A stretch of 64,000 nt of DNA from an uncultured Gallionella sp. (GTDB taxonomy: Bacteria > Pseudomonadota > Gammaproteobacteria > Burkholderiales > Gallionellaceae): NCBI GenBank assembly GCA_964385275.1, contig CAYLOK010000009.1, positions 1,368 through 65,367 of the forward strand. The letters are read 5' to 3'. The number at the start of each line of letters is the position of its first letter. Positions within the stretch are counted from its first letter, which is position 1. Both the position numbers and the translations under genes were made by a program. Positions 1 to 64,000 of the stretch are shown here, one piece after another. The notes beneath the pieces were generated by a model. The model was not told where the DNA came from. It made no database searches and saw nothing but the letters and a program-made list of their open reading frames with translations.

Positions 1-154
1 AATTTCCGGCTGGCTCTCGAAGCTACAACCGGATGCAAGGAAAATGGTGTTGGATGGATTACAGAAACTTTGCGCTTTGCTGAGCCGCCCTTAATGAACA
101 CATAAACAACGTTTGATTTGGAGATCGCGGTTTTTCTGGCACAGAACCCTACCC

Positions 155-1984
<1,830 letters not shown>

Positions 1985-1985
<1 letters not shown>

Positions 1986-3268
1986 TATTTCCAGACCGAG
2001 AAGATTGCATCTGCTGCTGCAATCGTCTCATCAATGTCCGCCCCGCTATGCGCGGCGGATACGAAACCCGCCTCGAATGCCGATGGTGCGAAATAGAAGC
2101 CTGCCTCCAGCATCGCGTGGAAGAAGCGGTTGAACGCCTCCTTGTCGCAGGCCATCACCTCGGCATAGCTGGTAGGGATTGCATCGCTGAAATACAGGCC
2201 GAACATGCCTCCGACCGATTGGGCGCAGAACGGAATACCGTGTTTCCTGGCGCTTGCCGTCAGGCCTTCGGTCAGTTGCGTGGCCAGTTTTGACAAGTTC
2301 TCGTAAAAACCTTTTTCCTGCACCAGTTTCAACGTCGCCAGGCCTGCCGCCACCGCGACCGGATTGCCCGACAAGGTGCCGGCCTGATACACCGCACCCA
2401 ATGGTGCCAGACATTGCATGATGTCGCGACGTCCGCCGAACGCTGCTGCGGGCAGTCCGCCGCCCATCACCTTGCCCAGCGTAACCAGATCGGGTTTGAT
2501 GCCGTAATAGCCCTGCGCGCCCTGCAAGCTGACGCGGAAGCCCGTCATGACTTCATCCAGAATCAGCACCGCGCCATATTTTGTACAGAGATTGCGCATT
2601 GCATCGAGGAATTCACGTTTGGGCGTAACCAGATTCATATTGCCCGCCACCGGCTCGACGATCACCGCTGCAATCTCCGAACCCATTTCGGCAAAAGCAC
2701 GCTCAAGACCGGCTGCATCGTTGTAGTCCAGCACGGTAGTCAACGCTGCGATTTCGGCGGGTACGCCGGATGAACTCGGCTGACCGAAGGTCAGCGCGCC
2801 GGAACCCGCCTTGACCAGCAAGCCGTCGGAATGGCCGTGATAACAGCCCTCGAACTTGACGATGCGCGAACGACCGGTGAAACCGCGCGCCAGACGAATC
2901 GCCGTCATGGTCGCTTCCGTGCCTGAACTGACCAGTCGCACCATTTCCAGACTCGGCAACAGCTTGCACAACAACCCGGCAATTTCCAGTTCGGCAGCAG
3001 TTGGCGCACCGAAACCCAGACCATTCGCCGCCGCGTCCTGCACCGCCTTGACTACTTCGGGGTGACAGTGACCGACGATCATCGGCCCCCATGAACCCAC
3101 ATAATCGGTATAGCGTTTGTCATCCGCATCCCAGACGTAAGCGCCACGGCCTTTCTGGAAAAACAACGGCGTTCCGCCTACCGAACGAAATGCGCGCACC
3201 GGCGAATTGACGCCGCCGGGAATGATTTGCTGTGAGGCGTCAAAGAGTTCCTGATTGTGTGATGTCAT
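1985..3268 (-). CDS. hemL: Glutamate-1-semialdehyde 2,1-aminomutase
   Basis: [45 protein letters not shown] and AGTLSGNP. Confidence 0.97.
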
Positions 3269-3279
3269 GTTGCGTCCTT

Positions 3280-3921
3280 CTAAACTAGAGGTAAATTCAA
3301 ATTTGCAAACTGCCGCGCAGCAAGCGTTATATCTTCCGCACCGAACAGCGCCGAAATCACCGCCAGCGCGTCAGCACCGGCGGCCAGCACAGATGCGCCA
3401 TTCTCTGCCGTAATGCCGCCTATCGCCACCAGCGGCAGACTCATCTCGCGGCGCGCCTGGCTCAATAAAGCCAGCGTCGCAACGGGTGCGTCAGGCTTAA
3501 TCGTCGAAGCGAAAACTGCACCAAATGCCACATAATCAGCGCCCTGCGTTGCCGCCTCATGCGCCAGAGGCAGGCGATTGTAACAAGAAATGCCGATAAT
3601 TTTTTCGCTGCCCAGCACAGCGCGCGCGGCAGCCACGCCGCCATCCTCGCCACCCAGATGTACGCCATCGGCATCCACCTGTTTCGCCAAAGCGGCGTCA
3701 TCGTTGATGATCAGCGGCACGCCGAATTCCCGCGTCAATATACGCAAGGCAGCGGCTTGCTCAAAACGCGTCGCCGCACTGCCCGGCTTGTTGCGATATT
3801 GCAGGACGCTCGCCCCGCCTTGCAAAGCCAGGCGCACACGGCGCAACAACTCCGCCGTATCGGCTTCTTCCGGCGTAATCGCGTACAGGCCTTTAATTAA
3901 GACGCTCGGGCTTTTCTTCAT
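3280..3921 (-). CDS. thiE: Thiamine-phosphate synthase
   Basis: [30 protein letters not shown] and VAIGGI. Start placed at MKKSPS (ATG 3921). Confidence 0.93.
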
Positions 3922-4732
3922 CGTCCTCACCCCGCGCCCAAAACAAACGGTCGGGGATGAACTGCCCCATGCCGGGACGGAAACCCGCATTTAATGTCTG
4001 CCAGGTGTATTCCTGCGCTTCCTTGACGGCATCAGCCACCTCCACCCCCTGCGCCAACAAGGCGGCAATGGCTGAAGCCAGCGTGCATCCCGAACCGTGA
4101 TAACTGCCCGGCAGACGCGCCCAGCTATCGCTGCGCACCACACCCTGATCGTTATATAAGGTATTGATTACTTTCGATGATTGCTCGTGTGTACCCGTGA
4201 TCAGCACATATTCGCAGCCCATCGCCAGAATGCGTTTGGCGCATTCTTCCAGGCTGGGATCGTCCTCTTCATTGTCCTCATCCATCGCCAGGCGACGCGC
4301 CTCGATGCTGTTGGGCGTGACGATGGTGGCCTGCGGAATCAGCAATTCGCGCATTGCGTCCAGCATATCTTCGTCGGCCAGTTCGTCTCCGCGCCCGGAA
4401 GCCAGCACCGTATCCATCACAAAAGGCACATCGGGATAATCCGCCAGCACCTCGGCAATCGCCACAATATTTTCCACGCTGCCGAGCAGGCCGACCTTGA
4501 AAGCCGCGACCGGCACATCTTCGAGCATCGCACGCGCCTGATCCACCACCCATTCCGGCTCCATCGGCAGCACATCTTCCACGCCGCTGGTGTCCTGCAC
4601 GGTGATGGCAGTCACAACCGACAGCGGATGGCAACCCATGCTGGCGATAGTGAGCATATCGGCCTGCAAACCGGCGCCGCCGCTTGGGTCAGTGGCGGCA
4701 AAACTCATTACTAAAGGGAACGATTCAGACAT
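3893..4732 (-). CDS. thiD: Hydroxymethylpyrimidine/phosphomethylpyrimidine kinase
   Basis: DPSGGAGLQAD, TAITVQDT, TPNSIEA and HGSGCTLASAIAA; located next to thiE. Confidence 0.9.
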   Translation of the reverse strand: MSESFPLVMSFAATDPSGGAGLQADMLTIASMGCHPLSVVTAITVQDTSGVEDVLPMEPEWVVDQARAMLEDVPVAAFKVGLLGSVENIVAIAEVLADYPDVPFVMDTVLASGRGDELADEDMLDAMRELLIPQATIVTPNSIEARRLAMDEDNEEDDPSLEECAKRILAMGCEYVLITGTHEQSSKVINTLYNDQGVVRSDSWARLPGSYHGSGCTLASAIAALLAQGVEVADAVKEAQEYTWQTLNAGFRPGMGQFIPDRLFWARGEDDEEKPERLN

Positions 4733-4758
4733 GATGTAAACAGTAGTGTTATGTGCGA

Positions 4759-4783
4759 CAGATAGGGCATTTTACCCTATCTG
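4759..4783. terminator. Hairpin downstream of argA (probable terminator)
   Basis: CAGATAGGG-CATTTTA-CCCTATCTG, a perfect 9-bp stem between the argA stop and the thiD start. The T-tail is weak. Confidence 0.45.
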
Positions 4784-4834
4784 GCCGTGATTACTGAACT
4801 GATGTTACGCACGCAGTGTCCGCGCTGCCAGCGA

Positions 4835-6157
4835 CTAGATTTTCCTCACGAACACCTTGGACTTACGCTGGTAGTTATACAGCGACTTCTTCTGCGCGGG
4901 CAGCTCGGTAACGTCGCTCTCCTTAAAGCCGCGTTCGAGGAACCAGTGGGCGGTGCGCGTGGTGAGCACAAACAGCCTTTTCAGCCCCTGCGTCCTGGCA
5001 ATCTCGGCCATGTGATTAAGAATGGCTTCGCCGTAGCCCCGGTCACGGCATTGCACATCCACCGCCATACAGGCGAGTTCGGCGGCGGCCTCGTCCGGGA
5101 AGGGATAGAGTGCGGCGCAGCCGACGATGCGGTGATCGTGTTCAAGTACCACGAAGCGTTCGATTTCGCGTTCCAGCAACTCGCGCGAACGGCGTACCAG
5201 TATGCCCTGCTCTTCAAGCGGGATCAGCAAGTTCAGGATGCCGCCGACATCTTCGATGGACGCGTCGCGCAGGGTATTAAGCGTGGATTCCACCACCATC
5301 GTGCCTATGCCTTCATCGCTGAACAGTTCTTGCAGTATCGCACCGTCGGCATGACGGCTGATCAGGTGGGTGCGCGCCACGCCGGCGGCGCAGGCGCGCA
5401 TCGCGCAGGGCAGGAACAAGCTCACATCGTCGGGCAGTTTGCATTTGGCGCTCAGCACAGCTTGCGCCTGGGCGATGGTCAGCTCCTTGAGCAATTCGCC
5501 TTGTTTGTCCTGCACACCGTCGGTATCCATCAAAAATACCAGCTTGTCGGCATCCAGTGCGATGGCAGTCGCGGTGGCAACGTCTTCCAGCGTGAGGTTG
5601 AACACCTCGCCGGTAGGCGAGTAGCCCAGCGGCGAGAGCAGCACCACCTCGCCAAACTCCATGCGGTCATTCAGTGCGGCGACATCCACCTTGCGCACAG
5701 AGCCTGTGTGTTGCAGATCCACGCCATTGATCACGCCTATCGGTTGTGCCGTGATGAAATTACCGCCTGCCACGCGTATATCGGCATTGGCCATCGGCGA
5801 ATTCGCCAGCCCCATCGACAGCAGCGCCTCGATCTCGACACGCACGCGGCCGACCGACTCCTTGACGCACTGCATCGTCTCGGCATCGGTCATGCGTATG
5901 CCCTGATGGTAGGTATCCTCCAGATTTTTCCTGGCCAGATGCTGCTCGATCTGCGGGCGCGCGCCATGCACCAGCACCAGCCGGATGCCGAGTGCGGCGA
6001 GCAGATTGAAATCGTGGGTCAGCTCGACGAACTTGCCATCGGCGACCATTTCACCACCGAAGGCGATGACGAACGTCTTGCCGCGAAAGCTATTGATGTA
6101 CGGTGCGACGGAGCGGAACCAGGCAACAAAATCGGCGGGGGTGGTTTTGATGGGCAT
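4835..6157 (-). CDS. argA: Amino-acid N-acetyltransferase (N-acetylglutamate synthase)
   Basis: WFRSVAPYINSFRGKTFVIAFGGE, LVHGARPQI and a C-terminal GNAT domain (LTTRTAHWFLERGF). Confidence 0.96.
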   Translation of the reverse strand: MPIKTTPADFVAWFRSVAPYINSFRGKTFVIAFGGEMVADGKFVELTHDFNLLAALGIRLVLVHGARPQIEQHLARKNLEDTYHQGIRMTDAETMQCVKESVGRVRVEIEALLSMGLANSPMANADIRVAGGNFITAQPIGVINGVDLQHTGSVRKVDVAALNDRMEFGEVVLLSPLGYSPTGEVFNLTLEDVATATAIALDADKLVFLMDTDGVQDKQGELLKELTIAQAQAVLSAKCKLPDDVSLFLPCAMRACAAGVARTHLISRHADGAILQELFSDEGIGTMVVESTLNTLRDASIEDVGGILNLLIPLEEQGILVRRSRELLEREIERFVVLEHDHRIVGCAALYPFPDEAAAELACMAVDVQCRDRGYGEAILNHMAEIARTQGLKRLFVLTTRTAHWFLERGFKESDVTELPAQKKSLYNYQRKSKVFVRKI

Positions 6158-6203
6158 TGATGGTCTCCAAAATTATTACAGGCATTTCGCTATTCTTATC
6201 TAG

Positions 6204-6243
6204 GTGAAAAGTGAAAGGTGAAACGGCACACTTCACCTTTCAC
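6204..6243 (-). terminator. Terminator-like hairpin built from GTGAAA(A/G) heptamers at the rsmE stop
   Basis: GTGAAAGGTGAA-N9-TTCACCTTTCAC, a perfect 12-bp stem followed by TTTT on the minus strand. Confidence 0.6.
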
Positions 6244-6974
6244 GTGGAAAAATCGCCCCACAGCGTTTGCAGCGCGGCCAGTCCTGCAACGGCGGCAGTT
6301 TCGGTGCGCAGTACGCGCGCGCCCAGACGGACGGGAGTAAAGCCGCAGAGCAGCGCGGACTCGCTCTCGGCCTGGGTAAAGCCGCCCTCGGCACCGATCA
6401 GCAGGGCGACCTGGCCTTGCGGTCTGGGCTGTGTTTGCAGCGACACCGCGCCCTGGGGCAGCAAAATATATTTGCTGTCGGCGGATGCGCGCATCTGTTG
6501 CAGCCACACCATGATGTCCAGCGGCGCGTGAATGACAGGCAATACATTGCGCCCGCACTGTTCGCAGGCTGAAATGGCGACTTGTTGCCAATGCTCGGTA
6601 CGTTTGATGACGCGCTCGGCGGAGAGCTTGGCCACGCTGCGCCCGGTGGCCAGCGGCTGGATCTCGCTGACGCCCAGCTCGGTGGCTTTCTGGATTACCC
6701 AGTCCATTTTCTCGCTGCTCGACAAGGCTTGCGCCAGCAGCACCGGCAACGGCGATTCACGGTTGGCATCGACCTGGCTGATATTGCCGACAACGACCTG
6801 CTTGCCTGACAAATCCTCAATCACACCGTGGCATTCGTGACCTTGCCCGTCAAACATCTGCACAGGGTCACCTTCCCGCAAACGCAGCACGCGGCCGGCG
6901 TGGTGCGCCGCATCGGGCGGCAAGTTGAATGAACCCTGGTTCGGGAGCGGGGGCGGGCAATAAAAACGCGGCAT
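6240..6974 (-). CDS. rsmE: 16S rRNA m3U1498 methyltransferase
   Basis: HHAGRVLRLREGD, KMDWVIQKATELGV, IGAEGGF and LGARVLRTETA. Confidence 0.96.
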   Translation of the reverse strand: MPRFYCPPPLPNQGSFNLPPDAAHHAGRVLRLREGDPVQMFDGQGHECHGVIEDLSGKQVVVGNISQVDANRESPLPVLLAQALSSSEKMDWVIQKATELGVSEIQPLATGRSVAKLSAERVIKRTEHWQQVAISACEQCGRNVLPVIHAPLDIMVWLQQMRASADSKYILLPQGAVSLQTQPRPQGQVALLIGAEGGFTQAESESALLCGFTPVRLGARVLRTETAAVAGLAALQTLWGDFST

Positions 6975-7045
6975 GATGAAGGTGGTTGGTCGTCAGGATG
7001 GGCGTGATAATATACCGCCTCCCAATTTCTTGTCAGGAGTATGAA

Positions 7046-7600
7046 ATGGTCAGTCTGCAACCGCCCCTGTGCGACTTTGGCTGGAAGGCGCTTGATTTCG
7101 ACTTGCCCGGCGTGAATGGCGTGCGCTATAACCTTGCGAATGCGCGAGGCAAAAACGGCTTACTGGTCATGTTCATCTGCAATCACTGCCCCTATGTAAA
7201 ATCCATTCGCGACCGGCTGGTGCGCGATACGCGCGAGTTGCAGCGGCACGGCATCAACAGCATCGCCATCATGTCCAACGATCCGCTCGAATACGACGAG
7301 GACTCGTTCGAGAACATGAAACGGGCGGCGCAACAGTATGGTTATCCTTTCCCCTACGTGATGGACGAAACCCAGCAGGTGGCAAAAAACTACGGCGCGG
7401 TATGCACGCCGGATTTCTTCGGTTTTAATGCCAATCTGGAGTTACAGTATCGCGGTCGTCTGGATGCCTCGCGCAAGGAGGCCGTGGCGGATGCGCCGCG
7501 CGACTTGTTCGACGCAATGCTGCACGTAGCGCAAACAGGCCTTGGCCCGCGCGAACAAATTGCCAGCATGGGCTGTTCGATCAAATGGAAAAATGAGTGA
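7046..7600 (+). CDS. Thioredoxin-family (AhpC/TSA-like) protein
   Basis: MFICNHCPYVK, AVCTPDFFGF and MGCSIKWK. Start placed at MVSLQPP (ATG 7046). Confidence 0.88.
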   Translation: MVSLQPPLCDFGWKALDFDLPGVNGVRYNLANARGKNGLLVMFICNHCPYVKSIRDRLVRDTRELQRHGINSIAIMSNDPLEYDEDSFENMKRAAQQYGYPFPYVMDETQQVAKNYGAVCTPDFFGFNANLELQYRGRLDASRKEAVADAPRDLFDAMLHVAQTGLGPREQIASMGCSIKWKNE

Positions 7601-8427
7601 TGGAGCAACGCAGCATGTCGAGAACCGGTTCATTTGGTATGAGTGCACTGCTCAAGGCTGCCATCGCGGCGGTCAAGCTGGTGGCGGCAGAAGAAATTAT
7701 GCCGCGCTATCTCAAGGTGGCGCACAAGCACAAGAGCGATGGCAGTCTGTGTACCGAAGCGGATATTGCAACGCAGACGGCGCTGACCCGAAAGCTGCAA
7801 GCCATTTACAACGTTCCGGTGCTGGGCGAGGAAATGACGGAGAACGAGCAGCGGGCGATCTGGGAATCCGCCCAGGAGGGTCTGTGGTGCGTGGACCCGA
7901 TTGACGGCACTTCCAATTTTGTGCACGGCCTGCCTTATTTTGCGGTATCTGTCGCGTTGGTGCGCCAGGGGAAGAGCGTATTGGGCGTGGTGTATAACCC
8001 GGTCGCAGATGAGATGTTTGCCGCCGAGGCAGGTAAGGGTGCGTACCTGAACGGTGAAAAACTATTTGGGCGCATAGCCGTGTCGGAAATGAGTCAGTCG
8101 CTGGCCAATGTGGACTTGAAGCGACTGGATACCAGACTGGCGGCCACGCTGGCAGCCCATCCGCCCTATGCTTCGCAACGTAATTTCGGCGCCAGCACGC
8201 TGGACTGGTGCTATACCGCCGCAGGGCGTTATGATTTGTACCTGCACGGCGGACAAAAGCTGTGGGATTACGCGGCAGGAATGCTGATTCTGTCGGAAAC
8301 CGGCGGATATGCCTGTTGTATCGAGAGTGACGATTTTTCTGCGGGCGATGTCTGGCAGCGTTCGGTGATCGCCGCGCGTAGCGAGACACTGTTCAATGAG
8401 TGGAAAAGCTGGATACGTGCGCAATAG
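7597..8427 (+). CDS. Inositol monophosphatase family protein
   Basis: WCVDPIDGTSNF, GEE and WDYAAG motifs. Exact start uncertain. Confidence 0.88.
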   Translation: MMEQRSMSRTGSFGMSALLKAAIAAVKLVAAEEIMPRYLKVAHKHKSDGSLCTEADIATQTALTRKLQAIYNVPVLGEEMTENEQRAIWESAQEGLWCVDPIDGTSNFVHGLPYFAVSVALVRQGKSVLGVVYNPVADEMFAAEAGKGAYLNGEKLFGRIAVSEMSQSLANVDLKRLDTRLAATLAAHPPYASQRNFGASTLDWCYTAAGRYDLYLHGGQKLWDYAAGMLILSETGGYACCIESDDFSAGDVWQRSVIAARSETLFNEWKSWIRAQ

Positions 8428-8461
8428 CAGAATGTCGCGCACTCACAATTAGGGAAATACC

Positions 8462-9835
8462 TTGAAAATATTGATATTAGGTGCAGGGCAGGTCGGCTCA
8501 ACCGTGGCGGAAAGCCTGGTGAGCGAGGCCAATGACATCACGGTGGTGGATTCCGACGGCGCAAAGCTGGCGCTGCTTCAGGAACGACTGGATCTGCGCA
8601 CCCTGACCGGCAACGCTTCTCATCCTTCGGTGCTGGAGCAGGCCGGTATTGCCGACACGGACATGTTGCTGGCTGTCACGCAAAGCGACGAAGTCAACAT
8701 GGTGGCCTGCAAGCTGGCGGCCAGTCTCTATAACACGCCGACGCGCATCGCCCGTATTCGCTCCGCCGATTTTCTGGCCAGGCCCGAGTTATTTAACAAA
8801 GACAATTTCTGCGTGGATTTTTCCATTTGTCCCGAGCAGATTCTTACCGATTACATCGCCAAGCTGATTGAATTTCCCGAGGCGTTGCAAGTGCTGCGCT
8901 TTTCGCAGGACAAGGCTTCGCTGGTGGCGGTGCGCGCCTTCCAGGGCGGGCCGCTGGTGGGAAAACCGCTCAGCGTCCTGCACGACAACATGCCGCATAT
9001 CGATGCGCGCGTTGCGGCGATTTTCCGCAAGGACAGGCCGCTGATTCCTGAAGGCAATACCGTGGTTGAAGACGGCGACGAAATTTTCTTCATCGCCGCG
9101 ACTGACAATATCCGCGCCGTGCTCAAGGAAATGCGCCGCATGGACAAGCCCACCAAGCGCGTGATGATCGTCGGCGGAGGGAATATTGGCCGTCGCCTGG
9201 CCAAGGTGCTGGAGAATGACTATCAGGTCAAACTGATCGAGTTCAACAAGAAAGCCTGCGCAAAACTGGCAGGGGAACTGGCCAACACGCTGGTGCTCAA
9301 CGGCGACGGCACAGACGAAAAACTGATGCAGCAGGAAAATGTCGGCGAAGTGGATGTGTTCTGCGCACTCACCAATGACGACGAGAACAATATCATGTCG
9401 GCGCTGCTGGCCAAGCAGGGCGGAGCGCGCAAGGTCATCGCCCTGATCAACCGCAGCGCCTATGTCGATCTGTTGCAGGGCGGCAAGATAGACATCGCGC
9501 TGTCTCCCGCCAATGTCACCATCGGCTCCTTATTGGCTTACGTGCGCCAGGGCGACGTGGCGGCGGTGCATTCACTGCGTCGCGGTGCGGCGGAAGCGCT
9601 GGAACTGGTGGTGCACGGCGACCGCAAGTCCTCCAAGGTGGTAGGGCGACGCATTGATGAAATCGACCTGCCCAAGGGAGCGACCATCGGTGCGCTGGTG
9701 CGTGGCGACGAGGTCATCATGGGCCATCACGACACGCGTATCGAGGCTGACGACCATGTGATCGTGTTCGTCATCAACAAGCAGATGGTGAAGAAAGTCG
9801 AGAAGTTGTTCCAAGTCAGCATCGGGTTCTTCTGA
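8462..9835 (+). CDS. trkA: Trk potassium uptake regulatory subunit
   Basis: MKILILGAGQVG, a second Rossmann motif IVGGGNIG, and two RCK domains. Confidence 0.95.
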   Translation: MKILILGAGQVGSTVAESLVSEANDITVVDSDGAKLALLQERLDLRTLTGNASHPSVLEQAGIADTDMLLAVTQSDEVNMVACKLAASLYNTPTRIARIRSADFLARPELFNKDNFCVDFSICPEQILTDYIAKLIEFPEALQVLRFSQDKASLVAVRAFQGGPLVGKPLSVLHDNMPHIDARVAAIFRKDRPLIPEGNTVVEDGDEIFFIAATDNIRAVLKEMRRMDKPTKRVMIVGGGNIGRRLAKVLENDYQVKLIEFNKKACAKLAGELANTLVLNGDGTDEKLMQQENVGEVDVFCALTNDDENNIMSALLAKQGGARKVIALINRSAYVDLLQGGKIDIALSPANVTIGSLLAYVRQGDVAAVHSLRRGAAEALELVVHGDRKSSKVVGRRIDEIDLPKGATIGALVRGDEVIMGHHDTRIEADDHVIVFVINKQMVKKVEKLFQVSIGFF

Positions 9836-11295
9836 TGGGACGCGCGCTCACCGTTATCCACGCTCTGGGGCTGATGCTGGTGGTATTCAGCGCGGCCTAC
9901 CTGATGCCGCTGGCCACGGCGCTGATCTACGGTCAGATGGAAGTCTTCATGGACTTCCTGCTGGCGATGGTATGGACCGCTGCTTTCGGTTGTCTGATGT
10001 GGATGGTCACGCGCCGCTACAAGGGAGAACTGTCTGTCCGGCACGGTTATCTGCTGGTGGTGGCGATGTGGACAGCCATGCCGACTTTCGCTACCTTGCC
10101 GCTGCTGCTGACTGTGCCGGGCCTGTCGTTTACCGACGCTTATTTCGAAACCATGTCCGGCTTGACCACGACCGGTTCAACCGTGCTGGTGGGACTGGAT
10201 AATCTGCCGCCCGCCATTAATATCTGGCGGCATGAATTGAACTGGCTGGGCGGGCTGGGCATCATCGTGCTGGCGGTGGCGATTCTGCCGCTGCTGGGTA
10301 TCGGCGGTCGCCAACTATTCAAGGCCGAGACTCCGGGGCCGATGAAGGATTCCGCTCTGACCCCGCGCATTGCCGATACCGCGCGCAACCTGTGGGTAGT
10401 TTATGTGGCCATTACACTGGTCTGTATCGGAACGCTGAAGTGGGCGGGCATGAACTGGCTGGATGCGATTTGCCATGCCTTTTCTGCAATGGGGCTGGGC
10501 GGTTTTTCCACGCACGATGCCAGTGTCGGTTTCTTCAACTCACCGCTGATCGAGTTTGTGCTGATTGTATTCATGCTGATTGCAGTGATGAATTTTGCCG
10601 CTCATTTTTTGGCCTTGCGAGGCAGAACACTGGCGGTTTATCGTACCGATCCTGAAGCCATCCCTACCCTGGTTTTGATACTGGGCAGTTGTGTCGGGAT
10701 TGCACTGTTTTTATGGTTGGAGGAGATTTATCCGAGCTTCTGGACGGCGTTGCGCCACGCCAGCTTTAATCTGGTATCCATCGCAACCAGTTCCGGCTAT
10801 GCCAGTGTGGATTATGCCCAGTGGCCGATCTTCGCGCCGCTGTGGATGATGTTTCTGACCGCGATTGCCGCGAGTTCAGGCTCCACCGGCGGCGGCATCA
10901 AGATGATACGCACGTTGGTGCTGGTCAAACAGGCCGGGCGCGAATTCGTCAAGTTGCTGCATCCGGCTGCCGTGAATCCAATGAAAATCAGCGGTCAGGT
11001 CATCCCCAACGGCGTGGTGTTTTCGGTGCTGGGTTTCATCTTCCTGTATTTTATGAGTATCCTGACGTTGACTTTTACGCTGTTGATCAGCGGCATGGAT
11101 TTCATTTCGGCGTTAACCGCTGTGCTTGCCTCGATAAATAATTGCGGACCGGGTCTCGGCACTGTCGGGCCGGCCAGCAATTATGCCGGATTGACCGATT
11201 TTCAAACCTGGGTATGCACGTTCGGCATGCTGGTCGGGCGGCTGGAGATTTTCACCGTGCTGATTCTGTTTACCCCGCAGTTCTGGCGGCGTTAA
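9835..11295 (+). CDS. trkH: Trk potassium uptake membrane subunit
   Basis: FETMSGLTTTG, GGFSTH, SGSTGGGIK and NNCGPGLG pore motifs; coupled to trkA. Confidence 0.95.
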   Translation: MGRALTVIHALGLMLVVFSAAYLMPLATALIYGQMEVFMDFLLAMVWTAAFGCLMWMVTRRYKGELSVRHGYLLVVAMWTAMPTFATLPLLLTVPGLSFTDAYFETMSGLTTTGSTVLVGLDNLPPAINIWRHELNWLGGLGIIVLAVAILPLLGIGGRQLFKAETPGPMKDSALTPRIADTARNLWVVYVAITLVCIGTLKWAGMNWLDAICHAFSAMGLGGFSTHDASVGFFNSPLIEFVLIVFMLIAVMNFAAHFLALRGRTLAVYRTDPEAIPTLVLILGSCVGIALFLWLEEIYPSFWTALRHASFNLVSIATSSGYASVDYAQWPIFAPLWMMFLTAIAASSGSTGGGIKMIRTLVLVKQAGREFVKLLHPAAVNPMKISGQVIPNGVVFSVLGFIFLYFMSILTLTFTLLISGMDFISALTAVLASINNCGPGLGTVGPASNYAGLTDFQTWVCTFGMLVGRLEIFTVLILFTPQFWRR

Positions 11296-11444
11296 CGGGT
11301 TTGTCTGCCCTGCTGCAGCGTGTTTTACCCGCGCGCCGTCAAAGCGGATGGTTAAAAATCCCAAGACACGAGGCGCGGTATCGGTTAGGATTGCCCACTA
11401 AATTTATTGACTACAATTTTCGGCACATTTGTGCCAAATAAGGG

Positions 11445-11855
11445 GTGAAGTTGAGCGCAGATTTGCCATTGTTGGGTGTCAAAGTGGTGTTGATTGATGA
11501 CAGCAACACGATCCGGCGCAGCGGCGAAATATTCCTGTCACAAGCGGGCTGTCGTGTCGTGCTTGCCGAAGACGGGTTTGACGGCTTGTCAAAAGTGGTC
11601 GATACCCAGCCCGATATTATTTTCGTGGATGTGATGATGCCGCGACTGGACGGCTATCAGACCTGCGCCCTGATTAAAAACAACCCGCAGTTCAAAAAAA
11701 TTCCTGTGGTCATGTTGACCAGCAAGGACACCTTATTCGACCGCGCACGCGGCAAACTGGTCGGCTCCGACCAGTATCTGATTAAACCATTCAACAAAAA
11801 GAGTCTGATTGAATCCGTCATCAGGCACACACAGGAGCAAGCATATGACTATTAA
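11445..11855 (+). CDS. pilG: PilG-like response regulator
   Basis: Receiver domain with IDDSNTIRRS, VDVMMPRLDGYQTCALIK and DRARGKLVGSDQYL; first gene of the Pil-Chp operon. Confidence 0.85.
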   Translation: MKLSADLPLLGVKVVLIDDSNTIRRSGEIFLSQAGCRVVLAEDGFDGLSKVVDTQPDIIFVDVMMPRLDGYQTCALIKNNPQFKKIPVVMLTSKDTLFDRARGKLVGSDQYLIKPFNKKSLIESVIRHTQEQAYDY

Positions 11856-12210
11856 GAAAATATTGGTGGTGGACGATTCCGCAACGGAACGCCACATCAT
11901 CGGGGAGCTTTTGACCAAACAGGGTTTCGAGGTTTCTTTCGCCGAAAGCGGAGAAATGGGTGTGGCAAAGGCCAAACAGGAGCGGCCCGATTTGGTCATG
12001 ATGGACGTGGTGATGCCCGGCATGAATGGTTTTCAGGCAACCCGCGCCATTGCCAAAGACCCGGAAACCCAGCAGATTCCGGTGCTGCTTTGCACCACCA
12101 AAGATCAGGAAACGGACAAAATCTGGGGGATGCGCCAGGGCGCCAAGGATTATCTGGTCAAGCCGATCAATACGGCGGAGCTGCTAGGCAAAATTGCGGC
12201 GCTCGGTTGA
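11845..12210 (+). CDS. pilH: PilH-like response regulator
   Basis: ILVVDDSATE, MDVVMPGMNGFQATR and DKIWGMRQGA. ATG at 11845. Confidence 0.88.
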   Translation: MTIKKILVVDDSATERHIIGELLTKQGFEVSFAESGEMGVAKAKQERPDLVMMDVVMPGMNGFQATRAIAKDPETQQIPVLLCTTKDQETDKIWGMRQGAKDYLVKPINTAELLGKIAALG

Positions 12211-12227
12211 TTGCGAACTGAACAATC

Positions 12228-12719
12228 ATGTCCAAGCGACTTAACCTGCGGGAGTTTCAGCAAAACCTGAGCAACCGCATGCAGGACAAAGACCGTCAGG
12301 GCGGTCAGTTGTCGTTGCTGGGCGTGCAGATCGCCGGACAGAACTGGCTGGTGGAGATGGTGGACATCAGCGAGGTGTTGTCGCTGCCGCCCCTGACGTC
12401 TGTGCCGTTGACCAAGCAGTGGTTTCGCGGCATTGCCAATGTGCGCGGCAATTTATATTGCGTTGCAGATATGGCCGCCTTTCTGCATCAGGGCGAAGCC
12501 TCCGGCGCCGTCACCAATCGCATCCTGTTGACCGCAGAACGTTATGCCGTCAATGCGGCTTTGCTGGTGGACAGGGTGTTCGGCTTGCGCGATGCGAACA
12601 GCTGGCAGCGTGATGCGGCGCAGACAGACCAATATATCGATGAGCAGGGTGCAGTATGGCGCAAGCTGGATGTGGTTGAGCTGCTCGGACAACCGGATTT
12701 TTTGCAAATAGGCATTTAG
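12228..12719 (+). CDS. pilI: CheW-like adaptor PilI
   Basis: [18 protein letters not shown]; operon position. Confidence 0.85.
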
Positions 12720-12747
12720 CGGTAACCATCCGCCGGAGGAAATAAAC

Positions 12748-14751
12748 ATGGCGTTCAAACTTAAATTACCGAATTTCACGGCTGGCGGCGCAGCAAACCT
12801 GACGGATAAACCCTTGCCGCTGATAGGCCATCTGCCTTTCGCCCAACAGTTGCGCTTATTGGGCGGCGGCGTGACGCTGTCCTTTCTGGTGGGGGTCATC
12901 GCGGTGGTGCTTGACAACCGCACCACCTCCAACGGCACTCACTATCTGGAGTTGTCGGGCGACCTGATCATGTTGACGCAACGTATCGCCAAGGACGCCG
13001 GTTCCGCGATGCAGGGTAAACAAACCGCGATCGAGGGTCTGCCGCAAGCGCGTGCCGATGCTGAACGTATTCTGACCGCACTGGATAAAGGCGATGACAT
13101 TGCACCGGCAACCCGTGGTGTGGCGCGAACCGAACTGGACAAATTATTGCCGGTCGCCCTGCAATCCCTGCAATACATCAAGGATATTGAGGAGGGCCGC
13201 CCCGCCCTTTTGACGGTATCGCACGCGGTAGCTGCGGTGGAAGAAGTTGGCCCGTCGATGCGCGAGGCAATTTCGCAACTGCCGGGCGGAGAACGTGCGA
13301 CCCGCTTCGCCCTGCTGGTCGAGCGTATCGGTAAAGACGCCAACGCCATGCTGGGTGGGGCGGTGACAGATAAAATGGTCGGCGCTTTGGGTTCGGATAC
13401 GCAAGAGGCGGAAGAGCTGTTGGCAGGGTTCGATCAGTCCGATCCGGCGGTTGCCAAAGCGGCTGATTTGTTTGAAGGTTATCGTAACTCGGTATATGCG
13501 GTGATCAGCCAGGCGCAGGGCTTGTTCGGCGCGAAACGCGGCGTCAGTAGTTATTTCGACAGCGTGAGTGTTACTAAAAAGGGCCCGTTTATTACCGGGT
13601 CGCAAGCCCTGGCAGACGCGTATCAAACTTCGCTGACAGGCCGCTGGACGACTTATGTGATGGCGCTGTCTGCGGCGTTGTTGCTGATCCTTTCAGGATT
13701 TTTATCCCGGGCGTATCTGGCTGAAGCGCGGCATCGCGCCGCGTTGGCCGAGGCCAGCAACAAGCAAAATCAAAGAGCGATTTTGCGCCTGATGAATGAA
13801 TTGAGTGATCTGGCGGAAGGTGATCTGACGGTGCGTGCGACGGTAACGGAAGACATTACCGGCGCAGTTGCCGATTCGGTGAACTACACCGCTGAAGAAT
13901 TGCATAAGCTGGTTACCCGGATTACCGAAGCGGCGGAACAAATGGGTCTGGCGACCCGTGATTCGGAAGGGATGACGCAACGCCTGGTAATTTCCACGCA
14001 GCGGCAGGTGCAGGAAATCAAGGACGCCGAGGAGTCTGTACAACTGATTACCCGATCAATCAGTGAAGTTGACGCGGCGGCGGTCAAAGCGGCCGAAGTG
14101 GGTCGGCATACCCTGCTGGTAACCAATCAGGGCGCACTGGCCGTGCGCAACACGATTGCCGGTATGGATGGTATTCGCGAACACATTCAGGAAACCTCCA
14201 AACGTATCAAACGGCTCGGCGAGAGCTCGCAGGAAATTGGCGAAATCGTGGATTTGATTTCCGACATTACCGAACAGACCAACGTGCTGGCGTTGAATGC
14301 GGCAATTCAGGCAGCCTCAGCGGGCGAAGCCGGACGAGGCTTCTCGGTGGTTGCGGAAGAAGTGCAGCGCCTGGCGGAACGCTCCGGCGAGGCAACCAAG
14401 CAGATTGGCGCGCTGGTTAAAACGATTCAGAGCGACACTCAGGATGCGGTGGCGGCCATGGAAAAGAGTACCTTGGGTGTGGTGGAAGGTGCAAAGCTGT
14501 CAGAAGTTGCGGGCCAATCGCTGAAGGAAATTGAGCAGGTGTCGAACGAACTGGCGGCGCTGATTAACAGTATTTCCGTATCCACTCAGGTGCAAACCGA
14601 GATGGCCGGTGAAGTGGCTGTCGTGATGCAGGACATTATGAGCATTTCTGAACAGACGACGGAAGGTACACGCCTAACCTCTGATTCTGCCGCCAGGTTG
14701 AGCAGTTTGGCGGCAGGCCTGAAGGGTTCGGTAGCCGGCTTCAAACTCTGA
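12748..14751 (+). CDS. pilJ: Methyl-accepting chemotaxis protein PilJ
   Basis: Two transmembrane segments, [21 protein letters not shown] and [15 protein letters not shown]...[23 protein letters not shown]. Confidence 0.92.
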
Positions 14752-14774
14752 TAACGGCAAGCACGAACGCTAAC

Positions 14775-17700
14775 ATGCCTAACCAAACACAATTCGACCT
14801 TGCATCACTTTCCGTTGTAAAGCCCGGCATTGATGAGGCGCTGGGTGTGGCAAGTGCGCGTCTGGTCCAGTATCTGGATGCGCCTGCGCTCAACGCACCC
14901 GCGTTGGAAGAGGCGCGTGCAGAGTTGCACCGTATCCGTGGCGCGCTGCAAATGATCCATTTGGACGGTGTCGCAGTCTATTGCGCGGAAATCGAACAGG
15001 TGCTGGCCGAGTTGATGGTTAATTCCAGCCTGGCCTCACCGCTTTACCGTACCGTGTTGCAACGCGCCTTGATGGGATTGACTCATTTTCTGGACGCGCT
15101 GATGCAAGGGGCGGATAACGCCACCTTGCGTTTGTTCGCAAAATACGAAGCCATGCAGCATCTGCGCGGCATGGAAATGTCCTTCGAGCAGGATCTGTTT
15201 TTCCCCAATCTGGCCGTGCGCCTGCCCGACAGTGTGTTAAACATCGTCAGGCCTGGTAATGTAACCGCGCAAATCAAGGCCGCACACAGTCAGTATCAGC
15301 GGGGGTTGATGCTCTGGTGGCGCAACGATGATGTAGCCGCCGCATTGCAGATCATGCAACCGGCTCTCGATACGGTATTGAGTTGCGTTTCGCGGGATGG
15401 CAGTCGTGCGTTCTGGTGGGTCGCCAACGGCTTGCTCGATTGCGTGAAACTGGACGGATTGCCGGCGGATATGAATGTGCGCAAATTGCTGGCGCAGATA
15501 GACCGGCAGTTGCGCGCGGTCATCAAAAACAATCCCGGCGAAGTGCTGTCGGCCATGAATGAGATGCTCTATCTGATCGGGTGCAGCCAGGCCAGCAGCG
15601 ACCGTGCCGAACAGATCAAACAGCAATATGCTCTGACGAGGTACTTCCCGAACCTTTCCGCGCAGATGACAGCCGATGAAAAGAAGTCGCTGGAAGAATT
15701 GCGCGACCAGATGCAGGAAGTTGAAGACTGCTGGGAACAATGCGTGGCGGGCGACAAGGAGTCATGCAACCAGTTTGTCGAGCACATGGAAAAGATCGCC
15801 CGAAAAAGCGACAAGCTGGAGCGCAACACCCCCCATTACCTGACCAGGAAGATTGAAACTTTGTCAGAGCGCCTGCGCGATCCTGAATATGCGCGCCTGA
15901 TCGGTGACGATGTGGCGATGGCATTGATGCTCTGGCGCAGCGGCATGTCGCACTACGAAACCCTGGACACACGTTTTCAGGAGCAGGCGCGTATCCTGTC
16001 CGAGCAGATTGACACGGCGATCAATCAGCAACCGGGCGACGAGCAACGCATCGCAGAGTTGATCAGTCTTTATAACCAGACCGAACAAGGGACGATCACG
16101 TCGTCGCTGGCCAATGAAATGCTGACGAATCTGCAACTTGTCGAGCAGGGGCTGAACGCCTTCTTTGGCGATGTAGAAAAACGTAATGAACTGGCCGCCT
16201 TGCAACGTTTGCTGGTGCAAATACATGGCGGGCTGCGTATCTTGTCTCTGGAGCAGGCCGAACAATTGCTGCTTGAAATTCAGGCGAGCGTGAGTTCTTT
16301 CGCGGAAGGCGGGGGAGCGCCCAAACCGACGGAAAGTCAGGCTCTGGCGGGAGCGGTCAGCGCGCTGCACGATTATCTGCAACGCCTGATGCACGGGCAC
16401 AAGGAACACACGACAGCCTTGCGTGCCGCCCTGGCCGAGCTATGCGGGCTGCGTCAGATCCCTGTGCCGTCGCAAAATATCCCCGTTGCACCCAGCCAGG
16501 CTCCGGTGGAAACGGTGCGTCCTGCGGCAGAAATTCAGCGCCCGCTGGGCGAAGACATGGAGCTGCTCGAAATATTTCTGGAAGAGGCTAAAGAGGTGTT
16601 GGGCATCATGCGCGACAACGTCGAGATCAGCCAATTGCATCCCGATAATCTTGAGCCCCTGATAACGATACGTCGCGGCTTCCATACCTTGAAGGGCAGT
16701 GGCCGCATGGTTGGCCTGACCGATCTGGGGGAAGTAGCCTGGGCGGCTGAACGTGCGATGAATAAATGGGTGCAGGACAGGAAAGCAGCCAGCCCTGATT
16801 TACTGCGCTTCATTGAAGTGACGGTGCAAGCCTTTGCCGGCTGGATCACAGAACTCGAAAGCCAGGGATGCATCAGCATTGAGGCGGCTGAGCTGGTTGC
16901 ACTGGCGCAGCGAATTGAAAAGGGCCTTGATAAGGCGGCGATACCTGTTCAGGCGCCGCTTAAAACGGCAGTTGCGCCTCATAAGATGGCCGAACCGGAA
17001 AGTATCCCGGCGTTCCGGGAAATCACGGAACCGGAAAAACTTGCAGAGGTGCAGGAAGCCAAAGCGCAGGAAATCGCAGCGGAGCAGCATGACTTCGCAG
17101 AGCCGGATTCGGTAATGATCGGCGCAATAGCGCTCTCACCGACACTGTTCAGGATTGCCAGCGAAGAAGCCAGCCAGAATGTGGCCGCGTTGCACAAACA
17201 GTTTAATGAGATGAGCGCGGACCACCCGCCGCTTGTGCAATACGACTTTATGCGTGCCGCTCATACGCTGGCAGGGATTTGCCGTAGTTTGGGATTCATG
17301 CCGGTGGTCGAATTGGCTGCCGCCCTTGAAGGCTGGCTGTATGATCATCTTGACCGCCAGGCCAGTCCAAACGCCGAACAATTGCAGATGCTTGACCAGG
17401 TTGTCGCGGCGCTGGATGAAATGGTGCAAAGCATTTGCGCCAGGCAAATGCCGCAACAACGCAACGATCTGACCCAACAAGTGCTTCGTGACAAGGACAG
17501 GGTAGTTCGTGAGGCCGAGCAAGCCGCGCTGCCTGTCACCGCACTGTCTGATGAGCGTGTCGAAGTCCTTGCCGTGACCCTCCCGCCGGCTCAGCCGGTT
17601 GCGCAGATAGAAATCAAGTCGGCGGTGGCGCAAGCCAGGGAACGCAAAGCGCTTTTGCGCGATGACGTGGACGCGCAATTGCTGCCGGTGTTCATGGAAG

Positions 17701-19889
17701 AGGCGGATGAACTGTGTCCCAAGATAGGCGGTTGCCTGCGCGCTTTGCGCGGGTCGCCGGAAGATGAGCCGCAACTGCAATTGTTAAACCGTCTGCTGCA
17801 CACCCTCAAAGGTAGCGCGCGTATGACGGGCGCCATGCGCATAGGTGATATTGCCCACACCATGGAAGACCGTTTGCTCACGGACGGTACGATGAGTGAA
17901 GCGGTGCTCTGGGATGCTCTGGAGGGTGACTTTGACCAGATCAACGCCTTGCTGGAGGAATTGCGCACCGGCAAAATCAGGCAGGAAGCGCCCTCCGCAA
18001 CCAGTCTTCGCGACGCGGAAGAAGCCGCTGAGTCTGACCGTAGGAGAGGCGCTCGTGCGCCGCATGCCGGCACGGAACGTGTGCTGCCCAGCAGTATGCT
18101 GCGTGTGCGTTCGGATGTGATTGACCGTCTGGTCAACCAGGCGGGTGAAATCAGCGTGGCGCGTTCGCGTATGGAAACCGAATTGCGCGCCTTCAAGGAA
18201 GGCTTGCTGGAATTAACGGGTAGCGTGACGCGCTTGCGCAAACAACTGCGCGAGGTGGAAATTCAGGCGGAAAGCCAGATACAGGCGCGCGTTTCATTGT
18301 CCAGTGAAAGTAACGAACAATTCGATCCGCTGGAATTCGACCGCTTTACCCGTTTGCAGGAATTGACGCGCTTCATGAACGAGAGCGTACATGACGTGCA
18401 AACGGTACAGCAATCGCTGCTGAAGAATATTGATGAGACTTCATCGGCGATTTTTGCGCAGGGACGACTGAACCGCGAGCTGCAACAAAATCTGATGAAC
18501 GTGCGTATGGTTCCGTTCGGCAGCATGAGCGAACGGCTGTATCGCATCGTGCGGCAAACCGCCAAGGAGTTAAACAGGCGCGCCAACCTTGAGTTGACGG
18601 GCACCGGCGTGGAGCTGGATCGCAGCGTGCTGGAAAAAATGACCGCTCCGTTCGAGCACCTGTTGCGCAATGCCATTGCACATGGCCTGGAAGACGAGCA
18701 AGTGCGTATCAACAGCGGCAAGGATGCCATCGGCGAGGTACGCCTGAGCTTGCGCCAGGAAAGCAATGAAGTGGTCTTTGAGTTCAGCGATGACGGCATG
18801 GGCCTGAATTTTGCCGCCTTGCGCGCGCAGGCGATCAACAAGGGCTTGCTGGACGAGGCAGACGCTTCCGTCAGCGACGACCAATTGGCGCAGCTGATTT
18901 TCACCTCGGGTATTTCAACCGCGAGTGAAGTGACGGAAGTGGCGGGTCGCGGCATCGGTATGGATGTGGTACGCAGTGAAATCACGGCACTGGGCGGGCG
19001 GATTGATGTCAATTCCAAGTCCGGGCAGGGCACGCAGTTCACCATACACCTGCCGCTTACGCTGGCCGTCACGCAAGTGTTGATGGTGCGTGCCGGTGAC
19101 ACGACCTATGCCGTCCCTTCGACCATGGTGGAACAAGTGCGCCAGGTGAAACCGGCAGAGATGAACGCCTTGTATGATGAGCGCAAGGTGGAGTGGCAGG
19201 GCGTCATTTATCCCTTCCACTATTTGCCGACGCTGCTGGGAGACGAAGAGCGCGTACCGGAAAGCCGTTCACACAATCCACTGTTGTTGTTGCGCGCAGG
19301 CAACCAGCGCATCGCCCTGCATGTGGATGAGCTGCTGGGCAATCGGGAAGCGGTAGTCAAAAATATCGGCCCGCAATTGGCGCGGCTGCCGGGTATTGCC
19401 GGTGCGACTGTCCTGGGTAACGGCACCGTGGTGCTGATTCTAAATCCGGTGCAAATGACTCAGCGCATAGCGGCCGTGACGCGCAAATCCGCCAGGGCCG
19501 AACCGGTCGTGCTGCGCACTCAGCCACTGATCATGGTGGTGGACGACTCGCTGACCGTGCGCAAGATCACCACACGTTTACTGACACGCGCCGGATACCA
19601 GGTAGTCACAGCCAAGGATGGTGTGGACGCCCTGGAACAGCTGACTGAAATCACCCCGTCGGTGATGCTGCTCGACGTTGAAATGCCGCGCATGGATGGC
19701 TTCGAATTAACCAAACTGCTGCGTCGCGATGCAAAGACGAAAAATCTGCCCATCATCATGATTACCTCGCGGACGGCGGACAAACACCGCGACTTCGCGA
19801 TGCAACTCGGCGTGAATGCCTACCTTGGCAAGCCCTTCCAGGAAGAAGAGCTGCTGCTGAACATCGCGGGCTTTGCCGCCCCGTCCTGA
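14775..19889 (+). CDS. chpA: ChpA/PilL multi-Hpt CheA-like hybrid histidine kinase
   Basis: Several Hpt motifs (FHTLKGSG, HTLAG, HTLKGSA), HATPase (HLLRNAIAHG, GRGIGMDVV), CheW and a C-terminal receiver domain. Confidence 0.92.
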   Translation: MPNQTQFDLASLSVVKPGIDEALGVASARLVQYLDAPALNAPALEEARAELHRIRGALQMIHLDGVAVYCAEIEQVLAELMVNSSLASPLYRTVLQRALMGLTHFLDALMQGADNATLRLFAKYEAMQHLRGMEMSFEQDLFFPNLAVRLPDSVLNIVRPGNVTAQIKAAHSQYQRGLMLWWRNDDVAAALQIMQPALDTVLSCVSRDGSRAFWWVANGLLDCVKLDGLPADMNVRKLLAQIDRQLRAVIKNNPGEVLSAMNEMLYLIGCSQASSDRAEQIKQQYALTRYFPNLSAQMTADEKKSLEELRDQMQEVEDCWEQCVAGDKESCNQFVEHMEKIARKSDKLERNTPHYLTRKIETLSERLRDPEYARLIGDDVAMALMLWRSGMSHYETLDTRFQEQARILSEQIDTAINQQPGDEQRIAELISLYNQTEQGTITSSLANEMLTNLQLVEQGLNAFFGDVEKRNELAALQRLLVQIHGGLRILSLEQAEQLLLEIQASVSSFAEGGGAPKPTESQALAGAVSALHDYLQRLMHGHKEHTTALRAALAELCGLRQIPVPSQNIPVAPSQAPVETVRPAAEIQRPLGEDMELLEIFLEEAKEVLGIMRDNVEISQLHPDNLEPLITIRRGFHTLKGSGRMVGLTDLGEVAWAAERAMNKWVQDRKAASPDLLRFIEVTVQAFAGWITELESQGCISIEAAELVALAQRIEKGLDKAAIPVQAPLKTAVAPHKMAEPESIPAFREITEPEKLAEVQEAKAQEIAAEQHDFAEPDSVMIGAIALSPTLFRIASEEASQNVAALHKQFNEMSADHPPLVQYDFMRAAHTLAGICRSLGFMPVVELAAALEGWLYDHLDRQASPNAEQLQMLDQVVAALDEMVQSICARQMPQQRNDLTQQVLRDKDRVVREAEQAALPVTALSDERVEVLAVTLPPAQPVAQIEIKSAVAQARERKALLRDDVDAQLLPVFMEEADELCPKIGGCLRALRGSPEDEPQLQLLNRLLHTLKGSARMTGAMRIGDIAHTMEDRLLTDGTMSEAVLWDALEGDFDQINALLEELRTGKIRQEAPSATSLRDAEEAAESDRRRGARAPHAGTERVLPSSMLRVRSDVIDRLVNQAGEISVARSRMETELRAFKEGLLELTGSVTRLRKQLREVEIQAESQIQARVSLSSESNEQFDPLEFDRFTRLQELTRFMNESVHDVQTVQQSLLKNIDETSSAIFAQGRLNRELQQNLMNVRMVPFGSMSERLYRIVRQTAKELNRRANLELTGTGVELDRSVLEKMTAPFEHLLRNAIAHGLEDEQVRINSGKDAIGEVRLSLRQESNEVVFEFSDDGMGLNFAALRAQAINKGLLDEADASVSDDQLAQLIFTSGISTASEVTEVAGRGIGMDVVRSEITALGGRIDVNSKSGQGTQFTIHLPLTLAVTQVLMVRAGDTTYAVPSTMVEQVRQVKPAEMNALYDERKVEWQGVIYPFHYLPTLLGDEERVPESRSHNPLLLLRAGNQRIALHVDELLGNREAVVKNIGPQLARLPGIAGATVLGNGTVVLILNPVQMTQRIAAVTRKSARAEPVVLRTQPLIMVVDDSLTVRKITTRLLTRAGYQVVTAKDGVDALEQLTEITPSVMLLDVEMPRMDGFELTKLLRRDAKTKNLPIIMITSRTADKHRDFAMQLGVNAYLGKPFQEEELLLNIAGFAAPS

Positions 19890-19941
19890 AAAAATGAATC
19901 GGTTTTTGAGCGTCATAACCAACCTTCCGAGGGGATACTAA

Positions 19942-20415
19942 ATGGGACTATTTGACTGGTTTACCGCGATGTCCAAAGCGGATGAAAAAACGCCCCCGAT
20001 CGCGGCTTTGCCAACTCAAGCGGGCGCCATCAAGGAAGAGGCAGTGGTAAAAGGACTGGACTTCGTCGCTGCAATCGAAGCTCATCGCAAATGGAAAGAT
20101 CGCCTGACGGACTATGTGAACGGCACCTCGACAGAAAAGCTCGATCACAGTGCCATTTGCCGCGACGACCAATGCGCCCTGGGCAAATGGATTTACAGCA
20201 GCGGCGTTTCCCTGACCGGCCACCTGCCCTTGTTCCACCAGCTCAAGGCCAAACATGCACAATTTCACGTCAGTGCCGCTCAGGTTGTAGAACAGGTGCA
20301 GATGGGCAAAAAAGAAAATGCGCTAAAAATCCTGCAAGAAGGGGACTTCCCCAAAAACTCCCGCGAGGTACAAGCGCTGCTGTCCAAGTTGTATATCGAA
20401 ATGAACGCACCCTAG
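19942..20415 (+). CDS. Stand-alone CZB (chemoreceptor zinc-binding) domain protein
   Basis: AIEAHRKWK, CALGKWIY and HAQFH give the H/C/H/H zinc ligand pattern. Confidence 0.85.
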   Translation: MGLFDWFTAMSKADEKTPPIAALPTQAGAIKEEAVVKGLDFVAAIEAHRKWKDRLTDYVNGTSTEKLDHSAICRDDQCALGKWIYSSGVSLTGHLPLFHQLKAKHAQFHVSAAQVVEQVQMGKKENALKILQEGDFPKNSREVQALLSKLYIEMNAP

Positions 20416-20543
20416 CCCTCTCGTCCACTGGCCCGCCATACCCCCCACAGGCGGGAAAGGCACACGGTTATGAGCGTGTCCGCCCACCGGCGAATGTCAA
20501 CCGGCGAATTGTGGAGTATGACGCAGCCGGATACAATGCCGCC

Positions 20544-21104
20544 ATGTCTAAATTCGATCTTACCCACCACTTCCTGATTGCCATGCCTGCCATGCAAGAG
20601 GGTTTCTTTGCCGGCACGCTGACTTACATTTGCGAACATGACGAAAACGGTGCGTTAGGACTGGTGGTGAATCGCCCGATCAGCCTGACGCTCTCTGAAA
20701 TGTTCAATCAAATCAATGTTCCGCTGCATCAGCCCAGACTGGAGAAAATGCCGGTACATCTGGGCGGCCCCGTGCAAGTCGAGCGCGGTTTTGTATTGCA
20801 CGACACAAAACAGGATTGGCAGTCCACGCTACGCATCAACGACGGACTGGCGCTGACCACATCCAGGGACATACTCGAAGCGCTGGGCGAAGGAAAAGGG
20901 CCGGACAATTTGCTGGTCACGCTGGGCTATTCGGGCTGGGATCAAGGCCAGTTGGAGCATGAAATCAACGAAAACACCTGGCTTACCGTCCCCGCCAATG
21001 CGCACATTCTGTTTGGACTGCCCGCCGAGGAGAGGCTGGCTGCGGCGATGGCGTTGCTGGGAGTCAACTACTCCATGCTGGTAGAAGATGCCGGACATGC
21101 CTGA
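20544..21104 (+). CDS. yqgE: YqgE/AlgH family protein
   Basis: HFLIAMPAM, YICEHDENGALGLVVNRP, GGPVQVERGFVLH and LGYSGW. ATG at 20544. Confidence 0.92.
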   Translation: MSKFDLTHHFLIAMPAMQEGFFAGTLTYICEHDENGALGLVVNRPISLTLSEMFNQINVPLHQPRLEKMPVHLGGPVQVERGFVLHDTKQDWQSTLRINDGLALTTSRDILEALGEGKGPDNLLVTLGYSGWDQGQLEHEINENTWLTVPANAHILFGLPAEERLAAAMALLGVNYSMLVEDAGHA

Positions 21105-21591
21105 TAAAGCAGGATGCAGGATTGAAGGCACGCTGCTGGCATTCGATTTCGGTACGCAACGCATCGGTGTCGCGGTCGGCAACACCTACGCCGCCAGTTC
21201 GCAGCCGCTGACCACCATTGCTGAAGAAAAGAATGAAATCCGTTTCGCGGCCATTGCGGCGCTGGTCAAAGAATGGCAGCCGTGCGCGCTGCTGGTGGGA
21301 TTGCCCTGCAACGATGATGGCACTCCGCACGAATTGACTGCACTGTGCCGTCGTTTTGCCAATCGCCTGCACGGGCGGTTTGGCCTGACCACGATACTGG
21401 TCGATGAGCGCTATACTTCGGCAGCTGCAAGCGAACAGTTGAACAAAATGGGCATACGCGGCAGGGGACAGAAAAATCTGATCGACCAATATGCCGCGCA
21501 ACAAATTTTGCAGGCCTACCTTGATGAACCCGCCGCCTGCGTCATCGTCAATGCCGATAGAGGTAAAAATGAACAATCCCCAGTTAAATAA
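21088..21591 (+). CDS. yqgF: YqgF/RuvX nuclease (pre-16S rRNA processing)
   Basis: [26 protein letters not shown] and [10 protein letters not shown]. Confidence 0.93.
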
Positions 21592-22525
21592 GCACGGCGA
21601 ACTCCAGCATTTGCTGAGTACGGAAGGCCTGCCAGTGCGCATCATGCGCGACATTCTCGACCGCGCTGCGACCTTTCTGGATGAGGCGGACGGACACGAG
21701 TTCAGGAAAGTGCCGCTGCTGCACGGCAAATCGGTGTTCAACGTGTTCTTCGAGAACAGCACCCGCACCCGCACCACCTTTGAAATCGCCGCCAAGAAGC
21801 TGTCCGCCGACGTGGTCAATCTGAATATTGGCCAGTCTTCCACCAGCAAGGGTGAGACGCTGCTGGATACCGTGGACAACCTGTGCGCGATGCATGCCGA
21901 TATGTTTGTGGTGCGCCACTCGTCCAGCGGTGCGGCGCATCTGATCGCGCGCCATGTCGCACCGGATATTCACGTCATCAATGCCGGCGACGGACGCCAT
22001 GCGCATCCCACGCAGGCGCTGCTGGACATGTACACCATCCGTCATTACAAAAAAGAATTCCACAACCTGCGCGTCGCGATTATCGGCGACATCCTGCATT
22101 CGCGCGTGGCGCGTTCACAGATCCATGCGCTGACCACGCTGGGCGTGCCGGAAGTGCGCGTCATCGCGCCCAAGACGCTGTTGCCCAGCCACGTCGAAAA
22201 GCTTGGCGTACAGGTTTATAACGACATGGCGCAAGGCTTGAAGGACGTGGATGTGGTGATGACCCTGCGTTTGCAGAACGAGCGCATGCAAGGCGCGCTG
22301 CTGCCGTCCGCACAGGAGTTTTTCAAATACTACGGACTGACGCAGGAGCGGCTGGCGCTGGCCAAACCGGACGCCATCGTGATGCACCCCGGCCCGATGA
22401 ATCGCGGCGTGGAGATAGATTCTTCCGTGGCCGACGGCCCGCAATCAGTCATCCTGCCGCAAGTCACCTTCGGTATCGCGGTGCGCATGGCGGTGATGAG
22501 CACGCTAGCGGGGCGGTCAAGCTAA
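21569..22525 (+). CDS. pyrB: Aspartate carbamoyltransferase catalytic subunit
   Basis: [29 protein letters not shown] and [15 protein letters not shown] at 21569. Confidence 0.97.
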
Positions 22526-22565
22526 TGCGGCAACAGACAACGCTTGATGCAAGTTGGAAGCAGAC

Positions 22566-24506
22566 ATGAAGCAAATATCTGTGGATCATGCCGCAAAGAT
22601 TGTCGGTGTCTCAACGGCCACGATGAGAAACTGGGCAAGAGCAGGACATATAGCCTCTGCGCGGACAAGGCCACTTGCCTTTTCGGAAATGGCCGTACTG
22701 AGCCTTAAAAATCAACTGGGTTCAGGAACGCTACACAAGCTGAAAACACGGGCTAATAAAGCACGTTCTGAAGAAAATACGCTGCCAAGTGAATACGCTT
22801 CGAACAGCGATCTGATTGAAAATATCAGATCCATAGTTGAATTCGTTAGTCAGAATAAACTCAGCATGGAGATGGTTCTTTTTGTGGCAGCTATACGTTT
22901 GTTAGTGGCTGACGAAGAGATGATTAGGGAATCAACAACTGATCTTTTTGCCCCTGATTCATTTACACACTGGCGGCGACGTTCAACAAAAGTCGAAATC
23001 GAACAATGGCGTGACTCATTAGGAAATGTCGAGAACAAGGGCATGTACTCAACGTTTTACGATTTGTTAACCTCAACCGAGGGTGATGATTATCTGGGAC
23101 TTTTGTACCAGTGCTTGTCTGTGGAGGGTCAAAAGTCAGAAGGGGGTGCGTACTATACCCCATCAAAAATAGTAGAAGATTCGTTGCGCCACTATGTGAA
23201 TTCAAAGTATAAGACTTTCCTTGATCCCTGTTGCGGGACGGGAAAGTATCTGATTTATGCGGCAAAGTTGCTTCAGATTAGGCCAGAAAATATTTACGGT
23301 TTTGATATTGATGCGCTTGCGGTAAAGCTCGCACGAATCAATTTGCTTAGAGCATTCAAGAGTCATGAGTTTTTGCCTCATATCCACTGCCTGGACTCTC
23401 TCGAAAAGCTGGCAACTGGAGAAATATTCTGTGAAACCAACGAGTTAATTGGCGCAATTGACATTATCGCGACCAACCCGCCTTGGGGCGCATATAAAAA
23501 CGGCGGTGTGTTGCCTCAATTTTCGCATCTGATAAAATCGGGCGAAACATTTTCCATGTTTCTGGCAAAGTCCTTGAATCTTCTCAGAGATGGCGGACAA
23601 CTTTCGTTTGTATTGCCAGAGTCAATTTTGAAAATCAAGACTCACGCTGATATACGCAAAGTTCTTTTGGACCAAGGTAGAATTTCAAAAATAGTGAAAC
23701 TTGGACGACAATTTACGGGTGTTTTTACGCCTGTAATACGACTGGATTTCATCAAAGGGAAACAAATACCGAGTTGGCTGATCTCCATAGAGGATGGTAA
23801 AAATGCCTCGTGCGTTGAGCAGGAAAGGTTTCTTTTTAATGACAATTACGCATTTGACATAGATATAGGCGCAAATGAGGAAATTATTTTAAATAAAATT
23901 TATGCGACAAACCACCTAACACTTTTCAAGAATGCGGAATGGGCGCTTGGCATTGTTACGGGCGACAACAAAAAATACATTCTTGACAATCATGAAGAAA
24001 ATTCTGAAGCGGTTTTTCGCGGGTCTGATGTAAAGCCATTTCAGTTGAGCAAACCAAAATCATTTATTCATTTCACGCCAAATAGCTTCCAGCAGGTAGC
24101 ACCAGAACGTTTTTTCAGATTGCCGGAGAAGCTGGTTTACCGCTTTATTTCAAAAACATTAGTTTTTGCATATGACGACAAACAGAGATTAACGCTTAAT
24201 AGCGCGAATATTTTAGTTCCACATATTCCCAATATGAGAATAAAAGTTGCGCTTGCTTATTTGAACTCAAGCGTCTTTCAGTATGTATTTAAGAAGAGGT
24301 TTTCTACGCACAAGGTGCTTAGAGGGGACATGGAAAAACTCCCATTTCCTGTAATTACCAAACAGGTGCATGATCAAATAGAAGGAATGGTTGAGGCAAT
24401 TTTGGATGGAAGTGGCTCATACGAAGAAGTTGATGAGTTTGTTTTTTTAACCTTTAATCTTTCGAGTGAAGATGCCGCATCAATTAGGCGCGAAGTGAGG
24501 AATTAA
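22566..24506 (+). CDS. Amino-DNA methyltransferase (gamma-class, TaqI/Eco57I-like C-terminus) with N-terminal HTH
   Basis: GAYYTP, motif I LDPCCGTGKY and motif IV TNPPW. The N-terminus VDHAAKIVGVSTATMRNWAR resembles a MerR/excisionase HTH. Visibly more AT-rich than the flanks. Confidence 0.85.
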   Translation: MKQISVDHAAKIVGVSTATMRNWARAGHIASARTRPLAFSEMAVLSLKNQLGSGTLHKLKTRANKARSEENTLPSEYASNSDLIENIRSIVEFVSQNKLSMEMVLFVAAIRLLVADEEMIRESTTDLFAPDSFTHWRRRSTKVEIEQWRDSLGNVENKGMYSTFYDLLTSTEGDDYLGLLYQCLSVEGQKSEGGAYYTPSKIVEDSLRHYVNSKYKTFLDPCCGTGKYLIYAAKLLQIRPENIYGFDIDALAVKLARINLLRAFKSHEFLPHIHCLDSLEKLATGEIFCETNELIGAIDIIATNPPWGAYKNGGVLPQFSHLIKSGETFSMFLAKSLNLLRDGGQLSFVLPESILKIKTHADIRKVLLDQGRISKIVKLGRQFTGVFTPVIRLDFIKGKQIPSWLISIEDGKNASCVEQERFLFNDNYAFDIDIGANEEIILNKIYATNHLTLFKNAEWALGIVTGDNKKYILDNHEENSEAVFRGSDVKPFQLSKPKSFIHFTPNSFQQVAPERFFRLPEKLVYRFISKTLVFAYDDKQRLTLNSANILVPHIPNMRIKVALAYLNSSVFQYVFKKRFSTHKVLRGDMEKLPFPVITKQVHDQIEGMVEAILDGSGSYEEVDEFVFLTFNLSSEDAASIRREVRN

Positions 24507-24507
24507 A

Positions 24508-25233
24508 ATGGAACAGTTAAAAGCGAAGTTAATGAACCTTGTTCACGAACTTGAGGGAGAAAAGCACGATGATGTAATGCAACGGTTGGATGATTTGGTA
24601 TCGGTTTATCCATTCAACGAGTATGAGTTTCTAATCTCCTCACTGATGGGGTATCGGAAAATATCAACTGATGAGTACTACGAGCTTCGAGATGACTACA
24701 TTGCAAGAAATATGTTTATGTATGTCTTTGAGATCAGTGCACCACGAGGATTTGGTGAGGCTTGGGCTCAGGGGCATCTAAAAGAAATCTGTCCTGAACT
24801 AATAAAGCCAACCAAAAAATTAGACCCTGCTTACTCTGGACAATATGATTTCTTTCTGGACGGAAAAATTAAAATTGAGGTTAAGGCATCAAGAGCCGTT
24901 GATTTTGACAGCTGCGAGGCGCTTTATGTCAAAGCGCTATCCTCAGATTCAAAATTGCGGTTCGACATGAATTTCCAGCAGGTCAAACCCGGTTGTTGCG
25001 ATGTGTTTATTTGGGTTGGTGTTTGGCGAGACGTAATTAGGTATTGGGTTCTTTCATCTAAAGAGGTTGCTGGGAATAAATACTATTCATCTGTGCAGCA
25101 TAGAGGAAACACCGGTGAGGGGCAAATACACGTCAAAGATAGTAATGTAAGCGAGTTTGCTCAGTTTGAATCAGCACCACGAGCACTCCTCGATAAAATC
25201 CGTGAAGCCTATCAACGGCAGATAGCTAGCTGA
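24508..25233 (+). CDS. Putative restriction endonuclease (PD-(D/E)xK-like)
   Basis: YDFFLDGKIKIEVKASR resembles D-x(n)-ExK. It lies 1 nt downstream of the methyltransferase and is also AT-rich. Confidence 0.55.
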   Translation: MEQLKAKLMNLVHELEGEKHDDVMQRLDDLVSVYPFNEYEFLISSLMGYRKISTDEYYELRDDYIARNMFMYVFEISAPRGFGEAWAQGHLKEICPELIKPTKKLDPAYSGQYDFFLDGKIKIEVKASRAVDFDSCEALYVKALSSDSKLRFDMNFQQVKPGCCDVFIWVGVWRDVIRYWVLSSKEVAGNKYYSSVQHRGNTGEGQIHVKDSNVSEFAQFESAPRALLDKIREAYQRQIAS

Positions 25234-25241
25234 GGAGTTCA

Positions 25242-26522
25242 GTGAATATCCATATCAAAAATGGTCGCCTGATAGACCCTAAAAACAAGCTGGATGCGCA
25301 ACAGGATTTGTTTATCTCTGAACGTCGCGTTGTCGCGATTGGCACCGCACCGCAGGATTTCATTGCCGATCAGGTGATAGACGCTGCCGGGCTGATCGTG
25401 ATGCCGGGGCTGGTGGATGTGGCGGCGCGGCTGCGTGAACCGGGCTATGAATACCGCGCGACGCTGGAATCAGAGATGAACGCTGCCGTTGCGGGGGGCG
25501 TGACCTCGCTGGCCTGTCCGCCCGACACCGATCCGCCGCTGGATGAGCCGGGGCTGGTGGAAATGTTGAAACGCCGCGCGCGCGTGCTGAATCAGGCGCG
25601 CGTATTTCCGATCGGCGCGCTGACCTACGGCCTGAAAGGCACGGAACTGACCGAAATGATCGAGCTGAGCGATGCCGGGTGCAAGGCGTTCAGCCAGGCC
25701 GATGCGCCGCTCACCGACACGCGAGTGCTGTTGCGCGCCATGCAATACGCGGCAACCTTCGGCTATCGGGTGTGGTTGCGCCCGCAGGATAGTTTTCTGG
25801 CCAAAAACGGCGTGGCACATGACGGCGAAGTGGCTTCCCGTCTGGGTTTGCCGCCGATTCCGGTGGTCGCCGAAACCATCGCGCTGGCCACCGCCTTACA
25901 ACTGGCGCGCGAGACCGGCGTGACGCTGCATATCTGCCGGATTTCCAGCGCGGCGGGTGTGGAAATGCTGCGCGCCGCCAAGCGCGAAGGCTTGGCAGTC
26001 ACTTGCGACGTGTCTATCAACCACATCCACCTGAGCGAAATGGACATCGGCTACTTCGATGCCAACTGCCATCTGGTGCCGCCGCTGCGCAGCCAGCGCG
26101 ACCGGGCTGCGCTGCATGCCGGATTGCTGGACGGCACGATAGATGCAATCTGTTCCAACCATTCGCCGGTGGATGACGATGCCAAGCAATTGCCGTTCGC
26201 CGAAGCCGAGGCGGGCGCGACCGGGCTGGAGCTACTGCTGCCGCTGGTGCTGAAATGGGCAGAACAGCAACGCGTACCGCTGCTGGACGCGCTGGCGCGC
26301 ATCACCATCAGCCCGGCGCAGTTGCTGGGGCAGAAGATGGGGCATCTGTCGGTTGGCGCACATGCCGACATCTGCATCTTCGATCCGCAATCGACCTGGG
26401 TCGTTGCGCCTGCCGCGCTCAAGAGTCAGGGTAAGAACACCCCTTTCAACGGCTACGAAATGCAGGGGCGGGTGAGATATACCATGCTGGACGGGCAGCT
26501 GGTTTATTCGAGCGTGGTTTGA
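25242..26522 (+). CDS. pyrC: Dihydroorotase-like protein, probably the inactive PyrC' subunit of ATCase
   Basis: Dihydroorotase-family sequence, but VDVAARLREPG replaces the HxH metal motif and ICSNHSP replaces the usual xxxDHAP. Confidence 0.88.
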   Translation: MNIHIKNGRLIDPKNKLDAQQDLFISERRVVAIGTAPQDFIADQVIDAAGLIVMPGLVDVAARLREPGYEYRATLESEMNAAVAGGVTSLACPPDTDPPLDEPGLVEMLKRRARVLNQARVFPIGALTYGLKGTELTEMIELSDAGCKAFSQADAPLTDTRVLLRAMQYAATFGYRVWLRPQDSFLAKNGVAHDGEVASRLGLPPIPVVAETIALATALQLARETGVTLHICRISSAAGVEMLRAAKREGLAVTCDVSINHIHLSEMDIGYFDANCHLVPPLRSQRDRAALHAGLLDGTIDAICSNHSPVDDDAKQLPFAEAEAGATGLELLLPLVLKWAEQQRVPLLDALARITISPAQLLGQKMGHLSVGAHADICIFDPQSTWVVAPAALKSQGKNTPFNGYEMQGRVRYTMLDGQLVYSSVV

Positions 26523-26640
26523 TGACGGTGACGTTGTGCGCAGCGCGCCGCCTTGACCGGCGTACTCTCGTTACCGGACACGCTGTGCAACCGTGCGCAC
26601 AGCCGCTAGAATTGACGCTCTTTGCCTCTACGTACCTGCC

Positions 26641-29600
26641 ATGACTTTTCGATTTCCCCCTCGCAAGAAATTAGCGATATTTTTCGCAGGAAGTCTGGTT
26701 GCCTGTCTGTTGTTCCTCTGGCTGATTCTCCCTCGTATTGTGCAGTCGCAGGCAGAAGCATTTATCGCAGAGACCAGCGGCCATCACCTAACCATGAACA
26801 GGCCGGAGTTCAATCCCTTCAAACTCAGCCTGCACCTCTCCGGGCTGCATCTTGCTGAACCCGACGGCAAGCCCTTGCTGGCTTTTCGTGAACTGGTGGT
26901 GGATTTTTCCTCTGCCAGCCTGTTTCGCGGCGCGCTGGTCTTCGACGGTATCCGCCTCGAAGGGCTTGAAGCGAACGCTGTTCTGCTGGATGATACCAAG
27001 ACGAACTGGTCGGCGCTGATAGCTGCGCTGCAAGGCACTGAAAATAAATCCGAATCTCCCCTGCCCCGGTTTGACATTCATCGTTTCACGCTGTCAGACA
27101 CCCGACTCGATTTTACCGACTACCGTGTCAACCCCGCTTTTGTCACACGCATCGCACCGGCTGATATGGAGCTTACCGATTTGTCTTCCCTGCAAGGCAA
27201 CAGGGGGCAGTACAAGTTCTCGGCACGTACTGCAAACGGCGCGCACCTGTCTTTGCAGGGCGAAGCCAGTCTGGCACCGCTGGCAGCGACGGGGAGCTTC
27301 AAGGTAGATGAGGTGAATCTCGCCGCCATTTCGAGTTATTTCAAGGATATGTTGTCAGTTTCTCCGCCTGTCGGCATGGCCGGGTTGTCGGCTAACTACC
27401 GGATAGGCTTTAACAGCGGCAAGCTGGAAGTTAATTTTGAACAGATTGTGGCCAGACTGACCGGACTTGGGCTTGAGCATCGCTCCGGTTCATCCGTTAA
27501 GGTTGACGCAATTGATGCACAAGGCGGCAGCTTTGATCTGGGAAAGAACAGGTTCTCGCTGGCTGGACTAACTGTCAAGGGCGGGAGTCTGAGTTTGCAG
27601 CATGGACAAAATGCGCTGGAGTTGGGCAGCCTTGACGTTGATGACATCAGCCTCAACCTGGCCTCGCACCAGGCGACACTGGGGCGCATCGCGCTGGTTG
27701 ATGGTCATGTTCGTGTTGCTCGTGATGCGCAGGGGCACATTGATGTCGTCGAGGCGCTGAAAAAAATGTCGCCCGCCGAAAAGCCGAAAACGGCAAACCC
27801 CGATAAACCGGCCGCCTGGCGTTACCGGCTGGAAAAAATGGAGTTAGCTCGCTTCGAGGCTGCGTTCAGAGACGGGACTGTTTCACCGACTGCGCAGCTG
27901 GGACTAAAGGATTTTGCGCTGGAAATGGACGGTATCAGCGAGGACTGGAATGTGGCCATGCCGCTCAAAGTTTCTTTTAGCGGCACGGATGGAGGCCGCT
28001 TCGAGGCTGAGGGAAGTGTTGTGCCTGGTGCGCCGACAGCCGAGATTGTGCTCAAGCTCGCCGAACTCAACCTTAAGCCTGCCCAGCCCTATTTATCCTC
28101 ATTAGCCAGATTGAAGCTGACTGGCGGACGTTTATCCGCAGAAGGTCATGCCAGCTACAACAAACAGGGTGCCAGCTTCAAGGGCGGTTTCGCACTGCGT
28201 GATCTGATGCTCAACGAAGCCGATACAGGCAATATTTTCCTGGCCTGGAAGTCATTGGGCAGTCGTTCACTCCAGCTCAACCGGTCAAGGATGGATATGG
28301 ATGAACTGGTCGTCGACAGGCTCGATACCAAACTGATTATCAACAAGGATAAGTCGCTCAGTTTTAAGCGCATCCTGCAACAGCCGGATGAGGTGGCAGC
28401 CAAAGCGCCGGTCGCTGTACAGGAGGCGGCACAGAAATTTATCGTCAACATAAACAGGTTGCGTTTTGCTCGCGGCGAAATGGACTTTGCCGATTACTCG
28501 CTTGCACTGCCTTTTGGCACGCGCATTCATGGACTCAAAGGGGTGGTTGCCGGGTTATCTACGCAACCCGGTGCGATTGGTCAGGTGGAATTGGATGGCC
28601 AGGTGGATGAATATGGCATTTCGCGCGCGGTCGGTCAGATCAATCTTGCCGATCCCACTGATTTTATGGACATCAAGGTGGTGTTCCGCAATATCGAGAT
28701 GGCTGGGCTGACCCCTTATTCGGCGACCTTTGCCGGGCGCAAAATCACTTCCGGCAAGCTTTCCCTCGATCTGGAATACAAGATCAAGCAGCGCCAGATG
28801 CAGGGGAAAAATCAGGTCATCATGGACAAGTTGATGCTGGGCGAGAAGGTGGACAGCACTGAAGCCCGTGATTTGCCGCTGGATCTGGCTATCGCGATAT
28901 TGCAGGATTCCGACGGGAGAATCGACCTGGGCCTGCCTGTCTCCGGCAGTATGGACGATCCCAGGTTCAGCTATGGCGGGATCATCTGGCAGGCGATAAC
29001 GAATGTACTGAGCAAGATTGCAACCGCCCCCTTCCGGGCGCTGGGCGCGCTATTCGGCGGGGACGAAAAATTCGAAAATATCGTATTCGAGGCCGGCAAT
29101 GCCCGGTTAACTCCGCCTGAGAGGGAGAAACTGGTGCGGCTCGCGGAGGTTTTTACCAAACGACCCGCATTATTCATCTCGGTACACGGCGTTTACGCAG
29201 ATACCGATCGTGTCGCGTTGCAGGATTTGCAGTTGCGCCGCACCGTGGCGCAGGCGAGTGGGCAGCAGGTAGATGCGGAAGACGATCCGGGGCCGCTCGC
29301 CACTCACCAGCCCAAGGTTCAGGCATCGCTGGAAGAGCTGTTTTCGGATAGTCTGGGCGGCGGTGAACTGGCCGCGCTCAAGGACGGATTCCGCCGCGCC
29401 AACCCTGGCAAACTTGAAGAAAGCACTACAGGCAAAATGCTGTCCGGTCTGACAGGGATGTTTCGTGAAAAGCGTGTTCTGAGTGAACAGGAAATCGCCG
29501 TGCTTAAAGGTGCTGATTTTTATGTCGTTCTGTTTGAACGCTTGCGCAGCAAGGTAGGTATAGATGACAAGCAGTTGCTGGCGCTGGCAGCCGCACGCGG

Positions 29601-29742
29601 TGATGCGACAGCGGCGGCGCTGAAGAATGCCGGTGCACCTGCCGAGCGGCTGTCTGTGCTGGAAGCCGAGAAAGTCACAGCCGAGGGGCGCGACGTGCCG
29701 GTCAAACTGGTGCTCGGCACAGCGGCCAAAGTCGCACAATAA
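26641..29742 (+). CDS. DUF748-family envelope protein
   Basis: N-terminal anchor, FNPFKLSL, TPYSATFAGRKITSGKLSLDLEY and LAIAILQDSDGRIDLGLPVSG. Start placed at MTFRFPP. Confidence 0.82.
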   Translation: MTFRFPPRKKLAIFFAGSLVACLLFLWLILPRIVQSQAEAFIAETSGHHLTMNRPEFNPFKLSLHLSGLHLAEPDGKPLLAFRELVVDFSSASLFRGALVFDGIRLEGLEANAVLLDDTKTNWSALIAALQGTENKSESPLPRFDIHRFTLSDTRLDFTDYRVNPAFVTRIAPADMELTDLSSLQGNRGQYKFSARTANGAHLSLQGEASLAPLAATGSFKVDEVNLAAISSYFKDMLSVSPPVGMAGLSANYRIGFNSGKLEVNFEQIVARLTGLGLEHRSGSSVKVDAIDAQGGSFDLGKNRFSLAGLTVKGGSLSLQHGQNALELGSLDVDDISLNLASHQATLGRIALVDGHVRVARDAQGHIDVVEALKKMSPAEKPKTANPDKPAAWRYRLEKMELARFEAAFRDGTVSPTAQLGLKDFALEMDGISEDWNVAMPLKVSFSGTDGGRFEAEGSVVPGAPTAEIVLKLAELNLKPAQPYLSSLARLKLTGGRLSAEGHASYNKQGASFKGGFALRDLMLNEADTGNIFLAWKSLGSRSLQLNRSRMDMDELVVDRLDTKLIINKDKSLSFKRILQQPDEVAAKAPVAVQEAAQKFIVNINRLRFARGEMDFADYSLALPFGTRIHGLKGVVAGLSTQPGAIGQVELDGQVDEYGISRAVGQINLADPTDFMDIKVVFRNIEMAGLTPYSATFAGRKITSGKLSLDLEYKIKQRQMQGKNQVIMDKLMLGEKVDSTEARDLPLDLAIAILQDSDGRIDLGLPVSGSMDDPRFSYGGIIWQAITNVLSKIATAPFRALGALFGGDEKFENIVFEAGNARLTPPEREKLVRLAEVFTKRPALFISVHGVYADTDRVALQDLQLRRTVAQASGQQVDAEDDPGPLATHQPKVQASLEELFSDSLGGGELAALKDGFRRANPGKLEESTTGKMLSGLTGMFREKRVLSEQEIAVLKGADFYVVLFERLRSKVGIDDKQLLALAAARGDATAAALKNAGAPAERLSVLEAEKVTAEGRDVPVKLVLGTAAKVAQ

Positions 29743-29994
29743 TTCCCGCAGCAGGCACGCAAAGCACTGTCTGCACGAAAGGTGCCAGGGGCGGTGAGTC
29801 GGGCGGTCGTGGTTTCATAGTAAACTGCGCCAGTTAGATTTTTAACGTGCATTTACCTTTTTGAATCGGGTTGAACGTCACAATCTTCCATAATCAGAAC
29901 GCGAGCCGATAAACAAACTTCTGCAAGAGAAGGTCATTCGCCTGAAAGACACGTACGGAATGTCACCAAGGATTCCAAATGAAAACTAAACAAC

Positions 29995-31218
29995 GTGCAG
30001 CATCCCCTTGATTTTGTTCACAATGCGGCGACAACAATGAAATCTGCACCCGAACATGGCAGCAAAAAGTCACGGGAACCCATTAAAAGCAGAAGGGTGT
30101 ATTACATCAGCGGCTTCGATCCCAGAGGAGCCGCGTATTACCACCGGCTGTACAAAGATGAGGCGGAAAAACAGGGCGCCAATATTGGCGTCAGCATGGA
30201 GGTGGGTTCCCGTTCCAAACTGGCGCCGCACCTGCATTCATGGTGCATCCGTTCGACATGGCACCAGCACACCATTAACACTGATTACCGTTTCTTGAGC
30301 TGGGATGACATTGTCCGTCAAAACTGGGAAACCAATATCTTCCGACTCCTCGCCAACATGCTCATGGGCTATGCGGGATATGCCTCATGCGGCGCGTTCG
30401 GGCGCATCCGCGCCTCCCACAGGGGGCCTTTCTTTGGCATGTTGTATCCGATTGCTTTTCTGGCGCTGATTGCGATTCTTTCCTTGCTTGTCGGCGGAGC
30501 GCTGGCCGTTACAGGCATCAGCCTCGGCTTACATGCAGCGACATCCTGCGCACTTGGACTGATCGCCGCGACCGCATGCGGGTGGATGGGGCTGAAGCAG
30601 GCCGACCGTTTGGGGGTGCTATGGCTATTGAGAACGGGGCTGGCGGTGATTACCTGGGGCGAATCCATGCCGGAAAGCCTGAGTCAGAGAATCATCGAAT
30701 TTTCAGAACTCATTAAGCGCGACCAGGAAGAAGCCGCCTGCGATGAGGTGATACTCGTCGGCCATAGTGTGGGCAGCATTCTGGCCGTGTCTGTGCTTGC
30801 CCGCATGCTGGAAAATTCCACAGAAAATCAAACCCGCAATCTGATACTGGTCACGCTGGGGCAGTGTATCCCCTTGTTAAGCCTGGTTCCCAATGCGGCT
30901 GCATTCCGGCAAGACCTGAAATCTCTGGCGGAGCATCCCAGCGTTCCCTGGCTGGATATGGCAGCACGCGCCGACCCGCTGTGCTTTTCCCAGATAAGCC
31001 CTGCCGAGGCCCTCGACATTGATTCATCTGCGGTAAAATGGCCTAGAATGCACGTTGTCCGGCCATTCAGGATGTTTTCGCCGGAAAAATACAAGACCCT
31101 CAGGCGCAACAAGCTGCGCCTGCATTTTCAGTATCTGATGTCGAGTGAACTGCAAACCGACTACGATTATTTTTTAATGACGGCAGGGCCCTATCGCATG
31201 CCACTTTCCGGATCATAA
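29995..31218 (+). CDS. Membrane-associated alpha/beta hydrolase-fold protein
   Basis: RRVYYISGFDPRG N-terminus, a central hydrophobic hairpin, a GHSVG nucleophile elbow and later DPLCF and HFQY. Start uncertain (alternative ATG 30037). Confidence 0.7.
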   Translation: MQHPLDFVHNAATTMKSAPEHGSKKSREPIKSRRVYYISGFDPRGAAYYHRLYKDEAEKQGANIGVSMEVGSRSKLAPHLHSWCIRSTWHQHTINTDYRFLSWDDIVRQNWETNIFRLLANMLMGYAGYASCGAFGRIRASHRGPFFGMLYPIAFLALIAILSLLVGGALAVTGISLGLHAATSCALGLIAATACGWMGLKQADRLGVLWLLRTGLAVITWGESMPESLSQRIIEFSELIKRDQEEAACDEVILVGHSVGSILAVSVLARMLENSTENQTRNLILVTLGQCIPLLSLVPNAAAFRQDLKSLAEHPSVPWLDMAARADPLCFSQISPAEALDIDSSAVKWPRMHVVRPFRMFSPEKYKTLRRNKLRLHFQYLMSSELQTDYDYFLMTAGPYRMPLSGS

Positions 31219-31222
31219 GCCC

Positions 31223-32599
31223 ATGACTTTTCAGCCCCCTTATCCCAAGCCCCACAAGAACAAGAGTTCTTTTTTCCTGCGCTTTATACGCGGCTGGCAC
31301 TCCTGGCTGGATGTGCTCTTCGAGCGCAGCTATCACATGAAAATGGGGAAAATCACCCAGCCCGGCATGGATGTTTTTATGGTCAACGACCCAGAATGGA
31401 TACGCAAGATTCTTGTCGAAAACCCCAGTGAATACCCCAAACACAAGCTCATGCATCGCATGCTTGAACCCTTGCTTGGCAATAGTATTTTTACCACCAA
31501 TGGCCCGGTATGGGAGCGGCAAAGAAGGCTGGTCGATATGGCCTTCGAACAAGCCCGCCTCAAACAGGTGTTCCCGTTGATGGCCGCCTCCGTGCAGGAT
31601 TTGCTCACACGGCTTGATAAGCATGCCGACGGCGAATCCTTCGAGGTGGATGGCGAAATGACTTATGTCACGGCAGACATTATTTTTCGCACCATCCTGT
31701 CGGAAAGCCTGGACGGGAAAATGGCAAAGGAAATCTACGACGCCTTCGTCGAGTTTTCTCATCACGCGCAACGTGCCATGATGCTCATGATTTATCGCAT
31801 GCCCCCCTATTTCTCGACTCGCGCAAGTCGCCGCCCTGCACAAAAAATCCGCAGCATCCTGGCGGAGATCGTTGCAAAACGGTTTCAGGAGCGCGCCACC
31901 GGGGTATCGGACCAGTACCACGATATTCTCTCCGGCCTGATGGAAGCCAAAGACCCCGTGAGCGGCGACAGCTTCAACTACGAAGAGTTGGTCGATCAGG
32001 TCTGCATGCTTTTTCTGGCAGGCCATGAGACTTCTGCAAGTTCGCTGGCATGGTCGCTCTACCTTATCTCGCACGCCCCCGAATCAGAGCAGCAAATGCT
32101 TGATGAAATCACTGCCGTTGTCGGCGAACGCAATTTTGAAATCAGCGACATGAAGAAAATGCCTGCCGTTTGGGACGTATTTCGCGAAGCGCTCAGACTC
32201 TATCCACCCGTCGGTTTCTTCGTCCGCGAAGCGGCGCATTCTCACTGCATTCGCGGCAAGGAAATCCAGGAAGGCTCACCCGTACTCATCTCTCCCTGGC
32301 TCCTTCATCGCCACCGGGAACTGTGGAGTCATCCAGACGAATTTGACCCGCAGCGCTTTCACACCCCTTCGGGAGAGGAATCGCTCAAATGCGCCTACAT
32401 CCCCTTCAGCAAGGGGCCGCGTGTTTGTATCGGTGCGGCTTTTGCCACCCAGGAGTCCATACTGATCCTCGCCTCATTGGTTCGGCGCTATCAAATTTAT
32501 GCGGATGAAAATCATGTGCCCGCCCCCATAGGAAGAGTGACCATTCGCTCAGGAAATGGCATCAAAATCCGCATGAAACGCCGTATTGCTCCGCAGTAA
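31223..32599 (+). CDS. Cytochrome P450 (resembles Campylobacter CYP172)
   Basis: AGHETSA I-helix, EALR ExxR motif, FDPQRF and the heme motif FSKGPRVCIG. Confidence 0.95.
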   Translation: MTFQPPYPKPHKNKSSFFLRFIRGWHSWLDVLFERSYHMKMGKITQPGMDVFMVNDPEWIRKILVENPSEYPKHKLMHRMLEPLLGNSIFTTNGPVWERQRRLVDMAFEQARLKQVFPLMAASVQDLLTRLDKHADGESFEVDGEMTYVTADIIFRTILSESLDGKMAKEIYDAFVEFSHHAQRAMMLMIYRMPPYFSTRASRRPAQKIRSILAEIVAKRFQERATGVSDQYHDILSGLMEAKDPVSGDSFNYEELVDQVCMLFLAGHETSASSLAWSLYLISHAPESEQQMLDEITAVVGERNFEISDMKKMPAVWDVFREALRLYPPVGFFVREAAHSHCIRGKEIQEGSPVLISPWLLHRHRELWSHPDEFDPQRFHTPSGEESLKCAYIPFSKGPRVCIGAAFATQESILILASLVRRYQIYADENHVPAPIGRVTIRSGNGIKIRMKRRIAPQ

Positions 32600-32623
32600 A
32601 ACTTAATAAATTCCAGCTTACTC

Positions 32624-34651
32624 ATGAATCCATTACTCGACTTCACCGGTCTGCCGCGTTTTGCGGAGATCCAACCCGAGCATGTCGCACCCGCGATTGA
32701 AAAATTGCTGGCGGATTGCCGCGAACTGGGCGCGTATCTGCTGGCCGACGACAAAGCGCCCACCTGGCAGAATTTCGTCGCGCCGATGGAAGATGCGCAT
32801 GAGCGATTGTCGCGCGCCTGGGGACCGGTCGGTCATCTGAATGCGGTGATGAATTCGCCCGAATTGCGCGAGGCCTACAACAGTACCTTGCCGGTGATTA
32901 CCCAGTATTACGCCGAGCTGGGGCAAAATCTTGAATTATTCAATAAATTCAAACAGATATGGAATTCACCTGAATTTACGACGCTGAGTGTGGCGCGCAA
33001 GAAGATCATCGAGAACGAGTTGCGCGATTTCCGGTTGGGCGGCGCGGAATTGCCGGATGACAAGAAGGCACGTTATCTGGAAATTCAGGAACGCCAGTCC
33101 GAACTGACCTCGCGCTTCTCCGACAACCTGCTGGATGCGACCAACGCTTACACGCTACTTATTGAAAATAAAGAAGAATTGAGCGGGCTGCCGGAAGACG
33201 CGTTGCAGACGGCGCAGGAAGCTGCCGCAGCAGTGGAAAAAACAGGTTGGCTGTTCACCCTCAAAGCGCCGTCCTATCTGCCGGTGATGCAGTTTGCCGA
33301 CAACCGCGACTTGCGCGCAAAGATGTATCGCGCCTATGCCACGCGCGCTTCCGAATTCGGCAAACCGGAGTGGGACAACTCAAAACTGATGGATGAGATC
33401 GTGCAACTGCGCGGTGAAGAAGCGCGTCTGCTGGGCTTCGCCAATTATGGCGAATTGTCGCTGGCCGCCAAGATGGCCGAGACGCCGCAGCAAGTGGTTG
33501 ATTTTATGCGAGAGCTTGCGCAACGCGCGCGCCCGTTTGCCGAAAAGGATCTGGCCGAATTGCGCGAATTTGCCAGCGCCCGTCTGGGATTGAATGAATT
33601 ACATTCCTGGGATGTCACTTATGCCAGCGAGAAGCTGCGCGAACAGCGTTATGCCTTTTCCGAACAGGAAGTGAAGGAATATTTCCCCGAAGACGCGGTA
33701 TTGAAAGGCTTGTTCAGTCTGGTCGAAACGCTGTACGACCTGCACATCGTGGCGTCCACCGCACCGGTCTGGCATGAGAGTGTGCACTTCTTCGATATAC
33801 GCGATGCGCAAGGCCAGCTGATCGGCCAGTTCTATTTTGATCTGTATGCCAGAGCTAGCAAACGCGGCGGGGCGTGGATGGATGACGTCATCACGCGACG
33901 TCGCGTGGACGCGCTGATTCAAACGCCGGTCGCCTATATGAACTGCAATTTTGCAGCGCCGGTCGGCGGCAAGCCCGCCGTATTTACCCACGACGATGTT
34001 ATCACTTTGTTCCACGAATTCGGCCACGGCCTGCATCATTTGCTGACTGAAGTGGAAGATCTGGGCGTGTCCGGCATCAACGGCGTGGAATGGGACGCAG
34101 TAGAACTTCCCAGCCAGTTTATGGAAAACTATTGCTGGGAATGGGATGTGCTGCGCGGCATGACGCGCCATGTCACCACCGGCGAACCACTGCCCCGCAC
34201 CCTGTTCGACAAGATGCTGGCGGCGAAAAATTTCCAGAGCGGCCTGCAAAGCCTGCGCCAGATCGAATTCGCGCTGTTCGATATGCTGATGCACAGCGAT
34301 TTCGAGGCGGGCGGCGGCAAGACAATATTGCAACTGTTGGACGAGGTGCGCGCCGAAGTCGCGGTGCTGATTCCGCCCGAATTCAACCGCTTCCCGCACA
34401 GCTTCTCGCATATCTTCGCGGGCGGCTACGGCGCAGGCTATTACAGCTATAAATGGGCGGAAGTGTTGTCAGCCGATGCCTACAGTCTGTTCGAGGAACA
34501 AGGCGTGCTCAACCCCGCCGTCGGCGCACGTTTCCGTGCTGAAGTGCTGGCCGTGGGCGGTTCGCGCGGAGCGATGCAGTCGTTCGCCGCCTTCCGTGGC
34601 CGCGAACCCAGCATAGACGCGCTGTTGCGGCATAACGGTTTGTCCAATTAA
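32624..34651 (+). CDS. prlC: Oligopeptidase A (M3 family)
   Basis: [35 protein letters not shown] and [10 protein letters not shown]. Confidence 0.96.
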
Positions 34652-36429
34652 TGAATCAAACTTCGCTTTCTGCTTTTATTTGGTCAGTCGCTGATTTACT
34701 GCGCGGCGACTATAAACAGTCTGAATACGGCAAGGTCATTTTGCCGTTCACCGTACTCCGCCGTCTGGATTGCGTGCTGGAAGCGACTAAACCTGCCGTC
34801 TTGATCGAGCTGGACGCAAAACAGCAAGCCGGACTGAATCCTGAACCGTTCCTGTTGCGCAAAGCTGGGCAGAGTTTCTACAACACGTCCGCACTCGACA
34901 TGAAGAAATTGATGGGCGATCAGGATCACATCCGCGAAAACCTGTACAGCTACGTTCAGGCATTTTCCCCCGCCGTGCGTGACATTTTCGAGCGGTTCGA
35001 TTTTCACACACTGGTTGATCGCCTGAGCAAATCCGGCCTGCTGTATCAAGTCACCGAGAAGTTCGCGCAGATCGACTTGCACCCCGATGTGGTCAGCAAC
35101 AGCCAGATGGGGTTGGTATTCGAGGAGTTGATCCGCAAGTTTGCTGAAATCTCAAACGAAACTGCAGGGGAGCATTTCACCCCGCGTGAAGTCATCCGCC
35201 TGATGGTTAATCTGCTGTTCATCGAAGATGATGATGTGCTGTCCAAGCCGGGCGTGGTGCGTACCATTTACGACCCGACTGCTGGCACGGGCGGAATGCT
35301 GTCTATCGCAGGCGAGTATCTGGAAGAGCATAACCCAGAAGCGCGACTCACCATGTTCGGGCAGGAGTTGAACGACGAGTCCTACGCCATCTGCAAAGCC
35401 GATATGCTCATCAAAGGTCAGGATGTCGCCAACATCATGCCGGGTAACACGCTGTCGGATGACGGACACCTGCACAAGAAGTTCGACTACATGCTATCCA
35501 ATCCGCCGTTTGGCGTGGAGTGGAAGAAGGTCGAGAAGGACATCCGCAAAGAACACGAGCAGCAAGGTTTTAACGGTCGTTTCGGCCCCGGCCTGCCGCG
35601 TGTGTCGGATGGTTCGCTGCTGTTCCTGCTGCACCTCGTCAACAAGATGCGCCCCGCCGCCGAGGGTGGCAGTCGCTTCGGTATCGTGCTAAACGGATCA
35701 CCTCTGTTCACCGGCGGCGCAGGTAGTGGCGAGAGCGAGATACGCCGCTACGTGCTGGAAAACGATCTGGTCGAAGCCATCATCGGCCTGCCAACGGACA
35801 TGTTCTACAACACGGGCATCAGCACTTACGTCTGGATACTCTCCAACCGCAAGCCGGAAACGCGCAAAGGCTACGTGCAACTGATCGACGCTTCCGGCAT
35901 GTGGCAGAAGATGCGCAAGAGCCTCGGCAGCAAGCGTAAGGAAATGTCTGATGCGCACATCGCTGAAGTCACACGCTTGTTTGGCGAGTTTGTAGGTCGG
36001 GATTCATCCCGACAAGATGAAAGTCGGGATAAATCCCGACCTACAACCGCTTCGATCAGCCGTATCTTCAAGAATGCAGACTTTGGCTATCGCACCATCA
36101 CCGTCGAGCGACCATTGCGTGATGAGCAAGGCAAGATTGTGCTGGGCGAAAAGGGCAAGCTGAAAGGCAAGCCGCAATCGGATAGTAGTCTGCGCGATAC
36201 TGAAAACGTGCCGTTGAGTGAGGAGGTGGAAAGTTACTTCAAGCGCGAAGTGCTACCTCATGCACCGGATGCGTGGATTGACCAAGACAAAACCAAAGTC
36301 GGTTACGAAATCCCGTTCAATCGCCACTTCTATGTATTTCAGCCACCGCGCCCGCTTGCGGCGATTGATGCGGAGTTGAAGCAATGCACAGATCGGATTC
36401 TGAGCATGATAGCGGGGCTGTCAGCATGA
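34651..36429 (+). CDS. hsdM: Type I R-M methyltransferase subunit (locus 1)
   Basis: [31 protein letters not shown] and NPPF. Its ATG overlaps the prlC stop (TAATG). Confidence 0.96.
35990..36046. repeat. GTAG-type REP doublet (REPIN-like) inside hsdM
   Basis: TTGTAGGTCGGGATTCATCCCGAC-N9-GTCGGGATAAATCCCGACCTACAA: 24-bp inverted arms with 1 mismatch, each arm itself a hairpin. Confidence 0.88.
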
Positions 36430-36517
36430 TTAGTGCAACTCATACGCACCCCTCTGCAATAAGTCACACGCTGTGTGACCAATCCCACTTTGCTCCATCT
36501 CGTTGGAGGTTGTCGGC

Positions 36518-36883
36518 ATGAACGATCAAAGCCAATTCCTGCTTTACACTGCGCCGAATGGGGCTGTGAAAGTTGATGTCTATTTCCAGAATGAAACGGC
36601 TTGGCTGACACAGAAAGCACTGGCTGAATTGTTTGGCGTTCAAGTGCCAGCGATCAACAAGCATTTGAAGAACATCTTCGAGTCGGACGAATTGCAGGAG
36701 TCGGCAGTTATTTCCATTTTGGAAACAACTGCGGCTGACGGAAAAAGCAACACTACTACATCTCTCCGAATTTCATCGTTCCGCCCCCTAGGATTCCTGA
36801 AGAATTTCATACGTTTTCTTATCACACCAGAAAACGGAAATTCATATAATATTATTTATAATCATGCGGTTACTATCACATGA
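36518..36883 (+). pseudogene. Truncated RhuM-family (virulence RhuM-like) gene fragment
   Basis: FLLYTAPNG...ETAWLTQKALAELFGVQVPAINKHLKNIFESDEL...ILETTAADGK matches the RhuM N-terminus. Similarity is lost before the expected YNLDAIISVGYRV motif. Confidence 0.7.
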
Positions 36884-38337
36884 ATAAACACTGGATTGCA
36901 CAGGCTGTCGCATCATTACATGCTAGTCGTGAGCCTATTCCCCATGAGATCAATGAGCTCGACTGGAAAGCACGGCTTTCAGATAATAGAGAACGGATGG
37001 CTGAACATCTTATCGCGTTTGCCAACAACCCAAACGGCGGCAATCTCGTATTTGGTGTAGCGGAACCAGATGCAGCGTTGGTGGGTGTCTCGAAAGAGCA
37101 AATGGTCGAAATAGTTGGGCAACTTACCAATTTAGGCCGTGACGCAATTGAACCGCCCTTGGTACTAGATCACGCGATGGTCGAAGTCGATCAAGTAGCA
37201 CTACTTTTCGTTCATATACCTGAATGCCGAAATAAGCCCGTACATCGACGCGGCAAATCCATCGAAGAAGCATGGGTGCGCTCAAGCGGCACAACTCGCA
37301 AAGCATCTCGTCACGATATAGGTACGTTGATGCTGCACAGCCACGCCCCCCGTTGGGAGGAACTACGTGCTTCATCTCTGTTATCTGCGAGCGAAGTGGT
37401 CGAGCGGCTAGACTTGGAAACAATTGCCAGACTGCTACAGCATCCTCTGCCGACCGAAGAGGATGAACTTATCCGCTGGCTGATAGATGAAAGTATCGTC
37501 ACCCCTGATGGGAGCGGCTATTACATCACTAATTTCGGTGCGATTGCCGCAGCAAAGCAACTCGAACAATTTGCAACCCTTGCCCGTAAGCGTATTCGCG
37601 TGATTCGTTACCGTGGCACAAACAAAGTAGAGACCATAGATGAACTTATGGGGCAAAAAGGGTATGCCGCAGGATTTGAAGGATTGATTGGCTATCTTAA
37701 ACGCAGCCTGCCTCACTCTGAAGTCATTCAGCAATCCTTACGGCGTGAAGTAACCGTATATCCTGAGATCGCGTTGCGTGAGCTGATTGCAAACTCACTT
37801 ATCCATCAGGATTTCAGTATTACCGGAGCGGGACCAACGGTAGAGATTTTCGACGACCGAATCACATTCACCAATCCCGGCACTTTATTGCCCGGGAAAC
37901 GATTGGATAGGCTGATTGGCACGACACCGGAATCACGGAATGAGGTGCTTGCATCAGCATTCCGTCGTTATCGTATCTGCGAAGAGCGCGGCACCGGCTT
38001 CCAGAAAGTAGTCGCCAATATCGAGTTGTTTGGCCTTCCGCCAGTATTATTCTCTCCACAAGAGAACTCTTTTCAGGTCACGCTGTTCGCCCCGCGCAAG
38101 TTCGCGGAGATGTCTCAGGCAGAACGTATTGAAGCCTGCTATCAGCATTCGATTTTGCAATACCTGTCCAGTCAAACTCTGACCAACACCACCTTGCGCG
38201 AAAGATTTAAAGTAAACGAGAAGCAACGAAATCAGATTACCAATTTGATTGCAGATGCAGTCACGGCTGGGCGGATTAAACGCAAAGATGCCAGCAGCGG
38301 TAACAAATTTGCCGAATACTGGCCTTACTGGGCATGA
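36880..38337 (+). CDS. AlbA_2/Schlafen-like N-terminal domain plus HATPase-like (RecG C-terminal-like) and wHTH protein
   Basis: ELDWK, IAFANNPNGGNLVFGV, ALRELIANSLIHQDF, EIFDDRITFTNPG, RNEVLASAF and CEERGTG. Confidence 0.8.
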   Translation: MNKHWIAQAVASLHASREPIPHEINELDWKARLSDNRERMAEHLIAFANNPNGGNLVFGVAEPDAALVGVSKEQMVEIVGQLTNLGRDAIEPPLVLDHAMVEVDQVALLFVHIPECRNKPVHRRGKSIEEAWVRSSGTTRKASRHDIGTLMLHSHAPRWEELRASSLLSASEVVERLDLETIARLLQHPLPTEEDELIRWLIDESIVTPDGSGYYITNFGAIAAAKQLEQFATLARKRIRVIRYRGTNKVETIDELMGQKGYAAGFEGLIGYLKRSLPHSEVIQQSLRREVTVYPEIALRELIANSLIHQDFSITGAGPTVEIFDDRITFTNPGTLLPGKRLDRLIGTTPESRNEVLASAFRRYRICEERGTGFQKVVANIELFGLPPVLFSPQENSFQVTLFAPRKFAEMSQAERIEACYQHSILQYLSSQTLTNTTLRERFKVNEKQRNQITNLIADAVTAGRIKRKDASSGNKFAEYWPYWA

Positions 38338-38350
38338 AGGAGTTAATCAA

Positions 38351-39661
38351 ATGAGCTTGCCGCGATATTCAGAATACAAACCGAGCGGTGTGGAATGGCT
38401 GGGCGAAGTGCCGGTGCATTGGGATGTGAAGTCAATTAAGTGGTTATCTCCTGTTCAACGAGGCGCATCACCTCGTCCCATTGACGACCCCAAGTATTTC
38501 GATGATGAGGGCGAATATGCTTGGGTGCGGATTGCGGATGTTTCTGCATCAGACGGAGAGTTACGCGATACAACTCAACGGCTCTCAGACTTGGGAAGTT
38601 CGCTCAGCGTTAAGATAAATCCCGGTGAGTTGTTTATCAGCATAGCCGGAACTGTCGGCAAGCCTTGCATCTCAACGATAAAGGCGTGTATCCACGATGG
38701 CTTCGTTTACTTTCCAACTTTGCAAATTCCACCGATTTTTCTTTATCGGATTTTTGAGGCGGGTGTTTGTTATGGTGGGCTGGGGAAATTCGGCACGCAA
38801 CTCAATCTGAACACGGACACAATTGGTTCAATACGTATTGCACTACCACCCACGGATGAACTAAACGCAATTTTAGCCTTCCTCGACCTCGAAACGGGAA
38901 AGATCGACGCGTTAATTGCCGAACAGCGACGGCTGGTGGAGTTGCTGGCGGAAAAGCGGCAGGCGGTGATTTCGCACGCCGTCACCAAGGGCCTGAACCC
39001 CAATGCACCTATGAAAGACTCAGGCATCGAATGGCTGGGTGAAGTGCCAGAGCATTGGGAGGTTTCGAGAATCAAACGTGTTGCATCAATTAGGTATGGA
39101 ATCGGTGAACCGCCGAAATATCACGCTGAAGGTATGCCACTTATTAGAGCTACCAACGTCCATGCGGGCAATCTGTTCGATGAAGGGATGGTATTTGTCG
39201 ATCCAACCGAAATTCCTGCGCAACGAATTGTTTGGTTGTCAGCAGGTGACATCATCGTGGTTCGAAGTGGCGCATATACGGGAGATTCGGCGATCATTCC
39301 CGATGGATATGGTAAGTGCATCGCTGGTTTCGACATGGTTATGCGGTGTCATTCGGCAAATCCGGTATTCATTCAATTCGTACTGCTGAGCAAATATCTG
39401 AAGGAGGGTCAGATTGACCTTGAAAAGATGCGAGCAGCGCAGCCTCATTTGAATGCTGAAGAACTAGGTTCATGCATTGTGGTGCTACCCAACGCTCAAG
39501 AGCAAGACGAAATCACGGTATTTCTAAAGTCGAGAAATACTGAATTCGACACCCTCATCGTTGAAGCCAACCGCGCCATCGAACTACTGCAAGAACGCCG
39601 CAGTGCGCTGATTTCCGCTGCCGTGACTGGCAAAATTGATGTGCGTGCAACAAGGATTTAA
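38351..39661 (+). CDS. hsdS: Type I R-M specificity subunit (locus 1)
   Basis: YKPSGVEWLGEVPVHW, the repeat MKDSGIEWLGEVPEHW, two TRDs and ERRSALISAAVTGKIDVR. ATG at 38351. Confidence 0.95.
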   Translation: MSLPRYSEYKPSGVEWLGEVPVHWDVKSIKWLSPVQRGASPRPIDDPKYFDDEGEYAWVRIADVSASDGELRDTTQRLSDLGSSLSVKINPGELFISIAGTVGKPCISTIKACIHDGFVYFPTLQIPPIFLYRIFEAGVCYGGLGKFGTQLNLNTDTIGSIRIALPPTDELNAILAFLDLETGKIDALIAEQRRLVELLAEKRQAVISHAVTKGLNPNAPMKDSGIEWLGEVPEHWEVSRIKRVASIRYGIGEPPKYHAEGMPLIRATNVHAGNLFDEGMVFVDPTEIPAQRIVWLSAGDIIVVRSGAYTGDSAIIPDGYGKCIAGFDMVMRCHSANPVFIQFVLLSKYLKEGQIDLEKMRAAQPHLNAEELGSCIVVLPNAQEQDEITVFLKSRNTEFDTLIVEANRAIELLQERRSALISAAVTGKIDVRATRI

Positions 39662-39732
39662 GCGCACGCTTTACAGTGCGATTTATAACATGATTTAATA
39701 CACGCTCTACCACGTTTAACCAGGAGTGCATC

Positions 39733-39990
39733 ATGTCTCACATCAGTGCCAATGATTTGAAAACCAAAGGGGTGGCCGCCATCGAAGCCATGCTGGCACA
39801 GCATTCTGAGGCGATTGTGTCGGTGCGCGGCAAAGATCGCTTTGTGGTCATGGAAATCGCCCAATACAATTATTTGCGCGAATGCGAGCTGGAAGCCGCC
39901 TTAGCTGAAACACGCGCTGATTTGGCAGCCGGGCGCTTCGTTCAAGAATCGGCAGATGCACATTTGGCAAGGATGGAAAAGCTGGCATGA
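39733..39990 (+). CDS. Phd/YefM-like antitoxin
   Basis: ISANDLKTKG, IVSVRGKDRFVVM and an acidic C-terminus; overlaps the next gene (ATGA). Confidence 0.78.
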   Translation: MSHISANDLKTKGVAAIEAMLAQHSEAIVSVRGKDRFVVMEIAQYNYLRECELEAALAETRADLAAGRFVQESADAHLARMEKLA

Positions 39991-40262
39991 GTTATGTGCT
40001 GGTTTTTACGGAATCCTATGATCGCCGGGCTTTGCGCTGGTTAAAGAAGCATCCCGAACTGCGATCACAATACCTCAAGACCTTGCAACTGCTGGAAGCC
40101 AATCCGTTTCACCCTTCGTTGCGTCTGCACGCCTTGAGCGGAAAGTTGCAAGGCGTTCATTCAGTTTCGATTAATTTGTCGTATCGCATTACGCTGGAAT
40201 TGCTGATTCAGGACGGGCAAATCATTCCCGTCAACGTGGGCGATCATGATGCGGTTTATTAA
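39987..40262 (+). CDS. RelE/ParE-superfamily toxin
   Basis: LLEANPFHPSLRLHALSG, HSVSINLSYRI and VGDHDAVY. Confidence 0.8.
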   Translation: MSYVLVFTESYDRRALRWLKKHPELRSQYLKTLQLLEANPFHPSLRLHALSGKLQGVHSVSINLSYRITLELLIQDGQIIPVNVGDHDAVY

Positions 40263-40274
40263 CGGATAACGAGC

Positions 40275-43200
40275 ATGAGCCTGCACAAAGAAATCGAATT
40301 CGAGAATGACATCTGCGCGCATCTTGCGGCACATGGCTGGCTGTATGCGGACGGCGATTTCACAACTTATGACCGCGCCCGTGCCATGTTCCCTGCTGAT
40401 ATTGCGGCTTGGGTGCAAACCACACAGCCCAAGGCGTGGGAGTCATTGAACAAGAGTCACGGCGCAGCAGCAGAAGCCGTTTTGCTGGATCGGTTACGCC
40501 GCCAACTGGATGACAGAGGCACGCTGGATGTATTGCGGCATGGCATCGAATTGCTGGGCTTACGTCAGCCGTTGCAGCTTGCGCAGTTCAAACCCGCGCT
40601 GGCGATGAACCCGGAGTTACAACAGAAGTATGCTGCTAACCGTTTACGCGTGGTACGTCAGGTGCGCTACTCGCTGCACAACGAGAATTCGATTGATCTG
40701 GTGTTATTCCTGAACGGCCTGCCGATTGCGACAGTAGAGCTGAAATCTAACTTCACGCAGTCGGTGGACGATGCAGTAGATCAGTATCGTTTCGACCGTC
40801 ACCCCAAACCTAAAAGCCAATCCGCCGCCGAACCACTGCTGGATTTCCCGCGTGGCGCACTGGTGCATTTTGCGGTCAGCAACAGCTCAGTGATGATGAC
40901 CACGCGCCTGCTGGGCGCAACCACGACGTTCCTACCGTTCAATCTAGGCGACCACGGCGCAGCGGGCAATCCGGTCAATCCTAACGGACATCGCACCGCC
41001 TATCTGTGGGAACAGGTGTGGGCGCGGGAAAGTTGGCTGGAGATCATTGGGCGTTATATCGTCGCCAAGCGCGACAGCAAGAAGCAAATCAAGGCGGTGA
41101 TTTTTCCGCGCTATCACCAACTGGATGCCACCCGAAAACTGCTGGCGGCGGTGTTAGCTCAACATTCTCCCTCACCCCTAGCCTCTCTCCCGCCAGCGGG
41201 CGAAGGGAATAAGTATCTGATCCAACACTCTGCCGGTTCGGGCAAGACTAACTCTATCGCGTGGACGGCGCACTTCCTTGCCGACTTGCACGACGCGCAG
41301 CACAAGAAGCTGTTCGACTCGGTGCTGGTGGTGTCGGATCGCACTGTACTGGATACGCAGTTGCAGGAAGCCATCTTCGACTTCGAGCGTACCGCTGGCG
41401 TAGTCGCCACCATCAAGGGTGAAAGCCAGAGCAAAAGCGGCGAACTCGCGCAAGCTCTGTCAGGCGGTAAGAAGATCGTGGTGTGTACCATTCAGACTTT
41501 CCCGTTTGCGTTACAGGCCGTGCAGGAGCTGGCTGCGACACAGGGAAAACGCTTCGCGGTGATTGCCGATGAAGCACACAGCTCACAGACGGGCGCAGCC
41601 GCATCCAAGCTCAAGCAGTTGTTGAGTGCAGAGGAAATACAGGAGCTGGCGGACGGCGGAGAGGTCGGCACGGAAGACTTACTGGCCGCAAACATGGCGG
41701 CACGGGCGAATGACGCGGGGATCACTTATGTCGCCTTCACTGCCACGCCCAAATCCAAAACGCTGGAGCTGTTCGGTCGTCGCCCCAATCTGGCACTTCC
41801 TGCCAGTGATAGCAATTTGCCTGCGCCGTTCCACGTTTATTCCATGCGTCAGGCCATTGAGGAGGGTTTCATCCTTGATGTGCTGAAGAACTACACGCCG
41901 TACAAGCTGGCTTTCAAACTCGCCAACGAAGGACGCGAGTGGGATGAAAAGGAAGTGGAACGCAGCACGGCGATGAAAGGCATCATGCGCTGGGTGCGTC
42001 TGCACCCCTACAACATCATCCAGAAGGTGCAAGTGGTAGTCGAGCACTTCCGTGAGAACGTACAGCCGTTACTCGAAGGTAAAGCCAAGGCAATGGTAGT
42101 GGTCGGTAGCCGCCTTGAAGCCGTGCGCTGGCAGATTGCCATCGACAAATACATCAAGTCGCAGGGCTACAAAATTGGCACGCTGGTGGCGTTCTCCGGC
42201 GAGGTGAACGATCAGGAGTCTCATCCAGACCCACTGTCCGAAACCAGCAAAACGCTTAACGCCAATCTGAACGGGAACGACATACGTGTAGCCTTCGCCA
42301 CGGATGAATATCAGATACTGCTGGTCGCCAACAAATTCCAGACTGGTTTCGATCAGCCTTTGCTCTGCGGCATGTACGTGGACAAGCGGCTGGCGGGTAT
42401 TCAGGCGGTGCAAACCTTGTCGCGCCTGAACCGCGCCTATCCGGGCAAGGATACGACGTATGTACTCGACTTCGTGAACGATCCTGACGAGGTACTGAGT
42501 GCGTTCAAGACTTACTTTGAAACGGCAGAGCTGGACGGCGTGACCGATCCGAATCTGGTGTATGACTTGCGCGCCAAACTGGACTCGGAAGGCCATTACG
42601 ACGACAACGAGGTGGATCGCGTGGTGAACGTGGAGATGAATCCCAACGCGTCGCAGGCTGAACTCTCCGCTGCTATCGAGCCAGTGGCGGATCGACTGTT
42701 GAAACGCTACAGGGTCGCGCAGGAAGCATTTAAGGCCGCTGTAGCCAACAAAGATGCCAACGCTGAACAAACCGCAAAGGACGAAATGAACACGCTGGTG
42801 TTGTTCAAACATAATCTCGGCGCGTTCCAGCGGGTGTATGCCTTCCTGTCGCAGATATTCGACTACGGCAACACCGCCATTGAGAAACGCGCCATCTTCT
42901 TCAAACGTCTGCTGCCGCTGCTGGAGTTCGGACGGGAGCGTGAAGGCGTTGATCTGTCCAAGGTGACGTTGACCCATCACAAGCTGAAGGATCAGGGTAA
43001 ACGCAACCTGGCACTGGTGAACGGTGAATATCCCAAGCTGGCTCCCTTGACCGAACCCGGTAGCGGCGAGGTGCGTGAGCAGGAGAAGATTTACCTCGCG
43101 CTGATTATCGCCAAGGTGAACGACCTGTTTGATGGTGAACTAACCGATGACGACAAGCTGATTTACGTGAATCATGTGTTGAAAGGCAAGCTGCTTGAAT

Positions 43201-43424
43201 CGGACATACTGGTGCAGCAGGCCAATAACAACACCAAGGAGCAGTTTGCCAACTCACCCGATCTGGCGAATGAACTGATGAACGCCATCATGGATGCGCT
43301 GTCGGCACACTCATCGTTGAGCCGTCAAGCACTTGGGTCGGAGAAGGTGCGGAGCGGATTGAAAGATGTACTGCTTGGCCCCGCGCAGTTGTATGAGGCT
43401 TTGCGAGAGCAGCGCGTGGCGTAA
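40275..43424 (+). CDS. hsdR: Type I R-M restriction subunit (locus 1)
   Basis: IDLVLFLNGLPIATVELK nuclease motif, HSAGSGKT, DEAH, FTATPK and QTGFDQP. Confidence 0.96.
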   Translation: MSLHKEIEFENDICAHLAAHGWLYADGDFTTYDRARAMFPADIAAWVQTTQPKAWESLNKSHGAAAEAVLLDRLRRQLDDRGTLDVLRHGIELLGLRQPLQLAQFKPALAMNPELQQKYAANRLRVVRQVRYSLHNENSIDLVLFLNGLPIATVELKSNFTQSVDDAVDQYRFDRHPKPKSQSAAEPLLDFPRGALVHFAVSNSSVMMTTRLLGATTTFLPFNLGDHGAAGNPVNPNGHRTAYLWEQVWARESWLEIIGRYIVAKRDSKKQIKAVIFPRYHQLDATRKLLAAVLAQHSPSPLASLPPAGEGNKYLIQHSAGSGKTNSIAWTAHFLADLHDAQHKKLFDSVLVVSDRTVLDTQLQEAIFDFERTAGVVATIKGESQSKSGELAQALSGGKKIVVCTIQTFPFALQAVQELAATQGKRFAVIADEAHSSQTGAAASKLKQLLSAEEIQELADGGEVGTEDLLAANMAARANDAGITYVAFTATPKSKTLELFGRRPNLALPASDSNLPAPFHVYSMRQAIEEGFILDVLKNYTPYKLAFKLANEGREWDEKEVERSTAMKGIMRWVRLHPYNIIQKVQVVVEHFRENVQPLLEGKAKAMVVVGSRLEAVRWQIAIDKYIKSQGYKIGTLVAFSGEVNDQESHPDPLSETSKTLNANLNGNDIRVAFATDEYQILLVANKFQTGFDQPLLCGMYVDKRLAGIQAVQTLSRLNRAYPGKDTTYVLDFVNDPDEVLSAFKTYFETAELDGVTDPNLVYDLRAKLDSEGHYDDNEVDRVVNVEMNPNASQAELSAAIEPVADRLLKRYRVAQEAFKAAVANKDANAEQTAKDEMNTLVLFKHNLGAFQRVYAFLSQIFDYGNTAIEKRAIFFKRLLPLLEFGREREGVDLSKVTLTHHKLKDQGKRNLALVNGEYPKLAPLTEPGSGEVREQEKIYLALIIAKVNDLFDGELTDDDKLIYVNHVLKGKLLESDILVQQANNNTKEQFANSPDLANELMNAIMDALSAHSSLSRQALGSEKVRSGLKDVLLGPAQLYEALREQRVA
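41169..41208 (+). repeat. CCCTCACCCC-type palindromic element inside hsdR
   Basis: CCCTCACCCCTAGCCTCTCTCCCGCCAGCGGGCGAAGGGA, an imperfect hairpin translated as SPSPLASLPPAGEG just before the Walker A motif. Confidence 0.65.
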
Positions 43425-43495
43425 TTCTGCCCGGCAACCTGCCGCACTTGAAGGGCTGTAGAAATAATCAATATAATCAGGTGGATATAAATAAA

Positions 43496-44257
43496 ATGAA
43501 GCTGGCGACCTGGAATGTGAATTCGTTGAAAGTGCGCCTGCCGCAGGTGCTGGACTGGCTGGCGGAGAACCCGATCGAGGTGCTTTGCTTGCAGGAAACC
43601 AAGCAGCAGGACGTTGATTTTCCTCAGGATGCGCTGATGGCAGCGGGCTATCACAGCGTATTTATCGGTCAAAAGACTTACAACGGCGTGGCGATTTTGA
43701 GCCGCGAACCGGCTGCGGATGTGCAAACCGGTATCCCCGGTTATGAGGATGAACAGCGCCGTGTCATCGCAGCCACCTTTGGCGACATACGGGTCGTGGA
43801 TGTCTATATTCCCAACGGGCAGAGTCCCGATTCCGACAAGTACCAGTACAAGCTGGGCTGGCTGGCTGCCCTGCACGACTGGTTAAAGGAGGAACTGCTG
43901 CGCTACCCGAAACTGGTGCTGCTGGGCGACTACAATATCGCACCGGAAGACCGCGACGTGCATGACCCTGTGGCATGGCTGGGCAACGTGCTGGTAAGCC
44001 CACCGGAACGCGATGCCTTCAAAGCCTTGTTGGCGCTGGGTTTGACGGACAGTTACCGTTTATTTGAACAGGCCGAAAAAACCTTCAGCTGGTGGGATTA
44101 CCGGATGATGGGGTTCCGCCGTAACATGGGGATGCGCATTGACCATATCCTGATCAGCGAACCGCTGGTCGCGCAGTGCAAAAGTTGCGTGATAGACAAA
44201 GCGCCGCGCAAACTGGAACGCCCGTCAGATCACACGCCGGTGGTGGTGGAGCTGTAG
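43496..44257 (+). CDS. xth: Exodeoxyribonuclease III
   Basis: MKLATWNVNS, LQETK, YNGVAI, YIPNG, GDYNIAP, RIDHIL and SDHTPV. ATG at 43496. Confidence 0.96.
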   Translation: MKLATWNVNSLKVRLPQVLDWLAENPIEVLCLQETKQQDVDFPQDALMAAGYHSVFIGQKTYNGVAILSREPAADVQTGIPGYEDEQRRVIAATFGDIRVVDVYIPNGQSPDSDKYQYKLGWLAALHDWLKEELLRYPKLVLLGDYNIAPEDRDVHDPVAWLGNVLVSPPERDAFKALLALGLTDSYRLFEQAEKTFSWWDYRMMGFRRNMGMRIDHILISEPLVAQCKSCVIDKAPRKLERPSDHTPVVVEL

Positions 44258-44286
44258 ATTGGCCGAAGCGCGGGGCAGTTTAACTG

Positions 44287-45450
44287 CTAACCATTCGCCC
44301 CGAACATCATTCTCTTTGCGACAAATTTCTTGGCAAACGGCAAACAGTCCAATGCAGTCAGTGAGGCGGCGCGGGCGATGCCTACCAGCGGCAGCTCGTT
44401 GGAGAACAGACGTACCAGGCTGTCGGTGAAGCGGATGCCCGCTTCGCGGTCGAGGCGCCGTTGGCTGCGGTAGGCGGCGAGCATTTCCTCAGTGCCCAGC
44501 ACTTCCGGTGTGACGTCCAGTATTTCCTGTGCCAGTTCCCATGCGTCGCGCAGCCCCAGATTGAAGCCCTGCCCGGCCACCGGATGCATGGTCTGTGCGG
44601 CGTTACCGAGCAGCACGGTGTGCGGCATCGGCGACTGTTTCGGGGCTTTTTTCAGTCCCAGCGGGTAGCAACTGCGTTTGCCTGCGGCCAGGAATTCGCC
44701 GACCCGGTCGCCGAAGTGCTGATGCAATTCGGACAAAAACTGCGCGTCATCCCAAGCCAGCATTTCCTGCGCGCGTTGATGCGGCGCAGTCCAGACGATT
44801 TCGTAGCCGTCCTTGTACGGCAGCAAGGCCAGCGGCCCTTGCGGGGTGAAGCGCTCGAATGCGGTGTCGGCCTTGGGGGCGGCGCAGGTGACGTGAGTGA
44901 TGACGGCGCTTTGCCCGTAATCGTGGAACGAAGGCGGGAATTGCTCGGCCAGCAACTTTCCACCATCAGCGACCACGGCTAAACGGGTGCGCAAGATGTG
45001 ATCCATTCCATCCTGCTGATAAGCGATAAGCGCATGGTCGGTTTCGTCGGCAAGCCGTGTGACGCTTGCGCCGTAAAGGGTTGCTGCGGAGCTGTTATTG
45101 AGCGCATCGGTCAGCGCGTCTTGTAACGTCGGGTAGGGCAGCACATAGCCCAGTTCCGTCACGTTCATTTCTTCGGCGCGCAATACGGCTCTGCCGAAGC
45201 TTTGTTTCTGCGAAATATGGATGGTGCGTATCGGCGAAACTTCCTGCATTTTGTCCCATACGCCGAGACGCTCCAGCAACAAACGGCTGCCGTAAGACAG
45301 GGCGAGCGCGCGAGCATCCGTACTGGGTGCATTCGCCGGGCGCGCTTCCAGTACACAGATTTTTAGTGGGCTGTCTCGCAAAGCCAGTGCCAGCGCGCTG
45401 CCCACCGGCCCGCCGCCGATGATGGCGATGTCGTAGTTGGAATCATTCAT
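44287..45450 (-). CDS. ubiH: UbiH/COQ6-family FAD-dependent monooxygenase
   Basis: IIGGGPVG, DARALALS, AFERFTPQGPLALLP and HPVAGQGFNLGLRD; downstream of pepP. ATG at 45450. Confidence 0.85.
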   Translation of the reverse strand: MNDSNYDIAIIGGGPVGSALALALRDSPLKICVLEARPANAPSTDARALALSYGSRLLLERLGVWDKMQEVSPIRTIHISQKQSFGRAVLRAEEMNVTELGYVLPYPTLQDALTDALNNSSAATLYGASVTRLADETDHALIAYQQDGMDHILRTRLAVVADGGKLLAEQFPPSFHDYGQSAVITHVTCAAPKADTAFERFTPQGPLALLPYKDGYEIVWTAPHQRAQEMLAWDDAQFLSELHQHFGDRVGEFLAAGKRSCYPLGLKKAPKQSPMPHTVLLGNAAQTMHPVAGQGFNLGLRDAWELAQEILDVTPEVLGTEEMLAAYRSQRRLDREAGIRFTDSLVRLFSNELPLVGIARAASLTALDCLPFAKKFVAKRMMFGANG

Positions 45451-46753
45451 TGCGCATAACCTCCTCGATTTCATTGACCGTTTTAGGGGCGGCTGCGGTC
45501 AGCACTTCATTGCCTGTTGCCGTGATGACCACGTCGTCCTCGATGCGGATGCCGATATTCCACAACGCGATCGGCACATCGTCGGCGGGACGGATGTAGC
45601 AGCCGGGCTCGACGGTCAGCACCATGCCGGGTTGCAGGGGACGCCATTGCTCGTCTATCTTGTAGTCGCCGACATCGTGCACGTCCATCCCCAGCCAGTG
45701 GCCGGTTCGGTGCATGTAATACTTCTTGTAGCTCTCGCTCTCCAGCACGCTATCCACCGTGCCGTGGCACAACTTCAGGTCGATGAAGCCTTGCGCCAGT
45801 ATGCGCAAAGCGGCGTTATGCGGCGCTTCCCAGCTATTGCCGGGCTGTGCGGCAGCGATTGCGGCAACTTGGGATGCCAGCACGATTTCGTACAGCGCTT
45901 TTTGCGCGCCCAGAAAGCGGCCATTCACCGGATAAGTGCGGGTGATATCGGAGGCATAGCCTTCCAGTTCGCAACCCGCGTCGATCAACAGCAGATCGCC
46001 GTCGTGCAGTTTGGCATTGTTTTCGACGTAATGCAGCACGCAGGCATTCGCGCCGCCCGCGACGATAGAGGTATAAGCGGGGTCGCGCGCACCGTTGCGA
46101 CAGAATTCGTGCAGCAATTCGGCTTCGACTTGATATTCAAATTGTCCGGGACGGGTGAATTGCATTGCGCGCGCATGCGCGGAAGTTGAAATGGCGGCGG
46201 CTCGGCGCAGAATGTCCAGTTCATGCACGTCCTTGAATAATCTCATTTCATTGAGCAGGGTGCGCACATCGCGGATTTCGTCCGGCGCGCTGATGCCGCT
46301 GCGCGATTTTTCCTGAACGGCGCCGCGCAGTCTGAGCATGCGTTGATCCCAGGCGCTATCCGCACCCAGCGGATAAAACAGCGCGGGCTGGTTACCCATC
46401 AGTTCGATCAGCTTTTCATCCAGCTTTGCGATGGGATACGCTGCGTCGAAGCCGAACCTCTCCCGGGCGGCATCGGGCCCGGAGCGATAACCATGCCAGA
46501 TTTCACGTTCCATATCCTTCTCGCGGCAGAACAGGATGGATTGCGGCGGTTCATCCTCGCGGGCGACCAGTACCAGCACCGATTCCGGTTCGGCAAAACC
46601 GCTCAGATAATAAAAGCTGCTGTCGAAGCGGTAGGGGTGGTCGGCATCGCCGTTGCGGCGTTGTTCGGGTGCATTGGGGATAATCGCGATGCCGCGCTGC
46701 ATTTGCTTGAGCAGACGTGCGCGGCGCTGGGCATGGATGTTTGGGTTAAACAT
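45443..46753 (-). CDS. pepP: Xaa-Pro aminopeptidase
   Basis: FDSSFYYLSGF, DAGCELEGYASDITRT, HRTGHWLGMDVHD, TVEPG and GIRIEDD. Confidence 0.96.
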   Translation of the reverse strand: MFNPNIHAQRRARLLKQMQRGIAIIPNAPEQRRNGDADHPYRFDSSFYYLSGFAEPESVLVLVAREDEPPQSILFCREKDMEREIWHGYRSGPDAARERFGFDAAYPIAKLDEKLIELMGNQPALFYPLGADSAWDQRMLRLRGAVQEKSRSGISAPDEIRDVRTLLNEMRLFKDVHELDILRRAAAISTSAHARAMQFTRPGQFEYQVEAELLHEFCRNGARDPAYTSIVAGGANACVLHYVENNAKLHDGDLLLIDAGCELEGYASDITRTYPVNGRFLGAQKALYEIVLASQVAAIAAAQPGNSWEAPHNAALRILAQGFIDLKLCHGTVDSVLESESYKKYYMHRTGHWLGMDVHDVGDYKIDEQWRPLQPGMVLTVEPGCYIRPADDVPIALWNIGIRIEDDVVITATGNEVLTAAAPKTVNEIEEVMRNE

Positions 46754-46806
46754 ATGTGCGGGATTTTTATCGGGTCTGTAGGGTTAGTTCGCGACAGCGC
46801 CTTGAA

Positions 46807-48192
46807 TCAGGTCGCGGGAAGCAGTTTTTTAAACAGCGGATAAAATTCGCGGTCTGTCTTGAGCATGTGCTGCGCGACCACCTCGTTTGCGAGAAAATCC
46901 ACCAGCTCGCCTATCGTAACGCCTCCCGCTGCTGCCGCGTCGCGAAGTTGTAGCGCGTGTTCGATCAATATCCTGTGGGCGCGTGCCTGGACATCGAGAT
47001 CGGCGAAATGATGCCGGGCAAGAATCGCTTCCTCATCGGCGAAGTGCTGCACTACATGTGCGAGCAGTATTTTCAGCGCAGCGTCGAATTTTTGGGGATT
47101 TTCATTGCGCGAGAAGGCAGACTCAATCAGCTTATTGGCCAGTTCGAACAATTTGCGATGCTCATCATCAATGGTAGGTTCGCCGCAATCGTAGGAATCA
47201 TGCCAGTTCAGGCGCAGTATCGTGGAATTTTGTTCTGCTTCCCACAGCTCACTGCTGCCCTTTGGATCGGATACGACGCGATTGCGCCCGCCATTCTTCG
47301 CTGCATACAGCGCCGTGTCGGCGCGTTGAAAATAAGCCTGTTCGCCCTCGCCGGCAACGTACTCTGCGACACCCAGGCTGATGGTGATATTCCCTGCCGT
47401 CTCGATAGGGCACTGTTCGACTTTGCTGCGCAGCGTTTCGGCCAGCTTCGCTGCGTCATGATGGCTGGTGGACGGCGCCAGGACGACAAACTCCTCGCCG
47501 CCCCAGCGGAACAGCGTGTCCGAGGTGCGAATGTTCATTGAAACAATCTTGACCAGCTCGCGCAGGACTTCATCGCCAACGGCATGGCCGTAGGTATCAT
47601 TGACCCGCTTGAAATGGTCAATGTCGAAGAAAATCAGGGCCAGCGGCTGACGGTAACGGACGCTGCGACTTAATTCGATGGCGAGGGTTTTATCAAAATG
47701 GACGCGATTCCATGCGCCCGTCAGGCGGTCTGTCGAGCTTAGCTTTTCCAGTTCGGAAATGCGATTGTGCATTTCAGACAGCTCAGCGTCATACGCGGAT
47801 TCGGCGACCGTTTCGAACACCAGAATAGTGTTGCCGCCGACATTGACGGCCCGTACAAAAATCGGCGAGATGCAGCCGTTGCATTGCAACGCAACGGGCG
47901 CGTGAGTGTAAGCGTACGGATCACGCATTATCTTTTGCAGGCCGTCCGACTTGAGACAGGACGCATCGAAGCTGTCGGTAAAACTTCGGTTGAGCAGTTT
48001 GATGTCGCCCTCTTTGCCGACAATGGCCAGTGGTAGCGGGAACTGGGTGAGCAGGTCATGCGTGTTTGGCTCGGAAAGCCAGGAAATATCGCCGTTCAAC
48101 ATCTGCTCACCCGTCTCAAAGTTAACCAAATTGTCCAGCCTCGATGGACTCTGGCGCATCCTATCATCATTGGATAATCGCGGGAATTTCAA
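46807..48192 (-). CDS. Diguanylate cyclase (GGEEF) with C-terminal bacteriohemerythrin domain
   Basis: DIDHFKRVNDTYGHAVGD, RTSD I-site and RWGGEEF. Hemerythrin motifs are IDDEHRKL, HFADEE and HMLKTD. True start uncertain. Confidence 0.9.
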   Translation of the reverse strand: MKFPRLSNDDRMRQSPSRLDNLVNFETGEQMLNGDISWLSEPNTHDLLTQFPLPLAIVGKEGDIKLLNRSFTDSFDASCLKSDGLQKIMRDPYAYTHAPVALQCNGCISPIFVRAVNVGGNTILVFETVAESAYDAELSEMHNRISELEKLSSTDRLTGAWNRVHFDKTLAIELSRSVRYRQPLALIFFDIDHFKRVNDTYGHAVGDEVLRELVKIVSMNIRTSDTLFRWGGEEFVVLAPSTSHHDAAKLAETLRSKVEQCPIETAGNITISLGVAEYVAGEGEQAYFQRADTALYAAKNGGRNRVVSDPKGSSELWEAEQNSTILRLNWHDSYDCGEPTIDDEHRKLFELANKLIESAFSRNENPQKFDAALKILLAHVVQHFADEEAILARHHFADLDVQARAHRILIEHALQLRDAAAAGGVTIGELVDFLANEVVAQHMLKTDREFYPLFKKLLPAT

Positions 48193-49889
<1,697 letters not shown>

Positions 49890-49950
49890 AGTGGGCTTTT
49901 AAAATGTTCTTAATGGTAAACTTGCAAAAGTTTACCACCTTACCAATATT

Positions 49951-52278
49951 ATGCGGTTCCGTATTAAGTCTGTTGTGCTCACTTTGCTTTGTGTTTTTGC
50001 CCACCCTGCCGTGGCCGAAGAGGCGCGCGCGCAAGATCGGCCCGTCGTTACGCCATCGGCGCAGGAAGAACCCGTGTTTATCGAGGCGGACAAGCTGACG
50101 GGCGACAATGAGAACCAGGTCGAAGCCCGTGGCAATGCCATCCTGCTCAAATCCAATCAGACTGTGCGTGCGGATCGCTTGCTGTATGACCAGGAAACGG
50201 GCGATGTGGAAGGGCTGGGCTCGGTCGTGGTGGAGCAGGAAGGCAGCACGATGAGCGGGCCGAATCTCAAGCTGAATATGGATACGCATGCCGGATTCAT
50301 GGAGCAGCCGGTTTTCTATCTGAAGGAAAATGACGGTCGCGGCTCCGGCGATATGCTGCATATTCAGGATCAGCAACACTACACGCTGGATAACGCGACT
50401 TATACCACCTGCCCCGCCGATGATCAGGACTGGCTGGTGAAAATGGGCAGCCTGGAAATAGACCGCGACCAGCAAGTGGGCGTGGCTCGTCACGCCCGCG
50501 TGGAATTCATGGATGTGCCTATACTGTATTCGCCCTGGATGGACTTTCCGTTGGGGAGCCAGCGCAAATCCGGTTTTCTGGCGCCGATTGTCGGCGGCAC
50601 GACCAAGGGCGGCACTGAACTGACGCTGCCTTTTTTCTGGGATATTGCGCCGAATCTCGATGCGACCTTTGCACCACGCCTGATGTCCAAGCGGGGGCTG
50701 ATGTTCAACAATGAGTTTCGCTATCTGGAACCGGGTTATGCCGGTGAATTGCATGTGGATGTATTGCCGAGTGACGCGCTTGCCAACAAGAATCGCGCCC
50801 GTGTCGGACTGAAGCACGGCCAGTCGTTTGGCGCCGGACTGAACGCACAGCTCAACTTTAACCGCGTCTCGGATAACGCTTATTACCGGGATCTGGCCGA
50901 TGCGGTGAGTGTCACTTCGCAGGTCAACCTGTTGCAGGATGCGTCCTTGAGCTATGGCGCAAGTTGGTGGAGCAGTACGGCACGCCTGCAACGTTACCAG
51001 ACCCTGCAAGATTCACTCGCCCCGATCAGTGTGCCTTATGCGCGTTTGCCGCAGTTCACCTTAACTGCGGCACAGAATTATGCCGGGGCAAATGTTACTT
51101 TTTCCGGTGAGTATGTAAATTTTAGCCATCCCACGGCGCTGAACGGGCAGCGACTGGTAATCAATCCCGGCGTGAGTTATCCGCTGATTCGTGCGCCGGC
51201 CTATTTTCTCACCCCCAAACTTTCGATGCACGCCACCAGCTATGCGATGGGCGCTAATAACGCGACGGCATTGCCGGATTCATCGCGCATCCTGCCGATG
51301 CTGAGCGTGGATAGCGGTGCAGTGTTCGAGCGCGACATCAAGCTGCTCGGCAATAATTATCTGAACACCCTGGAGCCTCGCGCCTACTATGTGTACGTGC
51401 CTTACAAGGAACAGAATCTGTTGCCGGTTTACGATACGGCCCAGGCCCCGTTCAGCTTTACACAAATGTTTACGGATAATCGTTTTTTCGGCAATGACCG
51501 GGTCGGCGATGCAAATCAGGTCACACTGGCTGTCATCTCGCGTTTTCTGGGGCAGGACGATGGCACTGAGCATTTAAAATTCACGCTGGGCCAGCGTTTC
51601 AGCTTGAGCACCCCGCAAGTGAATCTGGTCGCGCCCACGACGACGACGAACCAATCGGATATTCTGCTGGCCGCATCGGGTCGTGTGAGCCAGGCGTGGT
51701 CGTTTGACAGCGAGTTGCAATACACCCCCGGCCTGGCAATGGTTCAACATTACAACATCATGGCGCGTTATCGCCCCGAAGCGGGCAAGGTACTCAGCAT
51801 GGGCTACCGCTACATCGGCGATTCGCTTGGAACATTGATTCCCGGTGTGATTACTCCCACCGGTTTCATCAGGATCAACGGGATACTCTATCCCACAACG
51901 GGCGGGATACCTTACACTACGATAGGCGGAAGGAATTACTCGGTCGCCTCGCCCGGCTTGCGGCAAATAAATATTTCAGGACAATGGCCGCTGTCCAGTC
52001 GCTGGCATGCCGTGGGACAGTGGAACTATTCTTTCCTGGATAATCGGCTTTTGAGCGGAATCGCCGGACTTGAATACAATCAAAGCTGCTGGATGCTGAG
52101 ACTGGTGGCGCACAGTTTTACGGTCGGCACGAACCAGACCAGCACGGGGATTTTTGTACAGCTTGAATTGAATGATCTGGTGAAGGTAGGCTCGGATCCC
52201 TTGATGTTGCTCAAGCAAAGCGTGCCTGGTTACACAAAATTAAACGATAAACCCGCAAACAGCTCCGTCTTGCGTTAA
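49951..52278 (+). CDS. lptD: LPS-assembly outer membrane protein
   Basis: Signal peptide, YTTCP, RKSGFLAP, LEPRAYYVYVPY, DRVGDANQ and YNQSCW; precedes surA. Confidence 0.95.
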   Translation: MRFRIKSVVLTLLCVFAHPAVAEEARAQDRPVVTPSAQEEPVFIEADKLTGDNENQVEARGNAILLKSNQTVRADRLLYDQETGDVEGLGSVVVEQEGSTMSGPNLKLNMDTHAGFMEQPVFYLKENDGRGSGDMLHIQDQQHYTLDNATYTTCPADDQDWLVKMGSLEIDRDQQVGVARHARVEFMDVPILYSPWMDFPLGSQRKSGFLAPIVGGTTKGGTELTLPFFWDIAPNLDATFAPRLMSKRGLMFNNEFRYLEPGYAGELHVDVLPSDALANKNRARVGLKHGQSFGAGLNAQLNFNRVSDNAYYRDLADAVSVTSQVNLLQDASLSYGASWWSSTARLQRYQTLQDSLAPISVPYARLPQFTLTAAQNYAGANVTFSGEYVNFSHPTALNGQRLVINPGVSYPLIRAPAYFLTPKLSMHATSYAMGANNATALPDSSRILPMLSVDSGAVFERDIKLLGNNYLNTLEPRAYYVYVPYKEQNLLPVYDTAQAPFSFTQMFTDNRFFGNDRVGDANQVTLAVISRFLGQDDGTEHLKFTLGQRFSLSTPQVNLVAPTTTTNQSDILLAASGRVSQAWSFDSELQYTPGLAMVQHYNIMARYRPEAGKVLSMGYRYIGDSLGTLIPGVITPTGFIRINGILYPTTGGIPYTTIGGRNYSVASPGLRQINISGQWPLSSRWHAVGQWNYSFLDNRLLSGIAGLEYNQSCWMLRLVAHSFTVGTNQTSTGIFVQLELNDLVKVGSDPLMLLKQSVPGYTKLNDKPANSSVLR

Positions 52279-52291
52279 TTAATCCCGAGAG

Positions 52292-53626
52292 ATGACTATG
52301 TCAAAAATCAAATTCCCTGTTTTCTTGAGCGCCATGTTGCTGGCCGCGTCCCCTGTCCCGGCCATGGAACAACAAGCAATAGATCCGCAGCAGCAGGTAG
52401 CGATGATAGATTCCGTCGCAGCGGTGGTGAACGATGACGTAATCACCCGCCATGAACTGGACGAGCGGTTGCGTACAGTCATCAGCCAGTTGCGCAAACA
52501 GGGCACGCCGCTGCCGGAGAAGAGCGTGCTGGAAAAGCAAATCCTCGAACGCATGATTACCGAAATGCTGCAAGCGCAATACGCGAAGGAAAGCGGGGTG
52601 CGAGTGGACGATACGCAGCTGGATCTGGCCATGACGCGCATCGCCCAGCAAAATAATTTCCCCACGCTGTCTGAATTTCTGGCCAAACTCGAAGCTGAAA
52701 ACGTGAATATCAGGAAATTCCGTGAGGAGATCCGCGCCGAAATCGTTTCTACCCGGCTGCGCGAACGCGAAGTCGAGAGCAAGCTGATTATCAGCGATAC
52801 CGAAGTGGACAATTACCTCGCCAACAAGGCCAAGATGGGCACGGAGAACGAGGAATATCACCTCGCGCATGTTCTGGTGGTCGTACCTGAGCAAGCCAGT
52901 GCCGACAAAATCCGCGCTGCGCGTGATCGCGCCGACCAGGCGCTGGCGCAACTCGCGGACGGCGCAAATTTTGCGCAAGTCGCGGCAGGCTTTTCAGATG
53001 CGAAAGACGCGCTGAAGGGCGGCGATCTGGGCTGGCGTCCCAGCGACCGTATTCCGCCGCTTTTCATGAACGAATTGCAAACGCTGAAATCCGGCCAGAA
53101 TACGGCAGTGTTACGCAGTCCGAGCGGCTTTCATATCCTCAGGCTGATTGAAAAACGCAGCAGCAGCGCGCCGGTGGTGATTACGGAAACCCATGCGCGA
53201 CACATTCTGATCAAAACCAGCGAAATCGTTGCGCAGGCCGAGGCCAAAAAACGCATTATGGAAATCAGGCAGCGCATTGATGGCGGTGCCGGTTTTGCAG
53301 AACAGGCCAAACGCTATTCGCAGGACGGCAGCGCGCAGCAGGGCGGCGATCTGGACTGGTTATCGCCGGGGCAGACGGTGCCCGGCTTCGAAGAGACCAT
53401 GAACAAATTGCAAATCGGGGAAATCGGCATGGCGCAAACCCAGTTCGGCTGGCATCTGGTTCAGGTGCTGGAACGGCGCAATACCGATGTCAGCGTACAG
53501 CAGCAACGTCAGCAGGCGCGTATTTCCATCGGCACCTTTAAATCCGAAGAGTTGTATCAGGACTGGTTGCGTCAACTGCGTGACCGTGCGTTTGTTGAGT
53601 ACCGCCTCGAAGATGAGTTGAAATAA
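52292..53626 (+). CDS. surA: Periplasmic chaperone/PPIase
   Basis: VAAVVNDDVIT and two parvulin domains (GGDLGW, SPSGFHI, HARHILI, TQFGWHLV). Confidence 0.95.
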   Translation: MTMSKIKFPVFLSAMLLAASPVPAMEQQAIDPQQQVAMIDSVAAVVNDDVITRHELDERLRTVISQLRKQGTPLPEKSVLEKQILERMITEMLQAQYAKESGVRVDDTQLDLAMTRIAQQNNFPTLSEFLAKLEAENVNIRKFREEIRAEIVSTRLREREVESKLIISDTEVDNYLANKAKMGTENEEYHLAHVLVVVPEQASADKIRAARDRADQALAQLADGANFAQVAAGFSDAKDALKGGDLGWRPSDRIPPLFMNELQTLKSGQNTAVLRSPSGFHILRLIEKRSSSAPVVITETHARHILIKTSEIVAQAEAKKRIMEIRQRIDGGAGFAEQAKRYSQDGSAQQGGDLDWLSPGQTVPGFEETMNKLQIGEIGMAQTQFGWHLVQVLERRNTDVSVQQQRQQARISIGTFKSEELYQDWLRQLRDRAFVEYRLEDELK

Positions 53627-54685
53627 GTGTATGCAAAATACGCACCGCTGGTCATCACTGCGGGTGAACCGGCGGGTATAGGCCCGGAATTATGCATCCA
53701 GCTTGCCGCGAGCGGGATCGTCGTAATTGCCGATAAGCATCTGCTGCAACAGCGCGCGCAACAGTTGGGCATCAACCTGGAAGTAAGAGACTGGGATGCC
53801 GCAGGGGCATTCCCCGCACAACTAAGGGGCCGGGCCCCAAGTTATTGCGTGAAAGTGGAAAGTGAGAAGGGGGAAGGGTATGCGCATCGCGCCCCCCCGT
53901 CCCTTGATGTCATTCATGTCCCCCTTGCCGTACCTGCTGTTGCGGGTGTGCTGAATGTCGCCAATAGCGATTACGTGCTGGCGACCTTGCGCCGTGCGGT
54001 ACAGGGCTGCCAGTCGGGCGAATTTTCCGGCATGGTGACGGCCCCGGTACACAAAGGCATCATCAACGACGCCGGAATTCCGTTTACCGGACACACCGAA
54101 TTTTTAGCCGAACTGACCCAAACTCCGCAGGTGGTGATGATGCTGGCGGGCGGCGGGATGCGTGTGGCGCTGGCTACCACGCATCTGGCCTTGCGCGATG
54201 TGCCGGATGCGATTACCGCTCCGCTGCTGGAAAAGGTGTTGCGCATTATTCATCGCGACTTGCAGCGCCGCTTCGGCATCGCGCAGCCGCGTATTCTGGT
54301 GGCGGGGCTAAACCCGCACGCGGGCGAAGGCGGACATATGGGGCGCGAGGAAATCGAGGTAATGATTCCCGTGCTCGACAAGTTGCGCGCCGAGGGCATC
54401 AATGTCAGCGCGCCGCTGCCCGCCGACACCTTGTTTACGCCGGACAAGCTGGCGCAATGCGATTGCATACTTTCCATGTATCACGATCAGGGGCTGCCGG
54501 TGTTGAAGCACGCCAGTTTTGGCGGGGGGGTGAATATCACGCTGGGTCTGCCGATTATCCGCACTTCGGTGGATCACGGTACGGCGCTGGATTTGGCCGG
54601 AACCGGCAAGGCCGACGGCGGCAGCCTGCTGGAAGCGATCAAGGTCGCGGCTGAAATGGCACAATTTGAACGCTTGGCGTCATAA
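53627..54685 (+). CDS. pdxA: 4-hydroxythreonine-4-phosphate dehydrogenase
   Basis: [40 protein letters not shown] and RTSVDHGTA. Start uncertain. Confidence 0.95.
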
Positions 54686-54700
54686 CTTCACAATCAATCC

Positions 54701-54727
54701 ACAGATTACGCAGATTACGCAGATTAT
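54701..54727 (+). repeat. Tandem 9-mer repeat (RCAGATTAY x3)
   Basis: ACAGATTAC-GCAGATTAC-GCAGATTAT between pdxA and rsmA. Confidence 0.8.
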
Positions 54728-54832
54728 TTTGTATCGTTTTAATCTCAGGCTCTCTGTTTAATCTGAAAATTACTCAATTCTTGCGAAGAGTTTTTTCTTG
54801 CAATCATTGATGCGGAAAAACGGTTTTTTAAA

Positions 54833-55621
54833 ATGCATAAAGCAAAAAAGAAATTCGGCCAGAATTTTCTGGTGGATGAAAACATCATCGCCGACATTGT
54901 CGCGGCGATCCGTCCCGAAGCGGACGATAATCTGGTGGAAATCGGCCCGGGTCTGGGCGCGCTGACGCGGCCGCTGCTCAAACGCTTAAAGCGATTGCAT
55001 GTGGTGGAAATCGACCGCGACATCATCGCGCGTCTGGAAAGCGACTATCCTCAGCCCAATGCCAAACTGGTGATCCATGCCGGAGACGCGCTGAAATTTG
55101 ATCTCGCCACGCTGGATGCACCGCTGCGCATCGTCGGCAATCTGCCTTACAACATCTCCTCGCCGCTGTTGTTTCATTTCTCCGACTATGCCGCGCGCAT
55201 CACCGACATGCATTTCATGCTGCAAAACGAAGTGGTCGAGCGCATGGTGGCCGATCCCTCCACGCCCGCTTACGGACGGCTTTCGGTGATGTTGCAATAC
55301 CGTTTCTATATGGAAAAACTGCTCGACGTGCCGCCGGAATCGTTCCGTCCCGCGCCTAAAGTCGATTCCGCCATCGTGCGCATGATTCCGCTGCCGACCG
55401 GCGAAATTCAGGTGAAAAATGAAGTACTGTTCGCTCAGATAGTCGCCGCCGCCTTCGGCCAGCGCCGCAAGACATTGCGCAACACGCTGCGCAGTTTTTT
55501 GAATGAATCCGAATTTGAACAACTGGACATCAATCCCCAGTTGCGTGCAGAAAACCTGTCGGTGGCGGAATTTGCCAAAATAGCCGGGTATCTGGACGGG
55601 CGCGGCCCCCTGCGCGAATGA
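54833..55621 (+). CDS. rsmA: 16S rRNA dimethyladenosine transferase
   Basis: [26 protein letters not shown] and [12 protein letters not shown]. Confidence 0.97.
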
Positions 55622-55674
55622 GGCAAGGTACGCTGCACCCTGCACCGAACGAAAACCGCTGAATTATTTAATAA

Positions 55675-55695
55675 TTGATATTAATCAATAACTTG
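55675..55695. promoter_or_regulatory. Overlapping FNR-like (TTGAT-N4-ATCAA) and IHF-like (WATCAA-N4-TTR) sites
   Basis: TTGATATTAATCAA at 55675-55688 and AATCAATAACTTG at 55683-55695, between convergent genes. Confidence 0.35.
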
Positions 55696-55704
55696 CAAAT
55701 ACGA

Positions 55705-56973
55705 TCAGCTTGATTCCCGCAACCCTTCTGAAGGGGCCTCATTCCACGGTGCGACCTTCAGCAGCAGCACCATCCCCGGCACGGCCAGCACTGCGCACAG
55801 CAGAAAGAAACCCGTCCAGCCCATCCCCTCGACCAGCCAGCCGGTGGCGGCGTTGGCGAAGGTGCGCGGTATCGCCATCAGACTGGTGAACAGCGCGAAC
55901 TGCGTGGCGGTATAGGCCGGGTGCGTGGTGCGGGCGATGAAGGCGACGAAGGCCACCGTGCCCAGCCCGACGCCCAGCGCCTCCAGGCCGATCACCACCG
56001 CCAGCTGGGTGCGTTCCAGCGCGCCGATCTCGCTGTGATAGCCGATGGACGCCAGCCACGCAAAACCGAAAATGGACAACACCTGCACCACACCGAACAA
56101 CCACAGCGCGCGGTTGATGCCGATTTTTACCATCCACAAGCCGCCCAGCATGCCGCCGATCACCGCAGGCCACAGCCCGGCGTTCTTGGCGATCAGGCCG
56201 ATGTCGGTCTTGGAAAAACCCATGTCCAGATAAAACGGCGTGGCCAGTGCGGTACACATGCTGTCGCCCAGCTTGTAGAACAGCAAAAAGGCCAGAATCA
56301 GCAGCGCGCTGCGCCAGCCCTGCCGGTTGATGAATTCGCGGAACGGTTCGACTACCGCATCGCGCAAGGTCTTGGGCGCGGCGGCCAGATGCGGCTCCCG
56401 AATCATCAGCGTCATCGCGATGCCGGGCAGCATGAACAGCGCGGTAATGATAAACACCAGATCCCAGGGCAGGAAATCGGCCAGAATCAGCGACAGCGAG
56501 CCGGGTATCAGCCCGGCGATGCGATAGGCGTTGACATGCACCGCATTGCCCAGCCCCAGCTCGGCATCGCTTAGCAACTCGCGCCGGTAGGCATCCAGCA
56601 CGATGTCCTGCGTGGCGCCCAACACCGCCAGCAACGTCGCCATCCACGCGATGGTGGCAAGATCACTGCTCGGCGAAAAACCGCCCATCATCGCGATCAC
56701 CGCCAGCAACCCGACCTGGGTCAGCGCCATCCAGCCGCGCCGCCGCCCCAGCATCGGCAAGGCGTAGCGGTCGAGGAACGGCGACCAGATGAATTTCCAG
56801 GTGTAGGGAAACTGGATCAGCGCGAACAGGCCAATGGTTTTCAGATCGACATGCTCGCTGCGCAGCCAGGCGGGAACCAGATTGAACAACAGATACAGCG
56901 GCAAACCGGACGCGAATCCGGTGAACACGCATATCAGCATGCGGCGGGTAAAGAGTTGTTGCCAGACGGACAT
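55705..56973 (-). CDS. ampG: AmpG-family muropeptide MFS permease
   Basis: GFASGLPL, PYTWKFIWSP, GRRRGW, ATQDIVLDAYRRE and YTATQFALFTS. Confidence 0.93.
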   Translation of the reverse strand: MSVWQQLFTRRMLICVFTGFASGLPLYLLFNLVPAWLRSEHVDLKTIGLFALIQFPYTWKFIWSPFLDRYALPMLGRRRGWMALTQVGLLAVIAMMGGFSPSSDLATIAWMATLLAVLGATQDIVLDAYRRELLSDAELGLGNAVHVNAYRIAGLIPGSLSLILADFLPWDLVFIITALFMLPGIAMTLMIREPHLAAAPKTLRDAVVEPFREFINRQGWRSALLILAFLLFYKLGDSMCTALATPFYLDMGFSKTDIGLIAKNAGLWPAVIGGMLGGLWMVKIGINRALWLFGVVQVLSIFGFAWLASIGYHSEIGALERTQLAVVIGLEALGVGLGTVAFVAFIARTTHPAYTATQFALFTSLMAIPRTFANAATGWLVEGMGWTGFFLLCAVLAVPGMVLLLKVAPWNEAPSEGLRESS

Positions 56974-56993
56974 AAAAGCCTTTATTGAATAGA

Positions 56994-58469
56994 TTACAAC
57001 GCAGCCGCAATTTCCCTGAAGCTATTCAAACCCGCTTCAAGATTTTCGATGATTTCCCCCGCCAGCACATCCGGCTCCGGCAAGTTATCCAGATCGGCGA
57101 GGCTCTTGTCCTTCAACCAGAAAATATCCAGACTGGTTTTGTCGCGCGCGATGATTTGTTCGTAGCTGAATTTGCGCCAGCGCCCTTCCGGGTTTGCGGC
57201 TTCGTTCCAGCTTTCTTTGCGCTCATGGCGGTTGAGCGGGTTGTAGCTGGCGATGAAATCCTGCAAATCCTCAAAGCGCAGCGGTTTCTTTTTCAACGTG
57301 TGATGGGTGTTGGTGCGGTAGTCGTAGAACCACACCTCTTTCGTCCACGGTTCTTTGCTGGCGGCGTGGTTATCGAAAAACAGCACATTCGCCTTCACGC
57401 CGTTGGCGTAAAAGATGCCGGTGGGCAGGCGCAGGATGGTATGCAGCTCGGTGGTTTCCAGCAGCTTCTTGCGCACTGTCTCGCCTGCGCCACCTTCGAA
57501 CAGCACGTTGTCCGGCACGACGACCGCCGCGCGTCCGGTGGTCTTCAGCATGGTGCGGATGTGCTGCACAAAGTTGAGTTGCTTGTTGGAAGTGGTCGCC
57601 CAGAAATCCTGGCGGTTGTAAGTCAGATCATCCTTCTCCTGCTCGCCATCATCATTGGTGAAGCTCATCGAACTCTTCTTGCCGAAGGGCGGATTCGCCA
57701 GCACGTAGTCGTAACGTTTGCCGCCATCGGCCACCAGCGCATCGTTGGGCGACACCATGCTGTCTCCGTCGATCTCGCCGATGTTGTGCAAAAACATATT
57801 CATCAAGGCGAGGCGGCGCGTACCCGCCACGATCTCGTTACCGTTAAAGGTATCGTGTTTGAGGAATGCCTTCTGCGTCTTGTCCATCTTGTGTTCGGAC
57901 ACCAGAAAATCATAGGCCGCCAAAAAAAAGCCGCCCGTACCACAGGCTGGATCGGCGATGGTTTTCATTGGCTCAGGGCGCACGCATTCCACCATCGCGC
58001 GGATCAGCGCGCGCGGCGTGAAGTATTGCCCCGCACCCGACTTGGTATCTTCCGCGTTGCGTTCCAGCAAGCCCTCGTAGATGTCACCCTTCACATCCGC
58101 GCCCATCGTCACCCACTGCGTTTCGTTCACCATATCGATCAGGCGATACAGCTTGGCCGGGTCTTGAATCTTGTTTTGCGCCTTGGTGAAAATCGTCCCC
58201 AGCATGCCCGGCTTATTGCCCAGTTCGCGCAACAGCGTCACGTAATGCACCTCCAACTCCGCACCGCGCTTGGCCTTCAGGCTCTGCCAGTTGTACTCGT
58301 CAGGAATACCCACCTTGCGGTTATACGGCGGCTGGCTGTATTCATCTGCCATTTTCAGGAAGATCAGATAAGTCAGCTGCTCCAGATAGTCGCCGTAGCC
58401 TACGCCGTCGTCGCGCAACGTGGTGCAGAAACTCCAGACTTTGGAAACGATAGATGCGGTTGCGTTCAT
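56994..58469 (-). CDS. hsdM: Type I R-M methyltransferase subunit (locus 2)
   Basis: VWSFCTTLRDDG, GAGQYFTPR, DPACGTGGF and NPPF. ATG at 58469 has a GGAGG SD; the ORF-track extension to 58640 is translated repeat DNA. Confidence 0.95.
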   Translation of the reverse strand: MNATASIVSKVWSFCTTLRDDGVGYGDYLEQLTYLIFLKMADEYSQPPYNRKVGIPDEYNWQSLKAKRGAELEVHYVTLLRELGNKPGMLGTIFTKAQNKIQDPAKLYRLIDMVNETQWVTMGADVKGDIYEGLLERNAEDTKSGAGQYFTPRALIRAMVECVRPEPMKTIADPACGTGGFFLAAYDFLVSEHKMDKTQKAFLKHDTFNGNEIVAGTRRLALMNMFLHNIGEIDGDSMVSPNDALVADGGKRYDYVLANPPFGKKSSMSFTNDDGEQEKDDLTYNRQDFWATTSNKQLNFVQHIRTMLKTTGRAAVVVPDNVLFEGGAGETVRKKLLETTELHTILRLPTGIFYANGVKANVLFFDNHAASKEPWTKEVWFYDYRTNTHHTLKKKPLRFEDLQDFIASYNPLNRHERKESWNEAANPEGRWRKFSYEQIIARDKTSLDIFWLKDKSLADLDNLPEPDVLAGEIIENLEAGLNSFREIAAAL

Positions 58470-58538
58470 GGGTTTTCCTCCAGAAGGCCGCCATTCGGAA
58501 ATAGGTTTGGTATCAATCGCCCGCGAGAAATTAAGTGC

Positions 58539-58671
58539 ATCATTCCCGAAGCTCTCACCCCCGTCATTCCCGAAGCTCTCACCCCCGTCATTCCCGAAGC
58601 GGTTCTGATCGGGAATCCAGCCTTTAACCGGCAAAAACAATAGATCCCCGATAAAGACATTCGGGGATGAC
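58539..58671 (+). repeat. CGTC-type palindromic doublet preceded by two 24-bp half-units (element C)
   Basis: RTCATTCCCGAAGCTCTCACCCCC x2, then GTCATTCCCGA-N12-TCGGGAATCCAG, a spacer, and GATCCCCGA-N10-TCGGGGATGAC. Confidence 0.9.
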
Positions 58672-58701
58672 GGGCTGGCTGCGAAAGATCGGCTGGGCTA
58701 T

Positions 58702-58992
58702 TCAAACCAATTCTTCCCACAAATCTTTCCAAGTCGGATTCATCTTCTCGATCAAATCTATTTTCCATTGCCTGTTCCATTTTTTAAGTTGCTTCTCTCG
58801 TTCAATCGCTGTCAGCATCTGTTCATGCAACTCGTAATACACAAGCGAGTGAACTGTATATTTTTCCGTGAACCCTTCAACCAGATCATTCTTATGCTGC
58901 CAGATACGCTGAATCAGATTGCTGGTTACACCGATATACAAAGTGCCGTTGTATCCGCTCGCCAGAATATAAACCGCAGGCTGTTTCTCCAT
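58702..58992 (-). CDS. Stand-alone GIY-YIG nuclease (YhbQ/UPF0213-like)
   Basis: AVYILAS...TLYIGVTSNLIQRIWQHK, LVYYE and AIEREKQLKKWNRQWK. Confidence 0.92.
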   Translation of the reverse strand: MEKQPAVYILASGYNGTLYIGVTSNLIQRIWQHKNDLVEGFTEKYTVHSLVYYELHEQMLTAIEREKQLKKWNRQWKIDLIEKMNPTWKDLWEELV

Positions 58993-59012
58993 TGCACAAC
59001 CTCCATCAATCT

Positions 59013-59225
59013 GTCATTCCAGAAGTGACCCCACCCCGCCATTCCCGAAGCTATCACACCCCGTCATTCCCGAAGCTATCACACCCCGTCATTCCCGAAG
59101 CGTTCCCACCCCGTCATTCCCGAGACGGCTCCAACCCCGTCATTCCCGAGACGCTTCTTATCGGGAATCCAGCTTCTAACCCACCAAAACCATGGATCCC
59201 CGATAAAAACATTCGGGGATGACGG
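59013..59225 (+). repeat. CGTC-type palindromic doublet preceded by five 25-26 bp half-units (element B)
   Basis: Units start at 59013, 59038, 59063, 59088 and 59113 (GYCATTCCMGAR...CCCC). A full arm spans 59139-59172 and a second arm TGGATCCCCGA-N10-TCGGGGATGAC follows. Confidence 0.92.
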
Positions 59226-59249
59226 CTTAGACTTTGCTCAAGGTGTCAT

Positions 59250-60086
59250 TTATTTCTTCGCCAAACTTTTCTTCGCCGGAGGCAAATAGTTTTCAGCCGA
59301 AACCAGCTTCTTGCCCGTCTTGCCTTCCAGCTCCAGCCGCGCTTTTTTGGCGATACCGCCGCCGGTCTTCGCCGCAGCCTCATTCTCATTCATGCCCGTG
59401 GCATCCATGCTCTCGGCGATCTGGCGCGTGGAAAGCTCTGCCAGCGCGGTAAAAATCAATTCGGCTTCGCTCATGTGATCGCGCAGGTTTTGCGACTTCA
59501 GGCCTTTCATTTCCTTGTGCGCCTTCACATCCACTTCCGCCCATTCCTGATGAATGATGTTGGTCAGGATCGCGTATTCCTCGCCTTCCTTGATGTCATG
59601 CTCTTTCCAGTAATCGGTCAGCTTGTTGCGCGTCTCCTGCCCCGTCATGCGCTGCTGTATCCACTTCTCGCTGCGCCCGTGCTTCTGCCAGGTCTCGCGG
59701 GCTCGATCCAGAGAACGGGCGGGGTCAGCCATCTCCTGCATCCGCTCATAGCCCACCTTCGCCAGCCACAACTTAATCGGCTCCGCCTTCGGGCTGGGCA
59801 CGGACTGCACCAACCGCAGCAAAGCCTCGGCAGTGGCGACATCGGTGAGGTAATTCTTGCCATCTGCGGCAGGCAATTTCAGTCGGTGACAATTTGTCAC
59901 CGACTGACTGCCTTCCTTGCTCAGTCGCTCTTTCAGCTTGTTCCAATATTTGCGCGCTGTTTGATAATCAGGCTGCTGGGTCAACACCTGCACAATATCC
60001 ACCACCGAAAACCACCAGGTTTCCGTGGCCTCGTCATACACGCGACGGATTTTATGCTCTTCAAAAATGGCTGGTTGAGGTTGCAT
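59250..60086 (-). CDS. BRO-N domain DNA-binding protein (antirepressor-like)
   Basis: KIRRVYDE...WWFSVVDIV, RKYWNKLKERL, LRLVQSVPSPKAEPIKLWLA and NLRDHMSEAELIFTALAE. Confidence 0.85.
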   Translation of the reverse strand: MQPQPAIFEEHKIRRVYDEATETWWFSVVDIVQVLTQQPDYQTARKYWNKLKERLSKEGSQSVTNCHRLKLPAADGKNYLTDVATAEALLRLVQSVPSPKAEPIKLWLAKVGYERMQEMADPARSLDRARETWQKHGRSEKWIQQRMTGQETRNKLTDYWKEHDIKEGEEYAILTNIIHQEWAEVDVKAHKEMKGLKSQNLRDHMSEAELIFTALAELSTRQIAESMDATGMNENEAAAKTGGGIAKKARLELEGKTGKKLVSAENYLPPAKKSLAKK

Positions 60087-60103
60087 GGTCAGGACTCCTT
60101 CCC

Positions 60104-60217
60104 GTCATTCCCGCGCCCTCTTTCGTCACCCCCGCGAAGGCGGGGGTCCATGCGATTCAAAAACTGGATTCCCGCCGGAGCCTGCCCTCGAATGAATTTG
60201 TCGGGGGCGGGAATGAC
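60104..60217 (+). repeat. CGTC-type palindromic doublet with one half-unit (element A)
   Basis: GTCATTCCCGCGCCCTCTTTC, then GTCACCCCCGCGAAGGCGGGGGTCCA-TGCGATTCAAAAAC-TGGATTCCCGCC-[insert]-GGCGGGAATGAC. Confidence 0.88.
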
Positions 60218-60239
60218 GTTATAGGCGTGCAAAGTATGG

Positions 60240-61886
60240 CTAACCACGCTTGCTCCTTTTGCCAACCGCCGAGCTTTCCCCGGCAGTTGCCCGCTCCGCC
60301 TTGATGCGCGCCAGCAGTGCCGATGCGGGTTCGTCGTGCGGGTCTTGCGGCACCAGTTGGCCGGAGAAGGCTTTTTTCAGGATGGACTGGCGCAGGGCTT
60401 CGGCTTGTTGCAACGAGGTGGTGATGGTTAGTTCGAGTTGGTCAACTTCGGACAACCTTGCTGCAAGGCTTTCAATAACCACTTCAGATTCAGCACATGA
60501 ACAAATGGGCACGACTATTGATCGAATTCTTTCTTGCCCAATGTTGCGCATGGACTCTTGATTGCCTGTCGATAGCTGCATGATTTGTTTGCGCCCAAAG
60601 CGACTGCCAAGATACTGAAGGAAATATTCCTGAGAGAAGCCATCAAATCTGATGCGAAGTGTTTTATCGCTCAGCATGATTTTCTTGGTTACCTTCCTTG
60701 CAATGACGCAGGCTCCAACGAGATCAATGGTGTTTGCTCGGCTTAGAATGAAATCACCGTTCCTAATTAAATAGGCTTCATTTTCTTTCGATGCGTCAGT
60801 GCAAGTCTTGCTTTCCGATTCATCATATTCGCCCCACGTCACCGCACTTACTTTCGCGACTCCGATTTCATTTGCACGTGGTTCGCGTTCGTCACACTTA
60901 AAACTTTTCCCCGCATCAATCGACTCAATGAAGTCACCCAATTTGCACCATCCCCACCCCTGCGGCAGTTTTGGCAATTCGGCCCGCTCTTCGGCGGTGA
61001 GTGGCGGCAGGGGTTTCGGGGCTTTGGGTTTCCCAGCACGCTGGACAAGGCTGCCTTGTTTGACGTTGGCTTGCCAGTCGGCGAGTTGTTGCTGGTAGCG
61101 TTGCGCGCGCTCTTGCTGGATGCGCTTGAGCAAGGCCTGCCCGCCGGCAGGCTGGGCATCGGCGATTTCCAAACCCATATCGTCATTCCCGCGAAGGCGG
61201 GAATCCAGTTTTTCATTCGCATGGACTCCCGCCTTCGCGGGAGTGACGGAATTTTTAGTGCGGCGTTCCTCGCGCCACTGCGCAGTGAGCTTGCCCTCGA
61301 AGGCGTGTTTCAGCAAGGCCTGGCGATACACCTTGAGCTGCGCGCGGGCGGTCTTCAGGTTCTCAATGCCCTTGTCCAACTCGGAAAACAACTCCTCGAT
61401 TTTGACGACGATGCGGTGTTGTTCGGGAAGCGGCGGCAATGGAAAAGAAAACGAAGCAATATCGTTAGGCCGCACAGCCGGATAGAGTGCACCTTGTACG
61501 CATAGGCACATCTTCTCTATGAACTCCCGCGTATGCACCAGATAAAATAGAAACTTTGGCTCAACCCTTTTCGAGCGCAAAACATGAAATCCAGTCGAAC
61601 CAATCGCACCATGAAACTCAGATGTTGCCATTGCTATTGCATTCAGGTTTGGACGGGTCATTGAGATGAGAACATCTCCGCTTTGAAGCACTTGCTTAGC
61701 TCGGCTTGGTGCGGCTGTTGATTCTAGAACCTTAGCATCTGAGATACGTTTTTGCTCACGGTCTATGCTGCTTATATCAACATAGATAAATTCACTACTG
61801 ACTGGCCCGCTCCGGTCCACAGCTTCATCAGCCACTTCGCCAAGAATAGCCATAGACCAGCCATCTGGCAGCTCCACTTCACTCAT
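60240..61886 (-). CDS. hsdS: Type I R-M specificity subunit (locus 2) with long central linker
   Basis: ELPDGW, LPPLPEQHRIVVKIEELFSELD, HAFEGKLT, LPKLPQGW and ILKKAFSGQLVPQDP. The ATG overlaps the vapC stop. Confidence 0.94.
   Translation of the reverse strand: MSEVELPDGWSMAILGEVADEAVDRSGPVSSEFIYVDISSIDREQKRISDAKVLESTAAPSRAKQVLQSGDVLISMTRPNLNAIAMATSEFHGAIGSTGFHVLRSKRVEPKFLFYLVHTREFIEKMCLCVQGALYPAVRPNDIASFSFPLPPLPEQHRIVVKIEELFSELDKGIENLKTARAQLKVYRQALLKHAFEGKLTAQWREERRTKNSVTPAKAGVHANEKLDSRLRGNDDMGLEIADAQPAGGQALLKRIQQERAQRYQQQLADWQANVKQGSLVQRAGKPKAPKPLPPLTAEERAELPKLPQGWGWCKLGDFIESIDAGKSFKCDEREPRANEIGVAKVSAVTWGEYDESESKTCTDASKENEAYLIRNGDFILSRANTIDLVGACVIARKVTKKIMLSDKTLRIRFDGFSQEYFLQYLGSRFGRKQIMQLSTGNQESMRNIGQERIRSIVVPICSCAESEVVIESLAARLSEVDQLELTITTSLQQAEALRQSILKKAFSGQLVPQDPHDEPASALLARIKAERATAGESSAVGKRSKRG
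61182..61247. repeat. CGTC/dRS3-like palindromic doublet in frame in hsdS
   Basis: GTCATTCCCGCGAAGGCGGGAATCCA-N14-TGGACTCCCGCCTTCGCGGGAGTGAC: 26-bp arms with 2 mismatches, 66 nt in total, translated VTPAKAGVHANEKLDSRLRGND. Confidence 0.92.
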
Positions 61887-62272
61887 CACCACACGACCGG
61901 AACTGAATAAGCTGCGAACGCATGATCGACAGAGACGATGGTCATGCCTTCCACAACGGCCTGGGCAATGATCAGGCGGTCAAATGGATCTCTATGATGC
62001 TGTGGTAATTGTTCCAGATAGCTTATGTGCGATAACTCGATCGGCAATAATTTTATGTTATTTTCAAGCGTATTTTTATTCACCAACTCTTCAATTGGCA
62101 TGGCTAATGATAATTTATCGAGCTGGCTTTTGATTTGCATTTCCCAAGGCGAAGCCATACTCAAATAAAATTCATGCGCGCCCGAGCTGCATAAGTCCTG
62201 CACTGTTTTGGAAAGTCGTTCAGGGTCATCGTTGAGCCAGAGAAAAACGTGGGTGTCCAGCAACAACTTCAT
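61886..62272 (-). CDS. vapC: PIN-domain (VapC-like) toxin
   Basis: MKLLLDTHVFLW, SMASPWEMQIK and HRDPFDRLIIAQA. Confidence 0.9.
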   Translation of the reverse strand: MKLLLDTHVFLWLNDDPERLSKTVQDLCSSGAHEFYLSMASPWEMQIKSQLDKLSLAMPIEELVNKNTLENNIKLLPIELSHISYLEQLPQHHRDPFDRLIIAQAVVEGMTIVSVDHAFAAYSVPVVW

Positions 62273-62493
62273 AACTTGCCTTCCAACCAAAAACTTTCTG
62301 GCAATGGCTCATTAAAGTCATCGCTCATTTTTATAAGCCCTTGAAATAATCCCAATTTTAAGGGCTTAGATGGCTGTGCGATTTCTTCATACATGACGAT
62401 TACTCGCGCTTTATGTGCTTGTATCGTTTTGGGTAATTGCAAATGAATTTGCTGGTTGAAATCAATTTCCACTGGGAATTCGAGGGCGTGCAT
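62269..62493 (-). CDS. Putative antitoxin partner of the PIN toxin
   Basis: A 74-aa gene overlapping the PIN gene. The C-terminus KLGLFQGLIKMSDDFNEPL is typical of DUF2281-like partners. Confidence 0.7.
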   Translation of the reverse strand: MHALEFPVEIDFNQQIHLQLPKTIQAHKARVIVMYEEIAQPSKPLKLGLFQGLIKMSDDFNEPLPESFWLEGKL

Positions 62494-62552
62494 GGCGGTT
62501 TTCCTTTCAAACTAGGTTCATCTGGATTGTAGCAAGCTATCCGTGCCGGCAG

Positions 62553-62601
62553 ATAGGAAGCCGCATTTTATAGCGGCAAGTCGGGTTAAAACCCGCCCTA
62601 C
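62553..62601. repeat. GTAG-type REP with degenerate partner hairpin
   Basis: 62580-62601 reads GTAGGGCGGGTTTTAACCCGAC on the minus strand. The adjacent hairpin GCCGC-ATTTTATA-GCGGC is at 62560-62577. Confidence 0.65.
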
Positions 62602-62607
62602 ATATAT

Positions 62608-64000
62608 TCATGCAACCAGTACCTCGTTGAGTTCATCCAGCAACGTATCCATCTTCGCGCCGAACAACTGATACATTTTGCCCAGCCCGCCCTGTCCGAA
62701 TGGTGGATCTTCAAGCTCATCACGTTCAATGTGAAATGAAATAGCAACGTGGTCGCGCACCATGCGCAGCCAGTCCATTTGTTCCTCGTTGAATTTTTCT
62801 GTGCCGCCGGAGTGGTGTTTCATAATCCAGTTTCTAAAGTTGCGGCGCACGGTGGCATCAAAGTCGGTGAGCGTTTCATCCATGCCGCACACGCGGCGGA
62901 TGAGCGCCACGAGTGCAGTCAACTCACTGACTGGATTCCCGCCTGCGCGGGAATGACGAGCTGTTTGGGCTTCTAAGCGTTGATAAGCTTGCCACACATA
63001 CAAGGGGGCGAGCTTGGGTTTGTCGGTTTTGAGTTTATCCAGCACCTGGCGGATCAGGTCGTAGCTGAGTTCGCGCCTGCGATACGGCTGGCTGAAGAAG
63101 ATGGTGAGGGCGGCGATGTTGTCTTGGTTCGCCTTTAAGTATTCGGCGAATTCGTCGGCGATGGCTTGCGCGTGGTCGGCCATGTTCGCTTCCCAGCCCG
63201 CGCCCAACACGGTGTCGAGTGTGTCGTGGTCTATGGTTTGTTCTTTGTCGCGGCGGATGGTGTCGAGCAGTTCCACCAGTTCGCCATTCAGCACGCTGGC
63301 GACTTCTTGTACCAATTGCTGCTGCGCCAGTTCGCGTTTTGCGTCGCCGGGGTCTGTGCCGATTGGCTGGCCTGCGAGTTGCAGCGCGCGGGCTTCGATG
63401 TTGTCGGCATCAATCGCGCCGAATAGCTGGCCGACGAGTTGGTTGAGTTCCAACCCGCCTGCGGCTTGCCGAATCATGCGCTGGTCGTCGGCATCCAGTT
63501 GTTTGTTGAGCCGCGCCAGGCGTCCGGCCAGAGATGACACGGTGTCTTCGTCCGTCGCGCCCATCATCACCTGCATCGCCAAATCTTTAAGCGGCACGGT
63601 GGGTTTGGTGATGAGCGGCTGGCTGGCGGTCTTGAGTGATTTGGTGACGCCGATGGCATCGACGATGACATAGTGGGTCTTGGCGCTGACGGCGGAGGGG
63701 GTGACTTTGCGCAGGTCGTCGATGTCCAGCGTGCGCGTGCCGCGCCCTTTCATCTGCTCGAAGTAGTTGCGGCTTTTCACGTCGCGCATGAACAACAGGC
63801 ATTCCAGCGGCTTCACGTCCGTGCCCGTGGCGACCATGTCCACGGTGACGGCGATGCGCGGGTAATACTCGTTGCGGAATTGCTGCAATACCGACTTGGG
63901 GTCTTCGTCGGTTTTGTAGGTGAGCTTTTTGCAGAACGCATTGCGCTCGTCGAATTCCTCGCGCACGGTCTGGATGATGTCGTCGGCGTGGCTGTCGGTC
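62608..64000 (-). CDS. hsdR: Type I R-M restriction subunit (locus 2), 5' part outside the window
   Basis: RIAVTVDMVATGTDVKPLE, SRNYFEQMKGRGTR and an EcoEI-like C-terminus (QGGLGKMYQLFG...LDELNEVLVA). The frame is open to the window edge. Confidence 0.92.
   Translation of the reverse strand, partial: TDSHADDIIQTVREEFDERNAFCKKLTYKTDEDPKSVLQQFRNEYYPRIAVTVDMVATGTDVKPLECLLFMRDVKSRNYFEQMKGRGTRTLDIDDLRKVTPSAVSAKTHYVIVDAIGVTKSLKTASQPLITKPTVPLKDLAMQVMMGATDEDTVSSLAGRLARLNKQLDADDQRMIRQAAGGLELNQLVGQLFGAIDADNIEARALQLAGQPIGTDPGDAKRELAQQQLVQEVASVLNGELVELLDTIRRDKEQTIDHDTLDTVLGAGWEANMADHAQAIADEFAEYLKANQDNIAALTIFFSQPYRRRELSYDLIRQVLDKLKTDKPKLAPLYVWQAYQRLEAQTARHSRAGGNPVSELTALVALIRRVCGMDETLTDFDATVRRNFRNWIMKHHSGGTEKFNEEQMDWLRMVRDHVAISFHIERDELEDPPFGQGGLGKMYQLFGAKMDTLLDELNEVLVA
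62931..62957 (-). repeat. Single CGTC/dRS3-like palindrome in frame in hsdR
   Basis: Minus strand reads GTCATTCCCGCGCAGGCGGGAATCCAG (ATTCCC-N8-GGGAAT), translated RHSRAGGNP. Confidence 0.9.

Follow-up and report, generated by a model that had tools for sequence, protein, structure and literature searches.

Two type I restriction-modification loci and their in-frame inserts

The sequence analysed here (the window) is a 64,000-nt stretch of one strand from an uncultured Gallionella sp. (GCA_964385275.1, CAYLOK010000009.1:1368-65367), and all positions are counted from its first nucleotide. It contains six type I hsd genes, all confirmed with Pfam and with homologues in the PDB. HsdM was recognised by HsdM_N and N6_Mtase domains with an NPPF motif, HsdS by Methylase_S target-recognition domains, and HsdR by a nuclease together with an SF2 motor, except that hsdR2 reaches into the window only with its EcoEI_R_C end. 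All six reading frames are intact within the limits of the window, and the catalytic motifs are present. The genes and repeats of the region are as follows (position; strand, where one applies; feature; evidence).

34651..36429; plus; hsdM1, type I methyltransferase subunit, 592 aa, intact (Pfam HsdM_N and N6_Mtase; NPPF motif)
35992..36046; plus; GTAG-tagged REP doublet in hsdM1, two inverted 22-nt units, in frame as 18 residues (fold, orthologue comparison)
38351..39661; plus; hsdS1, specificity subunit; the window copy has no insert (Pfam Methylase_S)
40275..43424; plus; hsdR1, restriction/translocase subunit, 1049 aa, intact (Pfam HSDR_N, SWI2_SNF2/ResIII, T1R_D3-like)
~41163..41212; plus; degenerate 'CCCTCACCCC...GCGGGCGAAGGG' (GAGGG-type) REP remnant in hsdR1, 12 extra codons directly before Walker A (orthologue gap, sequence match)
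56994..58469; minus; hsdM2, methyltransferase subunit, 491 aa, without insert (Pfam)
58537..58672; CGTC-REP composite A, tandem 24-nt half-units (2.5 copies) followed by an inverted CGTC hairpin pair
58702..58992; minus; 96-aa GIY-YIG nuclease gene between the two CGTC-REP composites (Pfam PF01541)
59013..59226; CGTC-REP composite B, tandem 25-nt half-units (5.4 copies) followed by an inverted hairpin pair
59250..60086; minus; Bro-N domain gene, cargo in the hsd2 operon (Pfam)
60103..60218; pair of CGTC REPs between genes, downstream of hsdS2, 53 nt of which match the hsdS2 insert at 92% identity
60240..61892; minus; hsdS2, specificity subunit, 550 aa, intact (Pfam Methylase_S; aligned to solved HsdS structures)
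61181..61248; read on minus; CGTC-tagged REP doublet in hsdS2, in frame as SVTPAKAGVHANEKLDSRLRGNDD (fold, operon comparison)
61886..62290; minus; PIN-domain toxin, cargo between hsdR2 and hsdS2 (Pfam PIN)
62269..62493; minus; small ORF upstream of the PIN toxin, cargo between hsdR2 and hsdS2 (ORF call)
62580..62601; intergenic GTAG-type REP singleton directly downstream of hsdR2 (motif scan)
62608 to beyond 64000; minus; hsdR2, C-terminal part only, continuing past the window end (Pfam EcoEI_R_C)
62931..62958; read on minus; single CGTC REP in hsdR2, in frame as RHSRAGGNP (fold, orthologue comparison)

The small ORF had no Pfam hit and, from its position, is a putative antitoxin of the PIN toxin.

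One in-frame insert is present in each of hsdM1, hsdR1, hsdS2 and hsdR2, and none of the four has a counterpart in most orthologues. Three repeat families supply them, namely GTAG (a doublet), CGTC (a doublet and a singleton) and a GAGGG-type copy. GTAG-tagged REPs are units of 20-40 nt that fold as stem-loops, often as inverted dimers, and the hsdM1 doublet has this form: it starts with GTAGGTCGGGATTCATCCCGAC at 35992, its inverted partner ends in CCTAC at 36046, and the DNA folds at -24.7 kcal/mol (z -8.8 vs shuffles). It lies directly past the end of the methyltransferase-domain alignment to solved HsdM structures, and it is missing from 50 of 83 homologous loci, which show a 69-nt loop segment instead. 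The CGTC tag sits beside a GC-rich palindrome both in hsdS2 (CGTCATTCCCGCGAAGGCGGGAAT, 61181) and in hsdR2 (ATTCCCGCCTGCGCGGGAATGACG, 62935-62958). The hsdS2 doublet folds at -31.3 kcal/mol (z -9.05 vs shuffles) and, in the alignment to solved HsdS structures, begins 12 aa past the end of the first conserved helix, the point at which the solved HsdS of 3OKG/5YBB has its C-terminus. The hsdR2 singleton (z -3.8 vs shuffles) adds 6 aa relative to most orthologues, and other CGTC copies occupy the identical spot in the hsdR2 of L100 and L140.

The insert in hsdR1, labelled 'CCCTCACCCC/GAGGG' and facing a gap in most orthologues, aligns with a loop that EcoR124I HsdR naturally has between its Q-motif helix and Walker A. 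GAGGG-type ('CCCTCACCCC') REPs have the palindrome CCCTCTCCC-loop-GGGAGAGGG, and a GGGG(A/T)GAGGG tail usually comes after it. The hsdR1 copy departs from this pattern and is not significantly palindromic (z -0.32, a 5-bp stem only), although it is related in sequence to intact copies, and a 26-nt stretch of it matches, at 96% identity, a REP inserted in the murU gene of L322, another Gallionella genome. Judged by this similarity, it is a decayed derivative of a GAGGG-type REP that has lost its palindrome. An earlier note on this DNA had described four in-frame palindromic inserts from three families among the six hsd genes; the number, the frame and the families stand, but the hsdR1 copy is no palindrome. 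The note had also seen no such palindromes in the housekeeping genes, and our motif scan of the whole window agrees, with no further intragenic copy in its other genes. The contrast between four of six hsd genes and none of about 45 others (hypergeometric p ~6e-5, a hand calculation) is thus not due to chance.

Recurrent insertion in hsd and core genes

The repeat families extend far beyond this locus, with cross-matches in 23-31 compared sources. Public genomes contain at least 120 stretches that match the GTAG unit, many of them from Gallionellaceae. For the source organism, whose data comprised the window and W-like contigs, GTAG-type copies were seen at 35992, 62580 and perhaps 1322 of the window, as well as on loose-end contigs in its metagenome. 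The CGTC family is multi-copy and dispersed, with copies at eight positions of the window and in a further 23 compared sequences. As a separate observation, a run labelled 'metatranscriptome' gives a 31-kb contig, which suggests DNA carry-over.

All four insert sites are inter-domain linkers that vary in length among orthologues, and REP-like inserts occur there in other species too; at the hsdM1 and hsdR1 sites these belong to different REP families. The hsdM1 loop holds GTAG doublets with two distinct junctions and two GAGGG-type variants across orthologues, requiring at least 11 state changes on a tree of 79 sequences, and the murU loop shows 12 changes in 46 sequences; these event counts carry no phylogenetic correction and come from single-gene NJ trees, which inflate them. 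In the Walker-A loop of hsdR1, two unrelated inserts are found in different species, and HsdR1 has four more REP-hit sites. The linkers of HsdS1 and HsdS2 carry CGTC, GTAG, GAGGG and a fourth family across species; in the hsdS1 orthologues of L005, L007 and L079, the linker that follows the first conserved helix holds CGTC, GTAG and GAGGG-type inserts.

Preferential targeting of hsd genes, one of the two options in the earlier note, could follow from frequent breaks or recombination at defence loci, or from linker codons that offer a suitable target, either GTAG or microhomology to REP stems. The clustering in the window is real, and it exceeds what the clade-wide rates predict. Those rates are nevertheless alike, with 37 REP-like in-frame insertions in 186,545 aa of hsd orthologues (0.198 per 1000 aa) against 40 in 184,477 aa of 15 neighbouring non-hsd genes (0.217 per 1000 aa). 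REP-likeness was scored by motifs and stem length, which admitted some decayed or low-complexity loops on both sides, and the taxon sets differ, the hsd orthologues spanning many orders and the housekeeping orthologues being all Gallionella-like. The neighbouring core genes murU, amgK, pdxA, rsmA and a ubiH-like gene carry in-frame REP inserts in other Gallionella genomes, some at rates equal to or above those of hsd genes (murU 1.2, the ubiH-like gene 0.79 and amgK 0.39 per 1000 aa vs 0.27 for hsdM1 and 0.24 for hsdR1), and hsdM2 had no lineage-specific insertion in 81 aligned sequences. Of 137 GTAG-REP sites sampled blind, ten lay in frame in hosts verified with Pfam, among them recG (twice), rarA, tilS and trpC but no hsd gene. 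Core genes are hit about as often, which the note itself had named as a refutation, so in-frame REPs are not special to defence genes.

Within Gallionellaceae alone and with the window left out, the hsd rate is 0.545 per 1000 aa, an excess of at most about 2.5-fold over the neighbour average (nominal p 0.0015, uncorrected for kinship). Besides the in-window contrast, this excess is the sole support for a preference for hsd genes, and the note's interpretation is partly, and weakly, supported. Some empty alleles of the hsdM1 site read TTTGTAGAAGCC, with GTAG inside, the empty L006 allele has GCAAGCGGGA in common with the GAGGG-type REP core, and hsdR1 of the nearest relative, L004, contains three further, different inserts, all of which would favour targeting. 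However, the same loops are hit by unrelated REP families that are not expected to share a DNA target, and the empty murU site has no such microhomology. Overall, we consider genuine targeting of hsd genes unlikely.

CGTC repeats and the GIY-YIG gene of the second operon

The CGTC copies of the window are confined to 58.5-63 kb, and both CGTC inserts lie within about 4 kb of the 96-aa GIY-YIG gene. CGTC REPs flank its homologues on both sides in nine of nine matches among the compared sequences, while in L102 and L105 the gene and its REPs are missing and bro abuts hsdM2. The HsdS linker carries CGTC REPs in 9 of 10 operons with the GIY-YIG gene vs none of 42 operons without it, which have a linker of 11-12 codons at the hsdS2 insert site. 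The CGTC copies in hsdS2 and hsdR2 thus track the REP-flanked GIY-YIG gene in the operon and not hsd genes as such.

The association is also seen in metagenomes, where 55 of 71 evaluable GIY-YIG loci have CGTC tags on both sides and the tags are 38-fold denser close to the gene than at a distance from it. The unit occurs in 33 distinct flank contexts, and the similarity between elements ends at the CGTC tags. In the modal layout, a CGTC-first (forward) REP precedes the gene by about 43 nt and a GACG-last (reverse) REP follows it at 30-55 nt. Left and right REPs match better within elements (identity 0.85) than between them (0.73), a difference reached in none of 5000 permutations. REP doublets of the REPIN-RAYT or 'REPtron' type are mobilised by a REP-flanked Y1 transposase (see also PMC3733652). 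The CGTC unit resembles these in its inverted REP doublets and in having, in many independent contexts, a small nuclease gene with matched inverted REPs on either side, but the flanked gene is a GIY-YIG nuclease and not an HUH/Y1 enzyme.

There is a further likeness to Neisseria. The hsdR2 insert ATTCCCGCCTGCGCGGGAAT matches the dRS3 pattern, taken here as ATTCCC-N8-GGGAAT, and in N. gonorrhoeae the homologue of the GIY-YIG gene is embedded in a dRS3/NIME array with 17 CGTC-tag motifs in 3.3 kb. Descriptions of dRS3 repeats place them between genes and make them targets of phage or IS, but not in-frame hsd inserts.

Persistence of the inserts and relation to known elements

We think it probable that REP elements land broadly and that the surviving copies are those in frame in permissive linkers. 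The four inserts would then be ordinary REP-type miniature palindromic elements that entered coding DNA, persisting for two reasons: their length preserves the reading frame, and length-variable surface or inter-domain linkers may tolerate 6-27 extra residues. Selection would purge disruptive copies, and this survivorship filter is visible in the hsdS of L100, where a 122-nt CGTC insert is out of frame and contains stop codons. Three things may underlie the excess in the window: the length of the Hsd proteins with their many domains and linkers, horizontal movement of hsd operons across REP-rich genomes and, for the two CGTC copies, a local source in the CGTC-REP-flanked GIY-YIG gene.

The inserts might instead be kept for a benefit to restriction-modification, diversifying specificity or subunit surfaces, for example by altering target-recognition domain spacing or evading phage anti-restriction proteins. 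They are retained in genes under purifying selection, and the number of half-units in the HsdS linker REP region varies between operons. In EcoR124I and EcoDXXI HsdS, central repeats inside the conserved helix change the recognition-sequence spacer. The hsdS2 insert is likewise a length change in the middle of HsdS, but it lies past the helix in a non-conserved linker, so that the target-recognition domains and coiled-coil length are untouched and a change of specificity is not expected. Across HsdS proteins the inserts fall outside these domains and the coiled coil, which leaves the note's suggestion of diversification unsupported. The closest relatives have no inserts or different ones, the encoded peptide shows no conservation, and unrelated core enzymes carry the same elements. 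Such a benefit is therefore very improbable, and most likely the inserts alter neither specificity nor activity.

We give just as little credence to a role of the hairpins as nucleic acid within the operons, as internal attenuators, mRNA stabilisers or recombination sites with incidental coding read-through. Three inserts form very stable hairpins and REPs are generally thought to be RNA or DNA elements (PMC3733652), but insert presence differs among close relatives and the hsdR1 copy has lost its palindrome. The remaining alternative, that the genes are inactive and decaying and the inserts unpurged damage, could draw on the frame-broken hsdS of L100 but is rejected as the least probable of all, since hsd dN/dS values of 0.026-0.14 (hsdM1 0.058 against its nearest relative, hsdR1 0.058, hsdM2 0.026, hsdR2 0.12) indicate strong purifying selection, equal to or below those of housekeeping neighbours (0.06-0.18), in genes with intact frames and motifs.

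Broad landing with in-frame survival agrees with earlier work. The in-frame habit of GTAG and CGTC REPs has been known since 2013, when Di Nocera, De Gregorio & Rocco reported such copies in linkers, presumed disrupted genes to be lost and proposed neutral insertion into flexible linkers (PMC3733652). Their REPs and those of the window share both tagged superfamilies, in-frame singletons and inverted dimers encoding 7-30 aa, the peptide signatures …SRLRGND… and …HSR..GNP…, and a bias to DNA-handling hosts; an N-6 DNA methylase of Opitutus terrae appears in their supplementary table, its GTAG dimer covering aa 444-496 (PMC3733652). Palindromic elements in frame in functional genes are also described for Rickettsia (RPE; Ogata et al. 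2000, as cited in PMC3733652), and RPE-4 and RPE-6 are classed as CGTC REPs (PMC3733652). RPE differ in the greater length of RPE-1 and in their host lineage, an obligate intracellular alphaproteobacterium. The inserts described here lie in defence operons, one with a REP-flanked nuclease gene. To our knowledge, no link to either has been described for RPE.

The work of Di Nocera et al. did not extend to Gallionellaceae or type I hsd genes, and its main text mentions neither restriction nor Gallionella (PMC3733652). The present analysis differs in that the same orthologous linker takes repeated hits from different families, and in its quantitative comparison of hsd and core genes. CGTC REPs lack a dedicated transposase according to the same authors (PMC3733652), and the REP-flanked GIY-YIG gene may be a candidate for their missing partner.

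Type I R-M genes and their in-frame inserts

The window carries two type I R-M systems, hsd1 on the plus strand and hsd2, with the gene order R-S-M, on the minus strand. Its host is a Gallionella-like betaproteobacterium, and its closest relative in public data is a Gallionella MAG contig in which hsd1 and the lptD-surA cluster occur in the same order, with 91-95% protein identity. The hsd genes (all identified with Pfam, gene coordinates hand-checked), their inserts and one cargo gene are as follows:

34651-36429, plus strand: hsdM1
35992-46: GTAG doublet, two inverted 22-nt units in hsdM1, in frame
38351-39661, plus strand: hsdS1
40275-43424, plus strand: hsdR1
~41163-212: CCCTCACCCC...GCGGGCGAAGGG stretch in hsdR1, in frame
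56994-58469, minus strand: hsdM2
58702-58992, minus strand: 96-aa GIY-YIG gene, between two CGTC composites
60240-61892, minus strand: hsdS2
61181-248: CGTC doublet, two inverted units in hsdS2, in frame
62608->64000, minus strand: hsdR2, C-terminal part
62931-58: CGTC single unit in hsdR2, in frame

The earlier note had described palindromic in-frame inserts in four of the six hsd genes. All four inserts are indeed in frame, and three of them fold as DNA far more stably than dinucleotide shuffles (z of -8.8 in hsdM1, -9.05 in hsdS2, and -3.8 in hsdR2), but the hsdR1 stretch shows no extra stability (z -0.32) and is not palindromic. Over 26 nt it shares 96% identity with a REP inserted in the murU gene of a second Gallionella genome, and we read it as a decayed REP copy that has lost its palindrome. 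The GTAG unit has at least 120 matching stretches in public genomes, many of them Gallionellaceae, while the CGTC unit is found at eight positions of the window and in 23 further sequences among those compared. We searched for REPs with family motifs and orthologue-gap analysis, and the motif scan of the whole window returned no further intragenic copy, which bears out the observation that the housekeeping genes here are free of palindromic inserts: four of six hsd genes are hit vs none of ~45 others (hypergeometric p ~6e-5, calculated by hand). A generic hairpin scan (stem >=9, one mismatch) was set aside, as REP stems of 7-8 bp escaped it and most of its hits were chance hairpins.

The sole REP outside the hsd regions of the window is a GTAG-type hairpin, GTGGGCACACGGTGCCCACCCTAC, at 1322-1347. 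It overlaps the predicted start of a minus-strand housekeeping gene (155-1342) but is probably intergenic, the gene start having been mis-called. The genes at this left end (155-4732) have orthologues less than 10 kb from surA in 23-29 other Gallionella genomes and lie ~48 kb from it here, which suggests rearrangement or large insertions between them. Both hsd systems also contain cargo. In hsd1 this comprises a Schlafen/AlbA_2 + HATPase_c_4 gene between hsdM1 and hsdS1 (36503-38337) and, between hsdS1 and hsdR1 (39733-40262), a Phd/YefM-like antitoxin whose partner ORF encodes 91 aa, as well as a 126-aa ORF without a Pfam match; in hsd2 it comprises the GIY-YIG gene, a Bro-N gene, and a PIN toxin that has a small ORF upstream of it.

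The earlier note had allowed that the hsd genes might be inactive and decaying. They are not decaying, as all ORFs are intact with their motifs present and dN/dS against the nearest relatives is low (0.058 for hsdM1, 0.058 for hsdR1, 0.026 for hsdM2, 0.12 for hsdR2, and 0.14 for the conserved part of hsdS2); housekeeping neighbours give 0.06-0.18. The organism is present at ~220x depth in groundwater metagenomes, where the contigs of public runs always carry the insert-bearing alleles and none has an insert-less hsd1 allele. The single “RNA” run on hsd1 appears to be DNA-contaminated, and these contig-level data are uninformative on expression or polymorphism. An exact sequence look-up of HsdS2 matched no record.

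We judged linker location by alignment to orthologues and solved structures. The hsdM1 insert begins right after the last residue aligned to solved HsdM catalytic domains, and the hsdR1 insert aligns with the loop between the Q-motif helix and Walker A, where EcoR124I HsdR has a 12-residue loop of its own. In hsdS2, the insert begins 12 residues past ...AFEGKL, the C-terminal end of the solved HsdS structures 3OKG and 5YBB, a position outside both the conserved helix and the recognition domains. A change of specificity through the inserts would not be expected from these positions, and the proposal that hsd genes profit from them as a source of diversification is at best weakly supported.

Recurrent insertion in hsd and core genes

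Across 80 genomes that have a homologue of hsdM1, the segment from ...TRLFG to ISRIF... measures 69 nt in 50 loci and is longer in the others. A GTAG doublet occupies one junction in the window and in a Sulfuricellaceae MAG and a different junction in two other genomes, while a GAGGG-type hairpin is found in five genomes and a second GAGGG variant in three. These states are scattered on the gene tree and require at least 11 changes, and because the sister allele of the window's hsdM1 (locus L004) has no insert, the insertion in the window is recent. The hsdR1 insert adds 12 codons immediately ahead of Walker A; a similar insert occupies this site in one genome, and an unrelated 57-nt palindrome exactly the same place in four others. 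Four further hsdR1 sites are used in other species, and the nearest relative has three inserts that are absent from the window. In hsdR2 a CGTC unit replaces the usual DYKGAQP, with other CGTC copies at the same spot in loci L100 and L140. The usual 11-codon hsdS2 linker AENQDKLETAD is enlarged by CGTC units in several genomes, and a second linker holds yet another repeat family in four. Although hsdS1 has no insert in the window, one linker in its orthologues has received CGTC, GTAG, and GAGGG inserts; for hsdM2, none of the 81 aligned sequences has one.

Other kinds of variation were seen in the same genes. Tandem half-REP amplification has produced variable ...GGGND... peptide runs in the hsdS linkers of four loci (L337, L339, L340, and L120), and the hsdS linker of L100, a Nitrosomonas locus, contains a 122-nt CGTC insert that brings in stop codons (~7535-7583), a disruptive REP insertion awaiting purge. 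An element of ~84 nt encoding G(Q/L)ARSP.PTLPR.AGEGANESLR.. lies in frame in hsdR1 of four loci (L004, L005, L007, and L011; aa ~540-560 and 846-865), with two copies in L004, the window's nearest relative, and in amgK of three others (L288, L293, and L322); given its GAGGG hairpin with conserved arms, it is probably a larger MITE.

As controls we used 53 Gallionella-type loci around surA, applying an identical orthologue-alignment scan to hsd genes and neighbours, with orthologue intervals defined by tblastn. REP-like sequence takes the place of the murU loop LPLLG(D/E)xPF in ~12 of 46 genomes, a distribution that requires 12 or more state changes on the tree, and REP-like inserts also occur in the ubiH-like monooxygenase, amgK, pdxA, rsmA, and xth of other Gallionella genomes. 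The scan found none in lptD, pepP, and several other neighbour genes, and a single call in surA looks like a false positive. Within the window, murU (48193-48879), amgK (48876-49889), and the ubiH-like gene (44287-45474) are insert-free; elsewhere (L284-L336) each uses one fixed loop. Codons ~55-95 of PdxA (window ~53800-53900) hold a hypervariable low-complexity insertion in nearly all Gallionella genomes, made of simple repeats such as GTGGGAAGTGGGGAG and REP-like in a few; the window version is non-palindromic.

The earlier note had suggested that hsd genes are preferential targets, which these comparisons support weakly at best. Overall, hsd genes contain 37 REP-like insertions in 186,545 aa (0.198 per 1000 aa) vs 40 in 184,477 aa (0.217 per 1000 aa) for 15 other genes, these being motif-based calls on differing taxon sets and uncorrected for phylogeny, as the hsd sets span many non-Gallionella taxa; a strict criterion (perfect stem >=8 bp) leaves 13 in hsd vs 16 in the other genes. 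Overall rates in hsd and core genes are similar, except within Gallionellaceae, where hsd genes have 19 insertions in 34,891 aa with the window excluded (0.545 per 1000 aa), a ~2.5-fold excess that lies inside the range of single core genes and has a nominal p of 0.0015, uncorrected for shared ancestry. In a blind sample of 137 GTAG-REP sites from public genomes, ten lie in frame within Pfam-verified genes, and no hsd gene is among these hosts: recG (twice, at the same site), rarA, tilS, trpC, an ABC ATPase, a hybrid histidine kinase, an allophanate hydrolase, an ADH-GFO fusion, and a YfhO-like membrane protein. Targeting through microhomology or a GTAG site was not adopted, being suggestive at hsdM1 and hsdR1 and absent at murU.

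A GIY-YIG gene bracketed by CGTC REPs

All CGTC copies in the window lie at 58.5-63 kb, around the GIY-YIG gene. In each flanking composite, an inverted pair of hairpins comes after tandem 24-25-nt half-units, which are amplified beside complete CGTC hairpins at 58540-58600 and 59013-59149. In two compared operons (L102 and L105) the Bro-N gene directly adjoins hsdM2 with neither GIY-YIG gene nor REPs between them, and the block in the window (58537-59226) is therefore an insertion. Among 52 hsd2-type operons, CGTC REPs are present in the HsdS linker of 9 of the 10 with a GIY-YIG gene vs 0 of the 42 without (naive Fisher p 2.7e-9, the operons probably being one lineage). In loci L342 and L343 (~2880-3380), the 18-nt direct repeat ATTCGAGGTTAAGACATG brackets a block of REP doublet, GIY-YIG gene, and REP; its second copy provides the ribosome-binding site and ATG of hsdM, and the repeat looks like a target-site duplication.

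The pairing extends well beyond the window. In locus L029 (12413-12796), two identical 28-nt CGTC REPs in inverted orientation enclose a GIY-YIG gene of 65% identity; the ORF of this gene continues through the downstream REPs (12456-12911), with a tail ...PLDSRLRGNDESG...PVIPAQAGIQ overlapping the hsdS start codon, and the block truncates an ORF that we assigned as DUF1016-like by reading its translation. A metagenome scan gave 80 loci with the gene, 71 of them evaluable, in which CGTC tags lie within 300 nt on both sides in 55, on one side in 13, and on neither in 3. Within 300 nt of the gene there are 5.69 tags per kb vs 0.148 per kb further off in the same loci (38-fold). The flanks represent 33 distinct contexts, the largest of which (23 loci) is type I R-M operons, partly owing to query choice. 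Taken over the window, L029, L337-L345, L346-L425, and L426-L428, ~33 independent contexts from Beta-, Alpha-, and Gammaproteobacteria have a 91-96-aa GIY-YIG gene between matched inverted CGTC REPs.

In the modal layout, the gene has a forward (CGTC-first) REP ~43 nt upstream of it and, 30-55 nt downstream, a reverse (GACG-last) REP, and elements resemble one another up to the CGTC tags and no further. Within an element, its left and right REPs match at 0.85, vs 0.73 between elements (0/5000 permutations), and lineage-specific stems and loops also agree between the two. The same layout occurs in Aeromonas caviae and, built from a different REP sequence, on Novosphingobium pNL2. Neisseria dRS3-like units are counted within the CGTC-tagged REP superfamily, and a GIY-YIG homologue of Neisseria gonorrhoeae lies inside a dense CGTC-REP array. 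Free CGTC doublets favour the tags-outward orientation (90 vs 22).

This architecture makes the GIY-YIG nuclease a candidate for the enzyme that partners CGTC REPs, and the arrangement looks like an autonomous element with internally deleted derivatives. Tentatively, and with confidence somewhat short of even, we propose a ~0.4-kb element in which a 91-96-aa GIY-YIG nuclease has matched inverted CGTC REPs at its ends, tags outward. CGTC REPs would be its non-autonomous partners and CGTC doublets internally deleted, MITE-like derivatives mobilised by the nuclease. The CGTC inserts of hsdS2 and hsdR2 may have been seeded by the copy that now sits between hsdS2 and hsdM2. PDB and NCBIfam searches with the protein returned only spurious WD40 and sub-threshold intron-endonuclease matches, and outside the subscription literature we found no work tying GIY-YIG genes to REP, RAYT, or MITE. 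A 2006 survey of the GIY-YIG superfamily regarded small stand-alone prokaryotic proteins as vertically inherited. The survey of Di Nocera et al. (2013; PMC3733652), which places Rickettsia RPE-4/6-like units in the CGTC-tagged superfamily, found no dedicated enzyme for CGTC REPs. If the nuclease is their partner, it would be this missing enzyme, and the spread of a very widespread superfamily, an open question since 2013, would become directly testable.

Spread and persistence of in-frame REPs

Di Nocera et al. (PMC3733652) had already reported GTAG and CGTC REPs read in frame, many of them in DNA-repair and replication genes; one entry in their table is an N-6 DNA methylase carrying a GTAG dimer at aa 444-496, and Rickettsia RPEs, which they cite, are the classic precedent. 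These authors argued for neutral insertion into linkers and also, speculatively, for functional effects. We believe that several REP families are or were recently active in the Gallionella clade and would have landed widely. Copies that break the frame or fold would be lost, the L100 hsdS insert being one such casualty, while those with a length that is a multiple of three in tolerant linkers would persist, probably as neutral passengers, and then decay, as in hsdR1.

The hsd inserts are a new instance of a known phenomenon, most likely explained by permissive linkers and, for hsd2, by a resident REP source. The type I R-M genes of an iron-oxidising betaproteobacterium thereby join the list of proteins with in-frame REPs, and REP decoration here is most likely a matter of permissive linkers, not of defence biology. 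Unrelated REP families have repeatedly entered the same orthologous loops, no less in core genes than in accessory ones, and such loops are natural markers of insertion-tolerant sites.

Follow-up and report, generated by a model that had tools for sequence, protein, structure and literature searches.

A predicted Ssn-family nuclease gene and its NTS hairpin repeats in a type I restriction-modification operon of a Gallionella-like bacterium

A 96-aa GIY-YIG protein encoded within a type I restriction-modification (R-M) operon is predicted to be a site-specific single-strand DNA endonuclease of the Ssn family, and the hairpin repeats at the operon's gene junctions are its predicted cognate sites, a reading to which we assign, from sequence comparison, a probability of roughly 80%. 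Nucleases of this family were described in Neisseria as cutters of single-stranded DNA (Chenal et al. 2025, Nat Commun 16:2388, PMC11893778): the Neisseria enzyme needs its NTS hairpin in single-stranded form for binding, and its cut, on one strand, falls a few nucleotides 5′ of the CGTC head. The original prediction had interpreted the junction hairpins as an integrase-free cassette array; with equal confidence, we consider the locus to be a known Ssn/NTS module in a new setting and not a new cassette system of that kind. Family identities, the cross-phylum association of gene and repeats, the clustering of repeats near the gene, and the presence or absence of the unit among related loci were observed directly.

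The operon (hsdR-hsdS-hsdM) is a ~9 kb island between metW and ampG in a Gallionella-like betaproteobacterium, and lies at one end of the window, i.e., the whole 64,000-nt stretch of DNA analyzed. Read along the minus strand, the operon runs hsdR, vapB, vapC, hsdS, element A, BRO-N, element B, the GIY-YIG gene (hereafter ssn), element C, and hsdM (Table 1), and ORF positions and Pfam calls confirmed the gene order and junction elements first proposed. Pfam and PADLOC recovered hsdR, hsdM, and hsdS with co-oriented non-hsd genes on a single strand. The entire island is missing in five close Gallionella relatives, and no repeats were found in 98 kb of the syntenic region of these genomes. Three modules are embedded in the operon: a vapBC pair (absent at the related locus L091), a BRO-N gene whose product is assigned to the PADLOC phage-defence candidate PDC-S13, and the Ssn/NTS module. 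The hsdR gene runs past the window end; its full-length counterpart in L001 encodes 1038 aa. For hsdM, two public annotations give 491 aa vs 548 aa, and we rejected the 548-aa ORF, which starts at 58640 and reads through element C, as an artefact: translation in fact starts from the ATG at 58469, downstream of a GGAGG ribosome-binding site, and the L091 and L022 homologs (95–97% identical) use the same start Met as the 491-aa version.

Table 1 Features of the operon and its repeats, in window coordinates.
Feature	Position	Strand	Description
hsdM	56994..58469	-	type I methyltransferase, 491 aa; Pfam N6_Mtase + HsdM_N; PADLOC MTase_I, E 6e-196
Element C	58535..58673		inverted dimer of CGTC-tagged hairpins, heads outward
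C, half-sites	58535-58582		two 24-nt units
C, hairpin H1	58583-58622	+	CGTC-ATTCCCGA-loop11-TCGGGAAT-CCAG; spacer next
C, hairpin H2	58642-58673	-	CGTC-ATCCCCGA-loop9-TCGGGGAT
ssn homolog	58702..58992	-	96-aa single-domain GIY-YIG; Pfam PF01541, residues 6-78
Element B	59013..59225		direct repeat of C
B, half-sites	59013-59134		~five 25-nt units
B, hairpin H1	59135-59174	+	spacer next
B, hairpin H2	59194-59225	-	
BRO-N gene	59250..60086	-	278 aa, embedded accessory gene; Pfam Bro-N; PADLOC PDC-S13, E 2.7e-120
Element A	60100..60219		
A, half-site	60100-60114		one unit
A, SRM hairpin	60124-60151	+	CGTCACCCCCGCGAAGGCGGGGGTCCAT; spacer next
A, inverted NTS	60165-60219	-	long loop
hsdS	60240..61892	-	type I specificity subunit; Pfam Methylase_S; PADLOC Specificity_I, E 3e-90
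NTS dimer in hsdS	61181..61248		in frame, central linker; translated VTPAKAGVHANEKLDSRLRGND; fold z = -9.4
hsdS dimer, exact NTS	61181-61208	+	12-nt spacer next
hsdS dimer, SRM	61221-61248	-	
vapBC-type pair	61886..62493	-	toxin-antitoxin pair, between hsdR and hsdS
vapC	61886-62290	-	PIN toxin; Pfam PIN
vapB	62269-62493	-	antitoxin; weak NCBIfam VapB match
GTAG-tagged REP	62582..62601	-	GTAGGGCGGGTTTTAACCCG; hsdR-antitoxin spacer; other repeat superfamily, outside Ssn module
hsdR, C-terminal part	62608..64000	-	runs past window end; Pfam EcoEI_R_C
Exact NTS in hsdR	62931..62958	-	in frame (…ARHSRAGGNPV…)

Like N. meningitidis SsnA, the GIY-YIG protein has a single domain, a length of ~100 aa, and a catalytic set of Tyr, Tyr, and Glu, and Pfam detected no domain besides PF01541. 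Over its full length, it is 67–69% identical to an N. musculi homolog with NTS dimers on both sides; Y8, Y19, and E66 are invariant in this alignment (residues 6, 17, and 64 of the homolog) and align with Y6, Y17, and E64 of SsnA, the residues that were mutated in that protein (PMC11893778). Against a firm assignment to the Ssn family (CDD cd10448), no NCBIfam or PADLOC model matched the protein, and no solved structure is related to it by sequence.

The repeats are classified, based on their motifs, as NTS/SRM hairpins of the CGTC-tagged REP superfamily with a Neisseria dRS3 core. Under the published definitions (PMC11893778), in which the NTS contains ATTCCC-N8-GGGAAT, the 28-nt NTS consensus CGTCATTCCCGCGMAVGCGGGAATCYRG was matched exactly in hsdS and in hsdR, i.e., 2.2 and 3.9 kb from the ssn gene, and once more with 3 mismatches; with two copies equal to the consensus, the proposed likeness to Neisseria dRS3/NIME elements was borne out. 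The SRM pattern had 4 matches (0.5 expected), all at the locus, and across the window the dRS3 pattern was observed 2 times (0.01 expected) and the core GTCATTCCCG with ≤1 mismatch 23 times (5.0 expected). All 11 exact copies of this core lie at 58.5–63.0 kb, with none in the remaining 58 kb of the window, and elements A, B, and C and the intragenic copies all lie no farther than about 5.6 kb from the nuclease gene.

Element B upstream and element C downstream bound the ssn gene, and each includes two CGTC-tagged hairpins, H1 and H2, with 9–11-nt loops outside the published SRM pattern, whose recognition by this nuclease we assume. B and C have 91 nt in common at 87% identity, plus the 24/25-nt tandem units, in the same orientation, and are thus direct repeats of whole dimers, whereas most other ssn loci display simple single inverted hairpins; this difference, like the loop sizes, counts against the Ssn/NTS reading. 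An H2+H1 dimer like that of element C is also found downstream of ssn in L089, L090, and L092. The half-site units of element B vary in number, L006 being one 25-nt unit short and the X8/X11 relatives having fewer or none. Element A, an inverted dimer in its own right, has only ~14 nt (TCCCGTCATTCCCG) in common with B and C, so BRO-N has no true flanking direct repeats: the description of A, B, and C as co-oriented direct repeats holds for B and C around the GIY-YIG gene but not for A. The inner 53 nt of A match, at 92% identity, the reverse complement of the dimer inside hsdS, one of three in-frame intragenic copies, one in hsdS and two in hsdR, that were absent from the earlier description. 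The hsdS insertion also occurs, diverged, in HsdS of N. mobilis and N. oligotropha, but an X8 relative is without it, 134 nt being replaced by 32 nt. HsdR of the same two Nitrosomonas species is without the 6–7 residues encoded by the NTS insertion in hsdR, and the second hsdR copy lies in frame just past the window end, at ~64,520–64,560.

Gene and repeats were found to be associated in a survey of 80 species-level genome loci with the nearest ssn homologs, covering many phyla and 1.125 Mb. There, GTCATTCCCG or its complement occurred 225 times, including 177 occurrences ≤500 nt from the gene, and was found upstream in 51/80 loci, downstream in 51/80, and on both sides in 43/80. Since this 10-mer piles up within 300 nt on both flanks of ssn across phyla, B, the GIY-YIG gene, and C are best viewed as one module (NTS-ssn-NTS), not as a passenger cassette and its borders. 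The unit also behaves as a discrete one: for two diverged ssn copies from a single MAG, homology is confined to the ~540 bp between the outer CGTC heads, with ~50-nt inverted NTS ends. Overall, 11 of the 80 nearest homologs are located inside type I R-M operons, where the unit occupies three different kinds of junction, and this occurrence of ssn within type I R-M operons is a new point.

The proposed cassette array, in which hairpins would act as sites of homologous or hairpin-mediated recombination without an integrase and both BRO-N and the GIY-YIG gene would be inserted and deleted precisely at the repeats, can be examined from related hsd loci (HsdM 90–97% identical). The content of their hsdS-hsdM junction does vary (BRO only in L022, ssn only in L091 and L092, and both in the window), L089 has a collinear BRO-B-ssn-C block in another context, and in both L089 and L090 a hairpin marks the exact point, ~20 nt in, at which hsdM is truncated. 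No integrase, recombinase, or transposase domain was found among the genes annotated in the 10 kb to each side, the direct repeats B and C could delete ssn, and NIME/dRS3 arrays in Neisseria have been proposed to promote the exchange of neighbouring genes (PMC1797815). However, SsnA cuts incoming NTS-bearing single strands and so lowers, instead of promoting, the recombination of NTS-flanked DNA (PMC11893778). BRO-N relatives also argue against such an array: they occur at >580 metagenome loci, and for the best 80 (76–95% identical) the unit boundaries are unchanged and hairpins almost never present, with only about 3 in 700 kb. In dozens of loci, nucleotide homology of the BRO unit starts ~14 nt upstream of the ATG and ends with the stop codon, BRO adjoins hsdM without A, B, ssn, or C in L022 and the X8/X11 unitigs, and hsd locus 1 of the same window has an embedded Schlafen-type gene and no hairpins. 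Among assembled contigs, which are blind to rare variants, neither B × C nor A × B deletion products nor any other precise repeat-to-repeat excision were found; a single B/C hybrid contig in X5 matches the element only, without gene flanks, and is probably a third copy elsewhere. Among homologous loci, the repeats thus mark the boundaries of the ssn unit but not those of BRO-N, which does not depend on them. Of the integrase-free array, the lack of a nearby integrase or transposase and the variable junction genes stand, but the GIY-YIG gene is no passenger between neutral repeats, and we regard this explanation as improbable.

A selfish origin deserves more weight, although we still consider it the unlikelier reading: NTS-ssn-NTS would be an active, IS-like transposable element that uses gene junctions as safe landing sites, with satellites as miniature non-autonomous copies and no benefit to the host or the R-M system. 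Its architecture equals that of an insertion sequence (PMC11893778), and the paired copies with inverted NTS ends in one MAG and the occupation of three junction kinds are as expected from a mobile unit. In addition, thousands of close ssn homologs are found on short contigs, some genomes or loci have more than one copy, and in L144 the unit lies beside a diverged second copy of the hsdR 3′ end. Conversely, B and C show no target-site duplication at their outer ends, and the copy within hsdS is an old one that Nitrosomonas homologs have kept in frame. The hairpins also seem low-copy in this genome, judging from the rest of the window; words of the hsdS dimer reach a very high depth in metagenomes, ~23× the locus depth in the source metagenome, a value that is an upper bound. 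Finally, we know of no strand-transfer activity for a GIY-YIG nuclease alone.

Least probable in our view is that these are ordinary REP-like intercistronic elements acting on the operon mRNA, where, as stem-loops past stop codons, they would stabilize upstream segments or tune relative expression, their closeness to the GIY-YIG gene being functionally meaningless. Every element is part of a co-directional operon and forms a stable RNA fold (-53 to -62 kcal/mol, z -2.7 to -9.4), H2 begins 24–28 nt past the BRO-N and ssn stop codons, and CGTC REPs lie mostly just downstream of ORFs, with a proposed RNA role (PMC3733652). This explanation nonetheless leaves unaccounted for the cross-phylum motif pile-up on both sides of ssn, the in-frame coding copies, and the lack of any hairpins in hsd locus 1 or elsewhere in the window, and no T-run was seen after the stems, which are hence not intrinsic terminators. 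Given that SsnA does not bind RNA (PMC11893778), an RNA role would be an add-on to the nuclease model and not an alternative to it. The hairpins are co-transcribed with the operon, and action at the RNA level is also possible.

Under the Ssn/NTS reading, B, the gene, and C would correspond to the published NTS-ssn-NTS architecture, each flank being an inverted hairpin dimer here, and element A and the in-frame hsdS and hsdR copies would be satellites of the same NTS/SRM family. The unit may have entered the BRO-hsdM spacer as a single piece. Cleavage and repair at extruded hairpins could then generate the variable tandem half-site arrays and, occasionally, new copies nearby; an operon presumably tolerates hairpin insertions only at gene junctions or, if in frame, within permissive linkers, which would explain where they are found.

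Compared with the Neisseria Ssn/NTS system, the locus shares the exact consensus, found twice, the CGTC hairpins on both sides, and their clustering around the gene, but its host is an environmental Gallionella-like bacterium. It further differs through the loop sizes and tandem half-site arrays beside the gene, the type I R-M setting, a context unmentioned in PMC11893778, and three in-frame hsdS/hsdR copies vs 2% intragenic NTS in N. meningitidis. The surrounding operon resembles other type I R-M operons with co-oriented accessory genes between hsd genes, here including PDC-S13 and a toxin-antitoxin pair between hsdR and hsdS (Payne et al. 2024, preprint 10.1101/2024.01.29.577857; TgvAB, PMC11411939); those studies cover embedded proteins and mention no nuclease-plus-repeat module, GIY-YIG, or hairpin repeats.

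Other repeat systems match in part. Neisseria dRS3/NIME arrays, called Neisseria-specific in 2007, share the ATTCCC-N8-GGGAAT core, inverted-repeat units, and variable, horizontally exchanged genes nearby (PMC1797815), but the host here is outside Neisseriaceae, and in place of long arrays of 50–150-bp RS elements, each between dRS3 units, we found no RS elements, only half-sites and dimers with 12–19-nt spacers. CGTC REPs (Di Nocera et al. 2013, PMC3733652), of which CGTC-1 is the Neisseria dRS3 repeat, share the CGTC head, an 8-bp stem starting with AT, and a CCA-type tail; they likewise form inverted dimers, lie directly downstream of ORFs, and now and then occur in frame inside genes. No dedicated enzyme was found in that study, whereas here, as in Chenal et al., an enzyme gene lies between the repeats. 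The locus recalls integrons in that its ORFs lack promoters, share one orientation, and each precede an imperfect palindrome able to fold as single-stranded DNA, but the elements are NTS hairpins and not attC sites, one "cassette" encodes the putative repeat-recognizing enzyme, BRO-N occurs elsewhere without repeats, and, with no integrase or recombinase within 10 kb, we rejected an integron array with adjoining IntI and attI. The locus also resembles REP/REPIN-RAYT systems in its single nuclease gene between its own inverted hairpin repeats, doublets forming larger hairpins, and a dispersed family. Membership was rejected, as the flanked gene encodes a GIY-YIG protein and not an HUH tyrosine transposase, and the repeat head is CGTC and not GTAG. 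The GTAG REP noted in the hsdR-antitoxin spacer is real and belongs, with a related doublet at 35990-36046, to a separate family.

Every gene from 56994 to 64000, as identified with Pfam and PADLOC, is on the minus strand, and the gene order originally predicted for hsd locus 2, with palindromic elements at its junctions, was borne out with three amendments, concerning element A, intragenic copies of the repeats and the start of hsdM (see table). For the latter, a 548-aa hsdM ORF running through element C was rejected as an artefact, the true start being 58469. The observation behind the original prediction is confirmed, and its interpretation, an array of cassettes exchanged at hairpin repeats, is partly supported. 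Elements A, B and C had been read as direct repeats in the same orientation: this holds for B and C, which have 91 nt in common at 87% identity and the same orientation, but A shares only ~14 nt with them and is no true direct repeat of B. In each repeat unit, an unpaired CGTC head precedes a hairpin whose 8-bp stem opens AT and which ends in a CCA-type tail, and all elements are predicted to fold strongly. Both B and C contain hairpin H1 (CGTC-ATTCCCGA-loop11-TCGGGAAT-CCAG, + strand) and, opposite it across a 19-nt spacer, hairpin H2 (CGTC-ATCCCCGA-loop9-TCGGGGAT, - strand), and their tandem units are the H1 head and left half-stem, repeated. The number of repeats is far above chance, and every copy within the 64-kb window lies inside hsd locus 2. 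An Rfam scan of 58000-63200 returned mir-513 and RAGATH-10 alone, both sub-threshold chance matches.

Genes and repeat elements of hsd locus 2 (window coordinates unless marked otherwise)
Feature	Position	Strand or frame	Location and description	Basis
hsdM	56994-58469	-		Pfam/PADLOC
Element C	58535-58673		spacer hsdM/ssn; structured repeat, 2.5 copies of a 24/25-nt tandem unit	
GIY-YIG protein, 96 aa	58702-58992	-		Pfam
Element B	59013-59225		spacer ssn/BRO-N; structured repeat, 5.4 copies of a 24/25-nt tandem unit	
BRO-N protein	59250-60086	-		Pfam/PADLOC
Element A	60100-60219		spacer BRO-N/hsdS; separate composite	
hsdS	60240-61892	-		Pfam/PADLOC
NTS dimer in hsdS	61181-61248	in frame	two hairpins, 4-nt loops, 12-nt spacer	
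PIN toxin	61886-62290	-		Pfam/PADLOC
VapB-like antitoxin	62269-62493	-		NCBIfam (weak hit)
hsdR	62608 to beyond window end	-		Pfam/PADLOC
Exact NTS in hsdR	62931-62958	in frame	without counterpart in Nitrosomonas homologs	
H1-type hairpin in hsdR	L001 (the same locus, extended) ~4430-4470; window-equivalent ~64,520-64,560	in frame	just outside window	

CGTC-tagged REPs were defined by Di Nocera et al. 2013, who equated CGTC-1 with the Neisseria dRS3 element and found no dedicated enzyme for these repeats (PMC3733652). SsnA is a small GIY-YIG protein of CDD family cd10448 (Chenal et al. 2025, PMC11893778). It binds its 28-nt NTS hairpin, CGTCATTCCCGCGMAVGCGGGAATCYRG, in single-stranded DNA alone, cleaves a few nt upstream and, in N. 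meningitidis, reduces transformation by NTS-bearing DNA; the NTS-ssnA-NTS arrangement resembles an insertion sequence, and such motifs lie near 71% of homologs and on both sides of 42% (PMC11893778). Two exact NTS copies are present in the window, along with four matches to the degenerate SRM pattern of the same study. Its GIY-YIG protein aligns end to end with an N. musculi homolog that is itself flanked on both sides by NTS dimers, and its residues Y8, Y19 and E66, all invariant, correspond to those that were mutated in SsnA (Y6, Y17, E64). From these sequence matches, we identify the GIY-YIG gene as a homolog of ssn, and its NTS/SRM repeats as elements A, B and C together with the intragenic copies. 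Since the loops of H1 and H2 are longer than the published SRM pattern permits, we only infer that the window nuclease would recognize these two hairpins.

The association of gene and repeat extends beyond the window. In the best 80 species-level ssn genome loci, 1.125 Mb in all, the 10-mer GTCATTCCCG, counted together with its complement, occurred 225 times, 177 of them no more than 500 nt from the gene, and flanked ssn on both sides at 43 loci, the usual layout being CGTCATTCCCGCGAAGGCGGGAATCCA, ~10 nt, the ssn ORF, ~5 nt and TGGATTCCCGCCTGCGCGGGAATGACG; 80 BRO-N homolog loci (700 kb) held ~3 such hairpins. Homologs of the GIY-YIG protein number in the thousands at ≥80% identity, in Gallionellaceae and Nitrosomonas, and span many phyla at ≥63%. 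A PDB sequence search with this protein gave spurious WD40 matches only, no NCBIfam model matched it or the BRO-N protein, and PADLOC and PHROGs had none for the GIY-YIG protein. At this locus, a type I restriction-modification (R-M) operon houses an Ssn/NTS module beside PDC-S13 (the PADLOC candidate to which BRO-N corresponds) and vapBC. This kind of nuclease-repeat pair is already known, and what is new is its member in this operon. Assigning the apparent “cassette architecture” to a system published in 2025 makes a proper annotation of the locus possible, and widens the Ssn system, which now takes in an environmental iron-oxidiser lineage, hairpin variants with long loops and tandem arrays of half-sites, copies lying in frame within hsdS and hsdR, and a location within a defence operon.

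The junction copies had been correctly listed, while the in-frame copies in hsdS and hsdR were missed. The hsdS dimer is the hairpin pair of typical ssn flanks minus the gene, and is translated as VTPAKAGVH…DSRLRGND. Since a diverged counterpart occurs in HsdS of N. mobilis (L091 ~8860-8900) and N. oligotropha (L092 ~4210-4260), this is an old, tolerated insertion in the central linker. In four metagenome runs (X1, X7, X8, X11; groundwater and microbial mat), word depth over the dimer region (61168-61361) was 4,205-50,528 vs 180-500 for adjoining genes, and that of H2 (58626-58672) was 560-1,300; both hairpins are abundant across groundwater and microbial-mat communities. Half-site arrays, in which a CGTC head and left half-stem recur every 21-26 nt, adjoin the complete hairpins at 58535-58582 and 59013-59134, and are also found beside ssn in unrelated genomes (L098, L104, L108, L111, L116), reaching 9 units in L111. 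Half-site number varies among strains, locus L006 being one unit short.

We then compared loci of the same hsd family at the hsdS-hsdM junction, where the accessory genes had been proposed to enter and leave at the repeats. Content does vary among related loci, but the unit that varies with the repeats is repeat-ssn-repeat. Locus L022 (HsdM 97%, HsdS C-terminus 91%, BRO 86% identity) reads hsdS-BRO-hsdM, without ssn and without A, B or C, its BRO-hsdM spacer being filled by another palindrome. The two Nitrosomonas loci read hsdR-hsdS-NTS-ssn-NTS-hsdM, without BRO and with no vapBC detected. In unitigs from two separate groundwater runs, 58470 is followed by an identical 21 nt and then 59269, placing BRO directly beside hsdM. 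The BRO-B-ssn-C block is intact at locus L089, where its defence surroundings are different and include a Schlafen-type helicase and a NERD nuclease. BRO-N as a repeat-bounded cassette was not upheld: its unit starts ~14 nt ahead of the ATG and ends at the stop codon in dozens of loci, all hairpin-free. As an internal control, hsd locus 1 (34651-43424) has a Schlafen AlbA_2 gene embedded in it and lacks NTS hairpins. Its order is hsdM, a small ORF, the Schlafen AlbA_2/HATPase_c_4 gene, hsdS and hsdR, with a GTAG REP doublet within the hsdM ORF (35990-36046).

BRO-N/PDC-S13 is unusually conserved and often lies beside type I or type II R-M genes. Its relatives were found at >580 metagenome loci, the best 80 (L009-L088) being 76-95% identical, and the window copy is nearer that of L009 (95%) than that of L022 (86%), the most similar hsd locus. 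A perfect palindrome, CAGTCGGTGACAATTTGTCACCGACTG, lies within its coding sequence (59881-59907, encoding …VTNCHRL…), and a similar one, TTTCAACCGGTGACAAATTGTCACCGGTTGAAA, occurs in L022 (640-675) at the hsdS 3' end, just upstream of BRO-N; the BRO-N palindrome could be an operator-like site.

Other loci show the ssn unit to be discrete. Between two copies within one MAG (L156 and L161), homology is confined to the stretch between the outer CGTC heads, a unit of ~540 bp with inverted ends of ~50 nt. At L144 (3560-4150), an NTS-ssn-NTS unit separates hsdR from hsdS. The hsdR 3' end is duplicated there, its final ~14 codons bordering the unit in two diverged versions, and the unit may have arrived with a piece of another hsdR. 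At L089 (6482-6560) and L090 (10289-10330), the hsdM ribosome-binding site and first ~20 nt follow straight after the ssn stop, the hsdM start being severed by a hairpin and the remainder of the gene missing. HsdR matches on either side of ssn in L089 were discarded as matches to a hairpin-encoded peptide. Public runs, available as assembled contigs from which rare variants drop out, yielded no joint proving excision and no exact deletion between B and C or between A and B, an absence of little weight in such data, and visual inspection of the outer ends of B and C revealed no target-site duplication. A contig from run X5 joining 58620 to 59174 was rejected as a B/C recombinant: given an element-only match, with 34 nt on the shorter side, and almost no depth in neighbouring bins, it is probably another copy elsewhere.

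Co-oriented genes embedded in type I operons are a known general pattern (PMC11411939; preprint 10.1101/2024.01.29.577857). Among the 80 nearest species-level homologs, a sample skewed toward relatives of the window GIY-YIG protein, ssn lies between co-oriented type I hsd genes in 11, at three junction types (hsdS-hsdM, hsdM-hsdS and hsdR-hsdS) and in at least six lineages (Nitrosomonas, Porticoccaceae, Endozoicomonas and relatives, Zoogloea, an unclassified Pseudomonadota MAG and Syntrophales). Methylase_S was the top Pfam family among downstream neighbours of ssn (8/70). The Ssn-defining paper makes no mention of an R-M context for ssn (PMC11893778), and no later Ssn paper was found. We tentatively propose, with a probability of roughly 0.3, that Ssn/NTS modules are recurrently nested within type I R-M operons, either as functional partners or as selfish units. 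As partners, they could restrict single-stranded DNA at transformation or conjugation entry routes, which the double-strand type I enzyme would miss, or the NTS could act as marks preventing replacement of the operon by incoming alleles. Alternatively, the module could be a selfish unit specialised on R-M operon junctions, travelling with them between genomes. If the type I R-M link holds, it would give a tangible entry point to what Ssn nucleases do outside Neisseria, and bear on how accessory genes become embedded in defence operons.

Finally, we examined the insertion site of hsd locus 2. RsmA and AmpG of the window organism cluster at ≥90% identity with Gallionella MAG proteins, and by sequence the organism is Gallionella-like. 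The locus (~9 kb; window 56974-64000, L001 1-6385) is inserted between metW and ampG with spacers of 18 and 20 nt, co-oriented with metXW and ampG. In five close relatives (L169-L173, AmpG ≥90%, including Gallionella sp. GCA_030652475.1), metW and ampG overlap by ATGA, and both the hsd island and the hairpins are missing from their 98 kb. At this ampG junction, L009 (1-8055, AmpG 85%) carries an R-M island of other content, comprising a Dcm-HNH fusion, EcoRII-C, the 95% identical BRO-N, two unknown genes, Fic and HhH-GPD, with an NTS hairpin at the junction itself, directly before the shared ampG leader. The ampG site looks like a defence-island hotspot, with BRO-N as a shared piece. Elsewhere in the window, a region of low G+C (0.40-0.42 vs ~0.56) at 22554-25233 carries a TaqI_C/N6_Mtase/Eco57I-type fused restriction-methylase gene and is probably another horizontally acquired R-M element.

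Follow-up and report, generated by a model that had tools for sequence, protein, structure and literature searches.

A GIY-YIG nuclease gene between doublets of long-loop CGTC-tagged hairpins: a probable Ssn module in a restriction-modification operon

A small nuclease gene carrying the same hairpin repeat on each side raises two questions: whether gene and repeats make up one genetic unit, and whether the nuclease is what spreads the repeats. Such a gene lies in the window (the whole stretch of DNA analysed here, 64 kb), which belongs to a groundwater-metagenome contig of 135,933 nt. The initial annotation of this locus, in which the protein was proposed to cut the flanking hairpins and to drive their spread, had warned that the association might have been reported before, and rightly so: the pairing of Ssn nucleases with hairpin repeats was described by Chenal et al. 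(2025, Nat Commun 16:2388, PMC11893778). Since the pairing of a GIY-YIG nuclease with CGTC hairpins is already published, the window locus opens no new field. We consider it highly probable that the locus is an Ssn module, composed of a GIY-YIG nuclease gene and its cognate CGTC-tagged hairpins in a long-loop doublet variant. Three aspects appear to be new: the long-loop hairpin variant, outside the published search pattern; the behaviour of the module as one insertion (Azospirillum sites and a low-depth contig of run X5); and half-unit arrays on the tag side only, where SsnA cuts.

In Neisseria the target repeat, NTS, is 28 nt long (CGTCATTCCCGCGMAVGCGGGAATCYRG) and contains dRS3, the broader Ssn-related motifs being designated SRM; ssnA (NMV_0044) encodes a protein of 94 aa assigned to cd10448 (GIY-YIG_unchar_3) (PMC11893778). 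The SsnA of N. meningitidis requires ssDNA for binding to the CGTC-tagged hairpin and cuts a few nt 5' of the hairpin, leaving the reverse strand, duplex DNA and RNA uncut; cutting is abolished by Y6A, Y17A and E64A, and three further Ssn homologues have the same ssDNA hairpin activity (PMC11893778). Changing the stem sequence while keeping its structure also abolishes SsnA activity, and the identity of the loop is not essential (PMC11893778). The NTS-ssnA-NTS arrangement has been likened to an insertion sequence, with the REP/RAYT parallel offered as a hypothesis (PMC11893778, Discussion).

The nuclease gene and its protein

The gene had been described as a stand-alone GIY-YIG gene of 96 aa, a description that the open reading frame and the domain search bear out: Pfam finds PF01541 over residues 6-78 (E 1.8e-14) and nothing apart from it in the 96-aa product, and a GGAGG ribosome-binding site lies 7 nt 5' of the ATG. 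The protein is 65% identical (BLASTP E 3e-45; tblastn 2e-33) to the SsnA homologue of N. gonorrhoeae, this reference being an intact gene, chromosomal but filed as plasmid in PLSDB, and distinct from N. meningitidis SsnA. Its length agrees with that of Ssn proteins (single-domain GIY-YIG, about 94-100 aa), and its similarity to Neisseria SsnA lies within the E < 1e-10 by which homology was defined in PMC11893778. The catalytic Tyr, Tyr and Glu are kept: Y6, Y17 and E64 of SsnA align with Y8, Y19 and E66 of the window protein, conserved in 100%, 99% and 100% of 82 homologues, respectively, among which R29 is also (nearly) invariant. A sequence search of solved structures with the window protein gave spurious WD40 matches alone, no structure of the family being on file.

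Homing endonucleases of the I-TevI type resemble the window protein in their GIY-YIG catalytic core and selfish-element character, but the window protein has neither a C-terminal DNA-binding domain nor an intron context, and the characterised Ssn relatives cut ssDNA, not duplex DNA. Membership of the GIY-YIG homing endonucleases was rejected: the NCBIfam model TIGR01453 (group I intron endonuclease) gives 16.9 bits, short of its cut-off of 56.05, over residues 6-40 only, and the protein lacks any further domain.

Along the minus strand come hsdR, a vapB-like gene, vapC, hsdS, the Bro-N gene, ssn, hsdM and an MFS transporter, in this order; the ssn module separates the Bro-N gene from hsdM within a type I restriction-modification operon (Table 1). 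Independent assemblies of ENA and of JGI data both contain this locus. A longer hsdM ORF, reaching as far as 58640, results from reading through the repeats. Unlike the hosts of the published Ssn proteins, the organism is an uncultured, groundwater, betaproteobacterium-like one.

Table 1 Features of the ssn locus (positions in the window; hsdM and the Bro-N gene are given as context).
Feature	Position	Strand	Remarks
hsdM	56994..58469	-	Next gene downstream of ssn, same strand; outside the module
Half-unit array, gene-downstream side	58539..58586	+	Two tandem 24-nt units, the first with a degenerate ATC tag; 5' of hairpin 1
Gene-downstream doublet	58587..58671		Hairpin 1 58587-58620, spacer 58621-58642, hairpin 2 58643-58671
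ssn gene	58702..58992	-	96-aa single-domain GIY-YIG nuclease, probably Ssn / cd10448-type (ORF list, PF01541, BLASTP)
Half-unit array, gene-upstream side	59013..59138	+	Five tandem 25-26-nt units, the first degenerate; 5' of hairpin 1
Gene-upstream doublet	59139..59223		Hairpin 1 59139-59172, spacer 59173-59194, hairpin 2 59195-59223
Bro-N domain gene	59250..60086	-	Directly upstream of the module
Composite canonical repeat	60104..60217		Between the Bro-N gene and hsdS
Canonical NTS-type doublet	61181..61248		61181-61208 on +, 61221-61248 on -; in frame inside hsdS
Single canonical NTS, CGTCATTCCCGCGCAGGCGGGAATCCAG	62931..62958	-	In frame inside hsdR

Hairpin doublets, half-unit arrays and other repeats in the window

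The claim that the same element stands in the same orientation on both sides of the gene was borne out by a direct repeat of 94 nt (58580-58673 and 59132-59225, 86% identical), one copy on each side of ssn. Each copy contains a doublet in the order GTCATTCCCGA-N11-TCGGGAATCCAG, a 22-nt spacer and GATCCCCGA-N9-TCGGGGATGAC; the second loop, previously given as N10, measures 9 nt. The tag of hairpin 1 is on the + strand and that of hairpin 2 on the - strand; hairpin 2 is related to hairpin 1 in inverted form, so that the GTCA tags of a doublet face outward. Folded as ssDNA, the gene-upstream doublet reaches z = -4.7 (+ strand) and -6.1 (- strand) and the gene-downstream doublet -3.1 and -3.6; either strand of a doublet folds in two ways, as two hairpins or as a single long hairpin. 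The two doublets differ at 13 positions, all of them in loops, spacer and flank; the stems, tags and tails, 43 nt in total, are identical (Fisher p = 1.7e-4), which points to constraint on those parts. Allowing up to one mismatch, GTCATTCCCGA occurs 18 times in the window compared to 1.15 expected, a number that none of 100 shuffles reached.

Tandem half-units stand before each doublet, a feature missing from the initial annotation. Each unit, 24-26 nt long, joins the tag and the 5' arm to about 10 nt more and includes a stretch of the loop and a CACCCC-like flank.

All the repeats of the CGTC-tagged superfamily in the window lie within the last 5.5 kb of the 64 kb. The related copies noted before at 60104, 61182 and 62931 do exist, with CCCGC stems unlike the CCCGA stems beside the gene. 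Three parts make up the composite repeat: 60104-60123 is a half-unit, 60124-60151 (+ strand) an NTS-type hairpin, and 60164-60217 a reversed unit whose loop is much enlarged. The hsdS ORF continues across the doublet that it contains, whose fold comes to -31.3 kcal/mol (z = -9.6). Nitrosomonas mobilis and N. oligotropha have hsdR orthologues without the single NTS at the equivalent position; to judge from this comparison, the NTS is a recent gain in the window lineage. The copies at 60124, 61181/61221 and 62931 are canonical NTS in their CCCGC stems and 4-nt loops, distinct from the ssn-flanking hairpins with CCCGA stems.

The published search pattern for SRMs, HGTCWYN(0-2)YYVSBRHN(0-5)WNVSBRGN(0-2)RNCYNB, is a search device and not a definition. 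In the window it matches at 60124, 61181, 61221 and 62931, and at none of the ssn-flanking hairpins, because their loops are too long. The flanking hairpins are, strictly, not the dRS3 elements to which they had been compared: their spacing is ATTCCC-N15-GGGAAT, whereas dRS3 has N8, and strict dRS3 (ATTCCC-N8-GGGAAT) is fitted only by the window copies at 61181 and 62931.

Compared with the published Ssn loci, the window locus has in common the single-domain GIY-YIG protein of ~95 aa, the 5' CGTC-tagged hairpins on both sides of the gene, stems opening with A-T, the CCA(G) tail and canonical NTS copies near the gene (PMC11893778). It differs in the CCCGA stems and 9-11-nt loops of its flanks, which are outside the SRM pattern, in having complete direct doublets on each side where the published arrangement has one inverted hairpin per side, and in its tandem half-unit arrays, none being mentioned in PMC11893778. 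With the CGTC REP superfamily, which includes the Neisseria dRS3 (PMC3733652), the repeats share the terminal CGTC/TGTC tag, the CCA tail, stems of 8-9 bp beginning with A, T, outward-tagged dimers and copies within genes that preserve the reading frame. The published loops of that superfamily are 4-5 nt, a range that includes the 4-nt loops of the 61181 and 62931 copies, in contrast to the 11 and 9 nt of the flanking hairpins.

Homologous loci and gain of the module as a unit

Relatives of the window protein number in the thousands; the 120 best matches share 80-100% identity with it, and the named members among these are mostly Nitrosomonas and Gallionellaceae. A genome scan yielded 80 loci with 63-94% identity from many phyla, including Planctomycetota, Chloroflexota, Nitrospirota, Spirochaetota, Actinomycetota and Paceibacterota. 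Four of the 80, which have part of the window neighbourhood, were left out of the counts; the 76 remaining loci are best matches to the window protein and not a random sample of the family, and several of them form syntenic sets, so that the independent cases are fewer than 76.

Within 100 nt of the gene, the tag-head motif has a density of 5.9 per kb on the upstream side (forward orientation) and 5.6 per kb on the downstream side (reverse orientation) across these 76 loci; more than 500 nt away the figure is about 0.1 per kb. Tagged hairpins are enriched about 50-fold right at the gene. The motif is present upstream in 56 of the 76 loci, downstream in 55 and on both sides in 46. The eleven loci without the motif have hairpins with other stems and the same GTCA tag and TCCA tail. 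A stem-independent search found a generic GTC-tagged hairpin within 260 nt in 72/76 loci versus 12/128 control windows. The enrichment of tagged hairpins beside the gene across genomes, suggested as a check when the locus was first described, therefore holds in this set (72/76), as it does in the published one, where homologues of NMV_0044 have an SRM nearby in 71% of cases and on both sides in 42% (PMC11893778).

In the typical module, about 20 nt separate CGTCATTCCCGCGnAGGCGGGAATCCA from the gene, and TGGATTCCCGC...GCGGGAATGACG follows a few nt after it. GTC is preceded by C at 60 and by T at 20 of the 83 module ends, and G is scarce in the ten bases before (C/T)GTC. At many homologue loci the gene is the exact spacer of a doublet. 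Long-loop CCCGA hairpins adjoin homologues in Anaerolineae, Thiotrichaceae, Bermanella, Zoogloea and Spirochaetia and thus form a recurrent subfamily; as the published pattern misses it, counts of Ssn-associated repeats are probably underestimates. Half-unit arrays 5' of a complete hairpin were found at 13/80 loci versus 1/130 control regions, with periods from 9 to 27 nt, and a mirror-image array on the 3' side at none of the 80 loci.

Around the gene, unrelated taxa share DNA homology only as far as about -36 to -47 and +29 to +31, where the outer tags lie. Two loci of Planctomycetota are 88% identical over doublet-gene-doublet and have nothing in common beyond it. Azospirillum lipoferum 4B carries a doublet-gene-doublet of ~520 bp in its sufB-sufC spacer; the corresponding spacer of A. 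ramasamyi, A. oryzae, strain B510, A. thermophilum and A. brasilense is uninterrupted and contains neither the gene nor a repeat. These empty sites are evidence for the joint gain of gene and repeats, the exact insertion junctions being unreadable because the surrounding intergenic sequence has diverged. Two other loci (L001 and L002) retain only the first ~20 nt of hsdM.

Further, thinner evidence comes from the metagenome runs X3, X5 and X6, in all cases as assembled contigs. In X5, one contig of 284 nt (3.3x, mixed community) joins 58598 to 59135 and contains half-units and a single doublet without the gene, a candidate gene-less form of this site; other X5 contigs cover the gene. In X3 and X6, contigs match hairpin 1 only or hairpin 2 only and diverge exactly at 58587, 58620, 59193 and 59223-59225; as the divergence falls at hairpin edges, long-loop hairpins occur at other places too. 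A target-site duplication was found in none of 42 modules. Going by these sequence comparisons, ssn and the repeats beside it are acquired and lost as one unit, and the hairpins have travelled with the module across phylum boundaries.

Hairpin cutting and the possible roles of the module

The proposal that the nuclease cuts these hairpins is backed by the biochemistry of close homologues (PMC11893778) and by the catalytic residues that the window protein keeps. By analogy with SsnA, a single strand with 5'-CGTCAT...CCAG-3' would fold into a hairpin, and the window protein would bind the folded hairpin and cut a few nt 5' of the tag, leaving duplex DNA, RNA and the opposite strand uncut. With its tags facing outward, a doublet or module would be cut just beyond both of its ends, on opposite strands. 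The half-unit arrays lie on the 5' side, the side on which SsnA cuts, which makes repeated cutting and repair a plausible origin for them; they may be scars of this process and, as such, possible in vivo traces of the Ssn enzyme. Because an altered stem sequence abolished the activity of SsnA, we only infer cognate specificity of the window protein for the long-loop hairpins. Ssn enzymes are under development as site-specific ssDNA cutters, and a variant with a different hairpin could broaden this toolbox.

Whether the nuclease also spreads the repeats, as the REP-RAYT comparison implies, is less certain. The resemblance lies in one small nuclease gene bracketed by its own hairpin repeats, in gene-free inverted doublets dispersed in the genome and, judging from the Ssn relatives, in a probable recognition of ssDNA hairpins with a conserved tetranucleotide at the hairpin foot. 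The RAYT protein, however, is an HUH/Y1 transposase that forms a covalent intermediate and has the tag GTAG, whereas the window enzyme is a hydrolytic GIY-YIG nuclease (no HUH) with the tag CGTC. DNA hydrolysis by GIY-YIG enzymes proceeds without a covalent intermediate, and strand transfer by Ssn would consequently need other factors.

We tentatively put forward Ssn as the missing mobilising enzyme of the CGTC-tagged REP superfamily, for which a survey found no dedicated transposase (Di Nocera et al. 2013, PMC3733652): it would nick just outside the outward tags, and host repair or ligation would complete the process, moving or copying hairpins, doublets and the gene-carrying module. The half-unit arrays would then be in vivo footprints of Ssn, and alleles with a single doublet and with doublet-gene-doublet would interconvert via a circular form of gene plus doublet. 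That the doublet-gene-doublet is in this sense an autonomous element, analogous to REP-RAYT, is a possibility to which we give less than even weight. In its favour, the gene stands within or between the same inverted pairs that are found as gene-free doublets; the species with CGTC REPs overlap those with homologues (A. lipoferum, S. meliloti, Sphingobium, Neisseria); ssn is present in 81% of the genomes with >200 SRMs (PMC11893778); the module was gained as a unit, and a single NTS was gained in hsdR of the window lineage; the half-unit arrays are solely on the cutting side; and stems vary between lineages, tag and tail being constant. Mobilisation is disfavoured by the hydrolytic chemistry, by the lack of a target-site duplication in all 42 modules, by the 19% of repeat-rich genomes without the gene, by the sole in vivo role demonstrated, which is reduced transformation and not transposition (PMC11893778), and by the dispersed copies of the window, whose CCCGC stems are not the CCCGA stems beside the gene. 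How CGTC repeats spread has been a question since 2013, and modules of this kind make it directly testable.

A domesticated host function is about as likely as mobilisation, though short of probable: Ssn would restrict ssDNA or control recombination, as proposed for Neisseria, and its place in a restriction-modification island would correspond to a role in defence or gene flow. Deletion of ssnA results in five-fold more transformation by NTS-containing DNA (PMC11893778). The window gene is part of a type I restriction-modification operon beside vapBC and Bro-N, a neighbourhood that recurs in N. mobilis, N. oligotropha and a Syntrophales MAG, the Planktothrix homologue is located between MmeI and DISARM genes, and the protein is strongly constrained, all of which is consistent with such a function. 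Other homologues, by contrast, occupy unrelated places, such as the suf operon or, in S. meliloti, the interval between gltA and lpxB, resembling insertion wherever tolerated, and the organism of the window is not known as transformation-competent. The identity of 63-94% across phyla also argues for frequent horizontal transfer rather than for long residence in a host.

It is rather improbable that ssn is a homing-type selfish gene, copying itself into existing doublets by cutting and recombination of the hairpin arms, while the repeats spread otherwise. Such behaviour would account for the gene being the exact spacer of a doublet in many loci, for the single doublet at the window site in the X5 contig and for the partial second copy of the gene in tandem in S. 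meliloti; a direct doublet-gene-doublet is also what is expected from a circle of gene plus doublet recombining with a resident doublet. The reading is weakened by the Azospirillum empty sites, which hold no repeat that could have been invaded. The homology arms would, moreover, be just about 30 bp, and the gene is usually low-copy with repeats in the hundreds, the reverse of what is expected for a gene that invades repeats.

Coincidental adjacency or an artefact of assembling a repeat-rich metagenome contig, to which the metagenome source and the breaking of short-read contigs at these repeats might point, is refuted by motif counts far above chance, the enrichment at the flanks, the tagged-hairpin controls, the independent assembly of the same arrangement in the ENA and JGI data and its recurrence in isolate genomes and across phyla.

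Repeats and inserted units in the type I restriction-modification locus

A vapBC-like toxin-antitoxin pair, a Bro-N gene and the ssn module, formed by the 96-aa GIY-YIG nuclease gene ssn and its flanking hairpin doublets, are all three inserted in the type I restriction-modification (R-M) operon of the window (56994-64000) and interrupt it. This locus is the sole site within the window of repeats of the CGTC-tagged superfamily; motif searches of the 64-kb window detected none of them in positions 1-58500. Repeats of the NTS type (CGTC-tagged hairpins) are also found in frame within R-M genes. The canonical doublet in hsdS adds ~23 extra residues (VTPAKAGVHANEKLDSRLRGNDD) to the HsdS product, and the 550-aa product that includes the doublet was matched by Pfam in a single target-recognition domain. 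The single NTS in hsdR is absent from the orthologues of Nitrosomonas mobilis and Nitrosomonas oligotropha (the two compared), the window being longer at this site by a net 20-21 nt. The open reading frame at 56994-58640 (548 aa; so annotated in the JGI record) comprises hsdM plus an upstream read-through of repeats (58470-58640); hsdM itself has 491 aa, both by the ENA call and by the ATG at 58469 with a GGAGG site.

Repeats and inserted units in the R-M locus of the window
Feature	Position	Context
NTS-type doublet, canonical	61181-61248	in-frame insertion in hsdS (60240-61892, minus strand), specificity subunit
Single NTS	62931-62958	in frame in hsdR, C-terminal region of the restriction subunit
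vapBC-like toxin-antitoxin pair	61886-62493	inserted in the type I R-M operon
Bro-N gene	59250-60086	inserted in the type I R-M operon
Half-unit array	58539-58586
Half-unit array	59013-59138

Type I R-M loci also house ssn in three of the homologue loci from the genome scan (L003, L004, L056), and in Planktothrix (L092) the gene has MmeI on one side and the DISARM gene drmA on the other. A Bro-N homologue with 35% identity (348-1142 of L012) adjoins the ssn copies of a Zetaproteobacteria MAG, which has two ssn genes 1.1 kb apart.

Half-unit arrays and module ends

Tandem arrays of half-units (tag plus 5' arm), with periods of 9-27 nt, occur in the window and in some of the homologue loci (L010, L011, L016, L020, L028, L033, L039, L042 and others). 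They lie 5' of a complete hairpin in 13 of the 80 loci and 3' of one in none of the 80; the paper describing the Ssn family (PMC11893778) leaves such arrays unmentioned. At the module ends of 42 loci, the 10 nt preceding the CGTC tag on its 5' side are strongly depleted in G, which occupies any one position in 3-14 of the 83 ends; this stretch corresponds to the zone cut by SsnA, the characterised Neisseria nuclease.

Rearranged, gene-less and tandem forms

One low-depth contig of a different groundwater metagenome (run X5) carries a single doublet without the ssn gene (junction 58598/59135 of the window), and the gene is present in other contigs from the same run. Downstream of ssn in L001 and L002 (3291-3340), hsdM is reduced to its ribosome-binding site and first ~20 nt; this remnant directly abuts a hairpin, followed by unrelated sequence, indicating that the rearrangement that removed hsdM had its breakpoint at a repeat. 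In the gltA-lpxB interval of S. meliloti (L090), a second ssn copy, represented by its 3' end and downstream hairpin, lies just upstream of the complete module, showing that modules can occur in tandem.

The extracted homologue reading frames of L002, L021, L032 and L033 contain an internal stop, and may be pseudogenes or coordinate artefacts. Three PLSDB plasmid entries (NZ_CP119140.1, NZ_CP119142.1 and NZ_AP026896.1) are of chromosome size, with lengths of 2.17 Mb for N. gonorrhoeae and 4.9 Mb for A. caviae.

Follow-up and report, generated by a model that had tools for sequence, protein, structure and literature searches.

Incomplete copies of a hairpin repeat are stacked in tandem around a small GIY-YIG nuclease gene in the window, by which we mean the whole 64-kb stretch of DNA analysed here, from an uncultured Gallionella sp. 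We found that these half units are local tandem duplicates at the 5′ boundary of a complete hairpin, that they lie on one side of it, decay away from it and follow a geometry specific to each genome, and that identical neighbouring units are gained and lost by slippage. We regard it as probable that the stacks arise through polar local tandem duplication together with slippage, at the side on which Ssn nucleases cut hairpins of the NTS/SRM type. The locus comprises the following features:

about 56994-58469, minus strand: hsdM, type I restriction-modification methylase gene, downstream of ssn and in the same orientation (genomic context)
58539-58586, plus strand: array C, two 24-bp first-half units (…TCATTCCCGAAGCTCTCACCCCC), from sequence reading and Tandem Repeats Finder
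58587-58620, plus strand: left hairpin of element C, complete, GTCATTCCCGAAGCGGTTCTGATCGGGAATCCAG
58644-58671, minus strand: right hairpin of element C, inverted, paired with 58587-58620
58702-58992, minus strand: ssn, encoding a 96-aa single-domain GIY-YIG nuclease (from Pfam and homologues)
59013-59138, plus strand: array B, five tandem first-half units, from sequence reading and Tandem Repeats Finder
59139-59172, plus strand: left hairpin of element B, complete, GTCATTCCCGAGACGCTTCTTATCGGGAATCCAG; GTC-ATTCCCGA-N11-TCGGGAAT-CCAG, an NTS-like long-loop variant
59196-59223, minus strand: right hairpin of element B, inverted, GTCATCCCCGAATGTTTTTATCGGGGAT
59250-60086, minus strand: Bro-N domain gene, between hsdS and ssn (genomic context)
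60104-60124, plus strand: single 21-bp first-half unit of element A, GTCATTCCCGCGCCCTCTTTC, then hairpin GTCACCCCCGCGAAGGCGGGGGTC
60240-61892, minus strand: hsdS, type I restriction-modification specificity subunit gene (genomic context)
61181-61248, plus strand: canonical NTS pair without half units, inside the hsdS reading frame (from pattern match)
62931-62958, minus strand: solitary hairpin, exact NTS-consensus match, without half units (from pattern match)

All genes of the locus are encoded on the minus strand, as a type I restriction-modification operon. Within it, ssn is bracketed by elements C and B, direct repeats of 85 bp that are 86% identical; the two hairpins of element B (59139-59172 and 59196-59223) together make an 85-bp MITE-like pair. 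In both elements, the half units are stacked outside the left hairpin, at its 5′ side, and the end of array B sits 20 bp upstream of the ssn start codon. The letters confirmed what a sequence-only reading of this DNA had described, namely five units of 25-26 bp (59013-59138) followed by a full palindrome (59139-59172), with the same one-sided stacking at element C (two 24-bp units, 58539-58586) and element A (one 21-bp unit, 60104-60124). Tandem Repeats Finder reported 59013-59149 with a period of 25, 5.4 copies, 86% matches and a score of 174, and a second array at 58540-58600 with a period of 24, 2.5 copies and 100% matches. The head GTCATTCCCGA, with at most one mismatch, occurred 18 times in the window against 1.15 expected, a count reached in none of 100 shuffles. 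Since the same five units were present in independent ENA and JGI assemblies (L201, L202), between which array B is identical, the array is not an assembly artefact.

The units of array B span 59013-59037, 59038-59062, 59063-59087 and 59088-59112 (25 bp each) and 59113-59138 (26 bp). Each consists of GTC, the 5′ stem arm ATTCCCGA, three to six bases from the start of the loop and a tail that is poor in G and ends in CCCC; at the 3′ end, the left hairpin of element B is the sole complete member. As the earlier reading had noticed, the left half-arm alone is repeated and the heads are better conserved than the tails. The distal unit is the most degenerate, and units 2-4 carry GAAGC. Units 2 and 3 are near-identical twins with identical tails, in which the second head base differs (GCCATT versus GTCATT). 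The proximal unit has the GAGACG variant, GAGACG(G)CT, in common with the hairpin, which suggests that the most recent addition was copied from the 5′ part of the hairpin itself. No stack of 3′ arms of the kind that a nested-insertion model would need was seen beyond the right end in the window, and we rejected that model for this reason.

The 96-aa ssn product matched the Pfam GIY-YIG family (PF01541) over residues 6-78 (E = 1.8e-14) and contained no further domain; Y8, Y19, R29, H33, E66 and N73 were invariant across its aligned homologues. At least 361 relatives with 63-94% identity were found in species-representative genomes, their hosts including Proteobacteria, Chloroflexi, Planctomycetes, Nitrospirota, CPR bacteria and others. 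GTCATTCC…GGAATGAC flanks most of these relatives; the ORF of the simplest cases (L005, L006, L015, L020) is bracketed directly by a 26-bp terminal inverted repeat. The ssn product shares 69% identity over 93 aa (E = 4e-40) with the homologue from Neisseria musculi (L063), whose gene lies between canonical NTS pairs; the family itself is delimited by homology to Neisseria SsnA at E < 1e-10 (PMC11893778). Judged by homology, the predicted 96-aa GIY-YIG protein most likely belongs to the Ssn family, which consists of single-domain GIY-YIG proteins (cd10448) specific for single-stranded DNA (PMC11893778). Its Y8, Y19 and E66, with an offset of +2 and the same spacing, would be the counterparts of Y6, Y17 and E64, the catalytic residues of N. 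meningitidis SsnA. A PDB sequence search returned spurious WD40 matches only.

The GIY-YIG gene and its hairpins represent the Ssn/NTS system, an identification that the sequence-only reading did not make. This nuclease/hairpin pair has already been described (Chenal et al. 2025, PMC11893778); half-unit arrays are undescribed there, and neither "tandem", nor "slippage", nor half-site stacks appear in that paper. In literature searches on GIY-YIG proteins with repeats, on the motif and on Ssn follow-ups, the 2025 Ssn paper was the only relevant result.

NTS, CGTCATTCCCGCGMAVGCGGGAATCYRG, is an extension of the Neisseria dRS3 repeat and is bound by Ssn only as single-stranded DNA (PMC11893778). 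The characterised members, from Neisseria and Wolbachia, make their cut only on the strand of the hairpin, a few bases to its 5′ side; Ssn has no activity on double-stranded DNA, which stays unbound, or on RNA, which SsnA neither binds nor cuts (PMC11893778). For cutting, the GTC on the 5′ side of the palindrome is important, and for binding, the C that directly follows it on the 3′ side. Loop extensions are tolerated, and a first half of the substrate, comprising the cut site and half the palindrome, is cleaved once its second half is added in trans, also in the form of a rolling-circle concatemer (PMC11893778). From the 20-nt 5′ product and the critical positions G26 and C49 (PMC11893778), the N. 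meningitidis cut would fall about 5 nt away from the G of GTC, on its 5′ side.

In the window, the directional NTS/SRM motif GTC-ATTCCCGA…TCGGGAAT-C is present at 59139-59169 and 58587-58617, and ssn is flanked on both sides by hairpin pairs (58587-58671 and 59139-59223) that are long-loop variants. None of the four ssn-flanking hairpins, 59139-59172 included, matched the NTS consensus or the SRM pattern, since their loops measure 9-11 nt and the arm ends in an A; the hairpin of array B is therefore an NTS-like variant and not a pattern-defined member. The window as a whole holds two exact NTS-consensus matches and four SRM-pattern matches. Exact agreement with the published consensus was found at 61181-61208 (plus strand), and the hairpin of element A, at about 60124-60151 with its outer right arm ending at 60217, matched the SRM pattern. 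By analogy with the characterised enzymes, we assume that the Ssn of the window would be active on its own long-loop flanking hairpins.

To describe the units beyond this locus we used 138 arrays that end 3′ in a complete hairpin, taken from the listed arrays of at least three heads in diverse phyla and the window. Among these listed matches, the head shared with the complete hairpin had a modal length of 11 nt, equal to GTC plus the 8-nt 5′ arm, and thus the unit breaks off at the stem/loop junction. It contains no 3′ arm and none of the loop, or just the start of it; with the 3′ arm missing, a half unit cannot fold alone. The tails, 7-11 nt long, consist of 51% C, 27% T, 14% A and 7% G, compared with 27% G in distant flanks (138 arrays, among the matches listed), and the 5′ flank of 365 solitary hairpins is equally G-depleted over about -10 to -1. 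Since the tails equal the natural 5′ flank of solitary hairpins in composition, the unit can be read as 5′ flank, GTC and 5′ arm. By analogy, it corresponds to the "first half" of the published Ssn substrate, the expected cut lying in its flank of about 10 nt. Cut site and unit boundary do not simply coincide, because the Neisseria cut, at about -5, would fall inside the 8-11-nt tail.

Among the arrays listed, periods of 19, 20, 21 and 22 bp occurred 60, 64, 110 and 72 times, respectively, giving a mode of 21 bp and no 3-periodicity. The periods of 24-26 bp in the window lie at the long end, partly because its units include three to six loop bases; very short units of 10 bp and 12 bp were seen in L020 and L192, respectively. 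A plus-strand ORF (58992-59222) spans array B, yet the periods here and the family-wide distribution, which has no 3-periodicity, indicate that the array is not coding, and we discarded the coding reading.

Several origins of the tails were likewise considered and rejected. The tails are not decayed loop plus 3′ arm, as their G content is 7% while the 3′ arm is G-rich, with few exceptions (L086, L185). Nor are they copies of the head in direct, mirror, complement or reverse-complement form, which agreed at most at 37% against a null of 32%; the tail ends do weakly resemble the …TTCCC of the head (41% versus 35%, z = 4.2). Similarity between the tail and the sequence upstream of the first head was significant overall (4.09 versus 2.77 of 8), largely as a result of further decayed units lying upstream. 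In clean two-head cases, the tail was usually no copy of the sequence directly upstream of the first head, which argues that a simple fresh duplication of flank plus head was not the founding event everywhere. A strict G-quadruplex motif on the bottom strand was found in 16/73 arrays versus 5/73 controls, and in none in the window; we attribute this excess to C-richness as a by-product and set the G-quadruplex idea aside.

The polarity that the sequence-only reading had seen at this locus was checked at other loci and recurred there. Among the 154 arrays listed, from many phyla, the complete hairpin was the 3′-most member in 129 and the first member in none; of the others, 24 terminated at a contig end or in a unit that was imperfect or interrupted, one was mixed and none was reversed. 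A set not selected for arrays, consisting of 80 ssn-anchored loci and 9 kb of the window around the locus, gave the same picture, with 24 of 32 same-orientation clusters of at least two heads ending in a complete hairpin and none reversed. In this set, 47 of 229 complete hairpins near ssn genes (20.5%) had extra 5′ half units, and a comparable feature on the 3′ side was present at three (1.3%), which differ in kind. The asymmetry of 47 to 3 implies that the palindrome alone is insufficient, and it coincides with the directionality of NTS and with the side and strand of the published Ssn cut.

Conservation of the heads is graded in the same direction. Among the arrays listed, mean identity to the complete hairpin was 10.68 of 11 for proximal, 10.44 for interior and 9.79 for distal-most heads; the proximal head was the better match in 61 arrays and the distal one in 7 (p = 7e-12), and the mean within-array Spearman coefficient of 0.53 was reached in none of 2000 permutations. 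Part of this gradient could be the usual edge decay of tandem arrays.

Arrays of one genome resemble each other. They have a common tail style (similarity 4.66 versus 3.10 of 8, p = 1e-11), and their periods differ by 1.1 nt versus 2.6 nt (p = 8e-9). This specificity of period and tail points to a putative lineage-specific determinant, which may be, for example, the geometry of the cognate enzyme or the local hairpin family. An ssn ORF was present in 7 of 120 array-selected loci, and arrays were not enriched close to ssn (37/192 within 400 bp versus 10/37 farther away); the stacks are thus a genome-wide property of the hairpin repeats and not of ssn flanks. In other genomes, the long-loop hairpin variant seen at array B had half units at 3 of 128 copies.

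In a comparison of strains, as the sequence-only reading had proposed, unit number does vary, and the variation at the twins fits slippage. A contig encoding an identical protein (L206) has four units where the window has five, and the missing unit is one of the twins; slippage, which the earlier reading had invoked for the identical pair, explains that pair. The orthologous spacer between the Bro-N gene and ssn in L001 (94% protein identity) holds three different units. Unitigs from other groundwater metagenomes join 59009 to 59136 and 58993 to 59110, skipping 126 and 116, so that the array is mostly or wholly gone; the letters between the two sides were unread, and these joints are taken only as fewer units. 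One unitig joins 58598 to 59135, with ssn and one element gone, and an empty Bro-N-hsdM spacer without an element (58470 joined to 59269), in which the whole 798-bp block is absent, was also seen. Logan unitigs give no within-population copy numbers. A metagenome scan for the ssn-array spacer returned one match, a locus already in the comparison.

These observations can be assembled into a mechanism. The hairpin and an Ssn nick in single-stranded DNA would act as the trigger, followed by misaligned repair or replication restart; each newest unit would be added next to the hairpin, out of register, and older, distal units would decay. Once at least two units are present, any 5′ arm may pair with the lone 3′ arm or with the inverted right hairpin, and such alternative pairings would multiply the registers of cutting and slippage in single-stranded DNA. 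When 59000-59235 is folded as single-stranded DNA, various heads do pair with the inverted hairpin on the right (z = -3.6; inverted repeats I8-I15). On this nick-triggered reading, the array would be a scar and not a device. The sequence-only reading had proposed that repeated nick-and-repair adds units directionally: the one-sided rule, the cutting side and strand, the decay and the sharing of GAGACG uphold the directional part, and the Ssn nick is a candidate cause of the additions.

The stacks might instead have grown by replication slippage independent of Ssn, through microhomology of the pyrimidine-rich 5′ flank and the TTCCC-containing 5′ arm beside a stalling hairpin, in which case the polarity would merely reflect the C-rich flank on one side of the motif; we hold this to be possible rather than probable. 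A palindromic hairpin alone predicts units on both sides, against the 47 and 3 observed, and on this slippage view the G-poor flank itself has no explanation. Slippage does account for identical neighbour units and for four versus five copies in near-identical strains, and the 10-bp and 12-bp units resemble slipping on CC or CCC; the …TTCCC-like tail ends and the lack of enrichment beside ssn also speak for it. The genome-specific period and tail style, however, points to a lineage determinant, and the unit is the experimentally defined functional first half of an Ssn substrate. Slippage without Ssn nevertheless stays a serious rival, because the nick-triggered mechanism does not account for the founding event, for tails that do not derive from the head, for a cut position inside the tail or for the rarity of half units at the long-loop variant (3/128).

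It is improbable, in our judgement, that the array is functional, its first halves being selected as alternative Ssn registers or as a binding platform that spreads or tunes single-stranded DNA cleavage near the element or tunes ssn expression, or as alternative left ends of the MITE-like element. Such a role would suit the cutting of first-half concatemers by SsnA once the second half is supplied, its tolerance of loop extensions (PMC11893778), the fold in which varied heads pair with the inverted hairpin on the right, the most frequent period, which at 21 bp is close to two helical turns, and the position just upstream of the ssn start codon. The units decay away from the hairpin, though, and their number, roughly 0, 3, 4 and 5 among close relatives, gives no sign of constraint; most hairpins have no array, Ssn leaves double-stranded DNA unbound (PMC11893778), and a promoter/terminator scan of 58300-60300 found no sigma-70-like promoter site.

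The sequence-only reading had further suggested that the array records past events or yields short repeat-tail RNAs, and heads that stay constant, tails that vary and growth that appears polar do recall CRISPR spacers that record insertions, but we give almost no credence to RNAs acting with the GIY-YIG protein or to a memory in the tails, given that SsnA neither binds nor cuts RNA (PMC11893778), that no Rfam match, promoter-like site or coverage peak falls on the array, that its periods are not multiples of three and it is non-coding, and that the tails are short (7-11 nt), G-poor, C-rich, constrained to the composition of the native flank, genome-specific and not derived from the head in any orientation, and so do not look captured. 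Across the whole window, the sole Rfam match was an anti-hemB sRNA at 1235-1308. The array does occur in metatranscriptome unitigs from the same study and site, within operon-level coverage: hsdS, the Bro-N gene, element B with the proximal units, ssn with element C, and hsdM appear at similar depth (13-36) without a peak on the array, which fits operon read-through.

Returning to polar duplication at the Ssn cutting side, we put forward one extension tentatively, as a possibility and not an expectation: the stacks may be in vivo footprints, in which each misrepaired Ssn nick adds one first-half unit by the hairpin, leaving a polar, genome-wide scar record whose extra DNA-guided cutting registers would in turn influence local recombination and the dissemination of NTS elements. 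For the Ssn/NTS system, first described in 2025, stacks that occur at about one-fifth of the hairpins near ssn and across very many phyla, with their decay gradient and genome-specific spacing, offer a sequence read-out of recurrent events at the cutting side in vivo. If the nick is causal, arrays would allow Ssn activity and cut position to be gauged cheaply from the genomes of uncultured organisms, and would give a handle on how hairpins destabilise and diversify neighbouring DNA.

Among known systems, CRISPR arrays likewise combine a constant with a variable part and appear to grow at one end and decay at the other. Here, in contrast, the tails contain little G and resemble the flank, the locus has no evident machinery for acquisition or RNA, and its nuclease ignores RNA; we rejected the array as a CRISPR, whose repeats of 23-55 nt alternate with unique spacers of like length, because its variable parts are 7-11 nt long and mutually similar. 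Minisatellites (VNTRs) resized by slippage, and flap-hairpin expansions, share the copy changes between identical neighbours and a stable hairpin by the nick site. A simple-slippage VNTR is recognisable in units 2 and 3, twins apart from one head substitution, one of which is absent from L206; here, though, the unit is defined by a half-site that a protein recognises, and the array lies strictly on one side of a complete site. VNTR slippage explains the resizing of the array and not its polarity or its founding event.

REP/BIME repeats with their RAYT proteins (IS200/IS605-like Y1 transposases) also feature a small nuclease gene flanked by hairpin repeats that are recognised as single-stranded DNA, spread over the genome and clustered. 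RAYTs, as HUH/Y1 enzymes, go through covalent intermediates, but Ssn is a GIY-YIG nuclease that acts by hydrolysis, and BIMEs are built from whole REPs in alternating orientation, unlike the polar half-site stacks seen here. In Neisseria, NIMEs alternate complete dRS3 palindromes with RS segments of 50-150 bp. The present repeats belong to the same ATTCCC…GGGAAT palindrome family (dRS3 as given in PMC11893778), and they too form clustered, strain-variable intergenic arrays. Their units, however, are 19-26 bp long with the 5′ arm only, and one complete hairpin stands at one end; on the single arm per unit and the period of 24-26 bp, we rejected array B as a NIME.

The closest likeness is to Ssn/NTS itself (PMC11893778): a single-domain GIY-YIG protein of about 95 aa, GTCATTCCC…GGGAATCC hairpins on both sides of its gene, exact copies of the NTS consensus in the window, and a stack on the 5′ side, where the enzyme cuts. 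The window differs from the published systems in its half-site tandem arrays, which that paper does not contain, in the 9-11-nt loops and the A closing the arm, which leave the SRM pattern unmatched, and in its host, an uncultured groundwater bacterium in which the gene lies inside a type I restriction-modification operon and its activity is predicted. Taken alone, the window presents an ordinary member of a known system with a previously undescribed ornament.

The cassette formed by ssn, which encodes a 96-aa single-domain GIY-YIG nuclease, and its flanking arrays of stacked half-site units proved to be variable among related strains. In one related strain, the spacer between the Bro-N gene and hsdM (window 58470-59269) was devoid of an entire 798-bp block that comprises array C, element C, ssn, array B and element B, the two elements being the hairpin pairs that bracket the nuclease gene. 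A second related form was missing only ssn and one element, with a join from 58598 to 59135. Together, these two forms, from sequencing runs X5 and X10, make the ssn/array cassette an insertion/deletion polymorphism among related strains.

Variation also occurred on a much finer scale. Very short half-site units, with sizes of 10 bp, 12 bp and 9 bp, were found in three loci from other genomes (L020, at 3300-3375, L192 and L010), the 10-bp unit being GGAATGACGG in five copies, and in L020 the loop and the 3′ arm also contained a tandem duplication. These cases mark the hairpin as a general hotspot of micro-duplication. Within the window, one structure was composite:

60101-60218, composite or nested element, with an outer GTCATTCCCGC…GCGGGAATGAC pair around a GTCACCCCCGCGAAGGCGGGGGTC hairpin

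The stem of its right arm carries a 28-bp insert, and this structure suggests that hairpins insert into, or duplicate within, each other. A further pair was located inside a gene:

61181-61248, canonical NTS hairpin pair (repeats cut 5′ by characterised Ssn enzymes as ssDNA), inside the hsdS reading frame (60240-61892, minus strand)

The hsdS frame continues uninterrupted across this pair (…SVTPAKAGVHANEKLDSRLRGNDD…, approximately residues 215-238), and the NTS-encoded stretch lies between both target-recognition halves, the first of which alone gave a Pfam match (residues 67-178).

Because the variable tails of the half units are C-rich, many arrays present G-tracts on the opposite strand. 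A strict G-quadruplex motif was detected in 16 of 73 arrays from L081-L200, the array-selected loci, versus 5 of 73 control segments; on the minus strand of 59013-59172 the motif emerged only if the permitted loop length was raised to 12 nt. At the transcript level, a metatranscriptome unitig over ssn stopped at 59001, within the GGAGG that precedes the start codon, where it passed into Illumina adapter (runs X21, X22), suggesting a discrete fragment end. Since comparable adapter junctions were also observed at 58153 and 58368, the 59001 end may be a library artefact. One sRNA was matched elsewhere in the window:

1235-1308, plus strand, anti-hemB sRNA (Burkholderia RNA 7; Rfam, 58.2 bits, E = 5e-11)

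This match agrees with a betaproteobacterial origin of the window.

Across the ssn-anchored loci (L001-L080), Ssn protein identity was 63-75% between Proteobacteria, Planctomycetes, Chloroflexi and CPR Paceibacterota, an unusually high conservation that is compatible with frequent horizontal transfer. The long-loop hairpin variant was also present in L273, a contig binned as the archaeon Candidatus Methanoperedens. In several relatives, ssn and its hairpins reside within a type I R-M operon: Nitrosomonas mobilis and N. oligotropha (L003, L004) share the hsdS-ssn-hsdM placement of the window (56994-61892), and in L039 ssn lies immediately upstream of an hsdS-like gene. The placement of an ssDNA nuclease inside a dsDNA restriction operon may be more than coincidence.

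Follow-up and report, generated by a model that had tools for sequence, protein, structure and literature searches.

The palindromic elements of Rickettsia (RPE-1 and others) were reportedly described in protein-coding genes by Ogata and co-workers in 2000. They are selfish, lie in frame in genes that stay functional and usually occupy surface loops, and in these features they appear to resemble the insert in the type I R-M specificity gene hsdS described here. Classical RPE-1 elements are about 100–150 bp long and unrelated in sequence to the hsdS element, and to our knowledge its counterpart is the short RPE-6 class alone. RPE-6 of Rickettsia conorii has been equated with dRS3 of Neisseria and with the CGTC-1 class of REPs (Di Nocera et al. 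2013, PMC3733652), which are defined by a CGTC tag, an 8-bp stem usually starting with AT, a 4-nt loop and a CCA tail, and which occur mostly as inverted dimers. The CGTC-1 REPs are multi-copy, no dedicated transposase is known for CGTC REPs, and occasional in-frame intragenic dimers encode 20–30 aa of the VIPAKAGI / DSRFRGND type (PMC3733652); the intragenic peptides of R. conorii in the supplementary list of that study include VIPAKAGI, SFPRKRES and ...LDSRFRGND, and hsdS is absent from its list of REP-bearing ORFs. CGTC-1 is a very widespread, multi-copy and presumably mobile palindromic repeat. REPINs are likewise built of two inverted REPs with a short conserved spacer, together forming one long hairpin, and they carry a GTAG tag; their mobility comes from RAYT transposases of the Y1/HUH type, with whose gene they are associated (Bertels and Rainey 2011, PMC3116915). 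In type I HsdS subunits, a change of length in the inter-TRD region is known from EcoR124I/II, where a 4-aa TAEL repeat within the D1 dimerisation helix adds about one helical turn and so changes the length of the coiled-coil helix (PMC3874165).

The hsdS gene considered here (60240–61892, minus strand) lies in a 64,000-nt stretch of DNA from an uncultured Gallionella sp. (hereafter the window) and is an intact ORF of 550 aa; unless stated otherwise, residues are numbered as in P0001, the window HsdS counted from its second Met (548 aa). A Methylase_S domain was found in the 550-aa ORF (Pfam, 1.3e-11), and the closest sequence matches in the PDB were the Thermoanaerobacter tengcongensis HsdS entries 5YBB_D/3OKG (1.7e-45), with 2y7c also matched. 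The AlphaFold2 (AF2) model, built from an alignment of 96 homologues, has a mean pLDDT of 91.9, and its top Foldseek match is 5ybb_D, with a TM-score of 0.84 on target length. Taken together, Pfam, PDB, AF2 and Foldseek describe an HsdS with two TRDs and two long coiled-coil helices, encoded in an hsdR/M/S operon, and the domain order is TRD1, the D1 helix, an extension of about 115 aa, TRD2, the D2 helix and a C-terminal helix. The three hsd genes form one minus-strand operon, in which hsdR, of the EcoEI_R_C type (62608 to beyond 64000), is followed by a small ORF with no Pfam match that is a possible antitoxin (62269–62493), a PIN toxin gene (61886–62290), hsdS, a Bro-N gene (59250–60086), a GIY-YIG gene (58702–58992) and hsdM (56994–58640), all on the minus strand.

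The preliminary description of this DNA reported a palindromic repeat of mobile type, in frame between the two TRDs of HsdS, and this reading holds. Translation of the 550-aa ORF places the in-frame 66 nt at 61182–61247 (minus strand), where they encode VTPAKAGVHANEKLDSRLRGND, 22 codons without a stop (residues 216–237 of the 550-aa ORF; 214–235 in P0001). Since the length of 66 nt is divisible by 3 and four of the six frames of the element are stop-free, it is unsurprising that the ORF stayed open. The insert consists of two CGTC-1 type REP hairpins in inverted orientation. As DNA, the doublet spans 68 nt (61181–61248, with no strand assigned) and consists of two inverted arms of 27 nt each (61181–61207 and 61222–61248), 93% complementary and separated by a 14-nt spacer. 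Within each arm, a perfect 8-bp stem encloses a 4-nt loop (ATTCCCGC-GAAG-GCGGGAAT and ACTCCCGC-CTTC-GCGGGAGT), giving the order CGTC, 8-bp stem, GAAG loop, stem, CCA, 14-nt spacer and inverted copy. The tags (CGTC at 61181–61184, its complement GACG at 61245–61248) thus point outward and the tails (CCA at 61205–61207, TGG at 61222–61224) inward. The only departure from the CGTC-1 definition is a minor one, namely that the second arm begins with AC rather than AT. The repeat is also multi-copy and dispersed, with a further doublet and a singleton in the window and with copies in the source metagenome and the genome collection. A degenerate pattern of the whole doublet had no match in 100 shuffles of the window, and the 16-nt core was matched 4 times against 0.12 expected. 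The suggested likeness to the palindromic elements of Rickettsia thus holds in a well-defined sense, because CGTC-1 has been equated with RPE-6 of R. conorii (PMC3733652), whose encoded peptides are similar. The doublet shares its layout with REPINs, and we rejected membership of the REPIN/RAYT group, the tag being CGTC and not GTAG. Relative to the published CGTC-1 cases (PMC3733652), the hsdS insert differs in its host, a groundwater metagenome bacterium, in its target gene and in the AC of one arm.

The insert does not directly follow HAFEGKLTAQWREE, as had been stated; six codons, RRTKNS (61248–61265, minus strand), intervene after ...AQWREE. These extra codons, to the left of the doublet, are missing from empty-site alleles and have the counterparts RRTNNS, RRAKQS and HRAKQS in the homologues P0004, P0019 and P0008. 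To the right of the doublet are three further codons, DMG (61173–61181, minus strand), a position at which EP or KP is found in the other filled alleles. The NQDK of insert-less homologues is thus replaced in the window allele by RRTKNS, the 22 REP codons and DMG, a net gain of 27 aa at this site (site 1). The linker holds two more in-frame extras of 21 nt (7 codons) each: AQPAGGQ (61137–61157, minus strand), which is found in the window allele only and whose codons overlap a small palindrome at 61136–61155, and SLVQRAG (61032–61052, minus strand), which is also present in P0004.

To place the insert among its relatives, the segment from GKLT to ALLKRI was measured in the 96 aligned homologues, those that are named being from Nitrosomonas, Gallionella and Methylobacter MAGs. 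The segment is 16 aa long in 82 homologues (typically AQWRAENQDKLETADA) and 15 aa in three, so that 85 of 96 are without an insert at site 1; it is 19 aa long in four and 34–57 aa in seven. Six of the seven long segments (P0001, which is the window allele, P0004, P0005, P0007, P0008 and P0019) are of the V[TA]PAKAG...RGND type, in identical position and frame, and the seventh, in P0039, holds three small, unrelated hairpins. About 30 residues downstream, at site 2, a different long palindrome (e.g., SPSIPLLQRGK...PPLEKGGLGG) occurs in about 10 of the 96; the site-2 insert of P0020 is an inverted repeat at the DNA level. Overall, the inserts taken up by this HsdS linker measure 18–41 aa and belong to at least three palindrome families that are unrelated to one another. 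All matches to a 130-aa linker protein query were short fragments or partial HsdS ORFs; they included three additional insert-bearing sequences, which were left out of the counts.

The six insert-bearing alleles have six unrelated TRD1s (11–25% identity) and a single TRD2 type (87–95%), and therefore the insert-bearing linker has passed through, or arose in, many TRD combinations with its ORF kept. The hairpins have been kept as well, since stem differences between alleles are compensatory in the DNA alignment, which hints that hairpin structure is upheld, slightly beyond pure neutrality, either through selection or through conversion by copies elsewhere in the genome. When filled and empty alleles were aligned as DNA, a clean target-site duplication was not found; filled alleles have other sequence in place of AATCAGGACAAA, and their right end (AATGACGAACC) is similar to the empty site. 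The insert boundaries are accordingly ambiguous, and the distribution fits either a single ancestral event that recombination has spread or several independent insertions. An empty-site version of the window allele was not found among the source-metagenome contigs, where the joints, one of them in an RNA run, belong to related hsdS alleles. One natural pair is P0005, with the insert, and P0006, without it, which share about 91% identity when the gap is set aside; differing almost only by the insert, they offer a clean test of any role of the post-D1 loop in type I specificity or assembly.

In the AF2 model, the central conserved helix D1 (LPEQHRIV...LLKHAF; 61299–61430, minus strand; residues 153–196), the part that sets TRD spacing, terminates at the F of the conserved AFEGKLT, and the insert starts 12 residues past this motif and 18 past the end of D1. 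Between them is a short helix, AQWREERRTKNS (residues 202–213), and after it comes a coil with the 22 REP codons and DMGLEIADAQPA (residues 214–247), with 10-residue pLDDT means of 74/56/49/60; the low values over the insert may be due in part to its sparse coverage in the alignment and not to true disorder. A confident helix, GGQALLKRIQQERAQRYQQQLADWQANVK (residues 248–276), precedes TRD2, which begins at residue 312; D2, the antiparallel coiled-coil partner of D1, follows at residues 464–506 (60369–60497, minus strand) and the C-terminal helix at residues 521–545. The homologue P0002, which has the two TRD types of the window protein (65% and 82% identity) without the insert, was modelled with D1 at residues 153–196, D2 at 424–467 and a confident loop region. 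The lengths of D1/D2 are 44/44 residues in P0002 and 44/43 in the window protein. The HsdS chain solved in 5YBB/3OKG stops at AFRGDL, the sequence aligned to AFEGKL. On the grounds of the AF2 helix positions, the P0002 model and this chain end, the insert is placed outside the coiled coil. An AlphaFold check had been proposed earlier on whether the insert extends the coiled coil, and the models point to no such extension, with helices near-equal in the two proteins and the insert itself a low-confidence coil.

We consider it likely that HsdS tolerates the REP pair as a passenger in a permissive loop, and that the specificity subunit still works with its half-sites and spacer unchanged. The pair would have become fixed, in frame, within a surface loop that is permissive and probably disordered, between D1 and the family-specific helical extension that precedes TRD2, and most likely loops out because it is outside the D1/D2 coiled coil; the recognition half-sites and the spacer would then stay as before. 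We infer all three elements of this reading, i.e., the looping out, the active enzyme and the unchanged specificity, and an added loop could affect assembly if the post-D1 extension, of roughly 75 aa, contacts HsdM or HsdR. The preliminary description had favored a different outcome, in which the link between the TRDs becomes longer or looser through the insert, so that the same half-sites are recognized with a different or relaxed spacer and a selfish repeat generates new restriction specificity. The part of its EcoR124I/II precedent that stands is that the length of the HsdS central region governs the spacer (PMC3874165); the insert does lie between the TRDs in primary sequence, and alleles that carry the insert have lasted in combination with many TRD1s and are thus not simply dead. 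The part that does not carry over is the location, because TAEL is 4 aa within D1, whereas the hsdS insert adds 22–27 aa in a loop beyond it, at residues 214–235 in predicted coil, with no length change inside D1 and with the predicted helix lengths nearly the same in the presence and absence of the insert. The solved chain, moreover, stops at the equivalent of the D1 end, and a length-critical ruler is hard to reconcile with a loop that holds 18–41-aa inserts of several palindrome families. A retuned or loosened spacing is therefore unsupported, and we regard it as very improbable. It is also unlikely that the insert marks a decaying R-M system, with HsdS and the REP-bearing HsdR inactive or becoming pseudogenes, although HsdS has three in-frame extras, HsdR has two REP sites, REP-like arrays lie upstream of hsdM, and fragmentary REP-bearing hsdS ORFs, ended by an early stop or cut at a contig end, exist in the databases (P0121, P0123 and P0142). 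Against decay, all three hsd ORFs of the operon are intact and full-length with complete domains, every indel in hsdS is a multiple of 3, and the HsdS fold is modelled with high confidence. All six insert-bearing alleles are intact ORFs; among loci with the whole gene on the contig, hsdM and hsdR are full-length at the window and P0004 loci, and for P0008 the ORFs called as hsdR and hsdM, with 926 and 492 aa, respectively, have the usual length. Substitution patterns point the same way. Between the window allele and L004, both with the insert, TRD2 has a dS of 0.625, a dN of 0.031 and a dN/dS of 0.05, a signal that may partly predate the joining of TRD2 to the insert because hsdS alleles recombine, and TRD1 has a dN/dS of 0.13 between the window allele and P0016. 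TRD2, downstream of the insert, thus appears to be under strong purifying selection. Together with the in-frame indels, the intact ORFs and the many TRD combinations, this argues, short of proving activity, for an insert tolerated in a working protein.

A further alternative is that the insert acts on nucleic acid. For the sense-strand RNA of the element, the fold is one very stable 27-bp hairpin with −53.3 kcal/mol (z = −9.6), and the element folded as DNA reaches −30.9 kcal/mol; such a structure might lower or tune HsdS output through ribosome pausing or RNase III cleavage. It might also lead to an N-terminal half-HsdS (TRD1 plus D1) that dimerises on a symmetric site, a behaviour known from engineered truncated forms of EcoR124I and EcoDXXI; the insert comes exactly after D1, and S subunits truncated there are active (PMC3874165, Table 2). 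The compensatory stem changes among alleles, which preserve the hairpins, are in line with such a role, but the same conservation is expected anyway if the copies are homogenised with genomic REPs. In addition, no intrinsic terminator was found at the insert on the sense strand, a terminator-like site (the first REP and then T5) being present on the antisense strand only, and the apparent purifying selection on TRD2 indicates that full-length HsdS matters. We therefore doubt that either effect explains the insert, while a side effect of the 27-bp mRNA or single-stranded DNA hairpin, such as slower translation, attraction of RNase III or replication stalling, is plausible beside a tolerated passenger. 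If the hairpin did affect hsdS expression or recombination, selfish repeats would be linked to defence diversification, although no finding requires this. With at least three palindrome families at two sites in about 17 of the 96 homologues, the post-D1 loop may even be a preferred landing pad for hairpins, which would stimulate TRD-shuffling recombination or, through the 27-bp mRNA or single-stranded DNA hairpin, yield a TRD1-D1 half-subunit with symmetric specificity; we give this idea very little credence, but if it were true, selfish repeats would diversify restriction specificity indirectly and not via a change of spacer.

The intragenic CGTC-1 dimer is a known kind of event, and in-frame REP or RPE insertions in working genes have already been documented. 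To this record the hsdS case adds a defence gene, with HsdS and the HsdR of the same operon both affected, and our literature search found no earlier report of REP or palindromic repeats in hsdS. It also adds a single linker, of one HsdS family, that has repeatedly absorbed palindromic repeats. For annotation, such inserts should not be taken for new domains or for changes in specificity.

Other copies of the repeat are present nearby. A second doublet (60124–60218, plus strand) occupies the intergenic region between hsdS and the Bro-N gene, about 1 kb from the hsdS insert; its spacer, CCATGCGATTCAAAAACTGG, is similar and the second of its hairpins is longer by about 30 nt. In HsdR, REP inserts occur in frame at two sites, and one of them is a single CGTC-1 unit within the EcoEI_R_C domain (62925–62958, no strand assigned), where the window protein has RLEAQTARHSRAGGNPVSELT and three homologues have RLD------DYKGAQPVQELT. 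REP-like arrays were also seen upstream of hsdM, where they neighbour the small GIY-YIG gene. In the wider genome collection, a GIY-YIG homologue was present at one of the 120 CGTC-1 doublet loci listed, and a general linkage between GIY-YIG genes and doublets was not found among them. Using a strict pattern against species-representative genomes, the doublet was matched in at least 120 genome stretches from many phyla, the hosts among the matches listed including CPR bacteria, Brocadiia, Planctomycetes, Sporobacter and alpha-, beta-, gamma- and delta-proteobacteria. An insert of this kind is also present in the IcmF-like mutase in L125 (VIPAKAGIHADDMDSRLRGND). In the source groundwater metagenomes, the arms have a contig word depth of about 9500 compared with about 69 for the hsdS flanks, and the element is present on hundreds of contigs.

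In-frame repeat inserts pepper the entire R-M operon. All eight exact matches to CGTCATTCC and all four REP cores in the whole 64-kb window lie inside the R-M locus (58500-63000), with none of either in the remaining 58 kb. The GC content of the 58500-63000 interval is slightly lower, at 0.53 vs. approximately 0.56 in the rest of the window.

In hsdR (62608-63966, minus strand), a single unit of the CGTC-1 hairpin repeat is inserted in frame at 62925-62958, within the EcoEI_R_C domain, where the window protein reads RLEAQTARHSRAGGNPVSELT and three homologous HsdR proteins read RLD------DYKGAQPVQELT, i.e., a net gain of 6 aa relative to these homologs. The HsdR of the window operon also carries a second, much longer in-frame REP-like block of ~105 aa, flanked by EEINPAE and LPVVYNEK, which lies just past the window end on the same contig (approximately nt 60-375 of L001, corresponding to window coordinates ~64512-64827). 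At the same EEINPAE/LPVVYNEK site, the REP block is ~51 aa in the HsdR of L004, the locus of an insert-bearing HsdS, and is absent from the HsdR of a further locus (L007).

Also within the R-M locus, a gene encoding a 96-aa GIY-YIG nuclease (58702-58992) is bracketed by direct composite repeats (58540-58672 and 59013-59223), in each of which a hairpin region (GGGAATCC...GGGGATGACGG) comes after tandem units of 24/25 nt (CCCCGTCATTCCCGAAGC...). A similar arrangement is found in a Nitrosomonas MAG (L129, 3690-4440), in which this gene is again found between hsdS and hsdM, flanked on each side by comparable CGTC-like hairpins, and at a further locus (L017) a GIY-YIG homolog is located 16 nt from a CGTC-1 doublet. 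A GIY-YIG homolog is present at only 1 of the 120 REP loci examined. No dedicated transposase is known for CGTC REPs (PMC3733652), and our literature search found no paper linking GIY-YIG nucleases to REPs.

The longest hsdM ORF (56994-58640, minus strand, 548 aa) starts within the tandem repeat array, so that its N-terminal 57 codons (~58470-58640) would give an N-terminus of FGNDGGESFGNDGGESFGND. Because hsdM is called as a 491-aa gene on another contig copy, the true start is probably the downstream MNATAS..., and the N-terminal stretch encoded by the repeats likely reflects an annotation error.

Palindromes unrelated to CGTC-1 occupy the equivalent linker in two other HsdS homologs: three small GC-rich hairpins, with the motif CGCCTGTCTGCCGACAGGCAGGCG present twice, in P0039 (L135), and an inverted repeat of ~90 nt (AATCCCCCTCAATCCCCCTTTT...AAAAAGGGGGGCTAGGGGGGATT) in P0020 (L134). 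The CGTC-1 doublet itself, as in hsdS, is also found in frame (VIPAKAGIHADDMDSRLRGND) at 1267-1329 of L125, within an ORF of 1145 codons. On visual inspection, we take this ORF to encode a putative IcmF-like protein in which a G-protein chaperone is fused to a methylmalonyl/isobutyryl-CoA mutase.

Between hsdR and hsdS lies a PIN-domain toxin gene (61886-62290), overlapped upstream by a small ORF (62269-62493) that has no Pfam match and is possibly the antitoxin of the PIN toxin. Related loci carry other small cargo at this position, namely a DUF559 gene (L129) and a nucleotidyltransferase pair (L008, the locus of an insert-less HsdS).
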